Source of the DNA: Mustelus asterias
Lineage: Eukaryota
DNA length: 59,564 nucleotides
Assembly (NCBI RefSeq): GCF_964213995.1
Contig: NW_027592246.1
Location: forward strand, 1-59,564
Direction: 5' to 3'
Positions 1 to 59,564 of this stretch are shown piece after piece. The notes under the pieces were generated by a model, which was not told the origin of the DNA, did no database searches, and worked only from the letters and a program-made list of their open reading frames with translations. How positions within the stretch are numbered: the stretch's first letter is position 1; each line of letters opens with the position of its first letter. The position numbers were made by a program, and so were the translations under genes.

Positions 1-1039
1 CACGATATGGGGCTACTATTTAACTGTTCGATTGACAGGATCCTGAATTCCTAGCAGTTGATGGTGAGCTGGCTAAATTTCCTGTTTACCCATAAAGGCC
101 AGTACAGGCTTGCATGAAAAGGATTTGAGTATGTTTAGCGCGGTGCCTCCAAAAATGTTATTGAGATAAACCTTATAATGAGAAAAGGTTCGGAACAACA
201 AGGTAAACGGAATAACAAAAAAATTTAATAACAAATATAATTAGCAGATATAAACAAGTAAAGAATCCCAACTGAAGATTTTCCAAATAACAGTTTCAAG
301 CTGAGAAATGATTAGAATATCACCAAGCACTTTGAATTTTAAACGTTGGGGCCCATCCGTTGGTGCACATCGGAAGGAAACCACATTCTGTTACCGTTCC
401 TGTCTGATAGTACTCACTTAACCCCGAGACACACACAGTCCAGACGGGTCTATGAGAGGGAAGATGATGGAGCAAGCACACGAGGCAGAGGTGCCGCGAG
501 CCATCTGTGTAGTAACACAGATCCCGTGCGCTGAAGGCTGTCCTCCTCGGCAGTCATGAAAAACCAAGCAGTTCTACCTGAGAAAGGTTCACTTCGAACT
601 GAGTTTTTACTGCCTCCGAAAAGCTTCTCTCCAAAAACTTCTGCACACTCCCTCCTCAGCTCTGCAGCTGCTTCACTTCCTGGCGCCTTTTTTTCCTCCC
701 GCCCCCAGAGCAATCCCATTGGCCCAGCCCACATCACTCAACCAACAGCATCCTGTTCACAGCACCCGCCCGGCAAACAGGACACTGAAACCCACAAGGG
801 ACAAAGAACACTGGTAAATGTCTTCCCCACAAATTGTCCTCAGTCCCTTACATTATTGTCATATGTATTAGTATACAGTGAAAAGTATTGTTTCTTGCAC
901 ACTGTACAGACAAAGCATACTGTTCATAGAGAAGGAAATGAGAGAGTGCAGGATGTAGTGTTACAGTCATAGCTTGGGTGTAGAGAAAGATCAATTTAGT
1001 GCAAGGTAGGCCCATTCACGAGTCTGGCTAGTTCTCCAT

Positions 1040-2245
1040 GGATCCCATGTGGTCTAACCTTAACTGGCCAGTCTACCATAGGTACCTTGTCGAAGGCCTT
1101 GCTGAAGTCCATGTAGACAACATCTACTGCACCGTCCTCATCTATTTTTTTTTGGTCACCCTTTCAAAAAGCTCTGTTAAATTTTTAAGACACAATTTCC
1201 CACGCACAAAGCGATGCTGACAATCCGTAATCAGCCTTTGCCTTTCCAAATACATGTAGATCCTGTCTCTCAGACTACAGTCCAACAACTTACCCACCCT
1301 GACATTAGGATCACCAGTCTGTAGTTCCCTGGCTTTTCCCTGCTGCCTTTCTCAAATAACAGTGTAACATTTGCCTCTCTCCAGTCTTCTGGCACCTCAC
1401 CCGTGGTTGTTGATGATACAAATATATACGCTAGGGGGCACCACAATTGTTTCCCTCGCTTCCCATAATGTCCTGGGATGCACTTGATCAGGTCCTTGAG
1501 ATTTATCTACCTTTATGTGTTTTAAAACATCCAGCACCTTGTCTTCTGTAATGTGGGCGCCATTGAAGACATCACTATTTACATCCTGAATTCCCCAGCT
1601 TTCATGTCTTTCTCCAGGTAAATACTGATGAGAAATATTCCATTAGGATCTCACCCATCTCCTGTGGCTTCACACATAAATGACCTTGTTGATCTTTAAG
1701 GGGCCTATTCTCTCCCTAATTACTCTTTTGCCCTTAATATACTTGTAGAATCTCTTTGGATTTTCTTTGACCTTATCTGCCAAAGCTATCTCCTGTTCCC
1801 TTTTTGCCCTCCTGATTTCCATTTTAAGTGTACTTCTGCACTCCCTATACTCCTCAAGGGATTCACTTGACCCCAGCTGCCTGAACCTGACATATGCTTC
1901 CTTCTTTTTATTGACCAGAATCTCGGTATCTCTCGTCATCGAGTGTTTCCTTCTCCTGGCGGCTTTGTCCTTTACAGTAACAGGAAGGTGCTGGCCCTGA
2001 GCTCTCGCTATCTCGTTTCTGAAAGCATCCCACATTCCAGATGTTCCTTGACCTGTGAACAGCCTTCCCCAATCAGCTTGTGAAAGTTCCTGTACAATAC
2101 CATCAAAATTGGCCAAGCCCCAATTTAGAACTTTAACTTGTGGACCAGACCTATCCTTTTCCATAACTATGTTAAAACTAATCGAATTATGGTCATTGAT
2201 CCCAAAGTGCTCCCCAGTAACACTTCAGTCACATGCTGCTTTACA
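1040..2245 (-). mobile_element. Decayed CR1-clade LINE ORF2 fragment (endonuclease-RT linker to RT start)
   Basis: ORF 1670..2164 (-) reads ...EIRRAKREQEIALADKVKENPKRFYKYIKGKR..RIGPL, typical of CR1 ORF2. Near 1085-1130 the minus strand encodes a VDVVYMDFSKAFDKV motif. Confidence 0.85.
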
Positions 2246-2536
2246 TCCTGGTTACTTGTTTGTATGTATATTTCCTCAACTTCATATCACAACAAGGACA
2301 TCAATTTGTCTCTTATCTTGGGGAAATCAACAATAAATAAACTTTGAAACTTTAAACTTTTACCCAACACACATTGTCAAAATGCTGTTAGACTTAACAC
2401 TATAAGAAAATATTAAACTCCAGTGCAGTCACAGGAATTATTAACATCATGAAAAGAATGAGCCCTGTCAGAATGAACATAGTCCAATCCCGGATGTGAT
2501 TAACAGGAGCAATAATAGCAGATTCCAACCCTGCAA

Positions 2537-3475
2537 TCACTCGTGAACTCGCTGGTGTCTCAGTAGGTGATAGGACTGAGTAAATCCCTTCCCACACTGG
2601 GAGCAGATGAATGGCCTCTCTCCAGTGTGAATTCGCTGGTGTCTCAGCAGTTGGAATGACTGAATGAATCCTATCCCACACTCAGAGCAGATGAAAGGCT
2701 TCTCTGTAGAGTGAACACGCTGGTGTCTCAGGAGGAGAGCTGACTGAGTGAATCCCTTACCACAGATGAAACAGATGAATGGGTTCTCCGCAGAGTGAAT
2801 TTGTTGATGTCTCTGCAAGCTCCACGACCGACTGAATCGCTTTCCACATTTAGTGCAAGAGAACGGCCTCGCCCCAGTGTGAACTCGCTGGTGTCGCAGG
2901 AGACTGAATGACCGAGTGAATCCCTTACCGCACACAGAACAGGAGAATGGGCTCTGACTAGAGTGAATGTATTGGTGTCTCTGTAGATTCCTTGTACTTT
3001 TGAAGCTCTTACCACAGTCCGAACATTTAAAAAGTCTCTCATCAGTGTGAACAAGCTGATGAGAAGTGAGATTAGTTAAACTGCTGAATCCCTTCCCACA
3101 CACAGAGCAGCTAAATGGTCTCTCCCCAGTGTGAACTTGCTGATGTACAGTGAGGTGAGATGACTGAGTGAATCCCATGCCACATTGGGAGCAGATGAAC
3201 GGCCTCACCCCAGTGTGAACTCGCTGGTGTCTCAGCAGGGTGGATGTCTGAGCAAATCCTTTCCCACACTTGAAGCAGGTGAATGGTCTCTCCCCAGTGT
3301 GACTGCGTCGATGAGTTTCCAGATCTGATGGGGATCTGATCACTTTACCACAGTCCCCATATTTCAGTGGCCTGTGTGTGATGTTGGCTCCCGTGTGAGT
3401 GCATCGATGATATTCCAGCCGGGATGGATAATTAAATCCCTTCCCACAGTCCCCACATTTCCACGGTTTCTCCAT
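2537..3475 (-). CDS. ZNF-A: C2H2 zinc-finger array protein, 11 finger units (unit 2 has C>Y), no effector domain
   Basis: 312-aa ORF starting [10 protein letters not shown], with CxxC..HxxxH repeats and TGERPF linkers. Candidate acceptor (tttcttttgcag on -) near 3839. Confidence 0.9.
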   Translation of the reverse strand: MEKPWKCGDCGKGFNYPSRLEYHRCTHTGANITHRPLKYGDCGKVIRSPSDLETHRRSHTGERPFTCFKCGKGFAQTSTLLRHQRVHTGVRPFICSQCGMGFTQSSHLTVHQQVHTGERPFSCSVCGKGFSSLTNLTSHQLVHTDERLFKCSDCGKSFKSTRNLQRHQYIHSSQSPFSCSVCGKGFTRSFSLLRHQRVHTGARPFSCTKCGKRFSRSWSLQRHQQIHSAENPFICFICGKGFTQSALLLRHQRVHSTEKPFICSECGIGFIQSFQLLRHQRIHTGERPFICSQCGKGFTQSYHLLRHQRVHE

Positions 3476-4071
3476 GGTGCTGGTGTCCTTGTGTCTCTCC
3501 AGGTTGCACGATCAGCTGAAGCTTCATCCACACACAGAACACATGTACAGTTTCTCCTCGCTGTGGATGGTGTGATGTTTTATCAGGCTGTGTAACTGGT
3601 TGAAGCTCTTTCCACAGTCAGTTCACTGGAACACTCTCATTCGGGTGTGTGTGTCTCGGTGCTTTTCCAGTCACAGTGATGTTTGAAATCTTTTCCCACA
3701 GACAGAACAGACATTCTCCTCCTTCCACAGTGAAAGGTTGATGATATTCAAATCCTGACGAATCGGGTGATTCTGTTAAATATTGATGTGATGTTTGCTT
3801 TTGTACTTTTTATCTGCAAATTCTCCCCTTCTAACACCCTGCAAAAGAAATTTAGGAAAATTATAACTAAGTCTGGATTAGAAGTTCTGAAAAGATAATT
3901 CTAGTTTTTCTGGAACATTTTTTCCTCTTTTGTTCCCCCAAATCTGTAAATCCCCGTCCCACACACTCTCCCTCCTCCCTGGGCTGAAATCCAAACCCAT
4001 CTCACCATCTCCACCATTTCTTTCCTCCACTCCCAGTTTTCTCCCTCCCTCTCCTCTGTCTGGGTGCAGAT

Positions 4072-4209
4072 ATCCACTCCATCTGACAAAGGAGCAGCGC
4101 TCCAAAAGCTAATCGCATTTGCTGCCAAATAAACCTGTTGGACTTTAACCTGGTGTTGTTAAAACTCTTACTGTGTTTACCCCAGTCCAATGCTGGCATC
4201 TCCACATCA
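4072..4209 (+). mobile_element. Penelope-like element 3' terminal fragment (family 1)
   Basis: Matches the terminal sequence of the GIY-YIG-bearing element at 35270-36044 (aaataaacctgttggactttaacctggtgttg...catctccacatca). Flanked by imperfect duplication tgggtgcagat / tgggttcagtt. Confidence 0.75.
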
Positions 4210-4559
4210 TGGGTTCAGTTCTCCAGCTCCTGTCTGCAGACTGACAATAAAACCAATGGGTCTTATTGGGGGTGTTGGGGCCTCCAGCGGGTGTTTGTGA
4301 ATCCTCCCCGCCCACCTCCCAGGGTTTCCTTCCTTCCCAGAGATCAGAGTCCTCATTGATCTGAGGCCAAAGTGTAACCTCTTATTTATTGTCCCCCTCC
4401 CCCATCCTCTGATGTGAACCATCCTCCAGTGGCTGAGCCAGGATGGGGCCGTTAACCTGGGCCTGTTCCCGGGAGGGAGGGAGGGAGAAGCCCCGCAGCT
4501 GCAAACAAGGGAGCTGACAATGATTCTGAAGGGTTTGCGGATCCACAAAGTGTTTCCAA

Positions 4560-5125
4560 ATCCTCCCAGCCACCGCCTAACGCTGACTCCGCTTCTCCGG
4601 GACAAACAAGCGCCAAGGACAGCAATGACACTGCGCATGCTCCACATCACAATGCTCGGGGGTTGATTGACGGCAACTCCGGACCAATAGGAAGAGGGGG
4701 CGGGGCTGGGGGACCGAGCGGGAGCGGCTGGTCCTCCAACCAATCAGAATGAATGAGGGGCGGGACCTGAAGCATGCGCAGTGCGGGTAATGGCGATGGA
4801 CGGACGGTTTTAAGTCGGAACCAAGATCAATACCAGGTAGAGGGCGGCGCGCGGGGAGCGATGAACATGGCGGGTGGGTGAAGAGCTTCCTAAACATGTT
4901 CAAAGGCAAACCCCGGAAATGAACTTCCCGGTTCCCCCCGTTTGTGGCAAATGGAGCCGCAACTTGTCGTGTTGGGCCTGGGCTGACTGCCGCCATTGAG
5001 GCTGAGTGTGGAAGACCGGCAGGGAGTGAAGTCCTGACGTCACAATAGAATTCATGACAGTAACGCGTCACAATGGAGAGTGAGTGTGACGTCACAATGG
5101 AGAGTGAGTGTGACGTCACAATAGA
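4560..5125. promoter_or_regulatory. CpG-rich bidirectional promoter (type A) between ZNF-A (-) and ZNF-B (+)
   Basis: GC box GGGGCGGGGC 4697-4706; CCAAT at 4684 and 4740; NRF1-like TGCGCATGC 4632 and GCATGCGCA 4772; YY1-like ATGGCG; CCGGAA; three TGACGTCA at 5035, 5087 and 5111. Lies between divergent ORFs. Confidence 0.75.
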
Positions 5126-5400
5126 ATGGATGAGGGTTCCAGATGAGCTGAGACTGGGGTGGAGTCGGGCGATGGCACTGAGGTGGAAGTAGACGGTCTT
5201 GATGATGATGTGGATATTGTGGCTGGAACCTCATCTTGGGGTGAAATATTTCACCAGGATTGTGAACAGCCTGGTTCAGCCTCAGACAGTTCCCAGGAAG
5301 AGGGATAGAGTTGCTGGTGAGGGAGTGGAGTTTGTAGTGGGGACTGAAGACAATGGGTTCAGAATTCCCAGTATTGATTTGGAAAAAAATTCTCTTAGTC
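5125..5400 (-). mobile_element. Old L2-clade LINE RT fragment
   Basis: ORF 5052..5465 contains QINTGNSEPIVF..SIPLPGNCLRLNQAVHNPGEIFHPKMRF, resembling the L2 QLNxxKTE..VRNLGVIFD region. An inverted copy lies at about 14470-14735. Confidence 0.65.
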
Positions 5401-5681
5401 CTTGACGTCAGACAAGTCAGGATGGTGTGTGAGTTGGAGGGGAACTTGGAGGTGATGGTGTTCACGTCTACCTGCTATCTTAGTCCTTCTTAATGATGGA
5501 GGTTGAGGGTTTGGGAGATTCTGTCAAAGTTCTCATTGAGTTGTTGATGTATAAAATCCCTCTCCTTCACCCCTGGCCTCTCCTACTTCTCTCTGTCTCC
5601 TCCCACAGTGCCCAGAGTCTTGTGTAGACCCAGCCTGGATGACAAGTTTCTTTTCGTGAAGGACATTAGTGAATCAGTTGG

Positions 5682-5907
5682 AACAAAAACAGAAAATGCT
5701 GGAGAAATTCAGCAGGTCTGACAGTGTCTGTGGAGAGAGAATAGAGCCAATGTTTTGAGTCTGGATGACACTTGTCGACAATGGGTCTTCCAGACTCAGA
5801 ACGTTGGCCCCATTCTCTCTCTACAGATGCTGTCAGACCTGCTGAGTTTCTCCAGCATTTTCTGTTTTTGTTTCAGATTCCAGCATCCACAGTATTTTGC
5901 TTTGATC
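5682..5907. mobile_element. Fold-back (palindromic) PLE-derived insertion, family 2, with 16-bp TSD
   Basis: Left arm is the imperfect reverse complement of the right arm. TTAGTGAATCAGTTGG is duplicated at 5666-5681 and 5908-5923. Arm sequence matches the 3' end of the PLE at 29570-30535. Confidence 0.8.
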
Positions 5908-6139
5908 TTAGTGAATCAGTTGGCAATCCAAAAGCTTTCATAGTCACTTTTTCCTAGTGCTGGCCCCAGATTCATTCAGCTCAATTTCACAACCATTGTT
6001 TTTTTGTGGGTTCCCTTACTCTCTTCTTTCTGTTTTAATCAATTTCACAGGGTTTTAGAAGATGAGGATTCAAACAATGTATCAGAACCTGATGGAATCG
6101 TCCGATTTATTGTAACCTGAATATCATTGTATTTTGAAC

Positions 6140-7093
6140 ATGGAAGAAAATAGCACCGTTCACAGTGAAGAGAAACTGTACATATGTTCTCTGTGTGGAC
6201 AAGACTTCAACCAATCATCTGGCCTTTCGGAGCACAATTGCAGTCACAACAGGGAGGTGGCATGGAAATGTAGAGACTGTGGGAAGGAATTCGATTACCC
6301 ATCCCTGCTGGAAACTCATCGGCGCAGTCACACTGGGGAGAGGCCATTCACCTGCTCCCAGTGTGGAAAGGGTTTTGCTCACCCATCCACCCTAGTAAAA
6401 CACCAGCGAATTCACACTGGGGAGAGACCATTCACCTGCTCCCAGTGTGGGAAGCGATTTGCTCACTCATCCAATCTGCTGAAACATCAGCGAATGCACA
6501 CTGGAGAGAGACCGTTCACCTGCTCTGTTTGTGGGAAGGGATTCACTCAGTCATCCAACCTTGCATTACACAAGCAAATTCACACTGAGGAGAAGCCGTT
6601 CACCTGCTCCCAATGTGGGAAGGGATTCAGTCGGTCATCAAATTTGCTGACACACCAGACTGTTCACACTGGGGAGAGGCCGTTCACCTGCTCCCAGTGT
6701 GGGAAGGGATTTGCTCACTCACACACACTGCGGACGCACCAGCGAATTCACACTGGGGAAAGACCATACACCTGCTCTGTATGTGGGAAGGGATTCAATC
6801 AGTCATCCAACCTAGCAATACACAAGGAAGGGCACACCGGGGAGAGACCGTTCACCTGCTCCCAATTTGGGAAGGGATTTGCTCATTCAGCCAACCTGCT
6901 GAAACACCAGAGAGTTCACACTGGGGAGAGGCCATTCATTTGCTCCGTTTGTGGGAAAGGTTTTGCTCGCTCATCCAACCTGCGGTTACACCAGCGAGTT
7001 CACACTGGGGAGAGACCTTTCATCTGCTCCACATGTGGGAAGGGATTCACTCAGTCATCCACTCTGCAGACACACCAGCGAGTTCACAAGTAA
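6140..7093 (+). CDS. ZNF-B: C2H2 zinc-finger array protein, 11 finger units (unit 9 has C>F)
   Basis: ORF 6134..7093 with first ATG at 6140 ([19 protein letters not shown]...). Acceptor aatttcacag at 6041-6050. AATAAA at 7271, 7336 and 7351. Confidence 0.9.
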
Positions 7094-7149
7094 CTATTGT
7101 GATGGGATTTTTCTGTTAATCATATTCGTTGAATGATTCAACCTCTGCT

Positions 7150-7965
7150 GAGACATCGCAGCAGTCACTCCGATTAGATTTATTATCTGCTCCGACTCTT
7201 GGGGATAACCAAATCATTTGAGATTAAGTACATACAAATTGAGGGCATTGATTGGATGATTATGAATGCAAATAAAGAGACATGTACTGACATAGTGTGA
7301 AGTTCAGAGAGAAATACCTGTGAAGTTTCACTCTAAATAAATCTGTACCAAATAAAGATTGGCTCCAACTTCTTCCTTCACCATAAGCTGTCAGGATTGT
7401 AACATGGTCAGAGGGAATATTTTCTAATGGTGGAGATTGGAAGCTAAAGGGAAATATTTTTCAGACAGAAGTTTTGCAATCCCAACAGCTTTTGTGAGAA
7501 CTGGCTGAAAGTGAGTGGGAATTGTCAGGGTCTGATTACCCGCTGCTGCTCTCAGAGTCTGAACCATATGAAAGTGGAAATGTGGATACTGGTTACATCC
7601 CTACCAAGGGGGAAACAAGGTCTGGCCTTGGCATTGTCACTTCCCAGCAAAAGGAAAATCAGAAGCAAAGTATTTTGTGAGCTGGATGTCCATCAGTTGG
7701 ACACTGATAAAGGTTTGGATCTACTGTTTGGGTTCAATGATGAGATTGACAAGATAGATGATCGACTGGATGGTTATGAAACATGGTTAGACTTTGACAG
7801 GTTTTGTAGGGGGTGAAAGCAGCCATAGCAGATCTGGATATCACAACAAAAGACAGATTGGAACAGCATTAATAAACAAATGAACCCCAGGAATGACTGG
7901 GGAACAATTAACAAGTGCTTCAGGTCTGACTCAAAATATCATCATGTGATGAACTTCCCAAAGTG
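7150..7965 (+). mobile_element. Decayed LTR-retrotransposon 5' end (LTR end, PBS-like site, gag fragments)
   Basis: ...TGTAACA followed by TGGTCAGAGG near 7400. Gag-like peptides YPLLLSESEPYES and VEMWILVTSLPRGKQGLALALSLP (7511..7816). Degenerate knuckle NKCFRSDSKYH near 7910-7945. Confidence 0.5.
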
Positions 7966-7984
7966 GAAAATTAGGGATTTTGCA

Positions 7985-9655
7985 GTGAGACACAACACAG
8001 AGAATTCTGAGAAATTAGAGATAGCATTAGATCCAAGATAGAGATATACAATTTGGCCAAGGAAAACAACAGACTTGATGATTGGGAGCAGTTTAGAATT
8101 CAGCAACAGAGGACCAAGGGATTGATAAAAAGAGGAAAATGGAATATGAGAGTAAGCTTGCAGGGAACATAAAAACTGACTGTAAAAGTTTCTATCGGTA
8201 TGTCACAAGAAAAAGATTGATGAAGACAAATTACCTTACAGTCAGAAACAGGGGAATTTATAATGGAGAACAAAGAAATGGCTGACCAACTGACCACATA
8301 CTTTGGTTCTGTCTTCACAAAGGAGGACTCAAAAATGTTGGGGAACATAGGGTTTAGTGAGAGGGAGGAACTGATGGAGATCAGTATTAGTAGAGAAATA
8401 GTGTTGGGGAAACTGATGGGATTGAAGGCCTCTAAATCCCCAGGACCTGATAATGTGTACGCCAGATTCCTCAAGGAAGGAGCCTGAGAAATAGTGGATG
8501 CATTGGTGGTCATCTTCCAAGATTCTATAAATGCTGGAACAGTTTCTACAGGTTGGAGTGTAGCTAATGTAACCCCACTATTTAAAAAAGGAGGTAGAGA
8601 GAAAACAAGGAGTTATAGACCAGTAAGCCTGACACCGTCAGCGGGGATTATTCAAGAATCCATTTTCAAAGATTCTGTTGCAAAACACTTGAAAAACAGT
8701 GGCAGGATCGGACAGAGTCAGCATGGATTTAAGAAAGGGAAATGGTGCTTGACAAAAACTATTGGAATTCTTTGAGGATATAACTAGTAGAATTGATGAG
8801 GGGGAGCCAGTTGATGTGGTTTATTTCAGTTTTCAGAAGGATTTCGACAAAGTCCCACATAAAAGATTAACGTGTAAAATTAAAGCACATGGGATTGAGG
8901 TACTGTGTTGAGATGGATAGAAACTAGTTGGCAGACAGGAAACAAAGAGTAGGAATAAACGGGTCTTTTTCCAAATGGTGGCACGGTAGCACAGTGCTTA
9001 GCACTGCTGCTTCACAGCGCCAGGGACGCAGGTTCGATTCCTGGCTTGGGTCACTGTCTGTGTGGAGTTTGCGTGTTCCCCCCGTATCTGCGTGGGTTTC
9101 CTCCCACATTCTGAAAGATGTGCTGGTTAGGTACATTGACCCAAACAGGCGCTGGACTATGGCAACTTGGGGAATTTCACAGTAACTTCATTGTAGTGTT
9201 AATGTAAGCCTTACTTGTGACTAATAAATAAACTTTAAAAAAACTTTTTAAAAATGGCAGGATGTGACTAATGGGGTAATGCAGGGGTCAGAGCTGGGAC
9301 CTCAGCTCGTTACTACATATAAATGACTTAGACGAGGGAACTAAATGCAATATCTCCAAATTTGCTAATGACACAAAGCAAGGTGGGAGGGTGAGCTGTG
9401 AGGAGGATGCAGCAATCCTTCAGTGTAATTTGACAAGTTGAGTGAGTGGGCAAATGATTGGCAGATGCAGTATAATTTGGATAAATGTGAGGTTATCCAC
9501 TTTGGGAGCAAAAACGTGAAGACAGATTACTATCTGAATAGCCATAAAGTAGGAGGAGGAAATATGCAACACAACCTGGGTGTTCTTGCAGAAATGTCAC
9601 TGAAGGTAAGCATGCAGGTGTAAAAGGCAGTAAAAAAGGCAAATGGTATGTTGGA
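7985..9655 (+). mobile_element. Decayed CR1-clade LINE ORF2 (RT) fragment
   Basis: Frameshifted peptides SPGPDNVY, ANVTPLFKKG, YRPVSLT, QHGFKKG, RKQRVGING and WQMQYNLDKCEVIHFG. Confidence 0.85.
8977..9240 (+). mobile_element. tRNA-derived V-SINE variant with a different 3' tail, nested in a CR1 LINE
   Basis: tRNA-like head (TGGCACGGTAGCACAGTG..GGTTCGATTCC) and V-domain-like core. Tail ends ...GTGACTAATAAATAAACTTT. AAATGG is present at both flanks. Confidence 0.75.
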
Positions 9656-9975
9656 ACAAAATTCAGCAGTTTAGGCAGCATCTGTGCAGAGAGAGAAACA
9701 CAGTTAACATTTCAGGTCTGTGACCTTCAGAACTGGGAAAAGTTAGAACTGTAACAGGTTTGGAGAAAGGGGCGGGTGAGACAGGGACTAAAGGAAGGTC
9801 TGATAGGGTGGAAGCCAGGAGAGATTAAATGAGAGAAAAGTGAATTCCTCAGAGCCAAAGGGAATGAAGCGAGAAAAGAAACAAAGGAACAAAAGCTGTG
9901 CCTGGAGCAGGGGGCTGCCGACTGAAAGAAAGAAAAATGAAACAATCAAAGAAAAATAAACAAAATAGGCTCAGA
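9655..9975 (-). mobile_element. PLE family 2 3' fragment
   Basis: Reverse complement of gttaactgtgtttctctctctgcacagatgctgcc..ctgctg, the terminal motif shared with 30460-30535. Confidence 0.55.
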
Positions 9976-9984
9976 GTTGTAGAG

Positions 9985-11172
9985 TCATAGAGGTTTACAG
10001 CACGGAAACAGGCCCTTCAGCCCAACTTGTCCATGCCACCTTTTTTTTTAAACCCCTAAACTAATCCCAATTGTCCGCATTTGGCCCATATCCTATGGCG
10101 GCACGGTAGCACAGTGGTTAGCACTGCTGCTTCACAGCTCCAGGGACCTAGGTTCGATTCCTGGCTTGGGTCACTGTCTGTGTGGAGTTTGCACATTCTC
10201 CTCGTGTCTGCGTGGGTTTCCTCCGGGTGCTCCGGTTTCCTCCCACAGTCCAAAGATATGCGGGTTAGGTTGATTGGCCATGCTAAAATTGCCCTTAGTG
10301 TCCTGGGATGCGTAGATTAGAGGGATTAGCAGGTAAAATATGTAAGGACATGGGGGTAGGGCCTGGGTGGGATTGTGGTCGGTGCAGACTCGATGGGCCA
10401 AATTGCCTCTTTCTGTACTGTAGGGTTTCTATGAATCTATCCCTCTATACCCATCGTATCCATGGAACTGTTAAATGCTTTTTAAAAGACAAAATTGTAT
10501 CCGCCTCTACTACTACCTCTGGCAGCTTGTTCCAGACACTCACCACCCTCTGTGTGAAAAAATTGCCCCTCTGGACACTTTTGTATCTCTCCCCTCTCAA
10601 CTTAAACCTATGCCCTCTAGTTTTAGCTTCCCCTACCTTTGGGAAAAGATATGGACTATCCAGCTGATCTGTGCCCCTCATTATTTTATAGACCTCTATA
10701 AGATCATCCCTCAGCCTTCTATGCTTTAGAGAAAAAAGTCCCAGTCTGTCCAGCCTCTCCTTATAACTCAATCCATCAAGTCCCGGTAGCATCCTAGTAA
10801 ATCTCTTCTGCACTCTTTCTAGTTTAATAATATCCTTTCTACAATAGGATGACCAGAACTGTACATACTATCCCAAATGTGGTCTTACCAATGTCTTGTA
10901 CAACTTCAGTAAGACATCCCAACTCGTGTATTCAATGTTCTGACCAATGAAACTAAGCATGCTGAATGCCTTCTTCACCACTCTGTCCACCTGTGACTTC
11001 ACTTTCAAGGAGCTATGAACCTGTACCCCTCGATCTCTTGGTTCTGTAACTCTCCCCAACGCCCGTCCATTAACTGAGTAAGTCCTGCCCTGGTTCAATC
11101 TACCAAAATGCATCACCTCGCATTTGTCTAAATTAAACTCCATCTGCCATTCGTCAGCCCACTGGTCCAATT
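9985..11172 (-). mobile_element. 5'-truncated CR1-clade (HER1-like) LINE 3' end
   Basis: ORFs 10868..11170 and 10445..10813 encode the RT C-terminus (WQMEFNLDKCEVMHFG, QKRFTRMLPG, TRGHRFK, FFTQRVV). Ends in a short CTATGA-type tail. Confidence 0.9.
10096..10432 (+). mobile_element. Full-length HE1-like V-SINE nested in a LINE 3'UTR
   Basis: A box TAGCACAGTGG, B box GGTTCGATTCC, V-core gtggagtttgcacattctc..cccacagtccaaaga, and a LINE-like tail ending tttctatga. Confidence 0.9.
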
Positions 11173-11574
11173 GAGAGTTTACTCTCAGAGTAAAGAGAGT
11201 TTACTCTCCGAAACTGTTGAACTAAATGATGAGTCCGAAAGGCTGTAAAATGTGGGTGTGGGTGGGTGAATGGGAGGATCTTCTGGATCTGCTCGAGACC
11301 TTGGTTAAACAGTAATCTGTAGATCCAGGATGGGTGGGGCTGAATGGGGAGGCGGGGGTCACTCTGGCTGCCGACTTATCTTCTGTGGTCTTGTCTGTGC
11401 CCAGGTGGCCCTGGAGAGGGAGATTCTATTGGGACTTTGTTGCTGATTTTGGTCTTTTAGTTTGATTGAACCACATGTTTGGGTGAAGGATTGGAATTGT
11501 CTGTTCTGAATTTGTATCCTGCACTGATAGTGACACTGACATAACTATCTTACTCACCATTTCTACCCCTCTTC

Positions 11575-11712
11575 AACTAAAGAACAGGCATTCGGACTCG
11601 AATGTTAACTCTGTTTCTCTCTCCACCAATGCTGCCAGACCTGCTGAGTTTTTCCAACATTTTCTGAGGTTTTTTTCAGATTATTGGCACCCACGGAATT
11701 TTGCTTTCATCT
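11575..11712 (+). mobile_element. PLE family 2 3' terminal fragment
   Basis: gttaactctgtttctctctccacc..atgctgccagacctgctgagtttttcc, same motif as 30460-30535. Confidence 0.6.
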
Positions 11713-11756
11713 CAATAGCCTGATTTAAGATTCTAGGAATAAGTCCATCGGGACCC

Positions 11757-11984
11757 GGTCTCTCCCCAGTGTGAACTCACTGGGGTACAGTGAGTTGAGA
11801 TGATCCCCTGAACCCAGGCTCACAGTAAAAGCATCTGAATGGTCTCTCATCAGTGTGAATACGCTGATGAGACATCAGTTCTCCACAACTTTTATAGCAG
11901 TTCCTGCAGTCTGGGCATTTGTAAGGTCTCTCCCCAGTGTGAAACCAGAGTGTTTGCAGTGTGGATGATTGAGTGAATCCTTTC
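11757..11984 (-). pseudogene. Degenerate zinc-finger relic (about 2.5 fingers)
   Basis: Minus strand reads [62 protein letters not shown]. Its probable start (ggagaaactgtgaaaatgtggagactgtg) is at about 12762-12790, separated by an insertion. Confidence 0.75.
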
Positions 11985-12193
11985 TGTTCGGGTCCTGGAC
12001 CAGAACCTCTAAATTACATTAGGAAATCAGAGTAGACCCCAACAATTCTTCTATTTTGGCATAAATGTGAGGATAGGATGCTTCACTCCGGGGGTAATTC
12101 CACTGACAAATTAGAGATCTTTTATGGTACAACAAACTTTATTTAATGAAAGTTTAAATATAATTCCAACAAATGAAGCAGCTTGACTATTAA

Positions 12194-12500
12194 CATAGAA
12201 TCATAGAATCCCTCCTGTGCAGAAGGAGGCCATTCAGCCCATCGAGTCTGCACCGACCACAATCCCACCCAGGCCCTATTCTCTCAACCCCTCATATTTA
12301 CCCTGCTAATCCCCCGACACTAGGGTTAATTTAGCATAGCCAATCAACCTAACCTGCACATCTTTGGACTGTGGGAGAAAACCGGAGCATCCGGGGAAAC
12401 CCATGCAGACACGGGGAGAATGTGCAAACTCCACACAGATAGTGACCTGAGACCGGAATTGAACCCAGGTCCCTGGCGCTGTGAGGTAGCAGTGCTAACA
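12194..12500 (-). mobile_element. HE1-like V-SINE (5'-truncated)
   Basis: Reverse complement of the 10096 SINE. TAACA is present at both flanks. Confidence 0.85.
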
Positions 12501-12815
12501 GTTGAATAATATTTAAAAGTGAATGGAAAGAACTTTAATTTAATTTCTAACTTATTTCAGTTCCAAATAAGCAACATTCCTCTGACCAATGTAAATGCCA
12601 CTTTAAATAGTTAGCAACCATAAATATACTTGCTATAATGAGTATAGACTGCCTTGAAACTTCCAGAGAGAAGACAAGCCTCAGAGCAGCTTGTGGAAAC
12701 CCTCTATCAACAAAAAGTCCTCGATGAGCTTCCAGCTCTGACAGGTAACTGAAACTCTCCTCACAGTCTCCACATTTTCACAGTTTCTCCCTAATTTTAA
12801 ATCCAATCACAATAG

Positions 12816-13939
12816 TTACTTGTGAATTTCCTGGTGTGTCAGAAGATTCAATGAGGTAACATATCCCTTCCCACACTGCAAGCAGGTGAACGGCCCCTCC
12901 CCAGTGTGAACTCAATGATGTATTGGTAGTTTAGATGACTAATTGAATCCCTTCCCACACACAGAGCAGGTGAATGGCCTCTCCCTAATGTGAATTTGCT
13001 GGTGTGTGAACAAGGTGGCTGACTGAGCAAATCCCTTTCCACACTGGGAACAGGTGAATGGCCTCTCCCCAGTGTGAACTCGCTGGTGTTTCAACAAAGT
13101 AGATAAGTCAGCAAATCCCTTCCCACACTGGGAGCAAGTGAATGGCCTTTCCTGAGGCGCAGCACAGTGGTTAGCACTGCTGCCTCCCAGTTCCAGGGAC
13201 CTGGGTTCGATTCCCGGCTTGGGTCACTGTCTGTGTGGAGTTTGCACATTCTCCCCGTGTCTGCGTGCGTTTCCTCCGGGTGCTCCGGTTTCCTCCCACA
13301 GTCCAAAGATGTGCGGGTTAGGGCATTGGCCATGCTAAATTGACCCTTAGTGCCCTGGGATGTGTAGGTTAGAGGTATTAGTGGGGTAAATGTGTGGGGT
13401 TGTGGGGATACTGCCTGGTGGGATTATTGCCGGTGCAGACTCTATGGGCCGAATGGCCGCCTTCTGTACTGTAGGGTTTCTATGATTCTATGAGTATGAG
13501 TTCGCTGGTGTATCAGCAGAGTGGATGAGTGAGCGAATCCCTTCCCACATTCAGAGCAGGTGAACGGTTTCTCCCCAGTGTGAACTCGCTGGTGTATTGC
13601 GAGGTTGGATGACTGATTGAATCCCTTCCCACACTGGGAGCAGGTGAACGGCCTCTCCTCAGCATGAGTCCTTTGATGTATATTTAAGCTGGATAACTGA
13701 GTGAATTCCTTCCCACATTGAGAGCAGGTAAACGGCCTCTCCCCAGTGTGGCTGCGTCGATGAGTTTCCAGCAGGGATGGGTAATTGAATTCCTTCCCAC
13801 AATCCTCACACTTCCATGCCATCTCCCTGTTGTGACTGCAATTATGTTCCTAAAGGCTGGATGATTGGTTGAAGTCTTGTCCACAAACAGAACACGTGTA
13901 CAGTTTCTCTCCACTGTGAATGGTGCTTTTTTCTTCCAT
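12816..13939 (-). pseudogene. ZNF-C: inverted paralogue of ZNF-B, disrupted by a SINE; residual 126-aa 4-finger ORF at 13442..13822
   Basis: Collinear with ZNF-B from MEEKSTIHS to HK*. TAG at 13850-13852, SINE at 13157-13490, and further stops at 12939-12941 and 12912-12914. Confidence 0.85.
13157..13490 (+). mobile_element. HE1-like V-SINE inserted in the ZNF-C finger linker
   Basis: Near-complete SINE. TGAG at 13153-13156 and 13491-13494. Removing the insert restores HTQERPF. Confidence 0.9.
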
Positions 13940-15470
13940 GTACAAAATACAATGATATTCAGGTTACAATAAATTGGCCGATTCCATCAGATTCTGATGT
14001 CATGTTTTGTTTCAGTTTCTCAACTGCAAATCCCCCTCTTGTAAACCCTGTGAAATTGAAAAAAGTGAGTGAAAAAGAACCCACAAAAACACAAAGGCGG
14101 ATTGTGAAATTGAGCTGAATGAATCTGGTCATTTGTGGGGCCGGCATGAGCGATTGGATTGTCATAAAATGTTTGCTGATGTCCTTGAGGGAAAGAAACC
14201 TGCCACCTGGTCTGGGTCTACACAAGACTCTGGGCACTGTGGGAGGAGTTAGAGAGAAATAGGAGAGGCCGAGGGTGAAGGCGAGGTTTAAAGATTATTT
14301 ATACATCTACAACTTGACGATAACTTTGACAGAATCTCCCAAACCCTCAACCTCCACCACCGAGAAGGATCAGGATAGCAGATAGATGTGAACAGCATCA
14401 CCTCCAAGTTCCTCCAACTCACACATCATCCTGACTTATCTCACTTCTAGTATTGAAAGAACAGACATTTATTTCATATCAATACTGGGAAGACTGAACC
14501 TATTGTCTTCAATCCCCACTACAAATTCCATTCCCTCGCCAGCAACTCTATCCCTCTTCTTGCCAAGTGTCTGAGACTGAACCAGGCTGTTCACAATCCT
14601 GGTGAAATATTTCACCCCGAGTTGAGCTTCCAGCCACATATCCAGATCATCATCAAGACCCGCCCATTTCCACCCCAACAACATCACCCGACTCCACCCC
14701 AGTCTTAGCTCATCTGGAACCCTCATCCATTCTATTAACAACCTGAAATTCAGGGTGTAAGAAGAATTTTCTCAGGTGTCCCCCTGGGGTGCTCTGCATT
14801 TTGCTGAACCTCTCTCAACCAATACACAGACTGCAAAAGACAGCATATAGTTAAAGAATGAAAAGGAATTTATTTGCAAATGCATGCATCAGGAGAGAGA
14901 CACAGTCAATGTCCTCGCTGAGCTAATATTGCAAGGTTAAATTATTATATTATTCTCAACATTTCAAAATCCTACCCAGTCTTGTCAATCAGACTGGAGG
15001 CCCAATCACAATATTACCCATTATTATCTGAGCCAATTACGTTCCACCTGTCAACAGGAATAAGCGATTATTCGCTTATTGTCCATGTAGGTTCCTTCCC
15101 CTTTACCGAGGAAACCGAACCCATGTCATTCCAGTAACCAAGGCCATAACTAACACCTGCCAATTTTAATTGGTGAAAGGAGTCACTCTTTCACTGGAAC
15201 CAGGGCCTCCTTTATCAGCTTGAGAGACTGCTCCAGCCTCACTGCCCATGAACGGATTTACTCCCTTAAATACCAAGCCATTAAACTTGCCTTTCGCATA
15301 TCCAGAAGCTGTCTTTCTGTGCTCCATTGTATTAAAAGAATTCAGCCTGTCCACCACTATTTCCCATCATGCTGCATTCGGAACGAAGTTGGCCAAGGCA
15401 CAATACATATATATTGAAAATACAGTTTAAGCTTATAATACTTGGTTAATTTGTGGTTATTCAGTTTATA

Positions 15471-17390
15471 ATAGAACATAGAACAGTACAGCACAGAACA
15501 GGCCCTTCGGCCCACGATGTTGTGCCGAGCTTTATCTGAAACCAAGATCAAGCTATCCCACTCCCTATCATCCTGGTGCGCTCCATGTGCCTATCCAATA
15601 ACCGCTTAAATGTTCCTAAAGTGTCTGACTCCACTATCACTGCAGGCAGTCCATTCCACACCACAACCACTCTCTGCATAAAGAACCTACCTCTGATATC
15701 CTTCCTATATCTCCCACCATGAACCCTATAGTTATGCCCCCTTGTAATAGCTCCATCCACCTGAGGAAATAGTCTTTGAACGTTCACTCTATCTATCCCC
15801 TTCATCATTTTATAAACCTCTATTAAGTCTCCCCTCAGCCTCCTCCGCTCCAGAGAGAACAGCCCTAGCTCCCTCAACCTTTCCTCATAAGACCTACCCT
15901 CCAAACCAGGCAGCATCCTGGTAAATCTCCTCTGCACTCTTTCCAGCGCTTCCACATCCTTCTTAAAGTGAGGTGACCAGAACTGCACACAATATTCCAA
16001 ATGTGGTCTCACCAAGGTTCTGTACAGTTGCTGCATAACCCCACGGCTCTTAAACTCCAACCACTTGTTAATAAAAGCTAACACACTCTAGGCCTTCTTC
16101 ACAGCTCTATCCACTTGAGTGGCAACCTTTAGAGATCTGTGGATATGGACCCCAAGATCTCTCTGTTCCTCCACAGTCTTCAGAACCCTACCTTTGACTC
16201 TGTAATCCACATGTAAATTAGTCCTACCAAAATGAATCACCTCACATTTATCAGGGTTAAACTCCATTTGCCATTTTTCAGCCCAGCTTTGCATCCTATC
16301 TATGTCTCTTTGCAGCCTACAACAGCCCTCCACCTCATCCACTACTCCACCAATCTTGGTGTCATCAGCAAATTTACTGATCCACCCTTCAGCCCCCTCC
16401 TCTAAGTCATTAATAAAAATCACAAAGAGCAGAGGACCAAGCACTGGTCCCTGTGGCACTCCGCTAGCAACCTGCCTCCAATCCAAAAATTTTCCATCCA
16501 CCACCACCCTCTGTCTTCGATCAGACAGCCAGTTACTTATCCAATCGGCCAACTTTCCCTCTATCCCACACCTCCTCACTTTCATCATAAGCCGACCATG
16601 GGAGACTTTATCAAATGCCTTAGTAAAATCCATGTATATGACATCAACTGCCCTACCTTCATCAACACACTTAGTTACCTCTTCAAAAGATTCTATCAAA
16701 TTTGTGAGGCACGACTTGCCCTTCACCAATCCGTGCTGACTATCCCGGATTAATCCGCATCTTTCTAAATGGTCGTAAATCCCATCCCTAAGGACCTCTT
16801 TCATCAATTTACCAACCACCGAAGTAAGACTAACCGGTCTATAATTACCAGGGTCATTTCTATTCCGTTTCTTAAACAGAGGAACAACATTCCCAACTCT
16901 CCAATTCTCTGGCACCATCCCCGTGGACAGTGAGGACCCAAAGATCAAAGCCAAAGTCTCTGCAATCTCATCCCTTGCCTCCCAAAGAATCCTAGGATAT
17001 ATTTCATCAGGCCCATGGGACTTATCGACCTTCAGTTTATTCAAAACTGCCAGGAAATCCTCCCTCCGAACATCTATTTCCTCCAGCCTATTAGCCTGTA
17101 ACACCTTATCTTCCTCAAAAACATGGCCCCTCTCCTTGGTGAACACTGAAGAAAAGTATTCATCACCTCGCCTATCTCTACTGACTCCATACACAAGTTC
17201 CCACGACTGTCCTTGACTGGCCCTAACCTCACCCTGGTCATTCTTTTATTCCTCACATAAGAGTAAAAAGCCTTGGGGTTTTCCTTGATCCGACCCGCCA
17301 AGGACTTCTCATGTCCCCTCCTAGCTCTCCTAAGCCCCCTTTTCAGCTTGTTCCTTGCTAACTTGTAACCCTCAATCGAGCCCATAAAAG
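15471..17390 (-). mobile_element. Young 5'-truncated CR1-clade (HER1-like) LINE with near-intact RT
   Basis: ORFs 17074..17415, 16088..17194 and 15548..16084 (one frameshift, one TAG). Motifs YRPVSLTS, YMDFTKAFDKV, SGVPQGPVLGP and FADD. Tail (ATAGAAC)n on +. Confidence 0.95.
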
Positions 17391-18543
17391 GCTGCTGAAG
17401 AAGATTAGGGCGCACGGAGTTGGGGGTAGTGTGTTAAAGTGGATTGGGGACTGGCTATCCGACAGGAAGCAAAGAGTCGGAATAAATGGGTGTTTTTCCG
17501 GTTGGAGGAAGGTAACTAGTGGCGTGCCGCAGGGATCGGTACTCGGGCCGCAACTATTTACCATTTATATAGATGATCTGGAGGAGGGGACGGAGTGTAG
17601 GGTAACGAAGTTTGCAGACGACACAAAGATAAGTGGAAAAGTGAATCGTGTGGAGGACGGAGAAGATCTGCAGAGAGATTTGGACAGGCTGAGTGAGTGG
17701 GCAAGGATATGGCAAATGGAGTATAACGTTGATAAATGCGAGGTTATACACTTTGGAGGAAATAATAACAAATGGGATTACTATCTCAATGGAAACAAAT
17801 TAAAACATGCTACCGTGCAAAGGGACCTGGGGGTCCTTGTGCATGAGACGCAAAAGCCCAGTCTGCAGGTACAACAGGTGATCAAGGCGGCAAATGGGAT
17901 GTTGGCCTATATTGCGAGGGGGATAGAATATAAAAGCAGGGATGACTTGATGCACCTGTACAGGGCATTGGTGAGGCCGCAGCTGTAATACTGTGTGCAG
18001 TATTGGTCCCCTTATATGAGGAAGGACATATTGGCATTGGAGGGAGTGCAGAGAAGGTTCACCAGGTTGATACCGGAGATGAGGGGTTTGGATTATGAGG
18101 AGAGGCTGAGGAGATTGGGTTTGTACTCGTTGGAGTTTAGAAGGATGAGGGGGGATCTTATGGAGACTTATAAGATAATGCGGGGGCTGGATAGGGTGGA
18201 GGCGGAGAGATTCTTTCCACTTAGTAAGGAAGTTAAAACGAGAGGACACAACCTCAAAATAAAGGGGGGTCGGTTTAAGACAGAGTTGAGGAGGAACTTC
18301 TTCTCCCAGAGGGTGGTGAATCTCTGGAATTCTCTGCCCACTGAGGTGGTGGAGGCTACCTCGCTGAATATGTTTAAAGCGCGGATGGATGGATTCCTGA
18401 TCGGTAAGGGAATTAAGGGTTATGGGGATCAGGCGGGTAAGTGGTACTGATCCACGTCAGATCAGCCATGATCTTATTGAATGGCGGGGCAGGCTCGAGG
18501 GGCTAGATGGCCTACTCCTGCTCCTATTTCTTATGTTCTTATG
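17391..18543 (+). mobile_element. Young 5'-truncated CR1-clade LINE, second subfamily
   Basis: ORFs 17431..17988 and 17995..18450 are in frame and separated by one TAA. Motifs SGVPQGSVLGP and FADD. Tail (TTCTTATG)n. Confidence 0.95.
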
Positions 18544-18769
18544 AGCCATCTGAACCTTGTTTCCTCATCCCTACATAAGCTTCCCTCTTCCTTTTCATAT
18601 TTTCATATTTCTTTTCACATTTCATACCTTTGCATATATTCCACGCACATTGTGAATTCTCAGTACATATACAGTAAGGCACTTTATAATTACCTTAACT
18701 TAGTCAATTTATTTTAGAAAAAATGAAATGAAGGGTCTCATACTAGGAATTCTATATCACCCCCCATCA

Positions 18770-20097
18770 GTCCGTGATTGCAGAAACTGAGCAGTCACAG
18801 GAATGTGGTCAAGATAGTCCAGTCCCACAATGCCTCACATTCAATCTGCAGTCCTTCAATTATAACAGAATATGTGGCTGTATGTAGCTGCCTCGGCCGT
18901 AGTCAACCCCAACACTGCCTTCTTGAACTGTTGCAATGCCTGAGGTGTAAGTACATCCACAGTGCTGTTAGGGAGGGATTTCCAGCTACACATCCCAGAT
19001 TTTCATTGAACTGTAGGTGGATACCAGATTGATATATTCCATTCAACCACACCCAAGATGAATTGTTCAAATTCCTTTATTGTCCAGGACAATATATTCA
19101 CAATCATAGAAATCATGGAAATCCTACAGTACAGAAAGAGGCCATTCAGCCCATCGAGTTTGCATCGACCACAATCCCACCCAGGCCCTACCCCCATATC
19201 CCTACATATTGTACCCACTAATCCCTCTAATCTACGCATCCCAGGACACTAAGGGGCAATTTTAGCATGGCCAATCAACCTAACCCGCACATCTTTGGAC
19301 TGTGGGAGGAAACCGGAGCACCCGGAGGAAACCCACGCAGACACGGGGAGAATGTGCAAACTCCGCACAGACAGTGACCCAAGCCGGGAATTGAACCCAG
19401 GTCCCTGGAGCTGTGAAGCAGCAGTGCTAACCACTGTGCTACCGTGCCGCCAATCTCTTTCAAACAGAAATTAAACATTCCCATTTGATTTCAGGTATTA
19501 ACATATTCTGTTCGTTTGTTCTTTATTGTCGATGTCAGGCTGGGGTTGTTCCTCTTGGAGCAAAGGAGGTTGAGGGGAGATTTGATAGAGGTGGACAAGA
19601 TTCTGACAGGTTGAGATAAGGTGGACAAAGAAAAGCTGTTCTCATTAGCTGATGAGACAAGGACGAGGGGGACATAGGTTTAAGGTTTTGGGTCAGAGAT
19701 GGGGGTGGGGGGGGGGGGATGTGAGGAAGAATATTTTGATGCAGCGAATGGTAATGATCTGGAACTCGCTGCCTACGAGAGTGGAGGAAGTGGAGACAAT
19801 AAACAATTACAAAGGAAATTGGATGGGCATTGGGAGGTTTCAAACAAAAATGCTGACTAAATATCTCTGAACTTCCTCACACCCTGTCACTCTGTGATCC
19901 GTGTGAAATCTGAAACCAGGTATTTGCAACAAGACTCAAAGAGCATCAGCCCACTGGAGACAAAGTCATGAGACCGGCCAGTCCAGCAGAAAGAAACCCT
20001 CCGACCCTCCCCATTGACCAACTGTGAGAATGAACAAAATGCAGTCCTGGATGTAACTGAGAGCAGAAACAATAACAGCAGAATCCTACCCCTGGAA
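18770..20097. repeat. Duplicated ZNF 3'-flank block, including a short CR1 fragment at about 19535-19830
   Basis: Direct copy at about 39830-40800. Inverted partial copies at about 26435-27620 and 53270-54020. Confidence 0.85.
19103..19449 (-). mobile_element. Full-length HE1-like V-SINE
   Basis: Reverse complement of the 10096 SINE. CAATC at both flanks. The paralogous site near 40160 is empty. Confidence 0.9.
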
Positions 20098-20508
20098 TCA
20101 CTCGTGAACTTGTTGGTGTCTCAGCAGGGCAGATGAAGCTCTGAAACCCTTACCACACTGAGAGCAGGTGAATGGCTTCTCCCCAGTGTGAACTCGCAGG
20201 TGGGATGACCGAGTGAATCCCTCCCCACATTGAGAGCAGGTGAACAGTTTCTCCCCAGTGTGAACTCGCTGGTGTGTCTGCAGGTTGGATAACTGACTGA
20301 ATCCCTCCCCACACTGAGAGCAGGTGAATGGTCTCTCCCCAGTGTGAACTCGCTGGTGTATCTGCAGGCTGGATAACTGAGTAAACCCTTTCCCACAATC
20401 AGAGCAGGTGAATGGTCTCCCCCCAGTGTGGCTGCGCCGATGAGTTTCTAGCAGAGATGGGTAATTGAATCCCTTCCCACAGTCCCCACATTTCCACGGT
20501 TTCTCCAT
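20098..20508 (-). CDS. ZNF-D: short C2H2 protein, 5 finger units (unit 4 has a 12-nt deletion)
   Basis: ATG of [10 protein letters not shown] at 20508 in CACCATGG context. Unit 4 reads [10 protein letters not shown], four codons shorter than its neighbours. Confidence 0.8.
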
Positions 20509-20558
20509 GGTGCGGGTGTCCTTGTGACTCTCCAGGTTAAACAATCAGTTCAATCTCA

Positions 20559-20699
<141 letters not shown>

Positions 20700-22189
20700 T
20701 CACATTTATGCAAAAAAAAAGTCTGAAGCAGACAGAACAGAAAAGTATTTCTCCTTTTAGATTGAAAGGCCGATGGTATTCAGGTCCAGATGAACTAAAT
20801 GACTGTCAGAATTTGACATGACATTTGTTCGAGATTTCTGTCTGTCAATCCTCACCTTCTCATATTCTGTGAAAGGAGGTTACAAAAGTCATCACTGTCA
20901 GCACAGATTAGAAATTCAGAACAGACAATTCTAGTTTCTATGGAACATTGTTTCCTCTCTCATTCCCCAAAAGCTGTGAATCTCCATCCCACACACTCTC
21001 CCTCCATTCTCACTCTGCTGAATCTAATATTCACCCTCCCAATTCAAATGTGTTTAATGGATAGAATTGTTTCAGTTGGCTAAGATACAGGGGGCTATAA
21101 TTGATCATGATCTTGAACTACTTGTGAGGGTGTTCAAGCAGAGATGATCAATAACTTGGAAATGAAATTGGAGGTGCTGCAGAATGGGATCCACTCGACA
21201 CTGACAGAAAGTCGGCATGGTCCCAAGTGGTCCAATGGACTCCTTCTGTGCTGTAATGACTCTATTACTGGAAATATATCACGTAGCTACAAGTTAGGGC
21301 TCAGGTTAGAAACTCCAAAATGTTTTATGGAGCCCGCCTGAATCATAAGTTTTACATCTTGAATTTGGCATGAAATGTTTCACTTCAGGTATGATTCAAA
21401 TGACCCACCTTTTCACAAAGTTTACTTAAGAATATAGTTAACATGTTTAGTAAGAAAATTAGCAAGAACTTTTAGCAATTACAAACAAAACAAAACAACC
21501 AAGATAATGCATAACCCATCAACAGCAGAATATTTTCTTCAGGAAGGCAAGACCTTGCTTTCAGATAACCAACAGAATTTCCAAATAAAACAGGGGAGAG
21601 AAAGCGAGAGAGACGTCTCTTTTCAGCGTGATGCCCCTTCTAAAACTAAACTGCATCTCAGAACTGAAAATGAAAGAACTTCTGTCACCTGACCTGCAAC
21701 CAGTTTTTTATCCACAAATCCCAAGTAAAACCAAACAACCTCTATATAAGCCACTTAAGGAGCAAATAAAGGACTCTTTGTAGACAAGCCGGTGCCATAA
21801 TGTAAAAGAAACTGAAAGGTTTATTTACAACAGCAGGATCATGATTTTGAGATTTAAAAATTCGTAAAGAAACACTAATGTCACACGACCGTACGATATT
21901 ACAGATTAGAAATAATAATAAATGTACATTACTGCAGAACCATACATGTCTAATCTTGCCATATGACAATACTGAACATATCTCTAATCTATATTAATTT
22001 ACAGTCCCCTTAAATGTCAGATATTTCCTGGGGAAACCAGCCCTTTAATTGTGAACATTAGGAAAGGGACCTTTGAGCCAGACAAATCAATGTGTCAAGC
22101 TGAGGGAGCAAAGGATGTCAATGTTTTTAACAGAGAGAGACCTGGGCCAACCTTTCCACAATCTGCACCCTCCCTGGATTCACTTCCTT

Positions 22190-22960
22190 TCCCTTCAGTT
22201 GCTACAAGTCCCCAATTTCCCCCAGAATGAGAAAAGAAATGGAAAGGGGGAGAAAACAAAGTGTTTTACTCACAGATGTTGGAACAGGAGGAAGTTTCAG
22301 TCTGTCTGATGCCCTATCTTCATTCACGCAAAAAAGCCACGCTCTGATTGGCTGGGAAACCTGAGGCCTTCCGGTCCTCCAACTCTTCTCATTGGCCAGA
22401 GCTGGAGAGACAGTGAATCAAAAATGCGCATGTGCGAGTTTTTAGGGTAAATGCGCATGTGCGGGTGTGGGGCGGGGCCCGGACAAAGCCGGCGCACTGA
22501 CCATTGTCTGTCCGGGTCTTCCAGCCTTTCCCCTTGGACAACAGCTCAGCGCGGCTGGAGGGCAAAGTCCCGCCCACCCCCACGTGGGGCTCCGCCCCTC
22601 ATTGTCTGTCTGCGGGGGATTGACCAATGGGAACTCTGGAGGACCGGACGGACTCTGCTCCGGTCCTGCCTCTCACAGGCTCTGGCCAATGGGCATCCTG
22701 GAGGACCGGAAGGACTCCAGCCTCCAGCCAATCAACGCTCCTCCATTGTCTGAATGCGGAAGTGGACAATGAGTTTGTTCAGCTGCTCATTCCTGCCCAG
22801 CAAAACTAACTGCTGCTCTCTCTCTGAATGAAGATTGAGCTTCAGACAGACTCAAACTTCCTCCTGTCTCTCCAACATCTGTGAGTAAAACACTTTCTTT
22901 ACTCCCCCCTTCCATTCCTTTTTTCATTCTGGGGGGAAACTGTTGACTTGCAGCAACTGA
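22190..22960. promoter_or_regulatory. Self-symmetric bidirectional promoter (type B) with inverted first exons for ZNF-D (-) and ZNF-E (+)
   Basis: Arms about 22190-22400 and 22680-22960 are reverse complements. Both end in CCAACATCT|GTGAGTAAAACAC (donors at 22268-22273 on - and 22881-22886 on +). Core has TGCGCATGTGCG twice, GC boxes and CCAAT boxes. Confidence 0.75.
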
Positions 22961-22964
22961 TCAC

Positions 22965-24780
22965 GAGAAATAGAAGCAGGAGTGGCCACCAGGCCCTTCA
23001 TGGCTGATCTGTGCCGGCTTCAACTCCTTTTGTGTGCCTTTTCCCATAGCCCTCTCCTCAATCTATCAACTATTTATCCACCTCCACTTTAAATACTTAT
23101 CGTGGTCTAGCCTCCACCTGTGGGGGAGAGAATTCCAGAGATTCACCACCCTCTGGGGGAAGAAATTTCTGTGCACCTCAGTTTTAAATGACCGACCATT
23201 TAGCTTGTTCGAGACTTTAGCACTTGTAAAATTATCTCACCATCTATCCTGTCAAGCCCCCTCAGGATCTTATGTTTCAATAAAGTCACCTCTTTGTCTT
23301 CAAAGCTTCAAGAATACAGACCTAGACAATTTATTCTCTCTTGATAGGACAACCCTCTCACCCAGGAATTTGCCTGGTGAATCTCCTTTGGACTACATCC
23401 AATGTTATGAAATCCTTGTTTAAGTAAGATCAAAACTACGCAGTATTCCAGGTGAGGCCTCACCAACACAACCCCCCCCCCCCTGTTTTTAAATTCCAAC
23501 CCCTTTGCAATAAAGGTCAAAATTCCATTTTACTTCTTACCTATTGTGGGACCTGCCTGCTAGCTTTTTGTGATTCATGTGCAAGAACATCTAGATCCCT
23601 CTGTACTTCACTCACCTGCAGTGCTGCTCCATGTAGGTAATCTCCCTTTTGATTTCTCCTACTGAAATACATGACCTCCCACTTCCCCACATTAAACTTC
23701 ATTTGCCAGGTTTTCGTCACTCAATCTATTTATATCCCACTGCAGAATCAAAATATCCTCATCACAACATGTCCTTCCACCTACCTTCATATCATTTGGA
23801 GACCTTACATTCTGTTCCTGCCTCCAGGTCATTAATTGAATAATGAACAATTGCGTGCCAAGAACTGATCTCTGTGGTACTCCACTAGTTACATCTTTCC
23901 ACTCTGAAAATGACCCATTTATTCCAACTCTTTGTTTTCTATGTGACGGCCAGTTTTCAATCCATGCTAACACACTTCCATCAATTCCATGGACCTTTAC
24001 TTTATGCACCAGCCTCTTATGTGGCACCTTGACAAATGCCTTTTGGAAATCATAGAACCCCTAGATTGCAGAAGGGGGTCATTTGGCCCATCGAGCCTGC
24101 ACCAACTTTCCAACAGAGCATCTTTCCGAGGCCCTATCTCCATAACCCCAAATTCTTACCCCACTAATCCCCCGAATCTACACATTTTAGAACACAAAGG
24201 GTCAATTTAGCATAGCCAATCCACCTAACCTGCACATCTTTGGAATGTAGGAGGAAACAAGAGCACGCGAAGGAAACCTACTCAGACACGGGGAGAATGT
24301 GCAAATTCCACACAGACTGTCACCCAAGGCCGAAATTGAAGCTGCATCCCTCGCGCTGTGAAGCAACAGTGCTAACCACTGTGCCGCCGTACCACCCTAT
24401 CTAAATACACTACATCTACAGATTGAACTCGATCTACTCTTCCTCTTGCATTCTCAAAGAAATCGAGCAAATTTGTTGAACATGATTTATCTTTCCGAGA
24501 ACCATGTTGCCTTAGTTTGATTATATTCAGCTTTCCTAAATGATTAGTTATTTCCTCTTTGATTATTGACTCCAGCTTCTTGCCAATAATAGATGTTAAA
24601 TTAACTGGCCTATAGTTCCCTGCCTTCTGCCTTTTTGACCAAGGGAATCACATTGGCTGATTTCCAATCTTCTGATACTCTCCCGGAATCTAGCAAGTTA
24701 AGAAAATTTTCAACAAAATTCTCCATTATCTCTCCAGCAACCACCATTAAAAGCCTAGCGTGCAGTTCATTGGATCCTGG
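22965..24780 (-). mobile_element. Old CR1-clade LINE fragments in the ZNF-E intron
   Basis: Peptides VPHKRLVHK..RKQRVGING..SGVPQ, LVRPHLEYC and EDWKSANVIPL. An inverted paralogue lies at about 32505-34210. Confidence 0.8.
24047..24397 (-). mobile_element. Older V-SINE nested in a CR1 fragment
   Basis: V-core and tRNA head on the minus strand. A SINE occupies the equivalent position in the paralogous block (33133-33457). Confidence 0.8.
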
Positions 24781-24897
24781 CAACTGAAGGGAAAGGAAGT
24801 GAATCCAGTCTGTATGTTCCACACATTGTTAGTCCAGTCAGATAGACATATATCTGTCTGGCCGCCTGCATGGAGATTTCCAGCTCTCTGTGTCCAG

Positions 24898-24963
24898 GAC
24901 AGGAAGCAGTGAGCATGGATCTGTCAATCCGCCTCAATCAGCACCTTCAGGAGAATTGGGAGG
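24898..24963 (+). other. Candidate 66-nt middle exon of ZNF-E
   Basis: tctctgtgtccAG|GACAGG...GGGAGG|GTgaat. The same segment is conserved upstream of ZNF-F (about 32325-32392, -) and ZNF-G (about 42215-42282, -). Confidence 0.45.
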
Positions 24964-25675
24964 GTGAATATTAGATACAGCAGAGTGAGAATGGAGGGAG
25001 AGTGTGTGGGACGGAGATTCACAGCTTTTGGGGAATGAGAGAGGAAAGAATGTTCACGAGAATCAGAGAATTCCTCCATCTTATCAGCCATCCCTGAGCC
25101 ATCATAATGAATCCCTCTTCTCAGTATACCCTTATCTCGGACTTGTCTGTACTGCTGGCAGTCTCACAAAGCAGCTGCCTGTGTGCTGATACGAGAAGCC
25201 CTGCTCGGCAAGTTTAATGCTCCATGACTGTGTCTTTAAAGAATGTTCCATAGAAACTAGAATTGACTGATTTGAATTTTGATCATGTACTGAATTGTGA
25301 TGTTTTTCTTAAATTGAATTACAGGATATTAGATGAGGAGAAATCACAGACAGAAATCTAAAATGTCAGATCTGGATCTGACAGAGTGACTCGATTCCTT
25401 GGGACCTGAATATCATCAGGCTCTGAATCTAGAAGGAGAAATGTTTGCCCAGTCTATCAGCTTCAGAAGATTTTAAACATCAGTGTGACTGGAAATGCAC
25501 TGAGACACACACACCCGAGTGAGAGTGTTCCAGTGCAATGAGTGTGGAAAGAACTTTAACCAGTTACACAGCCTGAAAGTACATCGCAGCATTCACAGCG
25601 GGAGAGACTGTACCCATGTTCTGTGTGAGATTTACCTGATTGTTTAACCTGGAGAGTCACAAGGACACCCGCACC

Positions 25676-26434
25676 ATGGAGAAACCGTGGAAATGTGGGG
25701 ACTGTGGGAGGAGATACAGATTCCCATCATATCTCGAAGCTCATCGGCGCATTCACACTGGAGAGAGGCCATTCACTTGCCCTTGGTGTGGGATGGGATT
25801 CAGTATTGTATCCACCCTGCAGAGACACCAACGAATTCACACTGGGGAGAGGCCGTTCACTTGCCCTTGGTGTGGGATGGGATTCAGTATTGTATCCACC
25901 CTGCAGACACACCAGCGAGTTCACACTGGGGAGAGACCGTTCACCTGCTCTCAGTGTGGGAAGGGGTTTGGTCATGCAGCCACCCTGCAGGCACACCAGC
26001 GAGTTCACACTGGGGAGAGGCCGTTCACCTGCTCTGTATGTGAGAAGGAGTTCACTCGGCTATCTAGCCTGCAGGTGCATCAGCGAGTTCACACCGGGGT
26101 GAGACCATTCACCTGCTCTCAGTGTGGGAAGGGATTCAATGATTTATATGCCCTGCAAACACATCAGCGAGTTCACACTGGAGAGAAGCCATTCACCTGC
26201 TCTCAGTGTGGGAAGGGATTCACTCAGTTATGCAACCTGCGGACACACCAGCGAGTTCACACTGGGGAGAGACCATTCTGCTGCACTCAATGTGGGAAGG
26301 TATACAGAGATTCATCCACCCTGCGGACACACCAGCGAGTTCACACCGGGGAGAGGCCATTCACCTGCTCTGTGTGTGAGAAGGGATTCAGAGTTTCATC
26401 CAGCCTGCTGAGACACCAGCGAGTTCACAAGTGA
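25676..26434 (+). CDS. ZNF-E: C2H2 array protein, 9 fingers
   Basis: ATG of [10 protein letters not shown] at 25676 (CACCATGG). Fingers 2 and 3 are a near-identical 84-nt duplicate ([15 protein letters not shown]). Confidence 0.9.
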
Positions 26435-29400
26435 TTCCAGGGGTTGGATTCTGCTGTTACAATTCAGCTCTCAAATACGTCCAGGACTGCGTTTTGTTCA
26501 TTCTCACAGATGGTCAACCGGTCGCACGATTTTGCCTCCAGTGGGCTGATGCTCTTTGATTCTTGCTGCTAAAAGCCTATTTTCAGATTTCACTAGGATC
26601 ACAGAGTGACAGGGTGTTGAGAAGTTCAGAGATGTTTAGTCAGCATTTCTGTTTGAAACCCCCCCAATGCCCATCCAATTTCCTTTGTAATTGTTTATTG
26701 TCTCCACTCCCTCCACCCTCGTAGGCAACGAGTTTCAGCTCATTACCATTCGCTGCATCAAAATATTCTTCCTCACGTCCCTGTCCCCCCTGCATCTCTG
26801 ACCCAAAACCTTAAATCTGTGTCCCCCTCGTCCTTGTCCCATCAGCGAATGGGAACAGCTTTTCTTTGTCCACTTTATCTAAACCTGTCAGAATCTTGTC
26901 CACCTCTATCAAATGTCCCCACATCCAAGGGGAACAACCCCAGCCTGACATCGACAATAAAGAACAAACTAACAGAACATGTTAACACCTGAAATCAAAT
27001 GGGAATGTTTATTTTCTGTGTTAAAGATTTGGACTGTAAGAGTGAATTAATGGATTTGGTAAACGGGGGGATAGATTTAACACCCCCCCCTCCCCCTCCT
27101 TCATTAGAGTAAAATCACAGGCTGGTCAATTGCTAATACCTCAAGGTGCTGACATCAGGAGGCTTGCCAGCAAGGTTGTTTACTTTCTAGAAAAACAGAC
27201 CATTTTCTCACAAACTTTTGAGTGAAGGTTTAAGAACTAACCTACGTTGGCAAGATTGGAATTTTAAATGTTCTGTGTATTGAATAACTGTGTCAGCTGT
27301 CTGTATCTGTGACTTGGAGCTGCGAGTTGTATTAGAGTGCTATCTCTGTGATTACTCTGTTCGAGAGCTGTGTCAGAGCTGTGACTTTGAGCTGTGAGAG
27401 CTGTATCACAGGAGGGTGCTCCTCCAGAGCTTTCTCTGGGGTAGTTCCCTCTAGGCTTGAAGCATGAATACACTATTGTAACATGTCCCTGGGTCTCCTG
27501 TGGTTAGTTGTAAGAAATACATCACAACAGGACAATAAGGGAATTGGAATAACTCACCTTGGATGTGGTTGAATGGAATATATCAATCTGGTTTCCACCT
27601 ACATTCTAGTGAAAGTCTGGAATGTGTCGATGGGATGAATAAGTTGATCACTTTCTCTTGGTGATATTTACATCTTTGTTCATGAACTTTGTTTTAAGGA
27701 AATCCACATTTGAAAGCCCGGCCACTACATGAAACATCCATCACAGGGGGAGATAAGAAAGACAGACACTCACTTTGGTCATTTCATGAGCACATCTGAG
27801 AGTTAAGAATGTGTGACATGATTTTGGGATACCGGAGTGAGTGTACAGATGTGATTTGTTACATGTGAAAAATAACAAGCCTAAATTCATGGTGAGATGG
27901 AGTGAAGAGCGGGTCCCAAACACACACAGCTACTTGAGACACAGCAGGAGATGACATGGTTCATGTGGCCAGGGGATTGAGACAACATTGTGACATCATC
28001 AAGGCACTGACACACACTCCAGAGAGAAACTGAGTTCAAAACAATCAGGATCCAATTAAACACAATGCACATGGACACAAAGTGAGTGAAATTACAGTAA
28101 AATGCGTAATATAATAGATTGGGACAATTAAGGGATTGGGAGAAATAATACAGAGTAAGAACTGTCCACAATTTGGACAGGGGTAAAGAGAGAGCTGGAG
28201 AATCTTTTACATCCATGCTTGATCTGTTGCTTGAAGCATCTGTCCTTATGTACGAGTAACCTAGAACTCATGGTGCTCCTTCAGGAGAAGAAAAGATCGA
28301 GTAGATGTTACCCCAGGCGGGACCAGAACAGAACTGGAAAATAACAGAGTGAAATTGAGTGAGGGGTCAGAGAGAGAGTTCTCCCCCCTCAAGGTGTGGA
28401 CTATAAGAATCCTGGGGGACCCCCAACTTTGGGTTTTCTTGCTAATTAGTGAACATTAAATTCTATGACTGGCTGTGCATTGATTTTGAATTTGATTGTT
28501 ACACTTCTCCTGTTTTTATTCCTGTTGTGATTACGCTCTGGGTAAGGATGGTTGACAGGTGACAGGATGGGAAATTGTGGTTTGGGTTTTTGACCAAATG
28601 TTTTATTGATCCGAAAGGTGTAAAAGGGGCAAAACATCAGCAGAAATCCAGCAGAGCTGAGAACAGATGACTTGCTCTGTGGGAACAGGGAGATAAACAG
28701 CTCCCGGAGGACAGAGAAAACAAGAGTGCCTTGAATCCTGGATGACACCTGTGTGTCAAGGCCACCATGTTTTCACTGCTTGGCATGGGAATGCTGACTC
28801 CCTGTACCAGGGACGGAGCGTGGGAAGACAATTGTTTGAGAGTTTGACATGGCATGGGCGGATACAGATGGTTCAATGACAGGTTTTGTAATTGGTCCGT
28901 TCAAATGTTAGCTGGGCAATGATTGGGTTAAATCAGTCTCCATAGTCTTTGTGATGTAACAAAGTATAAGAGGGGATTCCCCGAGCACAGAGATTAGTCG
29001 AGGTTTTACATATTGCATTGACTGGTGCCATGGCATCTGGGGCAGAGCAGGGAGCATTTCCGTGGAGATGCTGCTTCTACCCAGAGTGTAATGGTAATGC
29101 TGCTGCACTTTGATACGACTGCTCAGACATTAGACTGTGTCAGCTCTTATTGATACTGAATAAAATCTAACCACTGTCACCAATGAGGGTTATCATTGGG
29201 AATCATTTCAGAGTTTGGGAAAAGGGGAGAAAGGGTTAATTGACTCCCTGAACCCCATTTTCTAACATCGCTGAGTCAAAAATAAAATCTAATCTCCACC
29301 TCTGTCTCCTTTGACAATTACCTTCGAGAGACTCACTTTCTGTTAAAGAGCCTGCCAACCCCTCTCACCCACTTTCCCTAAAGTGCATCAATCTCATCAG

Positions 29401-29548
29401 GAAAAGTCCAGAAAGTCAAATATTTTTACTGATAGAAGTTTATTGATGAAACAGAACATGGTTAAAACAAACAGAAAATGACTTGAGGATCAAAGACAAC
29501 CAGAGTAAAGGATGTTCACAATGTTCTGGACACAAATGGTTTCTCTTT
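26435..29548. repeat. Direct segmental duplication of the ZNF 3' flank (partner about 53270-55946)
   Basis: Continuous high similarity readable by eye, for example 27780-29545 versus 54170-55945. Confidence 0.9.
27035..27529. mobile_element. Solo LTR (about 495 bp)
   Basis: TGT...ACA termini and 4-bp TSD GGAC (27031-27034 and 27530-27533). Absent from the paralogous site near 53928. Confidence 0.7.
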
Positions 29549-29569
29549 GATTCATCGATAGCCTGTTCC

Positions 29570-30535
29570 CTGCCCTCTTTGTGGAACACCTCCGCTCAGT
29601 CCACAAGCATGACCCTGACCTTCCGCTTGCTTGCCATTAGAAATCATAGAAACCCTACAGTGCAGAAAGAGGCCATTTGGCCCATCGAGTCTGCACCAGC
29701 CACAATCCCACCCAGGCTCTACCCCCACATATTTACCTGCTAATCCCTCTAACCTTCACATCTCAGGACACTAAGGGGCAATTTCTTTTTTAGCATGGCC
29801 AATCAACCTAACCCAAGCATCTTTGGACTGTGGGAGGAAACCGGAGCACCCGGAGGAAACCCATGCAGACACGAGGAGAATGTGCAAACTCCACACAAAC
29901 AGTGACCCAAGCCGGGAATCGAACCCAGGTCCCTGGAGCTGTGAAGAGCAGTGCTAACCACTGTGCTACCGTGCCGCCCTTCACCATCTTGCTCTCACGC
30001 TCACATTTCTGTCCTCGGCCTGCTGCAATGTTCCGGAGAAGCCCAACACAAGTTGGACGAACAGCCCCTCATCTTCCGATGAGGCACTTTACAACCTTCT
30101 GGACTCAACATTGAGTTCAACAACTTCACCCCCTGAACTCTCTCCTCCATTTTGGTTTGTTTTTTTGCCAAGTGCCAGTCTGTATCTTGTTTTCATGTTT
30201 TTTTGCTTCCAGACAGAGCTGTTCTTTATTCTGCCATTAACACTAAACTCTGGACCAATGCTTTGTTTCTTTACAACAACCATTACCTCTCCCTTTGCCT
30301 TTTGTTCCAGGACATTTTTGTCATTTAATCTCACCCGCCCTCTAACCAATCCCTGACTTTCCCTTTTGTTCTACCTGACCCTCCCCCCATCTCACCAGCA
30401 TCAAACCCATCACATTTCTCCCTCGCTTTAGTTCTGAAGTAGAGTTACATTGGATGTGAAACATTAACTCTGTTTCTCTCTCCACAGATGCTGCCAGATC
30501 TGCTGAGTTTTTCCAGTTCTTTCTGTATTTATTTT
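29570..30535 (+). mobile_element. Penelope-like element (family 2) 3' part with GIY-YIG C-terminus, interrupted by a SINE
   Basis: Reads LFVEHLRSVHKHDPDLPLACH, then after the SINE HISVLGLLQCSGEAQHKLDEQPLIFR*GTLQPSGLNIEFNNF. Followed by a pyrimidine-rich 3'UTR and the terminal motif. Confidence 0.8.
29638..29979 (-). mobile_element. Full-length HE1-like V-SINE
   Basis: Reverse complement of the 10096 SINE. Confidence 0.9.
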
Positions 30536-30802
30536 TGATCTACCTGTAGTGGAGGGAATAGACTATTTACTATCCCAGAAAAATAAATGTCCTTCATCAG
30601 CTTTTGTGGATCATTTCAGTGGAAATGTGCTCTCCCAGACTCAAAGAGCATCAGCCCACTGGAAGCAAAGTCATGAGAGCGGCCAATCCAGCAGAAAGAA
30701 ACCCTCTAACCCTCCCCAGTGACCAACTTTGAGGATGAATAAATTGCAGCCCGAGATATAATTGAGAGCGGAAACAATAACAGCAGAATCCAACTCCTGT
30801 AA

Positions 30803-31813
30803 TCACTTGTGAACTCGCTGGTGTCTCTGCAGGGAGGATGAAACAGTGAATCTCTTTCCACAGACAGAGCAGATGAATGGTCTCTCCCCAGTGTGAACTC
30901 GCTGATGTCTTTGCAGGTTGGATGCTGTTCTAAATCTCTTTGTGCAGTGAGAGCAGCTGAACGGTCGCTCCTCAGTGTGAATGCGTTGGTGGATCATCAA
31001 TTCCTGAGAGCTTTTGAAGTCGCTCCCACAGTCAGAGCATTTAAAGGGTCTCTCCTGGGTGTGAGTGACTGTGTGCGTCGACAGGGCAGATGACTGAGTG
31101 AATCCCTTCCCGCACACAGAGCAGGTAAATGGTTTCTTCCCAGTGTGAACTCGCTGGTGAACCTGCAAGTGTGATGACGTTCTAAACCTCTTTGTGCAGT
31201 GAGAGCAGCTGAACGGTCTCTCCCCGGTGTGAATGCGCTGGTGGACCCTCAGATCTGAAGCATGTTTGAAGGCACTCCCACACTCAGAGCATTTAAAGTG
31301 TCTCTCATTTGTGTGAGTGACTTTGTGACTTAGCAAGTGTGATAACTGAGTGAACACCATCCCACACACACAGCAGGTAAATGGCTTCTCTCCGGTGTGA
31401 ACTCGCTGGTGGGTCCGCAGGTTGGATGACGTTCTAAATCTCTTTGTGCAGTGAGAGCAGCTGAACGGTCTCTCCTCAGTGTGAATGCGCTGGTGGGACA
31501 CCAGTTCACCAGAGCTTTTGAAGCCACTCCCACAGTCAGAGCATTTAAAGGGTCTCTCATTGGTGTGAGTGAAATTGTGACTCAGCAGGTGGGATAACTG
31601 AGTGAATCCTTTCCCACAGTCAGAACAGATGAACAGTCTCTCCCCAGTGTGAACTCGCTGGTGTCTCTGCAGATTAGGTAAGTCAGTGAATCCTTTCCCA
31701 CACACAAAGCAGGTGAACGGTCTCTCTCCAGTGTGACTGCGTTGATGAACTTCCAGCCGAGATGGGACCGTGAATCCCTTCCCACAGTCCCCACATTTCC
31801 ACGGTTTCTCCAT
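30803..31813 (-). CDS. ZNF-F: C2H2 array protein, 12 fingers with a triplicated three-finger module
   Basis: ATG of [10 protein letters not shown] at 31813. Fingers 3-5, 6-8 and 9-11 repeat (..THTxERxFKCSxCGS..[15 protein letters not shown]). Confidence 0.92.
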
Positions 31814-32504
31814 GGTGCGGGTGTCCTTGTGACTCTCCAGGTTAAACAATCAGTTAAATCTCACACAGAACACGGGTACAGTCTCCCCCCGCTGTGAATG
31901 CTGCGATGTATTTTCAGGCTGTGTAACTGGTTCAAGCTCTTTCCACACTCAGTGCACTGGAACACTCTCACTCTGGTGTGTGTGTGTCTTGGTGCTTTTT
32001 CAGTTGCACTGATGCTTAAAATCTCTTGAAACAGACAGCTGAGAGAAACATTTCTCCCTCTGGATTTAAAGGCCGATGATATTCAGGTCCCGATGAATTG
32101 AGTGACTCTGTCAGACGTTGATGGGACGTTTGGTTTGCGATTTCTGTCTGTAAATCCTCACCATCTGATATCCTGTAAAAAGTCATCAGTCAGTACAGGA
32201 TAGAAATTCAGAACAGACAGTTCTAGTTTCTATGAAACATTCTTTCTCTCTCATTCCCCAAAAGCTGTGAATCTCCATCCCACACACTCTCCCTCCATTC
32301 TCACTCTGCTGTATCTAATATTCACCCTCCCAATTCTCCTGAAGGTGCTGATTGAGGCTGATTGACAGATCCATGCTCACTGCTTCCTGCCCTGGACACA
32401 GAGAGCTGGAAATCTCCATGCAGGCGGCCAGACAGATATATGTCTATCTGACTGGACTAACAATGTGTGGAATGTACAGACTGGACTCACTTCCTCCCCT
32501 TCAG

Positions 32505-34210
32505 CGGCTAAGGGCGGACAAGTCGCCAGGACCCAATGAACTGCACACTAGGCTGAAGAGATAGTGGACACTTTGGTTAAAATATTTTGTAACTCACTAA
32601 ATTCCAGGAGGATATTAGAAGATTGGAAAACAGCCAATGTGACTCCTTTGTTCAAAAAGGGAGAAAGGCAGAAGGCAGTGAACTATAGACCTGTTTATAG
32701 AATCATAGAATCTACAGAACAGAAGGAGGCCATTTGGCCCATCGAGCCTGCACCGACAACAATCCCAGCCAGGTCCTATCCCCGTAACCCCATGTATTTA
32801 CCCTCCTAATCTGCCGACACTAAGGGGGAATTCATCATGGCCAATCAACCTAACCCTCACTTCTTTGGAATGAGGTAGGAAATCGGAGCACGCAGAGGAA
32901 ACCCACGCAAGCACGGGGAGAACGTGTAAACTCCACAAGTCCTTGGCACTATGGGGCAGCAGTGCCAACCACTGTGCCACCAAGCCGCCCCGTGCTGCCC
33001 CAGTGAATTTAACACCTAGTCAACGTGGTTTTATGAAAGATAAATCATGCTTGACAAATTTGTTCAAATTCTTTGAGGACGCAAGGGGTCGTATAGATCG
33101 AGAGTAATCTGTAGATGTAGTGTATTTAGATAGGGTGGCACAGTGGTTAGCACTGCTGCTGCATAGCGCCAGGGACAAGGGTTCAATTCCAGCCTTGGGT
33201 GACCGTCTGTGTGGAGTCTGCACATTCTCCCCATGTCTGTGTGGGTTTCCTCCGAGTGCTCCAGTTTCTTCCCATCGTCCAAAGATGTGCAGGTTAGGTT
33301 GATTGGCCATGCTGAATTATCCCGTTGTGTCCCAATAGATTTAGATTAGGGGGACTAGTGGGGAAAAAATGTGGGCTTATGGGATGGGGCCTGGGAAAGA
33401 TGTTCCAGCTGCTCGATGGGCCAAATGACCCCCTTCTGCACTCTAGGGATTCTATGATTTCCAAAAAGCATTTGTCAAGGTGCCACATAAGAGGCTGGTG
33501 CATAAAGTAAAGGTCCATGGAATTGATGGAAGTGTGTTAGCATGGATTGAAAACTGGCCGTCACACAGAAAACAGAGAGTTGGAATAAATGGGTCATTTT
33601 CAGAGTGGAAAGATGTAACTAGTGGAGTACCACAGGGATCAGTTCTTGGCCCGCAATTCATGATTCAATTAATGACCTGGAGAAGGAACAGAATGTAAGG
33701 TTTCCAAATGATATGAATATAGGTGGAAGGACATGTTGTGATGAGGATATTTTGATTCTGCAGTGGGATATAGATAGATTGGGTGACGAAAACCTGGCAA
33801 ATGGAGTTTAATGTGGGGAAATGTGAGGTCATGTATTTCAGTCGGAGAAATCAAAAGGGAGATTATCTAAATGGAGAGGCACTGCAGGTGAGTGAAGTAC
33901 AGAGGGATCGAGGTGTTTTGCACATGAATCACAAAAAGCTAGCAGACAGGTCCCACAATAGGCAAGAAGGAAAATGGAATTTTGACCTTTATCGCAAAGG
34001 GGTTGGAGTTTAAAAACAGGGAGGTTTTGTGGCAACTGCACAGGGTGTTGGTGAGGTCTCACCTGGAATAATGAACACAGTTTTGATCCCCTTATTTAAA
34101 CAAGGATATAGTAAGATTGGAGGTTCACCAGGTTAATTCCTGGGATGAGAGGGTTGTCCGATCAAGAGAGAATAAATTGTCTAGGTCTGTATTCCTTGAA
34201 GCTTGAAAGA
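32505..34210 (+). mobile_element. Old CR1 fragments with two nested V-SINEs (about 32697-32985 on -, 33133-33457 on +)
   Basis: Peptides KSPGPNELH, EDWKTANVTPLFKKG and SGVPQGSVLGP. Inverted paralogue of about 23290-24780. Confidence 0.8.
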
Positions 34211-35269
34211 TAAACATAGAACATAGAACAGTACAGCACAGTACAGGCCCTTCAGCCCTCGATGTGCCGAGCTTTGTCCGAAACCAAGATCAAGCTCGCC
34301 CACTCCCTATCATCCTGGTGTGCTCCATGTGCCTATCCAATAACCGCTTGAAAGTTCCTAAAGTCTCCGACTCCACTATCACAGCAGGCAGTCCATTCCA
34401 CACCCCAACCACTCTCTGAGTAAAGAACCTACCTCGGACATCCCTCCTATATCTCCCATCATGAACCTTATAGTTATGCCCCCTCGTAACAGCTACATCC
34501 ACCCGAGGAAATAGTCTCTGAATGTCCACTCTATCTATCCCCCTCATCATCTTATAAACCTCTATTAAGTCGCCTCTCATCCCCCTCCGCTCTAAAGAGA
34601 AAAGCCCCAGCTCCCTCAAGCTTTCCTCATAAGACCTACCCTCCAAACCAGGCAGCATCCTGGTAAATCTCCTTTGCACTCTTTCCAATGCTTCCACATC
34701 CTTCTTATAGTGAGGTGACCAGAACTGCACACAATATTCCAAACGAGTCTCACCAAGGTCCTGTACAGTTGCAGTATAAGCCCACAGCTCTTAAACTCAA
34801 ACCCCCTGTTAATAAACGCTAACACACTAAAGGCCTTCTTCACAGCTCTATCCACTTGAGTGGCAACCTTCAGAGGTCTGTGGATATGAACCCCAAGATC
34901 TCTCTGTTCCTCCACATTCCCCAGAACCCTGCCGTTGACACTGCAATCCGCATTCAAATTTGTCCGACCAAAATGAATCACCTCGCACTTATCAGGGTTA
35001 AACTCCATTTGCCATTTTTCAGCCCAGCTTTGCATCCTATCTATGTCTCTTTGCAGCCTACAACAGCCCTCCACCTCATCCACTACTCCACCAACCTTGG
35101 TGTCATCAGCAAATTTACTGATCCACCCTTCAGCCCCCTCCTCCAAGTCATTGATAAAAATCACAAATAGCAGAGGACCCAGCACTGATCCCTGTGGTAC
35201 ACCACTGGTAACTGGTCTCCAGTCTGAAAAATTTCCATCCACCACCACCCTCTGTCTTCTATGAGATAG

Positions 35270-36044
35270 TAAGAAGTTTAACAACACCAGGTTAAAGTCC
35301 AACAGGTTTCTTTGGTAGCAAAAGCCACACAAGCTTTCGGAGCCTTAAGCCCCTTCTTCAGGTGAGTGGGAATTCTGTTCACAAACAGGGCATATAAAGA
35401 CACAAACGCAATTTACAGAATAATGGTTGGAATGCGAATACTTACAGCTAATCAAGTCTTTAAGATACAAACAATGTGAGTGGAGAGAGCATCAAGACAG
35501 GCTAAAGAGATGTGTATTGTCTCCAGACAGGACAGCCAGTGAAACTCTGCAGGTCCAGACAAGCTGTGGGGATTACAGATAGTGTGACATGAACCCAATA
35601 TCCCGGTTGAGGCCGTCCTCATGTGTGCGGAACTTGGCTATCAGTTTCTGCTCAGCGACTCTGCGCCGTCGTGTGTCGTGAAGGCCGCCTTGGAGAACGC
35701 TTACCCGAATATCAGAGGCCGAATGCCCGTGACCGCTGAAGTGGCTGTCCTGACTGGAGACAATACACATCTCTTTAGCCTGTTTTGATGCTCTCTCCAC
35801 TCACATTGTTTGTATCTTAAAGACTTGATTAGTTGTAAGTATTCGCATTCCAACCATTATTCTGTAAATTGAGTCTATGTCTTTATATGCCCTGTTTGTG
35901 AACAGAATTCCCACTCACCAGAAGAAGGGGCTTGGGGCTCCGAAAGCTTGTGTGGCTTTTGCTACCAAATAAACCTGTTGGACTTTAACTTGGTGCTGTT
36001 AAACTTCTTACTGTGTTTTCCCCAGTCCAACGCCGGCATCTCCA
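35270..36044. mobile_element. Penelope-like element (family 1) fold-back insertion with 14-bp TSD
   Basis: ORF 35573..35800 (-) ends HFSGHGHS..RRRVAEQKLIAKFRTHEDGLNRD, a PLE GIY-YIG C-terminus. Inverted arms at about 35270-35538 and 35742-36010. CTTCTATGAGATAG at 35256-35269 and 36045-36058. Confidence 0.88.
35324..35370 (-). ncRNA. Minimal hammerhead-ribozyme-like motif in a PLE terminal repeat
   Basis: Minus strand CCCACTCAC-CTGAAGA-AGGGGCTTAAGGCTCC-GAAA-GCTTGTGTGG, giving CUGANGA, a stem II and GAAA. PLE terminal repeats are known to carry minimal hammerheads. Confidence 0.55.
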
Positions 36045-36352
36045 CTTCTATGAGATAGCTAGTTACTTATCTATCAGTTATCTACATTATCTATCAGGGA
36101 AATAAAGCTGCAAAGATATGAGGATAGAGCAGAGGAATGGGACTGACTGGATTGCTGTAGACACCTTGCATGGATTCAATGGGCTGAATGGCCCTGCACC
36201 AGAATGACACTTTCTTGTAATCTCATCTTCTAATTTAACCCTGGGAGTTCAGATATCACTCAGGTCCATCTGTTCTACACTCTCTCCAGGGCTATTATAT
36301 CCTGTTGCCCGGAACTGAGCACAGTTCTCCAGATGTGGTCTAACCAGGGTTT

Positions 36353-36600
36353 GTGAATCTCGGGGCCTTTCCAGTCACACTGAAACCCGAAATCTTCTCT
36401 CACAGACACAATCGACAAAACTGTTACCTTCCACATTCAGAGGCTGCTAATATTCAGGTTCTGATGTATTGCGTGGCTCCATCAGATCACAATGTGATGT
36501 TTGATTTGAGTTTCCCATATGTCAATTCTCCACTTCCAGCACTCTGTAAATTTACAGAAACCATCACAGTCAGTCCAGGATAGAAATTCACAACATTCTC
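36353..36600 (-). pseudogene. Orphan 5' piece of a ZNF exon (acceptor region plus start of the first decayed finger)
   Basis: Homologous to the acceptor and leader of the other ZNFs (tttccagtcacactga; aatattcaggt; cagtccaggatagaaatt). No finger array follows. Confidence 0.6.
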
Positions 36601-36879
36601 TCCACCGAGTTGCCAAATGTGATTAAATGTTTCCTGGAAGTTTTACCACGTCTTTTCTATTGTGCCCATCCTCCAACCATTAATCAGTCCACACATCCTT
36701 CCCCACTGCCTTCCTGGGCCAATTGGAAAGCAAAAAAGACTCCTTACCTTGCAGCATAATGATTGACAGTGAGGCAAACAACTTTTATCCATTTTTAATA
36801 TTTTTATATCGGTGCAGAGAAATGTTCAAAGGAAAATGACAACAAAAGATATATTTTTAAATGTCCTGAATGTTTTAGA

Positions 36880-37500
36880 GACTGAGGTTTGAATCCCACT
36901 ACAGCAGATGGTCAAATTTGAATTCAATAAATATCTGGAATTGAAAGTCTAATGATGACCATGAAACCATTGTCGATTGTCGTAAAAAGCCAACTGATTC
37001 ACTAATGTCCTTGAGCCAAGGAAATCTGCTGCCTGACCTGGTCAGGTCTATATGTGATTCCAGATCTCCAGCAATGTGGTTGGTTGACTCTTAAAATGCC
37101 CTCTGAAGTGCACTCAGTTCAAGGGAAAATAAAGATGGGCAATAAATGCTGGTCCAGCCAGTGGCAGCCACATTCCCTGGATGAATTGGGAAACAAATCT
37201 CCCATCCTTATCTGATCTGGCCTAAATATGACTCCAAACCACTGAGATGCATAGGTTAGAGGGATTAGCGGGTAAATATGTAGGGATATGGGGGTAGGGC
37301 CTGGGTGGGATTGTGGTCGGTGCAGACTCGATGGGCCAAATGGCCTCTTTCTGCACTGTAGGGTTTCTATGATTTTATGTGGTTGACACTTAAAATTCCC
37401 TGTGAGATGGTCTAGCAAGCCACTCAGTTGAAGGACAATTAGGGATGGGCAATATATACTGGTCCAACCAGCGACTCCCACATTCCCTGAATGAATAAAA
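36880..37500 (+). mobile_element. Deu-domain-like SINE copies (SacSINE1-like) with a V-SINE 3' fragment at about 37245-37375
   Basis: Contains ttcactaatgtcc..ggaaatctgc..cctggtc..tgactccaga and gggcaataaatgctgg. Related copies at about 44580-44730 and 56800-57180. The family name is from recall. Confidence 0.55.
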
Positions 37501-37504
37501 AAAT

Positions 37505-37870
37505 TCCTGGAGACTCCAGTCCAACCCGGGAGAGTTGGTAACTGGGTCAGGCTCACAGCGCATGCGCCCTTCTGTACATTGTTCCTGTCACGATGGCGGC
37601 CGCTAACCCGGGCCTGGAGCCGCTCAGCTCCGACTCTATTCTGTACCAACTGAAGCGGGACCAGGAACATTTTATTCTGGATTGAAGCCTCTAGGGGATA
37701 TTTATGAAGCCTCCCAGCCCACTCCGCTGCTTCTATCCCTCCCCGGTCACCCAGCGGCTCCATTACTGAACCTCACTCCATTGTTTCTTTCCGGCTCCTC
37801 GCAGCTCCAGTCACAGTCCGGACTGCGCATGCTCCAGTCAGAGCCAGGTACCGCGTTTGCGCGGTGGATA
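37505..37870. promoter_or_regulatory. CpG-rich promoter-like segment
   Basis: GCGCATGCGC near 37558, GATGGCGGCCGC near 37592 and CTGCGCATGCTCCA near 37823. These are the same motif classes as in the other ZNF promoters. Lies upstream of the minus-strand relic and ZNF-F. Confidence 0.5.
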
Positions 37871-38024
37871 GGGCACATTCTCACCCGCAGAGAATGTTGG
37901 GTAATCACCCCGCCATTCACACTGGTTTTGTTAAATAGAAAATATGCTTTGCGATCTGAATATGATTGACAAATGTATTAAATCTATTCATGTGGAACTA
38001 AGGAGTAATATAGTAACTAAGGAC

Positions 38025-38325
38025 TGGGATGGCACTGTTGCAAGCACAGCTGTCTCACAGCGCCAGGGAACCAAGTTCAATTCCGGCCTCGGGTCACTGT
38101 CTCTGTGGACTTTGCATGTTCTCCCCGTGTCTGTGTGGGTTTCCTCCCACAGTCCAAAGATGTGCAGGTTAGGTTAATTGGCTATGCTAAAGTGCCCCTT
38201 AGTGTCAGGGGGATTAGCAGGGTGAATAGTTGGAGTTATGGGGATAGTGCATGGGTAGGATTGATGTCAGCAGAGACTTAATGGGCTGAATGGCCTCCTG
38301 TAGGAATTCTCTGAATCTATGAACA
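38025..38325 (+). mobile_element. Diverged V-SINE
   Basis: tRNA head remnant, V-core and tail. Confidence 0.75.
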
Positions 38326-39212
38326 TAGGGTCTCCACCACAGTTCGGTCCTGGGTCTGATTGACAACAGAACAAACATCTACAGTTAGAAGTGAATGCAT
38401 TGGAGTCTCAGCACGTTTTCCCCATAGACACAACAGTTAAACTGCCCCTTGTCAATAAGAATGCTGGCATTGGAGCAAATGCTTTGAGCTCTTAAAACCA
38501 GAGTGTTAGCCACTGAGGAAAACTAAGGAAATCCCTTTGTACATGTGAAGTGTCTGAGTGTTGGCCCCCTAGTCTAACTGTGCTGTTCTATCAGTAAATG
38601 AGATGACTGAGTGAATCCATGTGAAGGACAGTGTGTGTCAGAGTGCAGCAGTCCCTCAATGTCAGACTGGAGTGTCAGCCGAGATAATGTGCTCAGCTTG
38701 ATGAGTATTTCCTGTTGTTATTGATGTGGATCATTCAGAAACAATGGACTTATACTTTAAAAATGTCGAAAGACCATCTGAGCCAATTCCCATAAATCTT
38801 CAATTATAAACTAAAATAGACACGAGTTTCCGGGCGATTTAAAAACAAATGAACTGTCTGCTGAAAGGGTTAACTTTTCTACAGAACCTAAAGGGGTGGG
38901 GAGTGAGCAGCAAACACTTGGCACACAATTACATCACTTTACACAAGTTTAAAACAAAACAAATGGTTTTAAACTTCATCTATTATTGTTTTTGTTATAT
39001 TCCTCAATCTATTTAATTTGATCAGTTTTTGTTAGGGATGGGTAACTTCTGTTCTTTATAAACTGCTTCACTCATTTTGTTTATTCTACATGGGCTCAGA
39101 GAATCAGAACCCAGACTTTATCATCCTTATGCTTTTTCCCCTTTTGCCACCACTCCCACTGTTTTGCGGGAGGGTCGTGGGGTTTCCAATCAGAACTAAT
39201 CATTTTATCATA

Positions 39213-39390
39213 AAAGTTAAATACCGCGGATGCTGGAATCTGAAACAACAACAGAAAATGCTGGAAAAGCTCAGCAGGTCTGGCAGCATCTGTGGGGACA
39301 GAGTGGAGCCAATGTTTCAGGTATGGATGACCCTTCATAAGAGCTGTTATGAAGTGCCTTCCAGACTTGAAACCTTGGCTGTATCCTCTA
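39213..39390. mobile_element. PLE family 2 partial fold-back fragment
   Basis: Reverse terminal motif (gatgctggaatctgaaac..gctcagcaggtctggcagcatctg) followed by a short inverted arm. Confidence 0.6.
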
Positions 39391-40799
39391 ATAATTTTAT
39401 CGATAGGTTTCTTGTTCTTAGTTTCCAAATAGCAGGTAAGAGACTTGTCCAGTACCCACTCAAGCTCTGATTTTTCACTGGCTATGCTTGGGTCGGATTA
39501 TAACCATTAGAATCTACTCTGAGGTCTGCTTTTCAGTCCAGTGCTATTTGGAGTATACCGTTACTGCACCGACTAACGGGTCACATGTCCCTCACAGTTC
39601 TTATCACAAATTTGGGATAAAATAATTTAAACAATGCCTGAGAACGCTTTTTAACTTCTTAACCAACTATCTGCCACTGTTTGTTGATTGGTCAGACCTC
39701 CTGTTCACAGATTCGGGTATCTCAGCCGCTGAACACCAGCCGGTCCTGGAATAAGTTTAATTCTAACTCATTCTGAGTAAATATTCTCACCAGGTCCTCT
39801 GTCAGGACCCTGCTAAGCAGCTTCAATGGTCCGTGATTGCAGAATCTGAGCAGTCACAGGAATGTGGTCAAGATAGCCCAGTCCCATAATGCCTCACATT
39901 CAATCCGCAGTCCTTCAGTTATAACAGGATATGTGGCTGTATGTAGCTGCCTCGGCCACGATCAGCGCCAACACTGCCTTCCTGAACTGCTACAATGCCT
40001 GAGGTGTAAGTACACCCACAGTGCTGTTAGGGAGGGATTTCCAGCTACACATTCCAGACTTTCACTGGACTGTAGGTGGATATCAGATTGATATATTCCA
40101 TTCAACCACACCCAAGGTGAGTTATTCCAATTCCTTTATTGTCCAGGACAAAATATTCACAATATCTTTAAAACAGAAATTAAACATTCCCATTTGATTT
40201 CAGGTATTAACACATTCTGTTAGTTTGTTCTTTATTGTCAATGTCAGGCTGGGGTTGTTCCCCTTGGAGCAAAGGAGGTTGAGGGGAGATTTGATAGAGG
40301 TGGACAAGATTCTGACAGGTTTAGATAAGGTGGACAAAGAAAAGCTGTTCCCATTCGCTGATGAGACAAGGACGAGGGGGGTCACAGATTTATGGTTTTG
40401 GGTCAGAGATGCGGGGCGGGGGGAATGGGAGGAAGAATATTTTGATGCAGCGAATAGTAATGACCTGGAACACGCTGCCTACGAGGGTGGAGGAAGTGGA
40501 GACAATAAACAATTACAAAGGAAATTGGATGGGCTTCTGGGGGAGTTTCAAACAGAAATGCTGACTAAATAACTCTGAACTTCCTCACACCCTGTCACTC
40601 TGTGATCCTTGTGAAATTTAAAACCAGGTATTCGCAACAAGACTCAAAGAGCATCAGCCCATTGGAGGCAAAGTTGTGAGACCGGCCAGTCCAGCAGAAA
40701 GAAACCCTCCGACCCTCCCCATTGACCAACTGTGAGAATGAACAAAATACAGTCCTGGATGTAATTGAGAGCAGAAACAATAACAGCAGAATCCAACCC

Positions 40800-41720
40800 C
40801 TGTGAACTTGTTGGTGCCTCAGCAGCTGTGATGAAATTCTGAACCCTTTTTATACACTGAGCAGGTTGACGGTTTCTCCCCAGTGTAAACTCACTGATGT
40901 CTCAACAGGTGGGATAACTGAGTGAATTCCTTCCCACACTGAGAGCAGGTGAATGGCCTCTCCCCATGTGAACTCGCTGGTGTCTCTGCAGGTTGGATGA
41001 ACGAGCGAAACCCTTCCCACACTGAGAGCAGGTGAACGGCCTCTCCCCGCTGTGAATGCGCTGATGTGTCCGCAGGACGGATGACCGAGTGAATCCCTTC
41101 CCACACTGAGAGCAGGTGAACGGCCTCTCCCCGCTGTGAATGCGCTGATGTGTCCGCAGGTCGGATGACCGAGCGAATCTCTTCCCACACTGAGAGCAGG
41201 TGAATGGCCTCTCCCCAGTGTGAACTCGCTGGTGTCTCTGCAAAGTGGATGACAAGGTGAATCCCTTTCCACACTGAGAGCAGGTGTACGGCCTCTCCCC
41301 AGTATGAACGCGTTGATGTGTCTGCAGGTCGGATAACCGAGTGAATCCCTTTCCACACTGAGAGCAGGTGAATGGCCTCACCCCAGTGTGAATTCGCTGG
41401 TGTGTCCATAGATTGGATAACTGGTTGAATCCCTTCCCACACTGAGGGCAGGTGAACGGCCTCTCCCCAGTGTGAATTCGCTGGTGTCTCTGCAAAGTGG
41501 ATGACACAGTGAATCACTTTCCACACTGAGAACAGGTGAACGGTCTCTCTCCAGTGTGAACTCGCTTGTGTGTCTGCAGGTGGGGGAACCGAATGAATCC
41601 CTCCCCACACTCAGAGCAGATGAATGGCCTCTCCCCAGTGTGGTTGCGCCGATGAGCATCCAGCAGAGAGGGGTATCTGTATCTCTTCCCACAGTCTGCA
41701 CATTTCCATGGTTTCTCCAT
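40800..41720 (-). pseudogene. ZNF-G: disrupted C2H2 array (about 11 finger units)
   Basis: [10 protein letters not shown] at 41720. GGA>TGA at 41514-41516 in finger 3, a 1-nt frameshift near 40966, and the normal stop region is deleted near 40800. Confidence 0.85.
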
Positions 41721-42479
41721 GGTGCAGGTGTCCTTGCCTCTCCCTAGGGTGGCCAATCAGTTGAAGCCTTGTCCACACACAGAACACGGGTACAGTCTCT
41801 CCCCGCTGTGAATGGTGTGATATTTATTCAGGCTGTGTAACTGGTTAAAGCTCTTCAGTCAGTGCACTGGAACACTCTCACTTGAATGTGGAAGTGTGTT
41901 GGTACTTTTCCAGTCACATTAATGTTTGAAATCTTTTCAAATCTTCCAGATTCAATGGCCGATGATATTCAGGTCCCAAGGAATATGACTCTGCCAGATC
42001 TAGACGTGACGTTTGAGATTTTAGCCTGTGATTCCTCTTTCAATATCCTGCAAAACAAGTTGACACAAGTCATCACTGTCAGTACAGGATCGAAATTCAG
42101 AACAGACAATTCCAGTTTCTATGGAACATTCTTTCCTCTCTCATTCCCCAAAAGCTGTAAATCTCCATCCCACACACTCTCCCTCCATTCTCACTCTGCT
42201 GTATCGAATATTCACCCTCCCAATTCTCCTGAAGGTGCTGATTGACGCTGATTGACAGATCCATGCTCACTGCTTCCTGTCCTGGACACAGAGAGCTGGA
42301 AATCTCCATGCAGGCTGCCAGACAGATATATGCCCATATGACTGGACTAAAAAATGTGTGGAATATACAGACTGGATTCACTTTCTTACCCTTCAGTTGC
42401 TGCAAGTCCCCAATTTCCCCCAGAATGAGAAAAGAAATGGAAAGGGGGAAACATTGATTTCCTCCCAGATGTTGCCCAG

Positions 42480-42965
42480 AGGAGGAAGTTTCAATCATTG
42501 GCCAACTTCCGCATTGTGACGGCACAATGGAACATCGCCTGAATTAGCCAATAGGAATAAGTCTGTTCCCATGTGACGTCCTGTGGTTCCAGTGCGCAGG
42601 CCCGGGCGAACGTCCACGGGAGCCCCGCCCCCACCCATTGTTCCCCTCCCCCTGCACCAGATCCAGCCAAGGTTTCCAGGCAACCGGCTGACGGCTCCGG
42701 CCAGAGCGAGAAGCCGCTCGGTGATCTCCCCCCCACCCCCCCCCCCCTCTCTCTACGGCGGCTGCTGCTCCAAAAAGAGATCGAGAGCGACCGCTGGCGG
42801 CAGCCGCACTGCGCCTGCTCCGGACAGCTCGGCTCAGCAGCGCTCTCTGCGCCTGCGTGCTGGGCTGCCAGCTGAGGGAGTGGGGGAGGGGACTTTGCAA
42901 AATCTCTTCCCATCATTTTCTTCCAAGTCCCGCAGTTTGATTTGAAACAGAACAGCTTCTGTTTG
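42480..42965. promoter_or_regulatory. CpG-rich bidirectional promoter (type B-like) upstream of ZNF-G
   Basis: ACTTCCG, TGACGTC, CCAAT and GC box. The 42240-42730 segment is duplicated at about 49860-50345. The plus-arm exon ends at CAACATCT|GTGAGG, 44305. Confidence 0.7.
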
Positions 42966-42968
42966 TAG

Positions 42969-44286
42969 CTTCATCACAGACTCAAACTTCACCACAGACT
43001 CCAACTTCACCACAGACTCAAACTTCACCACAGACTCAAACTTCACACACAGATTCCAACTTCACCACAGACTCAAACTTCACCACAGACTCAAACTTCA
43101 CCACAGACTCAAACTTCACCACAGACTCAAACTTCACACACAGACTCCAACTTCACACACAGACTCCAACTTCACCACAGACTCAAACTTCACACACAGA
43201 CTCAAACTTCACACACAGACTCCAACTTCACCACAGACTCAAACTTCACACACAGACTCAAACTTCACACACAGACTCAAACTTCACCACAGACTCAAAC
43301 TTCACCACAGACTCAAACTTCACACACAGACTCAAACTTCACACACAGACTCAAACTTCACCACAGACTCAAACTTCACCACAGACTCAAACTTCACACA
43401 CAGACTCAAACTTCACACACAGACTCAAACTTCACACACAGACTCAAACTTCACCACAGACTCAAACTTCACCACAGACTCAACCTTCACCACAGACTCA
43501 AACTTCACCACAGACGCAAACTTCACACACAGACTCAAACTTCACCACAGACTCAAACTTCACACACAGACTCAAACTTCACACACAGACTCAAACTTCA
43601 CACACAGACTCAAACTTCACACACAGACTCAAACTTCACACACAGACTCAAACTTCACACACAGACTCAAACTTCACACACAGACTCAAACTTCACCACA
43701 GACTCAAACTTCACAGACTCAAACTTCACACACAGACTCAAATTTCACACACAGACTCAAACTTCACACAGACTCAAACTTCACACACAGACTCAAACTT
43801 CACACACAGACTCAAACTTCACACACAGACTCAAACTTCACCACAGACTCAAACTTCACACACAGACTCAAACTTCACCACAGACTCAAACTTCACCACA
43901 GACTCAAACTTCACCACAGACTCAAACTTCACCACAGACCCAAACTTCACACACAGACTCAAACTTCACCACAGACTCAAACTTCACACACAGACTCAAA
44001 CTTCACACACAGACTCAAACTTCACCACAGACTCAAACTTCACACACAGACTCAAACTTCACACACAGACTCAAACTTCACACACAGACTCAAATTTCAC
44101 ACACAGACTCAAACTTCACACACAGACTCAAACTTCACACACAGACTCAAACTTCACCACAGACTCAAACTTCACCACAGACTCAAACTTCACACACAGA
44201 CTCAAACTTCACACACAGACTCAAACTTCACACACAGACTCAAACTTCACACACAGACTCAAACTTCACACACAGACTCAAACTTC
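42969..44286 (+). repeat. Minisatellite of about 1.3 kb with interspersed 18-bp and 19-bp units
   Basis: Units CCACAGACTCAAACTTCA (18) and CACACAGACTCAAACTTCA (19), roughly 70 copies, with few substitutions. Confidence 0.97.
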
Positions 44287-45154
44287 ATCCTCTGGACAAC
44301 ATCTGTGAGGAAAACACTTTCTTTCTCCCCCTGGGAAACACAGAGACAGAGAAATTCTCTGGAACTAGAATTAGAGCCAAATATACTGAGGGGGAAATGT
44401 TTGTGATTTTGTGAAACCTGTTTTTGTTGTCTGAGCTGACTGGAATTAGAGCCAGAGCAGGAGTAATCCAGGAGAATGATTTGGAGATAAAGCAAAATCC
44501 TGCAGATGCTGGAGTTCTGAAAAGAACCGACCTGCTGAGTTTATCCAGCATTTTCTCTATTTATTATAATGATTTTGTTACCTGGGTTTGAATCCCACCA
44601 CGGTTCAATAAAAATATTGATGAGCATGAATTAATTGTTGTAAAAACACATCTGCTTCTCTAATGCCCTTTAAGGAAGGAAATCTGCCGCCCTGATCCAG
44701 TCTAACCGACATGTGACTGGATTCACAGACAATTCAAGGGCTGACTGGGTAAACAGGGAATGTCACCATCAGAAAAACAGAGAATGTCACCATCAGAAAA
44801 ACAGAGCCCCCTGGAGGGCAGAAGGGTTAGGACAGGTTATGGAGAAGGTTAAAACTGTCATCATTGAGAACAACACAGACTTTAACAGAACAACTGGTCC
44901 CAAAAACAATCTCTTGTAGTTGGTGTGGCAGGGTGTGGTGAATCAGGTTTAAAAAGAGTCAAATTATATATGTTTTCTAGTTTGGACAATCACATTTAAA
45001 TCTGTAACTCAGATGAGGATATGAATTGGTGTTTGGTGGTAAGATCTAAACCTGTGTATTATGCCTGGAAGCCTTAAACCCAGAGTGAGAATATTTCAAA
45101 CCAGGGTTCAAAATAAACGGCTGTGGAGGGTGAATTCACTCTCAAAAGAAAACA

Positions 45155-45610
45155 AAGAAAATTACAGCACAGGAACATCCCTTCGACCCTCCAAGCCTGC
45201 ACCAACCACGCTGCCCGACAGAACTGAAACCCCCTACCCTTCTGGGGATCATGTCCCTCCGTTCCCATCCTATTCATGTACTTGTCAAGACGCCCCTTAA
45301 AAGTCACTATTGTATCTGCTTCCACTATCTCCCCCGGCAGCGAGTTCCAGGCACCCACCACCCTCTGGGTAAAAAAACTATCAGGTCTCCCCTCAACCTG
45401 CGTCGTTCCAGTGAGAACAAACCAAGTTTCTCCAACCTCTCCTCATAGCTAATGCCCTCCATGCCAGGCAACATCCTGGTAGATCTTTTCTGTACCCTCT
45501 CCACCCTCTCTAAAGCCTCCACATCTTTCTGGTAGTGTGGCGACCAGAATTGAACACTGTATTCCAAGTGCGGCCTAACTGAGGTTCTATAAAGCTGCAA
45601 CATGACTTGC
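45155..45610 (-). mobile_element. CR1-clade LINE 3' fragment with internal deletion
   Basis: Peptides LYRTSVRPHLEYSVQFWSP..RRLRGDLI and VGAWNSLPGEIVEA. Confidence 0.85.
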
Positions 45611-46881
45611 CAAAAGGCCCGCAGAAATTATGTCTTGGGAGGAACTACTGGAAGAAAATAAATCATCCTGTACATGGGAGAGACAGAAACTGTGAGGACC
45701 ATCTCCTCCAATCACAGATTCTGTCTCTCCCGGTGTTGCTACATCTGCAGAGACAGAGTCTCAAACTGGAGGAACAGCTTTGCCACCTATTTTGAGAAAA
45801 GAAGTTCACTGACTCAGCAGCCTATCGGTGATGTGTGGAGGAGTTGTGTCTTCCTGCTACAGAACTAGTTTCATAGCAGTGTGAGCCTCAAAAGGAATGA
45901 TCCAACCATCGGCAGACCTTTCCTCATTCTGCTGAACAAGTTTCGATTATTTTTATATATCTCAGGAGGTGGGGTGTACAGCTCAGGAATTTGAGTAAAC
46001 AGATATTGTGAACGTACTTACAATCACTTGGGTCGTCACATTAGAAATTGAGATCCATTCATCCAGGTTCATATTCTAAACTGCTTTTATTTGCAGTTTA
46101 ACGTTCACAGACAACATACAGAATCCCCGGTCAGAGCTGATCTCAGCTGGTGTAGTGAGGTTATTGATGGGTTATCAATGTAAATCCACACACAATGAAG
46201 ATCAGAATCGGGAGAGATTTTTCCTGCTCCACCGTCTGAACCAGTAAACATCTGATTCAGTTACCTTGTGTCAAATAGTTAGAATTCTCATTTTGGAAAG
46301 AGAGTATGGGAGTATTTTTAAAATAAGTTAACAAAAAATATCATTCATAGATTCCAATTTAAAAGATTTAATATATACACAGTCTTCAGTATTTGTGCTA
46401 TCTTATTCAAAGAAGTAAACTAACAGAAACACAAAAGGTAATGTTACTACGTGACTACATCACTAATAAAGGAGTTACTGAGAATGGAAAACGATCCCCT
46501 GGAAACCAAAAAATAGCCCTTAAAAATCAAAGAGCAGCTTTCCAGAAAATCACAATACAAGCATTGAAAATAAATACTTTGTGCCCTGCAGATGGATCTT
46601 TCAGAGAATGAATTGTAGATTTTGCCCAAAGATCAAATTAGAATTGAAGCACAAGTTCTTAACTTTATTCTAAACAGGTTCCTGTTGAGAGTTCTTCAAT
46701 TAAGGGGGAAGATCACTGGTGGTGCTTTTAAAAAGTGGCATTGCAGCCCTGAAAATCAGTGACACTTCCAGAATATTAAATTCCAGCTAGTTATAGGGTT
46801 TGTTAACATCAGCAGAAATAAAATATTGTCAGACTGTCAATACTGAACAGCAGCAAAAACAGCAAAATCCAACCCCTGCAG

Positions 46882-47469
46882 TCACTTGTGAACTTGTTGA
46901 TGTCTCAGGAGCCATTGTGACTGAGTGAATCCCTTCCCACACACAGAGCAGTTGAATGGCCTCTTAGTGTGAGTGCGTTGGTGAGCCAGCAGGTTGAAAG
47001 ACTTTGCGAATCCCTTCCCACACACGGAGCAAGTGAATGGCCTCTCCCCTGTGTGAACTCGCTGGTGAGCAGAGAGGTTGGATGACCGATTGAATACCTT
47101 CCCACATACGGAGCAGATGAATGGTCTCTCCCCAGTATGAACTCGCTGGTGTGACAGCAGGTGGAATGACTGAGTGAATCCCTTCCCACACACGGAGCAG
47201 ATGAATGGTCTCTCCCCGGTGTGAGTGTGTTGGTGCACAGTGAGTGCTGAAGAATGCCTGAACCTCTTCCCACAGGAGGTGCAGGTGAATGGCTTTTCCT
47301 CAGTGTGAATTCTCTGGTGAGACCAAAGGCCAGATGACTGAATGAATCCCTCCCCACAGACAGAACAGGTGAACGGTTTCTCACCAGTGTGACTGCGCCG
47401 ATGATTTTCCAGCAGGGAAGGGTAACTGAATCCTTTCCCACAGTCCCCACATTTCCACGGTTTCTCCAT
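46882..47469 (-). CDS. ZNF-H: C2H2 array protein, 7 fingers
   Basis: 195-aa [13 protein letters not shown]...HQQVHK. Upstream region is paralogous to ZNF-A. Confidence 0.9.
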   Translation of the reverse strand: MEKPWKCGDCGKGFSYPSLLENHRRSHTGEKPFTCSVCGEGFIQSSGLWSHQRIHTEEKPFTCTSCGKRFRHSSALTVHQHTHTGERPFICSVCGKGFTQSFHLLSHQRVHTGERPFICSVCGKVFNRSSNLSAHQRVHTGERPFTCSVCGKGFAKSFNLLAHQRTHTKRPFNCSVCGKGFTQSQWLLRHQQVHK

Positions 47470-48026
47470 GATACTGGTGTCCTTATGTTTCTCCAGGTTA
47501 AACGATCAGTTGAAGCCTCATCCACACACAGAACATGTGTACAGTTTCTCCTTGCTGTGAATGGTGTGATGTTTTTTAAGGCTGTGTAACTGGATAAAGC
47601 TCTTTCCACAGTCAACTCACTGAAACAGTCTCACTCGGGTGTGCGTGTATCTTGGTGCTTTTTCAGTCACACTGATGTTTGAAATCTTCTCCTCCAGACA
47701 GAAGACAAACATTTCTCCTTCCACGTTCAAAGTCTGAGGATATTTAAGTCCAAGTGAATCGAGACTCTGTCTGATTTTGATGTGATGTTTCTTCACCTCA
47801 CCTGTAAAAGGAGTTTACAAAATTAATCACTGTCAGTCCAGGATAGAAATTTTGAACAGGCAATTCTAATTCTCTGGAAAATTTCTTCCTCTCTTGTTCC
47901 CCAAATCAATAAATTCCTGTCCCACAAACTCTCCCTCCTCCCTGGGCTGAAATCCAAACCCATCTCACCATTTCTTTTCTCCACTCCCAGTTTGCTCCCT
48001 CCCTCTCCTCTGTCTGGGTTCAGTTC

Positions 48027-48194
48027 TGATGTGGAGATGCCGGCGTTGGACTGGGGTGAACACAGTAAGAGTTTTAACAACACCAGGTTAAAGTCCAACA
48101 GGTTTATTTGGTAGCAAACACCTAATGGTAGCTAATGGCATTTGCTACCAAATAAACCTGTTGGACTTTAACCTGGTGTTGTTAAAACTCTTAT
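48027..48194. mobile_element. Small fold-back PLE family 1 insertion with 12-13-bp TSD
   Basis: Inverted terminal arms. TGGGTTCAGTTC(T) at 48015 and 48195. Confidence 0.85.
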
Positions 48195-48772
48195 TGGGTT
48201 CAGTTCTCCAGCTGCTGTCTGCAGACTGACAATAAAACCAATGGGTCTGATTGGGGGTGTTGGGGCCTCCAGCGGGTGTTTGTGAATCCTCCCCGCCCAC
48301 CTCCCAGGGTTTCCTTCCTTCCCAGAGATCAGAGTCCTCATTGATTTGAGGCCAAAGTGTAACCTCTTATTTATTGTCCCCCTCCCCCATCCTCTGATGT
48401 GAACCATCCTCCAGTGGCTGAGCCAGGATGGGGCCGTTAACCTGGGCCTGTTCCCGGGAGGGAGGGAGGGAGAAGCCCCGCAGCTGCAAACCAGGGAGCT
48501 GACAATGATTCTGAAGGGTTTGCGGATCCACAAAGTGTTTCCAAATCCTCCCAGCCACCGCCTAACGCTGACTCCGCTTCTCCGGGACAAACAAGCGCCA
48601 AGGACAGCAATGACACTGCGCATGCTTCACATCACATGCCCGGGCACTGATTGACGGCAGCGCCGGACCAATAGGAAGAGGGGGCGGGGCTGGAGGACCG
48701 AGCTGGAGCAGCTGGTCCTCCAACCAATCGGTGTGAATGAGGGGCGGGACCTGAAGCATGCGCAGTGCGGGT

Positions 48773-48858
48773 GAACCAGATAAACCTGTTGGACTTTAAC
48801 CTGGTGTTGTTTGACTTGTTGCTGTGTTTACCCCAGTCCAAAGCCGGCATCTCCACAT
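48773..48858 (+). mobile_element. 86-bp PLE family 1 terminal insertion with 10-bp TSD
   Basis: CAGTGCGGGT at 48763-48772 and 48859-48868. The paralogous site at 4779-4788 is empty. Confidence 0.85.
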
Positions 48859-49130
48859 CAGTGCGGGTAATGGCGATGGACGGCCGGTTTTAGTTTGGAA
48901 GCGAGAGCAATACGAGGTAGAGGGCGGCGTGCGGGGAATGATAAATGTGGCGGGTGGGTGGAGAGGCTTTGTAAACATGTTGTTCAAACCCAAACCCCGG
49001 ACAAGAACTTCCCGGTCCCCCGCTTTGTACCAAATGGAGCGGCAGCTTGTAGTGTTAGACCCGGGCTGACTGCCGCCATTGAGGCTGCATGTGGGAGGCC
49101 GGCAGGGATTGTGATCGGAGAGTGAAGCCC

Positions 49131-49268
49131 TGACGTCACAATGGAATGGGTGAGGGTGTGACGTCACAATGGAATGGGTGAGGGTGTGACGTCACAATGG
49201 AATGGGTGAGGGTGTGAGGTCACAATGGAATGGGTGAGGGTGTGATGTCACAATGGAATGGGTGAGGG
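49131..49268 (+). repeat. Five 28-bp tandem units, each starting with a CRE or CRE variant
   Basis: TGACGTCACAATGGAATGGGTGAGGGTG at 49131, 49159 and 49187, with variants at 49215 (TGAGGTCA) and 49243 (TGATGTCA). Confidence 0.92.
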
Positions 49269-49317
49269 TTCCAGATGAGCTGAGACTGGGCTGGAGTCGG
49301 GCGATGACACTGACATG

Positions 49318-49860
49318 TGGCCCGGTGGCACAGTGGTTAGTGCAGCTGCCTAACAGCGCCAGGGACCCGGGTTCAATTCCAGCCTCGGGTCACTGTCTGT
49401 GCAGAGTTTCTACATTCTCCCCGTGTCTGTGTGGGTTTCTTCCGGATGTTCCGGTTTTCCTTCCACAGTCCAAAGATGTGCCGGCGTTGGACTGGGGTAA
49501 GCACAGTAAGTAATCTCACAACACCAGGTTAAAATCCAACAGGTTTATTTGGTAGCACAAGCCACAAGCTTTCAGAGCGCTGCCCCTTCATCAGGTGAGT
49601 GGGAGTTCTGTTCACAAACAGGGCATATAAAGACACAAACTCAATTTACAAGATAATGGTTGGAATACGAGTCTTCAAACATAATCAAGTCTTAAAGGTA
49701 CAGACAATGAGAGTGGAGAGAGGGTTAAGCACAGGTTCAAGAGATGTGTATTGTCTCCAGCCAGGACAGTTAGTGAGATTTTGCAAAGCCAGGCAAGTCG
49801 TGGGGGTTACAGATAGTGTGACATGAACCCAAGATCCCGTTTGAGGCCATCCTCATGTGT
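49318..49860. mobile_element. V-SINE 5' half (+, about 49318-49478) joined to a PLE family 1 3' end (-, about 49476-49860)
   Basis: The SINE stops at cagtccaaagatgtg and is followed by the reverse PLE terminus, homologous to 35270-35625. Hammerhead-like CTGATGA..GAAA on - at 49561-49603. Confidence 0.8.
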
Positions 49861-50089
49861 GATTGACAGATCCATGCTCACTGCTTCTTGCCCTGGATGC
49901 AGAGAGCTGAAAATTTCCATGCAGGCTGCCAGACAGATAAATGTCTACATTACTGGAGTAAAAATGTGTGGAATATACAGACCGAATTCACTTCATTTCC
50001 TTCAGTTGCTGCAAGTCCCCAACTTCCCCCAGAATGAGGAAAGAAATGGAAAGGGGGAAACATTGATTTCCTCCCAGATGTTGAACAGA

Positions 50090-50572
50090 GGAGGAAGTTT
50101 CACTCTGAAGCTCATTGGACAACTTCCGTATTGTGACGTCACAATAGAGCCCTGCCTGAATCAGCCAATAGAAATCACTCTGCTCCGGGGTGACGTCTCC
50201 GGGTTCCAGTGCGCAGGCCCGGGCGCGCGGACCCAGGAGCCCCGCCCCCACCCATTGTTCCCCTTCCCCTGCACCTCCTTGAACCAAGGTTTCCAGGCAA
50301 CCGGCTGACGGCTCCGGCAAGAGCGAGAAGCCGCTCAGTGAGCTCTCCCGCCCCCCGGCCCAGGACTACACATGTGCGAGGGAGAGGGGAAGCTGCGCAT
50401 GTGCGGGGGAGAACCCACCCTCTGATCTTCATGCTGAGGTGTTGACCAATGGGAAGAGTTGGAGGACCGGAAGGACTCTGGTCTTCCAGCCAATCAGAGC
50501 GTGGGCTTTGTGTGAATGATGATTGATTTTCAGACAGACTCAAACTTCCTCCTGTCTCAAACATCTGTGAGT
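50090..50572. promoter_or_regulatory. Type B promoter and first exon for ZNF-I (+)
   Basis: ACTTCCG next to TGACGTCA (about 50122-50141), CCAAT boxes, GC box and TGCGCATGTGCG. Exon ends at AACATCT|GTGAGT, 50567. Confidence 0.7.
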
Positions 50573-50719
50573 AAAACACTTTCTCTTCAACCCCCTTTCC
50601 ATTTCTTTTCTCATTCTGGGGGAAATTGGGGACTTGCAGCAACTGAAGAGAAAGGAAGTGAATCCAGGGAGGGTGCAGACTCTGGAAAGGTTGGTCCAGG
50701 TTTCTCGCTCTCTCGAACC

Positions 50720-51920
50720 AGAAAATGATCCATTTCTGCCCACTGTTTGCTGTTAGCCAATCTTCTATCCACGCCAATATGTTATCCCCGCAGCATGAAC
50801 TTTTATTTGCTGCAATAACCTTTCATGTGGCACCTCATCAAATGTCTTCTGGAAATCTGAGTACAGCACATCCACCGGTTTCCCTTTATCCAATTCCCGA
50901 TGGGGAATTTTAGAAAATTGAACAACACATCAACTATCTCACTCTGTTAAGACCCGAGAATGAAGCCCAGCAGGACCCGAGGACTCATCAGCCCACAGCT
51001 CCAACAGTTTGCTGAGGACCACTTCCCTGGGAATTGTGCTTTTTCAGAGTTCATCCCACACTTCTGTTTTCTGATTTCCAGCTGTTTCTGAGTTTTAACT
51101 GTATCCTCTATTGTGAACACCGAGGCAAAATACTTGTTCAATTCATCTCCCAGCTCCTTATTTTTCATTATCAATTCCTGGACTCACTTTCTATTAGACA
51201 GTTAAGAAATGAGGTCGAGCAAGTGACTGAAGTGTCAGTCAAGGAGCACTATTGGGAGCACCAATAGTTTCAAAATAGTTCAGGAAAAAGATAGGACAGG
51301 TCCACAGGTCAAGGCCCTAAACTGGAGCAGGGCCACTTTTGTGGGCATTAGGCAGGATCTAGCAGATGTCGATTAGGTGAGTTTGTTTGAAGGGAAAGGA
51401 ATGACTGGCAAATGGGAGGTTTTCAAAGTGTGATATCAAGAGTCCAGGGGCAGTATATTCCTGTTAAGATGCAGGGAAAGAATGGTAAATTTAAGGATCT
51501 CTGGCAGACAAGGGACATTGAGGCTCTGGTCAGGTAAAAGAAGGAAGCATACATTGGGTTTAGGCAATCGGGGACAAGTGAATCACTCTGACTATAAAAA
51601 GTGTAAGAAAATACTGAAGAGGGAAATCAGGAGGACAAAAAGAGGGTCTGATATGGATCTGGCAGGTAAGATTAAAGAAAATTCCAAGAGGTTCTATAGC
51701 TATATTAAGAGTAAGACGGTGGCTAGAGAGAGAATAGATCCCCTTAAAAATCAGTATGGCCATCTGTGTGTGGAGCCACAGGAGATGGGTGAGATTTTTA
51801 ATGAATACTTCTCCTCTGTGTTTACTGCGGAGAGCACCATGGGTGCTAAAGAAATAAGGGAAACAAGTGGTGATGTCTTGGGCACACGCATGTTACTTGG
51901 GAGGAGGTATCTGCAGCCTT
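50720..51920. mobile_element. Old CR1 fragments on both strands in the ZNF-I intron
   Basis: ELNKYFASVFT on - (50947..51174). KREIRRTKR..KIKENSKRFYSYIK..FNEYFSSVFT on + (51482..51994). Confidence 0.8.
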
Positions 51921-52107
51921 ATAAAAGCAAATTACTGCGGATGCTGGAATCTGAAACCACGAGAGAAAATGCTGGAAAATCTCAGCAGTTCTAGCAGCAT
52001 CTGTAAGGAGAGAAAAGAGCTGATGTTTCTTGTCTAGATGGCCCTTTGTCAAAGCTCTGAAACATCAGTTCTTTTCTCTCCATACAGATGCTGCCAGACC
52101 TGCTGAG
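51921..52107. mobile_element. PLE family 2 fold-back fragment
   Basis: Reverse terminal motif followed by an inverted arm (ctcagcag..gcagcatctg versus cagatgctgccagacctgctgag). Confidence 0.65.
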
Positions 52108-52594
52108 AATGGGGAGAGAGTATGTGGGATGGAGATTTACAGCTTTTGGGGAATGAGAGAGGAAAGAATGTTCCATAGAAATTGTCTGTTCTGAATTTCT
52201 ATCCTGTACTGACACTGATGACTTTTGTAAACTCATTTTACAGGATCTTGAAAGAGGAATCACAGGCCGAAATCTCAAACGTCACGTCTAGACGCGACAG
52301 AATCATATTCCTTGGGACCTCAATATCATCGGAATTTGAATCCAGAAGGAGAAATGATTGTCCAGTCTGTCGATTTGAAAAGATTTGAAATGTCAGTGTG
52401 AGTGAAAAAGCATCGACACACTGCCACACTTGAGTGAGAGTGTTCCAATGCACTGACTAAAGAGCTTTAACCAGTTACACAGTCTGAATAAATATCACAC
52501 CATTCACAGCGGGTAGAGACTGTAATCTTGTTCTGTGTGTGGACGAAGTTTCAACTAATTGTCCACCCAAGGGAGAGGTAAGGACACCTGCACC

Positions 52595-53269
52595 ATGGAG
52601 AAACCATGGAAATGTGTGGACTGTGGGAAAAGATACAGAGCCCCATGTCTGCTGGCAGCTCATTGGCGCAGCCACACTGGGGAGAGACCATTCATCTGCT
52701 CTCAGTGTGAGAAGGGATTCATTCAGTTATCCAGCCTGCAGACACACGAGCGAGTTCACACTGGGGAGAGGCCATTCACCTGCTCTCAATGTGGGAAGGG
52801 ATTCACTCAGTCATCCCACCTGCAGACACACCAGCGAGTTCACACTGAGGAGAGGCCATTCACCTGCTCTCAGTGTGGGAAGGGATTCATTCAGTTATCC
52901 AGCCTGCAGAGACACCAGCGAGTTCACATTGGAGAGAGGCCGTTCACCTGCTCTCAGTGTGGGAAGGGATTCACTTGTTCATCTAACCTGCAGACACACC
53001 AGCGAGTTCACACTGGGGAGAGACCGTTCACCTGCTCTCAGTGTGGGAAGGGATTCACTCAGTTATCCACCCTGCAGACACACCAGCGAGTTCACACTGG
53101 GGAGAGACCATTCACCTGCTCTCAGTGTGGGAACGGATTCACTCAGTTATCCAGCCTGCAGACACACCAGCGAATTCACACTGGGGAGAGGCCGTTCACC
53201 TGCTCCCAGTGTGGGAAGGGATTCAGAGTTTCATCCACCCTGCTGAGACACCAGCAAGTTCACGAGTGA
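52595..53269 (+). CDS. ZNF-I: C2H2 array protein, 8 highly similar fingers
   Basis: ATG of [10 protein letters not shown] at 52595 (CACCATGG). Acceptor ttttacag near 52243. Confidence 0.9.
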
Positions 53270-56200
53270 TTCCAGGGGTTGGATTCTGCTGTTATTGTTT
53301 CTGCTCTCAATTACATCCAGGACTGCATTTTGTTCATTCTCACAGTTGGTCAATGGGAAGGGTCAGAGGGTTTCTTTCTGCTGGACTGGCCGATCTCAGC
53401 CTCCAGTGGGCTGATGCTCTTTGAGTCTTGTTGCGAATACCTAGTTTCAAATTTCACAAGGATCACAGAGTGACAGGGTGTTAGGAAGTTAAGGGATAGT
53501 CACTATTTCTGTTTGAAACTCCCCCAGATGCCCATCCAATTTCCTTTGTAATTGTTTGTTGTCTCCACTTCCTCCACCCTCATAGGCAGCGAGTTCCAGG
53601 TCATTACCATTCACTGCTTCAAAATATTCTTCCTCACATCCGCCCCCCCCCTCCTCTCCGCGCCTCTGATCCAGAACCTTAAATCTGTGTCCCCCCTCGT
53701 CCTTGTCTCATCAACTAATGGGAACAGCTTTTCTTTGTCCACCTTATCTAAACCTGTCAGAAGCTTGTCCACCTCTATCAAATCTCCCCTCAACCTCCTT
53801 TGCTCCAAGGAGAACAACCCCAGCCTGACATTGACAATAAAGCACAAACTAACAGAATATGTTAATCCCTGAAATCAAATGGGATTGTTTAATTTCTGTT
53901 TTAAAGATATTGTGAATATATTGTCCTGGACAATAAAGGAATTGGAATAACTCACCTTGGGAGTGGTTGAATGGAATATATCAATCTGGTATCCACCTAC
54001 AGTCTAGTGAAAGTCTGGAATGGGATGGGATAGATGGGATGAATAAGTTGATCACTTTCTCTGGGAGATATTTACAACTTTGTCCATGAACTTTGTTTGA
54101 AAGCCCGGCCCCTCCATGAAATATCAGCACCATAACAGGGGGAGAAAGAAAGACAGACACTCACTTTGATCTTTTCATCAACACATCTGAGAGTTAAGAA
54201 TGTGTGACATGATTTTGGGACACCGGAGTGAGTGTGCAGATGTGATTCGTTACATGTGAAAAATAACAAGTCTAAATTCATGGTGAGATGGAGTGAAGAG
54301 CGGGTCCCAAACACACACAGCTACTTGAGACACTGCAGGAGATGAAATGGTTCATGTGGCCAGGGGATTGAGACAACATTGTGACATCATCAAGGCACTG
54401 ACACACACTCCAGAGAGAAACTGAGTTCAAAACAATCAGGATCCAATTAAACACACTGCACATGGACACAAAGTGAGTGAAATTAAAATAAAATGGATAA
54501 TATTATAGATTGGGACAATTAAGGGCTTGAGGGAAATAACACAGAGTAAGAACTGTCCACAACTTAGATAGGGGTAAAGAGAGAGCTGGAGAATCTTTTA
54601 CATCCATGCTTGATCTGTTGCTTGAAGCATCTGTCCTTATGTACAAGTAACCTAGAACTCACGGTGCTCCTTCAGGAGTAGGAAAGATCAAGTAGATGTT
54701 ACCCCAGGCGGGGCCAGAACAGAACTGGACAATAACGGATTGAAATTGAGTGAGGGGTCAGAGAGAGAGTTCTCCCCCCTCAAGGTGTGGACTGTAAGAA
54801 TCCTGGGGGACCCCCTACTTTGGGTTTTCTTGCTAATTAGTGAATATTATATTAGATTCTATGACTGGCTGTGCATTGATTTTGAATTTGATTGTTACAC
54901 TTCTCCTGTTTTTATTCCTGTTGTGATTACACTCTGGGTAAGGATGGTTGGCAGGTGACAGGATGGGAAATTGTGGTTTGGATCTTCATTAACCAAATGT
55001 TTTATTGATCCGAAAGGTGTAAAAGGGGTCAAACATCAGCAGAAATCCAGCAGAGCTGAGAACAGACGACTTGCTGTGTGGGAACAGGGAGATAAACAGC
55101 TCCCAGAGGACAGAGAATACAGGAGTGCCTTGAATCCTGGATGACACCTGGGTGTCACGAACACCATGTTTTCACTGCTTGGCATGGGAATGCTGACTCC
55201 CTGTACCAGGGACGGAGTGTGGGAAGACAATTGTTTGAGAGTTTGACATGGCTTGGTCAGGTACAGATTGTTCAATGACAGGTTTTGTAATTGATCCGTT
55301 CACGTGTTAGCTGAGCAATGATTGGGTTAAATCAGTCTGCATAGACTTTGTGATGTAACAAAGTATAAGAAGGGATTCCCGAGCACAGAGATTTGTCGAG
55401 GTTTTACATATTGCATTGACTGGTGCCATGGCATCTGGTGCAGAGCAGGGAGCATTTCCGTGGAGATGCTGCTTCTACCCAGAGTGTAATGGTAATGCTG
55501 CTGCACTTTGATACGACTGCTCAGACATTAGCCTGTGTCGGCTCTTATTGATACTGAATAAAATCTAACCACTGTCACCAATAAGGGTTATCACTGGCAA
55601 TCATTTCAGAGTTTGGGAAAAGGGGAGAAAGGGTTAATTGACTCCCTGAACTCCATTTTCTAACATCGCTGAGTCAAAAATAAAATCCCATCTCCCCCTC
55701 TGGTTCCTTTGCCAATTACCTTAGAGGGACTCACTTTCTGTTAAAGAGCCTGCCAACCCCTCCCACCCACTTTCCCTAAAGTGCATCAATCTCATCAGGA
55801 AATGTCCAGAAAAATCAAATATTTTTACTGATAAAAGTTTATTAATGAAACAGAACATGGTTAAAACAAACAGAAAATGACTTGAGGATCAAAGACAACC
55901 AGAGTAAAGGATGTTCACAATGTTCTGGACACAAATGGTTTCTCTTCAGCTCCTCTGTACCCTGTTCCCGCGACTCCCCGCTTTGGATACAGGGACACTG
56001 AACCCCGGGGGTCACATCACCATCAGCCCCGGTCACCTCCTCCGGTGCCCTGATTGGTTGGAGGCCCATTTCCCAGTCAGTCCTCCAGCAGCTTCCTGTC
56101 TCTCTATAAGTGCAATGCCCAGGGCAGTTTCCCAACTGGGGCGCAGGCCCTGTTAATCTCAGCTAAATTCAGCCCTCAGCTCCGTCGCCTGGCTGTCATT

Positions 56201-57799
56201 GACATGAGCAATAGAGAGACAGAAAGGTGTCCCAGGCTCAAATGGGAAGTCAAAACTTGTGTCTCTGAATCAACACTTCAACATTTGCCAGTCAAATCCA
56301 TGTTATTTACACTGGGGGTTTTTATGATGAGATTAATTGATGTGTTCGGCTCTTCAGCAAGCTCGAGAAGCACTGATTCCAGATTGTTCAATACTTCTGT
56401 CTTGAATCACAAAAGCTTCTCACTTTATCCCCTTCCTGAACTGAATTCCATCATCCTGAGCAGCTGTGGATGTCACCTCTCTGTGTAAACTCCTGCCCCT
56501 TTTTATAAGGCTCTCTCATTCCTTATTGTGGGTCAATTCTTTAATGGTTGAGGATCGCTCTGTGATGTAGTGAGTGTTTATCCGGTCAATCAATGTTTCT
56601 GATGTCAGTCACAACGTCCATCGTTACTTTTCACCTGTTTCTTACTCTGTGTTTTATAAAAATAAAGTTTATAAACTTTTACAGAATGGTCAGCTGTAAG
56701 GTTTCTGTAGTTGGTGATGAGGTCATCCAAAGGTCAAAGCCTTTCTCTTTTCTCCTTCCTGTTTAACGAAGGGGTTGTGGAATATTCCATTCAGGGGGAG
56801 GTGGTGGGAATGTCTCTGGCCGAGTAATGCAGAGACGCAGCAAAGGATCTGGGGACAGGCAGCCGGTGGGATTTGAATTCAGTGAATCAATCTGGAATTA
56901 TACAAAGGTAGTCTCAGTAACATTGACCATGAAACTATCATCGATTGTTGTAAAAACCCATCCAGTTCACCCTATTAATGCTCCCTATTAGGGAGGGAAA
57001 TCTGCCATCCTTACCCGGTCTGGCCTACGTGTGAATCCAGACCCACACAGCGATGTGGGTGACTCTTAACTGCCCCTCTGAAATGGCTGAGCAAGTCACT
57101 CTGTTCAAGGGCAATTAGGAGCTGAGCAACGTGTGCTGGGGCTTTGCCAGCAGTGTCCACATCCCAGGAAAGAATAAAGAATATTCCACGGAAAGTGATG
57201 GGTGATTTGAAATGAATTGAAAGGAGGTCAGGAGGTGCTCGTATCATCCAGAGCTGCTTTTCAATGGATCCTCCTGTTTAAAATAAAAACACATCAGTGT
57301 GCCCCTTTCCCAGACACACTGACCTTGGAATATCACAATGCTGTTTTTAAACATTCCTTTGTTAAAGAATCAGTCATTTAGAATTGTGAAACAGACAGAA
57401 ATTAAATGTTTCGTTTTTCCTGGGATCCTCCTGTGCCTGGCACCGGTGTCCTGAACAAGGTTATTAACATTCTCTGTGTTAAAGAGTTCCTCCTGGTTCT
57501 TGCTGTCTGTTGTGTCCTTTGTCACAGTCGGTACCAGGACATTTCTATTGAAAGGTTGTTAAGAAATTCCAGTGAATTCCAGTCCCTTGTGTAACGTTCC
57601 ATTTGGTGTGCGTCAGATTCAGAGATGTCCACGTGTGTGTGAAAAGGGTTCTGGGTAAGGGTTTTAACCCTTCTTTCCCCGTTAGTAACAATGAGCCCTG
57701 TATTCAATTCTAAAGTATAAAGTCCTCATTAGATATCAATTCTACCTGTTATCTACATTTCACCAACCAGTCTATATTTTCATCACAGGACTGCAGTGG

Positions 57800-59564
57800 G
57801 AGCACCGTCAACATCTTACTAACTTGATTGATTTTATCGAGGAGATGACGAAGGTGATCGATGAGGGTAGAGCAGTGGATGTTGTGAACATGGATTTTAG
57901 TAAGGCTTTCGACAAGGTCCCTCATGGTCGGCTCATCCAGAAGATTAAGATGCATGGGATTCACGGTGACTTGGCCGCTTGGATTCAGAATTGACTTGCC
58001 CATAGAAGTCAGAGAGTAGTGGTGGAGGGTGTTTTTCTGGCTGGAAGTCAGTGACTAGTGGTGTTCCACAGGGATCCGTACTGGGACCTCTGCTGTTTGT
58101 GATAAATATAAATGACTTGGATGAAAATGTGGATGTGTGGGTTAGTAAGTTTGCAGACAACACAAAGCTAGATAGAGTTGTAAATAATGTAGAAGGTTGT
58201 CAAACGATACAGTGGGATATAAATCAGCTGGAGATATGGTTGGAGAAATGGCAGATAGAGTTTAATCTGGGCAAGTGTGAGATACTGCACTTTGGGAGAT
58301 CAAATATTAAGGATAAGTATACAGTTAATGGCAGGTCCCTGAACAACATTGATGCACAGAGGGATCTTGGGGTTCCAATCCACAGTTCCCTGAAATTGGC
58401 CACAAAAATAAATAAGTGGTAAAGAAGGCATATGGCATGCTTGCCTTTATTGAGTACAAGAGTAAGGATGTCATGTTGCAGCTTTATAAAACTTTGGTTA
58501 GGCCGCACTCAGAATATTGTATTTAATTCTGGTTGCCACGTTACAGGAAGATGTAGAGGATTTGGAGAGGGTGCAGAAGAGGTTTCCCAGGATGCTGCCT
58601 GGATTAGAGGGTACGAGCTATAAGGAGAGGCTGGACAAACTAGGGTTGCTTTCTCTGAAGCAGCGGAGGCTGAGGGGAGACCTGATAGAAGTCTATGAAA
58701 TGATAAGAGACATAAGAACATAAGAACATAAGAAATAGGAGCAGGAGTAGGCCATCTAGCCCCTCGAGCCTGCCCCGCCATTCAATAAGATCATGGCTGA
58801 TCTGACGTGGATCAGTACCACTTACCCGCCTGATCCCCATAACCCTTAATTCCCTTACCGATCAGGAATCCATTCATCCGCGCTTTAAACATATTCAGCG
58901 AGGTAGCCTCCACCACCTCAGTGGGCAGAGAATTCCAGAGATTCACCACCCTCTGGGAGAAGAAGTTCCTCCTCAACTCTGTCTTAAACCGACCCCCCTT
59001 TATTTTGAGGCTGTGTCCTCTAGTTTTAACTTCCTTACTAAGTGGAAAGAATCTCTCCGCCTCCACCCTATCCAGCCCCCGCATTATCTTATAAGTCTCC
59101 ATAAGATCCCCCCTCATCCTTCTAAACTCCAACGAGTACAAACCCAATCTCCTCAGCCTCTCCTCATAATCCAAACCCCTCATCTCCGGTATCAACCTGG
59201 TGAACCTTCTCTGCACTCCCTCCAATGCCAATATATCCTTCCTCATATAAGGGGACCAATACTGCACACATAGATAGGGTTGACAGTCAGAATCTTTTTC
59301 CCAGAGTTGAAATGTCTATTACTAGGGGGCATGCACTTCAGGAGAGACGGGGAAAGTTCAAAGGAGATGTGAGGGGCAACTTTTATAACACAGAGAGTGG
59401 TAGGTGGCTGGAACGCGCTGCCAGGGGTGGATGAGGCCCATTATCTTTAATGGGCTTTTAGATAAGCACATGAATATGCAAGGAATAGAGGGATATGGAC
59501 CAAGGGCAGGCAGAAAGGAATAGTTTAATTTGGCTTCATGTTCGACACAACATGGTGGGCTGAA
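57800..59564 (+). mobile_element. Decayed CR1-clade LINE RT and 3' end
   Basis: Peptides MDFSKAFDKV, SGVPQGSVLGP, FADN, QKRFPRMLPG and, after the nested insert, IDRVDSQNLFPRV..TRGH. Confidence 0.9.
58715..59267 (-). mobile_element. Very young CR1 3' end nested in an older CR1, with ACATA duplication
   Basis: The 151-aa ORF 58812..59267 differs from 17995..18450 at two residues. ACATA at 58710-58714 and 59268-59272. Confidence 0.95.

Follow-up and report, generated by a model that had tools for sequence, protein, structure and literature searches.

A stop codon shared by the leaders of a large shark zinc-finger family is probably an inherited fossil

Why should seven zinc-finger genes in one stretch of shark DNA each carry an in-frame stop codon at the same distance from the start codon? 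In the window studied here (59,564 nt of Mustelus asterias, contig NW_027592246.1), a sequence-only reading had noted that the finger exons of ZNF-A and ZNF-D through ZNF-I open with decayed finger-like sequence, and had proposed that this leader and its stop form a translational device, based either on upstream open reading frames (uORFs) and re-initiation or on regulated readthrough. The arrangement itself is as described. Exactly 36 nt separate the stop from the ATG that opens the MEKPW finger in all seven genes; the stop is TGA in six (on the minus strand in ZNF-A, D, F, G, and H and on the plus strand in ZNF-E) and TAA in ZNF-I (plus strand), and the ATG lies in the context CACCATGG in all but ZNF-H, which has ATCATGG (Table 1). 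The translation quoted for the ZNF-A leader was also exact, and with its TGA read as X this leader is recognized by Pfam as zf-C2H2 (E = 2e-12). The description of about 350 nt of finger-like sequence holds for leader length (327 to 363 nt) but not for content, as only the last ~245 nt are finger-like, and the third dead finger has lost its last histidine. Because a 7-nt deletion is common to ZNF-D, E, and F and a 4-nt deletion to ZNF-G and I, the seven cases are not independent, and the stop is shared by descent rather than by repeated origin.

Table 1. Positions in the window of the leaders, stops, starts, and related features
Feature	Position	Strand	Remarks
ZNF-A coding sequence	2537..3475	-	from MEKPW ATG, 312 aa, 10 fingers
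ZNF-A leader	3476..3838	-	5' part of finger exon, three dead fingers at its end
ZNF-A shared stop TGA	3512..3514	-	helix position -1 of third dead finger
Core of -136 to -107 stretch, ZNF-A	3588..3608	-	
Core of -136 to -107 stretch, other six genes	20614-20634, 25551-25571, 31919-31939, 41833-41853, 47582-47602, 52462-52482		
ZNF-B, short-leader class	6140..7093	+	upstream start; homologous finger still coding, CAA at stop position
ZNF-C, short-leader class	13442..13852	-	private TAG 13850-13852, internal ATG 13820-13822; likely pseudogene
ZNF-D leader and 136-aa coding sequence	20098..20866	-	stop 20545-20547, ATG 20506-20508
ZNF-E leader and 252-aa coding sequence	25325..26434	+	stop 25637-25639, ATG 25676-25678
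ZNF-F leader and 336-aa coding sequence	30803..32172	-	stop 31850-31852, ATG 31811-31813
ZNF-G leader	41514..42047	-	stop 41757-41759, ATG 41718-41720; frame broken by internal stop after 68 codons
ZNF-G splice acceptor	42047/42048	-	
Predicted optional 66-nt exon upstream of ZNF-G finger exon	42216..42281	-	strong-context ATG; splice-site motifs
ZNF-H leader and 195-aa coding sequence	46882..47801	-	stop 47506-47508, ATG 47467-47469
ZNF-I leader and 224-aa coding sequence	52244..53269	+	stop TAA 52556-52558, ATG 52595-52597

The genes have the features of tandem C2H2 zinc-finger genes, namely repeated zf-C2H2 units with conserved linkers (Pfam, E = 4e-56 for ZNF-E and 4e-65 for ZNF-B), a large clustered paralogue family, and purifying selection. 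A 25-mer from the leader matches 3,553 sites in the M. asterias genome with up to two mismatches, giving about 3,550 leader copies, a count that takes in broken ones; ZNF-A and ZNF-E each have ~19 to 20 near-identical copies. The shared stop also predominates in contigs of four other organisms, and MEKPW opens gene models from Heterodontus, Pristiophorus, and Chiloscyllium. Public shark models named 'zinc finger protein ...-like' (from these three genera and Cetorhinus), all automatic annotations, have the same N-termini, MEKPWKC or MEGKSTIH, and several are fused and cross parts of the leader, whether in frame or not. A literature search found no paper describing the leader. A protein search with the read-through leader was dominated by long generic zinc-finger proteins and was uninformative on open leaders in other sharks.

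Where, then, does selection act? In 123 paralogues on an unrooted tree, many of them picked by exact match to the leader motif, omega was 0.99 in the leader and 1.02 in the spacer between stop and ATG, compared to 0.59 over the 60 codons that follow the MEKPW ATG (p = 2e-29). Nonsense changes numbered 30 against 34.6 expected in the leader and 14 against 42 in the coding part, frameshifts were frequent on both sides of the shared stop, and spacer diversity was 0.24, versus 0.31 at fourfold sites. With purifying selection present after the ATG and none before it, the proposal that former coding fingers became a 5' leader is borne out, and the onset of constraint in the 60 codons examined suggests that the MEKPW finger is indeed the N-terminus of the family. 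The leader was also expected to diverge at the neutral intronic rate if it lacked a function, and this is only partly what we found: in young duplicates, leader and spacer together evolved at 0.60 of the adjacent intron rate for the ZNF-A and ZNF-E copies (p = 0.032) and at 0.76 in 13 clusters (p = 0.031), that is, at about 0.6 to 0.8 of the intron rate. We preferred this yardstick to synonymous sites of the finger array, whose rate on the tree is ~2.6 times that of the leader but is probably inflated by finger shuffling, and we excluded as evidence a comparison in 43 genes with a homologous intron, which is biased because these were picked for intron identity.

Neither the stop nor its distance from the ATG is fixed. 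On the tree the stop codon underwent 14 changes, against a median of 15 across 56 leader codons, although such counts are approximate for unrooted trees and recombining paralogues. Among genome-wide matches the stop is missing in 65 of 992, while the neighbouring AAC is changed in 124 of 1,051, and TAA has replaced TGA in 14 of the 123 paralogues through several separate changes. Even among intact genes, 10 of 77 lack the stop and 14 of 77 have another spacing, 8 of them by a length that is not a multiple of three, so that the distance ranges from 18 to 37 nt. The common value of 36 nt is finger geometry: helix position -1 and the linker glycine of a C2H2 finger always lie 12 codons apart. The Kozak letters around the ATG are likewise present already in 426 of 435 ordinary linkers. 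As the spacing is the finger repeat length and the stop has roughly the turnover of neighbouring codons, the pair is most likely the legacy of a single old mutation rather than a translation switch.

One of the two remaining genes of the window suggests what that mutation was. ZNF-B was correctly described as having CAA at the stop codon site and the linker NREVAW. It belongs to a sister class with short leaders (1,007 genome matches), in which the stop site is CGA or CAA, pointing to a single CpG mutation, and the linker codon is AGG in three of the four examples shown. ZNF-C, likely a pseudogene, does carry the reported TAG, and an ATG where ZNF-B has GTG; both, however, lie at other positions than in the seven genes and are 27 nt apart. 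This TAG is private, occurring in 1 of 42 genome-wide matches, and we therefore rejected ZNF-C as an independent parallel case; at its ATG site, most matches (39 of 42) likewise have ATG, with no accompanying stop. The seven genes are thus members of a shark family of ~3,500 zinc-finger loci with three dead fingers at the head of the finger exon. Together, these data make it probable that their stop arose once, as an ancestral CGA-to-TGA mutation passed on to every later duplicate. The sequence-only reading had itself named one inherited CGA>TGA lesion as evidence against a device, and the codons of these relatives suggest just that.

If the leader is a fossil, why does it evolve more slowly than intron in young duplicates? 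One answer would be selection for a cis-element: thousands of genes (the 3,553 matches above) would have in common a site, acting in DNA or RNA, within the second dead finger (-136 to -107), and the stop and the 36 nt would be passengers. This 30-nt stretch is the most conserved part of the leader, beyond what its composition predicts: observed over expected changes were 0.44 in the 123 genes and 0.57 in a census of 28 genes whose choice did not depend on the motif (lowest-window permutation p = 0.04), and diversity was 0.09 to 0.11, compared to 0.15 to 0.30 elsewhere in the leader. The unbiased signal is nevertheless modest, many sampled loci having been picked by exact motif match; the stretch is missing from the ~1,000 genes of the short-leader class, and gene conversion could produce the same dip. 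An RNA folding signal was absent from the leader (mean z of +0.3 to +1.0 in four windows, 25 genes), and a scan of window positions 31700-32500 on the leader side of ZNF-F gave one chance-level match and no Rfam family. We consider selection for such an element decidedly unlikely. A broader proposal, that a dead finger now serves as a regulatory site shared by more than 3,500 effector-less genes, so that the element lets one factor, perhaps a family member, control thousands of them at once while the stop is a weak barrier keeping the proteins finger-only, is an unlikely speculation.

Might the stop instead be weakly selected in its own right, as a barrier that cuts off in-frame upstream starts so that no broken finger joins the N-terminus? 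Stop-losing changes on the tree were borderline low (7 against 13.0 expected, one-sided P = 0.053), exchanges between TGA and TAA, which keep the stop, were in excess (9 against 4.9; p = 0.018 in a smaller set), and genome-wide stop loss, scaled by base-specific rates, was 0.86 of the neutral expectation. The deficit is weaker, however, in intact genes (6 against 8.4, P = 0.27), ten of which do without the stop, and the excess is stronger in broken ones (5 of 6). An out-of-frame TGA at -110 has an equally low count of 7, and G>A counts at TpG columns span 0 to 12. We regard a barrier function as improbable.

Re-initiation, in which a uORF ends at the stop and ribosomes resume 36 nt on to tune family output, fares worse. 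Upstream ATGs do occur in 69 of 71 intact leaders, and a common uORF, mostly of 11 to 15 codons, starts at about -245, with an ATG there in 55 of 77 intact genes; it ends, however, at a different stop ~155 nt before the shared one, and its ATG, with 37 changes versus 14 at the shared stop, ranks with the more variable codons of the leader. According to a review, uORF length and intercistronic distance are determinants of re-initiation (PMC5972666). The shark leaders likewise carry short uORFs, but a device of this kind needs a start that feeds the stop, and this is missing from 73 of 77 intact genes; in the window, ZNF-E alone of the six intact genes has a uORF ending at the shared stop. With neither start nor distance conserved, re-initiation is largely refuted for AUG starts and, overall, very improbable.

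In programmed stop-codon readthrough, coding constraint and an intact frame are found on both sides of the stop, and in selenocysteine recoding the TGA is invariant and a SECIS element lies in the 3' UTR. An extended isoform, carrying the leader fingers through regulated readthrough or TGA recoding, has in its favour an in-frame TGA between two finger-like stretches, a leader that still scores as zinc fingers, and, in most genes, a stop and an ATG that share a frame, but it is already contradicted by the frame data and can practically be dismissed: leader and spacer lack coding constraint and frame conservation, none of 77 intact genes is open from the splice acceptor to the ATG, an earlier stop is kept in frame with the ATG in only 18 of 77, a leader finger lacks its last histidine, and TAA repeatedly stands in for TGA. 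The device proposed for this stop and spacing thus finds no support in either form, given an omega near 1, a variable stop and spacing, and a uORF that reaches the stop in only 4 of 77 genes.

The leader could also have been bypassed by splicing. In contigs of a run presumed to be RNA, the acceptor to which the first exon is joined lies on the upstream side of the leader, which therefore appears exonic; no splicing past the stop was seen among the listed joints of presumed-RNA runs, from which X1 (intron cover above leader cover) and X4 (zero leader cover) were left out. Two listed joints across the stop (41649-41762 and 41719-41790) were rejected as splices for want of splice-type ends. For peptides of the predicted optional 66-nt exon, a resemblance to KRAB-B found no support on a noisy home-made profile, where 84% of shuffles scored at or above the median of the exon peptides.

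Like the KRAB-ZNF clusters of tetrapods and the FiNZ-ZNF genes of cyprinids (PMC10547256), the shark family is large and clustered, turns over rapidly, and has many fingers per exon joined by TGEKP linkers, short exons upstream, numerous broken copies, and repeat-rich surroundings. There, an effector domain is supplied by an upstream exon in the tetrapod and cyprinid families (PMC10547256), whereas in none of the 77 intact shark genes is there an open frame through which a KRAB-type or FiNZ-type domain could be joined to the fingers, and PF01352 is absent from the chondrichthyan matches listed. The product is therefore predicted to consist of fingers only, leaving no space for an effector domain ahead of them.

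Under the preferred account of an inherited fossil, the front fingers of a founder gene would have died, and a change in one linker codon, likely AGG to ATG because the sister class has AGG, would have supplied a ready-made strong start; tandem and segmental duplication would then have spread the arrangement. Ribosomes would then arrive at the MEKPW ATG by ordinary scanning, either passing over the upstream ORFs, which are short and variable, or resuming after them; in most genes the -39 stop would have no role.

The translation device first proposed would have been of consequence; on these data, the leader is most likely a fossil. It accounts for automatic gene models that start at MEKPW or enter broken frames, and its short conserved stretch is a testable lead. 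The shark zinc-finger expansion is very large, with at least 4,500 motif matches for both classes together, broken copies included; the median for chordates given in PMC10547256 is 489 ZNF ORFs. The larger of the two classes, unlike the KRAB and FiNZ families, leaves no possibility of an effector domain encoded upstream, and one may ask how its proteins work.

The sequence-only reading had described an in-frame stop, a 36-nt gap and an ATG opening MEKPW in ZNF-A, D, E, F, G, H and I, and on re-reading the window all were as claimed. Its translation of the ZNF-A leader (the 5' part of the finger exon before this ATG) is likewise correct and still obtains a zf-C2H2 score. Counted from the predicted splice acceptor, the leaders measure 327-363 nt, in keeping with the ~350 nt reported, but only about the last 245 nt, comprising three dead fingers, are finger-like. 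The ZNF-G reading frame is broken after 68 codons, and a protein search returned shark gene models as the closest named relatives of the window proteins. Since a leader 25-mer has 3,553 matches at up to 2 mismatches in the 3.68-Gb genome (reversed control, 0), the arrangement is one inherited feature and not multiple events in seven genes. Genome-wide, the zinc-finger loci number at least 4,500 and fall into two classes, lying densely on contigs C71, C23, C12, C75 and C87-C111. ZNF-A and ZNF-E each have ~19-20 copies at 95-100% identity, often ~21 kb apart on one contig, which suggests that a multi-gene unit holding both may have been duplicated recently.

Within a finger the stop falls at helix position -1, and the ATG stands in place of the codon for the linker glycine; the gap is 36 nt because regular fingers always separate these two positions by 12 codons. 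The ATG context is strong because a purine at -3 together with G at +4 is already usual around linker glycine codons, occurring at 426 of the 435 in these genes. The short-leader sister class, which includes ZNF-B and ZNF-C (1,007 motif matches genome-wide), lacks ~130-145 nt of leader and starts at an upstream ATG aligned to a GTG in ZNF-H, and its finger homologous to the stop-bearing one is still coding. In four examples shown, the stop position reads CAA (three) or CGA (one), and the linker codon is AGG in three. Deamination of CGA yields two products, TGA and CAA. As both derive from CGA, one CGA-to-TGA and one AGG-to-ATG change in a founder would be the simplest origin of stop and start, judged on unrooted trees. 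In two short-leader models from other sharks (P0053, P0075), the frame is open from the splice acceptor to a MEGK start, a hint that upstream exons may once have supplied this class with a longer N-terminus. ZNF-C does carry the TAG and ATG described, but it is not a parallel case: of 42 matches to the B/C subtype across the genome, 39 have the ATG without a stop and one has the TAG, which lies 27 nt from the ATG, indicating a private nonsense change. The unrelated sequence entered by the ZNF-C frame is probably an inserted repeat that truncates the gene.

For comparisons among paralogues, 280 loci plus the window gave 307 profile matches, of which 31 partial or edge matches were removed; the 276 retained formed 152 clusters at 96% identity. 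We analysed the 123 with near-complete leaders, the other 29 having partial leaders or belonging to the short-leader class, and scored 77 as intact, meaning that the ATG and 4 or more fingers are present and no more than 1 finger is out of frame. The sample is non-random, many loci having been selected via the leader 25-mer or the pattern around the stop; a 28-gene census of blocks of neighbouring stretches plus the window served as a check set.

Contigs of relatives, among them those of run X2 (presumed RNA), hint that the leader is exonic: summed depth in X2 drops from 3,133 to 136 at the predicted ZNF-G acceptor, and one contig links position 42049 with 42665, which lies in the CpG-rich region upstream. 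No joints across the ZNF-A stop region were found in four runs. The leader is not quite neutral DNA. Young ZNF-A/ZNF-E copies have 55 variants at 698 leader and spacer sites versus 30 at 230 intron sites (ratio 0.60, p 0.032), and 13 clusters of young duplicates have 209/4,479 versus 90/1,457 (0.76, p 0.031). Mild constraint is ordinary in a 5' UTR. The leader thus changes more slowly than adjacent intron, but in deeper comparisons the 36-nt spacer is among its least conserved parts (diversity 0.24 versus 0.31 at fourfold sites). Conservation peaks from -156 to -109 relative to the ATG (diversity 0.09; 0.11 in loci not selected by it). The 30-mer at -136, missing from the short-leader class and showing no folding signal, accumulated 0.44 times the expected changes across the whole set and 0.57 times among the census genes (permutation p 0.04); it is the best remaining lead, with gene conversion as an alternative cause of its conservation. 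Elsewhere in these genes, a predicted 66-nt exon and the following 170-nt intron show ~95% similarity among 43 of 111 paralogues, compared with just ~88% for the leaders of those 43 genes, suggesting that this 5' module may have spread recently via gene conversion.

The stop and its spacing, proposed to be conserved, are dispensable. Among the 77 intact genes, the stop site holds a stop in 67, a sense codon in 7 and a deletion in 3, and the distance to the ATG is 36 nt in 63 and 18-37 nt in 14, 8 of these not multiples of 3. The stop codon has 14 changes versus a median of 15 across leader codons (111 genes). Genome-wide, TGA or TAA is kept in 927/992 pattern matches and the neighbouring AAC in 927/1,051; after base-specific rate scaling, stop loss is 0.86 of expectation, among copies that are not independent. 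The stop may be under weak selection, as the tree shows 7 stop-losing changes where 13.0 were expected (one-sided P 0.053) and 9 stop-keeping changes where the expectation was 4.9. Intact genes show 6 losses against 8.4 expected (P 0.27); a TGA lying out of frame at -110 has an equally low count.

A uORF/re-initiation device built on the stop at -39 is not supported, as an ATG-started ORF in the finger exon terminates there in only 4 of 77 intact genes and, of six intact window genes, only in ZNF-E. The most frequent uORF runs from about -245 to an earlier TGA near -200 and mostly spans 11-15 codons; its ATG, present in 55/77 intact genes, is variable (37 changes). Re-initiation is governed by uORF length and intercistronic distance (PMC5972666). 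Ordinary re-initiation after the short -245 uORF, with no role for the 36-nt gap, would be plausible.

Regulated readthrough is very unlikely, given omegas across 123 paralogues (from minimum-change counts on the tree for each column and allele, CpG-prone columns dropped, expectations from frame-blind leader rates) of 0.99 (p 0.93) in the 43 codons preceding the stop and 1.02 (p 0.89) in the 12 spacer codons versus 0.59 (p 2e-29) in the 60 codons that follow the ATG, frameshifting length changes common in every 36-nt leader block, and a frame open from acceptor through ATG in 0/77 intact genes. The census gave 0.99, 1.07 and 0.70. Nonsense changes number 30 upstream of the stop, where 34.6 are expected, and 14 downstream of the ATG, where 42 are expected; leader codons are under no coding constraint.

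Features of the window and their positions
Feature	Window position	Remarks
Most conserved leader stretch, 30 nt (-136 to -107)	3588-3608 (core, ZNF-A)	homologous sites in D-I
Fragments resembling LINE reverse-transcriptase ORFs	15548-18450, 34290-35344, 58006-59315	between zinc-finger genes; presumed label, from motifs
ZNF-C frame leaves the fingers	13442-13500 (minus)	enters unrelated sequence also near 37200
ZNF-A/ZNF-E pair ~21 kb apart	2500-26500	
Predicted 66-nt exon and 170-nt intron	42048-42281 (minus)	
Tandem repeat, ~1.4 kb	42941-44414	marked strand skew; each of the three plus frames is open; adjoins CpG-rich promoter region of ZNF-G
Near-identical stretch	4207-4743; 48168-48626	upstream of ZNF-A; upstream of ZNF-H

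At the ZNF-A stop, contigs from four runs of four organisms carry TAA as a minor variant (depths 106/1,030, 13/404, 27/214 and 9.5/186), with no CGA-type change among the 40 of 43 entries listed. Gene models of Heterodontus, Pristiophorus and Chiloscyllium begin at MEKPW. In the Heterodontus model P0009 the stop site is crossed in another frame, and the residues are compatible with a stop there and rule out CGA; a second Heterodontus model, P0005, has arginine at the site and lacks the methionine. Two others (P0013, P0015) start with MERHKD, 9 codons upstream at the position of a spacer CTG, and in one of them the MEKPW methionine is gone; translation might begin at a near-cognate codon within the spacer.

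No description of the leader was found in the literature searched, most subscription journals lying outside its coverage. In the parts seen, the whale shark paper treats C2H2 enrichment in general terms only (PMC8455134), and the main text of PMC10547256 mentions neither 'shark' nor 'cartilaginous', though its supplements may give shark counts. The long-leader family behaves as do other lineage-specific tandem zinc-finger expansions (PMC10547256). It differs from KRAB-type families because its reading frame leaves no place for an upstream domain (0/77 open), and this larger class is predicted to encode finger-only proteins. The stop-leader feature is real and widespread; a regulatory device built on the stop and its spacing is not supported, and the feature is most likely the fossil of one founder gene.

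Follow-up and report, generated by a model that had tools for sequence, protein, structure and literature searches.

How do the effector-free poly-zinc-finger (poly-ZNF) arrays of cartilaginous fishes act? Hundreds to thousands of poly-ZNF ORFs are concerned (Callorhinchus has 475, Amblyraja 1223, white shark 1851 and catshark 3586, according to the supplementary table of PMC10547256), and KRAB-box families are reported in PMC8455134 to be absent from these animals. We addressed the question with a gene cluster of Mustelus asterias on contig NW_027592246.1 (assembly GCF_964213995.1), positions 1 to 59,564 of which constitute the window analysed here. It contains the following arrays and relics, where W finger denotes a shared finger with Trp before its first cysteine (Cys1):

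2537-3475, minus strand: ZNF gene A, open ORF from MEKPWK, 11 units, W-finger Cys1 at 3457; unit 2 is a broken W-finger duplicate (Cys to Tyr)
6140-7093, plus strand: ZNF gene B, subfamily 2, 11 units, one with Cys to Phe, W-finger Cys1 at 6269; MEE start, after which an atypical unit 0 (HNCSH) precedes the W finger
11757-12785, minus strand: remnants of a further gene, namely a broken W finger at 12721-12779 and, at 11757-11984, a piece of its array
12816-13939, minus strand: ZNF pseudogene C, subfamily 2, W-finger Cys1 at 13810; stop in unit 0, dispersed-repeat insertion at about 13161-13491, then a further stop and a frameshift
20098-20508, minus strand: ZNF gene D, open ORF, 5 units, unit 4 short by 4 aa, W-finger Cys1 at 20490
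25676-26434, plus strand: ZNF gene E, open ORF, 9 fingers, W-finger Cys1 at 25694
30803-31813, minus strand: ZNF gene F, open ORF, 12 fingers, W-finger Cys1 at 31795
36340-36600, minus strand: leader of a lost gene J, left as an orphan relic without an array
40790-41720, minus strand: ZNF pseudogene G, W-finger Cys1 at 41702, with finger 3 interrupted by a stop and frameshifts close to the 3' end
46882-47469, minus strand: ZNF gene H, open ORF, 7 fingers, W-finger Cys1 at 47451
52595-53269, plus strand: ZNF gene I, open ORF, 8 fingers, W-finger Cys1 at 52613

All nine C2H2 arrays of the original prediction were located, with 5 (D) to 12 (F) units when broken ones are counted. They are of the Kruppel type, with tandem CX2CX12HX3H units, TGE(K/R)P linkers and a beta-beta-alpha fold; gene F contains 12 zf-C2H2 stretches with an 84-nt period, and a three-finger higher-order repeat with a period of 252. 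Seven of the nine ORFs are open, C and G are pseudogenes, and A, B and D include broken units. Beyond the nine, broken W-finger copies are found at 3299-3365 and 12721-12779. The proposed evolution by birth and death is thus visible in the window itself, in two pseudogenes and several relics.

The arrays had been described as devoid of a recognisable KRAB, SCAN or BTB exon, and this was borne out. None of the 311 stop-free ORFs of at least 40 aa on the coding strand upstream of the genes matched KRAB, SCAN, BTB, ZAD or SET, so the in-frame upstream KRAB-A exon of a KRAB-ZFP was not found; nor was the N-terminal domain of a SCAN-, BTB- or ZAD-ZNF detected in the window. The 34 elasmobranch relatives likewise had no accession of these three or of KRAB in their Pfam lists. 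The regions upstream of the arrays, and the CpG islands beyond them, are as follows:

3476-3840, minus strand: leader of A, putative splice acceptor at 3840, three decayed fingers, array frame closed at 3514
4501-5250, no strand: CpG island separating the divergent genes A and B, a putative promoter for both directions
20509-20868, minus strand: leader of D, acceptor and decayed fingers, of which that at 20589-20651 is intact yet lies out of frame
22201-22650, no strand: CpG island between divergent D and E
25330-25675, plus strand: leader of E, 5' edge approximate, decayed fingers, of which that at 25534-25596 is intact yet lies out of frame
31814-32174, minus strand: leader of F, acceptor and decayed fingers
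37351-37950, no strand: CpG island upstream of J and F
41721-42300, minus strand: leader of G, acceptor at 42049, short conserved intron, putative donor GAGG/GTGAAT at about 42215
42451-43050, no strand: CpG island, putative promoter of G
47470-47803, minus strand: leader of H, acceptor and decayed fingers
48451-50400, no strand: two CpG islands between divergent H and I, one (48451-49200) homologous to that of A, the other (49951-50400) to that of G
52242-52594, plus strand: leader of I, acceptor and decayed fingers

In all seven subfamily-1 genes (A and D to I), the array frame is stopped exactly 19 codons before Cys1 of the W finger. An ATG follows 6 codons before Cys1, inside the linker (T-M-EKP); in every gene it has A at -3 and G at +4, and it is preceded by three decayed fingers. 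Six database models from four shark genera likewise have predicted starts at M-E-K-[PA]-W. The N-terminal truncation halts exactly at the W finger. Each gene appears to have one coding exon, and in these seven, translation can presumably start only at the linker ATG right before the W/YPS finger, the older N-terminal leader having decayed. Since the frame is stopped upstream and the ATG lies in the linker, an upstream effector exon could hardly join the array.

If no effector is appended to the arrays, what is the finger that they share? The pattern WKCxDCG[KR]x[FY]xxP[SC]xLxxH is matched by all nine W fingers, as predicted. Among the other 65 array fingers, Trp before Cys1 and Glu or Asp at helix position +5 never occur and Pro at +1 occurs once. 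One clade holds all nine W fingers among the 79 fingers of the window (UFBoot 98). The position assigned to the W finger, second in B and first elsewhere, was right for B; it is also second in C, and because three decayed fingers lie upstream, it is first in A and D to I only within the ORF. Its own -1/+3/+6 residues vary (7 distinct fingerprints in 9) and are predominantly hydrophobic, an acidic residue sits at +5 (its Glu has changed in two genes, G and I), and its net charge resembles that of the other fingers (+2.3 vs +2.2). The later fingers differ as widely as had been claimed, with 57 distinct -1/+2/+3/+6 fingerprints among 65.

Outside the window, the signature was found in 30 of 428 fingers of shark and ray matches vs 1 of 3266 elsewhere, in hits obtained with window-derived queries that included words of the W finger itself. 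The finger was always first (28) or second (12) in its array (40/40). Pro at +1 was present in 84 of the 3266 non-elasmobranch fingers. The signature is kept from sharks to rays, and the finger just upstream is often decayed. Sharks provided the closest matches to the N-terminal 42 aa of F (79-90% identity), supporting the elasmobranch origin implied by the proposed chondrichthyan counterpart of known ZNF clusters. For a conserved Mobula/Stegostoma gene, no non-elasmobranch orthologue was present among the best 120 of 505 matches. At -1, variability across species was 1.21 bits for the W finger (30 fingers) vs 2.62 bits for the next finger (27), in hits selected by W-finger words. Trp before Cys1 does not serve to define the family, since several relatives have Tyr or Cys there. 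The tCWCH2-type motif, in which Trp lies between the cysteines, does not fit the W finger either. As a whole, judged on the fingers compared, the W finger is an elasmobranch family mark.

The predicted fold of the W finger is canonical, with the helix (17-28) beginning at the Pro. A PDB sequence search returned generic ZNFs (157 sequences), and the ESM Atlas returned generic C2H2 clusters only. In DNA-bound ZFP568, fingers 1 and 3 also have Pro at +1. Homodimer prediction for the 33-aa W finger with zinc, run with no alignment, scored 0.21 and 0.19, the mark being 0.32, values that weigh neither for nor against a dimer.

Selection was examined with a home-made codon model on 7-9 W-finger sequences, and omega could be inflated by gene conversion and CpG decay. 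Zinc ligands and core residues are strongly conserved (omega 0.07-0.11, p<0.001 against 1). The base-contact sites of the later fingers gave omega 1.62 (p=0.001, 52 fingers of intact genes), which, under these caveats of model and gene conversion, is the diversifying selection seen in TE-silencing ZNF families (KZFP, FZNF) and agrees with the predicted variability. The W finger behaved alike at these sites: 2.59 (p=0.028) in the 7 intact genes, 1.76 (p=0.14) in all 9, and 2.0-5.2 per site at -1, +3 and +6. With one omega, the W finger (0.57-0.68) is no more constrained than the other fingers (0.51), contrary to what the original prediction required. By contrast, five signature sites (K before Cys1, knuckle D, P+1, E+5, R+9), a set chosen post hoc, gave 0.20-0.21 in the W finger (0.21 with p=0.004 in 9 fingers) vs 1.14 at the same positions of other fingers. 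Sharing of the W finger would therefore not reflect descent alone. DNA identity is 80.3% in the W finger vs 79.3% in the adjacent non-coding leader (21 pairs). The last finger is the other anchored edge of the array and behaves like the W finger, with dS of 0.41 (0.36 in finger 1, about 0.6 in fingers 2-3) and omega at +1/+5 of 0.42 vs 0.36 in finger 1.

These findings are best explained, with a probability of about 0.55, by a birth-and-death cluster of elasmobranch-wide DNA-binding poly-C2H2 genes that have no separate effector and whose anchored 5' finger is common by descent. Transcripts would start at promoters in CpG islands, many of them bidirectional, and would run through non-coding exons. 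The W finger would be common because it is a positionally orthologous edge unit, spared by array turnover; it would still read DNA at -1/+3/+6, its fixed residues capping the fold or packing against finger 2 or DNA. The downstream fingers diversify at base-contact sites, and the proteins may bind lineage-specific sequences, with roughly even odds that repeats are among them. Their effect would come from occupying DNA, or from cofactors recruited by the array as a whole, and would need no dedicated domain. Against this reading stand the constrained signature sites, the persistence of the signature from sharks to rays beside an often decayed neighbour, a truncation that ends right at the W finger and, with the selection of the hits in mind, the low variability at -1 across species.

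The alternative that survives best, though we consider it unlikely, is that the W finger has two faces: -1/+3/+6 read DNA, and W-K, the knuckle D and a P+1/E+5/R+9 stripe serve as the docking site of a common corepressor or partner, so that one finger does the job of KRAB or FiNZ elsewhere. The constrained signature sites favour this, as do the near restriction of the signature to elasmobranch hits, never deeper than second in the array, and its retention although everything upstream turned untranslated. P17, E21 and R25 are moreover spaced i, i+4 and i+8 on the predicted helix, and Drosophila N-terminal C2H2 interaction fingers offer a precedent (PMC12774644). However, the sites were picked after the fact, from hits found by window-derived queries and few sequences, with gene conversion and CpG decay uncorrected; E+5 has changed in G and I, and the Trp in relatives. 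In Drosophila, these fingers stand alone and bear an additional beta-strand, while the W finger sits in TGERPF linkage with nothing N-terminal to it, and a helix-start Pro also marks spacer or inter-finger fingers, a structural explanation (PMC12264921). What does survive of the predicted interaction module is this weaker version, since constraint at five residues outside the base-contact sites is confined to the W finger. More speculatively still, elasmobranchs might run a large TE-facing ZNF repertoire without an accessory domain, through a finger that both reads DNA and docks a chromatin cofactor, one shark subfamily having been trimmed to start there at a linker ATG.

It is quite improbable that an unrecognised FiNZ-like effector is encoded by a hidden upstream exon, spliced to a weak AG in the 36 nt between stop and ATG. 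A short novel domain would slip past Pfam and the 40-aa cut-off, and some gene models of other sharks do enter via weak AGs there; these models, however, fuse parts of adjacent genes and repeats. In models from skate and catshark, translation includes an acidic leader (DLxESL..), a homologue of the decayed one, and a coding leader may therefore have existed in the ancestor. In the window, the candidate AGs are mostly GAG or AAG with 3-10 pyrimidines in 15, and the linker ATG has a strong Kozak context in 7/7 genes. A conserved YAG acceptor lies 327-363 nt upstream (6/7 genes scored) with 3-7 stops per frame behind it, which would argue against any in-frame upstream exon, FiNZ included.

Equally improbable is a cluster made up mostly of decaying segmental-duplication passengers with no current specific function. 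Two of nine arrays being pseudogenes, the broken units, the relics and a possibly inflated omega speak for it; the low omega of the core residues, the seven open ORFs and the retained CpG islands speak against it. Least probable is the strict form of the original prediction, a dedicated interaction module that reads no DNA: despite its hydrophobic -1/+3/+6, acidic +5 and otherwise rare Pro+1, the W finger's base contacts, varied in sequence, evolve as fast as those of other fingers, and its overall constraint and net charge match theirs.

The window thus supplies a mark of the family (the W/YPSxLE finger), the anatomy of its genes (a decayed leader and an ATG in the linker) and five residues as candidates; together they make the effector question testable with one 30-residue peptide. 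It is possible that the W finger replaces the missing silencing domain. If it only anchored the edge of the array, the result would still be a usable, though routine, definition of an uncharacterised vertebrate ZNF family.

Tetrapod KRAB-ZFP genes resemble this cluster in their tandem arrangement, array in a single exon, TGE(K/R)P linkers, pseudogenes and diversifying base-contact residues; unlike them, the shark genes have no KRAB exon, a leader closed by stops and an ATG in the linker. The cyprinid FiNZ-ZNF genes (Wells et al. 2023, PMC10547256) have likewise expanded within one lineage without KRAB, carry a common N-terminal mark and show positive selection at base contacts. FiNZ is an acidic domain of 28 aa, encoded separately by an upstream exon; the shark mark, by contrast, is a finger inside the array exon, apparently with no upstream coding exon. 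TE repression is documented for FZNFs and would be only a candidate activity of the shark cluster. The CGxPhi-type C2H2 dimerisation domains of Drosophila also place a distinctive N-terminal C2H2 across clustered paralogues, but they are restricted to Diptera, require an additional beta-strand and stand 100 residues or more away from the array (PMC12774644). The shark ORF starts MEKPWKC, and TGERPF joins the W finger directly to finger 2 without an extension. Finally, spacer or inter-finger zinc fingers such as HIC2 ZF2 and ZFP568 ZF1 share the Pro at helix +1 at or near the N-terminal end of a DNA-binding array (PMC12264921 and the PDB search); these are single-gene cases, whereas the shark W finger marks a whole family and its base contacts diversify.

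A six-frame scan located nine C2H2 zinc-finger arrays (A to I) at 2537-53269 of the window; including broken units, an array has between 5 and 12. Seven of the nine retain open ORFs, A, B and D have one broken unit apiece, and C and G are pseudogenes. Further genes have left relics:

11757-12785, relic of a further gene
36340-36600, relic of a further gene

The original prediction, that all the arrays share one atypical finger, WKCxDCG[KR]x[FY]xxP[SC]xLxxH (the W finger), was borne out in 9/9. Trp before the first Cys and an acidic residue at helix +5 are absent from the other 65 array fingers, one of which has Pro at helix +1. The nine W fingers form a single clade among the 79 window fingers (UFBoot 98), and the W finger is a real class among them.

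The spacers between genes contain reverse-transcriptase fragments and dispersed repeats. Two LINE 3' fragments in opposite orientation (17992-18543 and 58719-59270) are 99.3% identical over 552 bp, which suggests recent retrotransposition. Two blocks are duplicated, 15471-16528 with 34216-35269 (90.7% identity) and 27530-29570 with 53928-55969 (92.8%); the latter extends the 3' flank common to E and I, which suggests segmental duplication.

The W finger had been taken for the first unit of every array but B, but decayed fingers precede it in the exon. In subfamily 1 (A, D, E, F, G, H and I) a stretch of ~330-360 nt lies behind an aligned acceptor-like AG; in all seven genes it is still readable as leader plus three decayed fingers, interrupted by stops and frameshifts. 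An array-frame stop (TGA in six genes, TAA in I) lies exactly 19 codons 5' of the first Cys of the W finger in 7/7. An ATG whose -3 base is A and +4 base is G lies six codons before that Cys, again in 7/7, so that Met occupies the linker Gly position of TGEKP. A Heterodontus model carries Arg in place of the stop, from which we infer that the stop may have arisen by CpG decay. A second subfamily, B and C, starts one atypical unit earlier, likewise behind an in-frame stop. The AGs within the 36 nt from stop to ATG are mostly GAG or AAG and have 3-10 pyrimidines out of 15. In the conserved acceptor, scored in 6/7 subfamily-1 genes, the count is 9-12 of 15, and behind that acceptor the scored genes have 3-7 stops per frame. 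This putative exon structure is read from DNA alone. From acceptor to main ATG, every scored leader (A, D-I; for example that of F, 31814-32174, reverse strand) contains 1-5 upstream ATGs that could lower translation. In zebrafish, C2H2 mRNAs undergo Znf598 decay, according to excerpts of PMC11620358.

We favour, with a probability of roughly 0.55, a reading in which the cluster genes are DNA-binding arrays carrying no separate effector, which would turn over as copies are duplicated and decay, with the shared finger as their anchored 5' unit. Its fixed residues would serve to cap the fold or to pack against finger 2 or DNA. DNA identity across the seven subfamily-1 genes is 80.3% in the W finger, 79.3% in the non-coding leader and 75.8% in finger 2. 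Pairwise dN/dS is 0.51-0.59 in finger 1 and 0.46-0.58 in fingers 2, 3 and last, and dS is low in both finger 1 and the last finger, as expected for anchored edges. Omega was estimated with a purpose-written codon model that leaves out gene conversion and CpG decay, on trees built from the same 69 nt. Across small samples and several tests, it was 0.07-0.11 at core sites. At base-contact sites (-1, 2, 3, 6) the 52 later fingers from intact genes gave 1.62 (p=0.001), and the W finger gave 2.59 in the seven intact genes (p=0.028) or 1.76 in all nine (p=0.14). A single omega gave 0.57-0.68 for the W finger vs 0.51 for the remaining fingers, so the excess constraint anticipated for the first finger was absent overall. 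By these base-contact and single-omega values the W finger is under no global extra constraint and looks like a DNA reader. At K, D, P+1, E+5 and R+9, a non-base-contact set chosen post hoc, omega is 0.21 in the W finger (p=0.004) vs 1.14 elsewhere, and position -1 varies less across species there (1.21 bits) than in the next finger (2.62 bits); both count against pure descent.

In the AlphaFold prediction the W finger folds canonically, its helix spanning residues 17-28 and starting at the Pro (pLDDT 79.5). ZFP568 fingers 1 and 3 carry Pro at +1, and according to excerpts of a review (PMC12264921), the spacer finger of HIC2 has Pro where its helix starts and ZFP568 ZF1 plays an inter-finger role. 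The main rival, which we consider rather unlikely, is a two-faced finger that would dock a cofactor as well as read DNA: P+1, E+5 and R+9 line up in a single stripe along the helix, and the N-terminal truncation ends exactly at the W finger. The protein-interaction role first proposed is weakened, though it may hold in this two-faced form.

The predicted lack of an effector held: KRAB, SCAN, BTB, ZAD and SET matched 0/311 stop-free upstream ORFs of at least 40 aa, where the matches were RVT_1 (4), relic fingers (3) and three weak, unrelated ones. A hidden effector exon fits worse than effector-less arrays and is improbable; mere decay of the cluster also fits worse and is no better placed. Least probable, by a little, is a dedicated non-DNA-binding module, which again fits worse.

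Six CpG islands lie upstream of genes or between divergent genes, enriched in motifs that we take to be CRE, NRF1, ETS and GC boxes. Tandem repeats of 24 and 28 bp (5035-5122 and 49131-49269), adjoining the A/B and H islands, multiply a TGACGTCA site, presumably a CRE. Directly upstream of G's island, all three + frames are open through a minisatellite (42975-44287) in which a 19-bp unit is repeated ~71 times with 95% match.

Three protein searches were evaluated on the best 120 of 404, 253 and 505 matches, respectively. Among the matches listed, those closest to the first finger come from sharks and rays (Heterodontus, Scyliorhinus, Cetorhinus, Chiloscyllium, Pristiophorus, Heptranchias, Mustelus, Hemitrygon, Amblyraja, Mobula, Narcine and Stegostoma). 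Sorting by hand gave a set of 34 elasmobranch proteins, of which 33 were named and P0041 was assigned by 95% identity to Stegostoma; a skate PRDM9 was excluded. No KRAB, SCAN, BTB or ZAD accession is listed for any of the 34. Among the matches listed, where conservation is biased upward since every match was drawn by words from the W finger, [YF]PxxL[ED] occurs in 30/428 fingers of these proteins and 1/3266 fingers of 308 others, and 40/40 signature fingers occupy the first (28) or second (12) position of an array. An M-E-K-[PA]-W start appears in six listed models from four shark genera; all relatives are predicted models, many from Heterodontus being chimeras of neighbouring genes.

P0024 (Mobula), P0047 (Stegostoma) and P0041 represent a slowly evolving shark-ray gene whose YPSELE finger, second in the array behind atypical CxxC..HxC units, is identical at 22 of 23 positions (other fingers, 18-23 of 23). 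It is a candidate conserved family member or progenitor, with no non-elasmobranch orthologue among the matches listed. An acidic leader (DLxESL...EYH.PLN) in models P0169 (Amblyraja), P0033 (Scyliorhinus) and P0051 (Heterodontus) is homologous to the decayed window leader and may be left over from an N-terminal region of the ancestor.

The W-finger genes are a real elasmobranch ZNF family whose anatomy, effector-less and starting in a linker, is unusual. The family is apparently undescribed: no description of the finger or family was found in the literature searched, mostly outside subscription journals. Excerpts of Wells et al. (PMC10547256) count 475-3586 poly-ZNF ORFs per genome in seven chondrichthyan genomes and discuss dozens of uncharacterised ZNF families, with no description of this one. 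Excerpts of a whale shark paper state that cartilaginous fishes have lost KRAB families, and PRDM9 is the only whale shark entry in the portion consulted of PMC11603059. N-terminal C2H2 interaction fingers have precedent in excerpts of PMC12774644, but their architecture differs from that of the W-finger arrays. Targeting of transposable elements would be proposed by analogy only. The cluster lacks the tested defining feature of KRAB-, SCAN- and BTB-ZNF genes, and in organisation and selection it is like the KZFP and FiNZ clusters.
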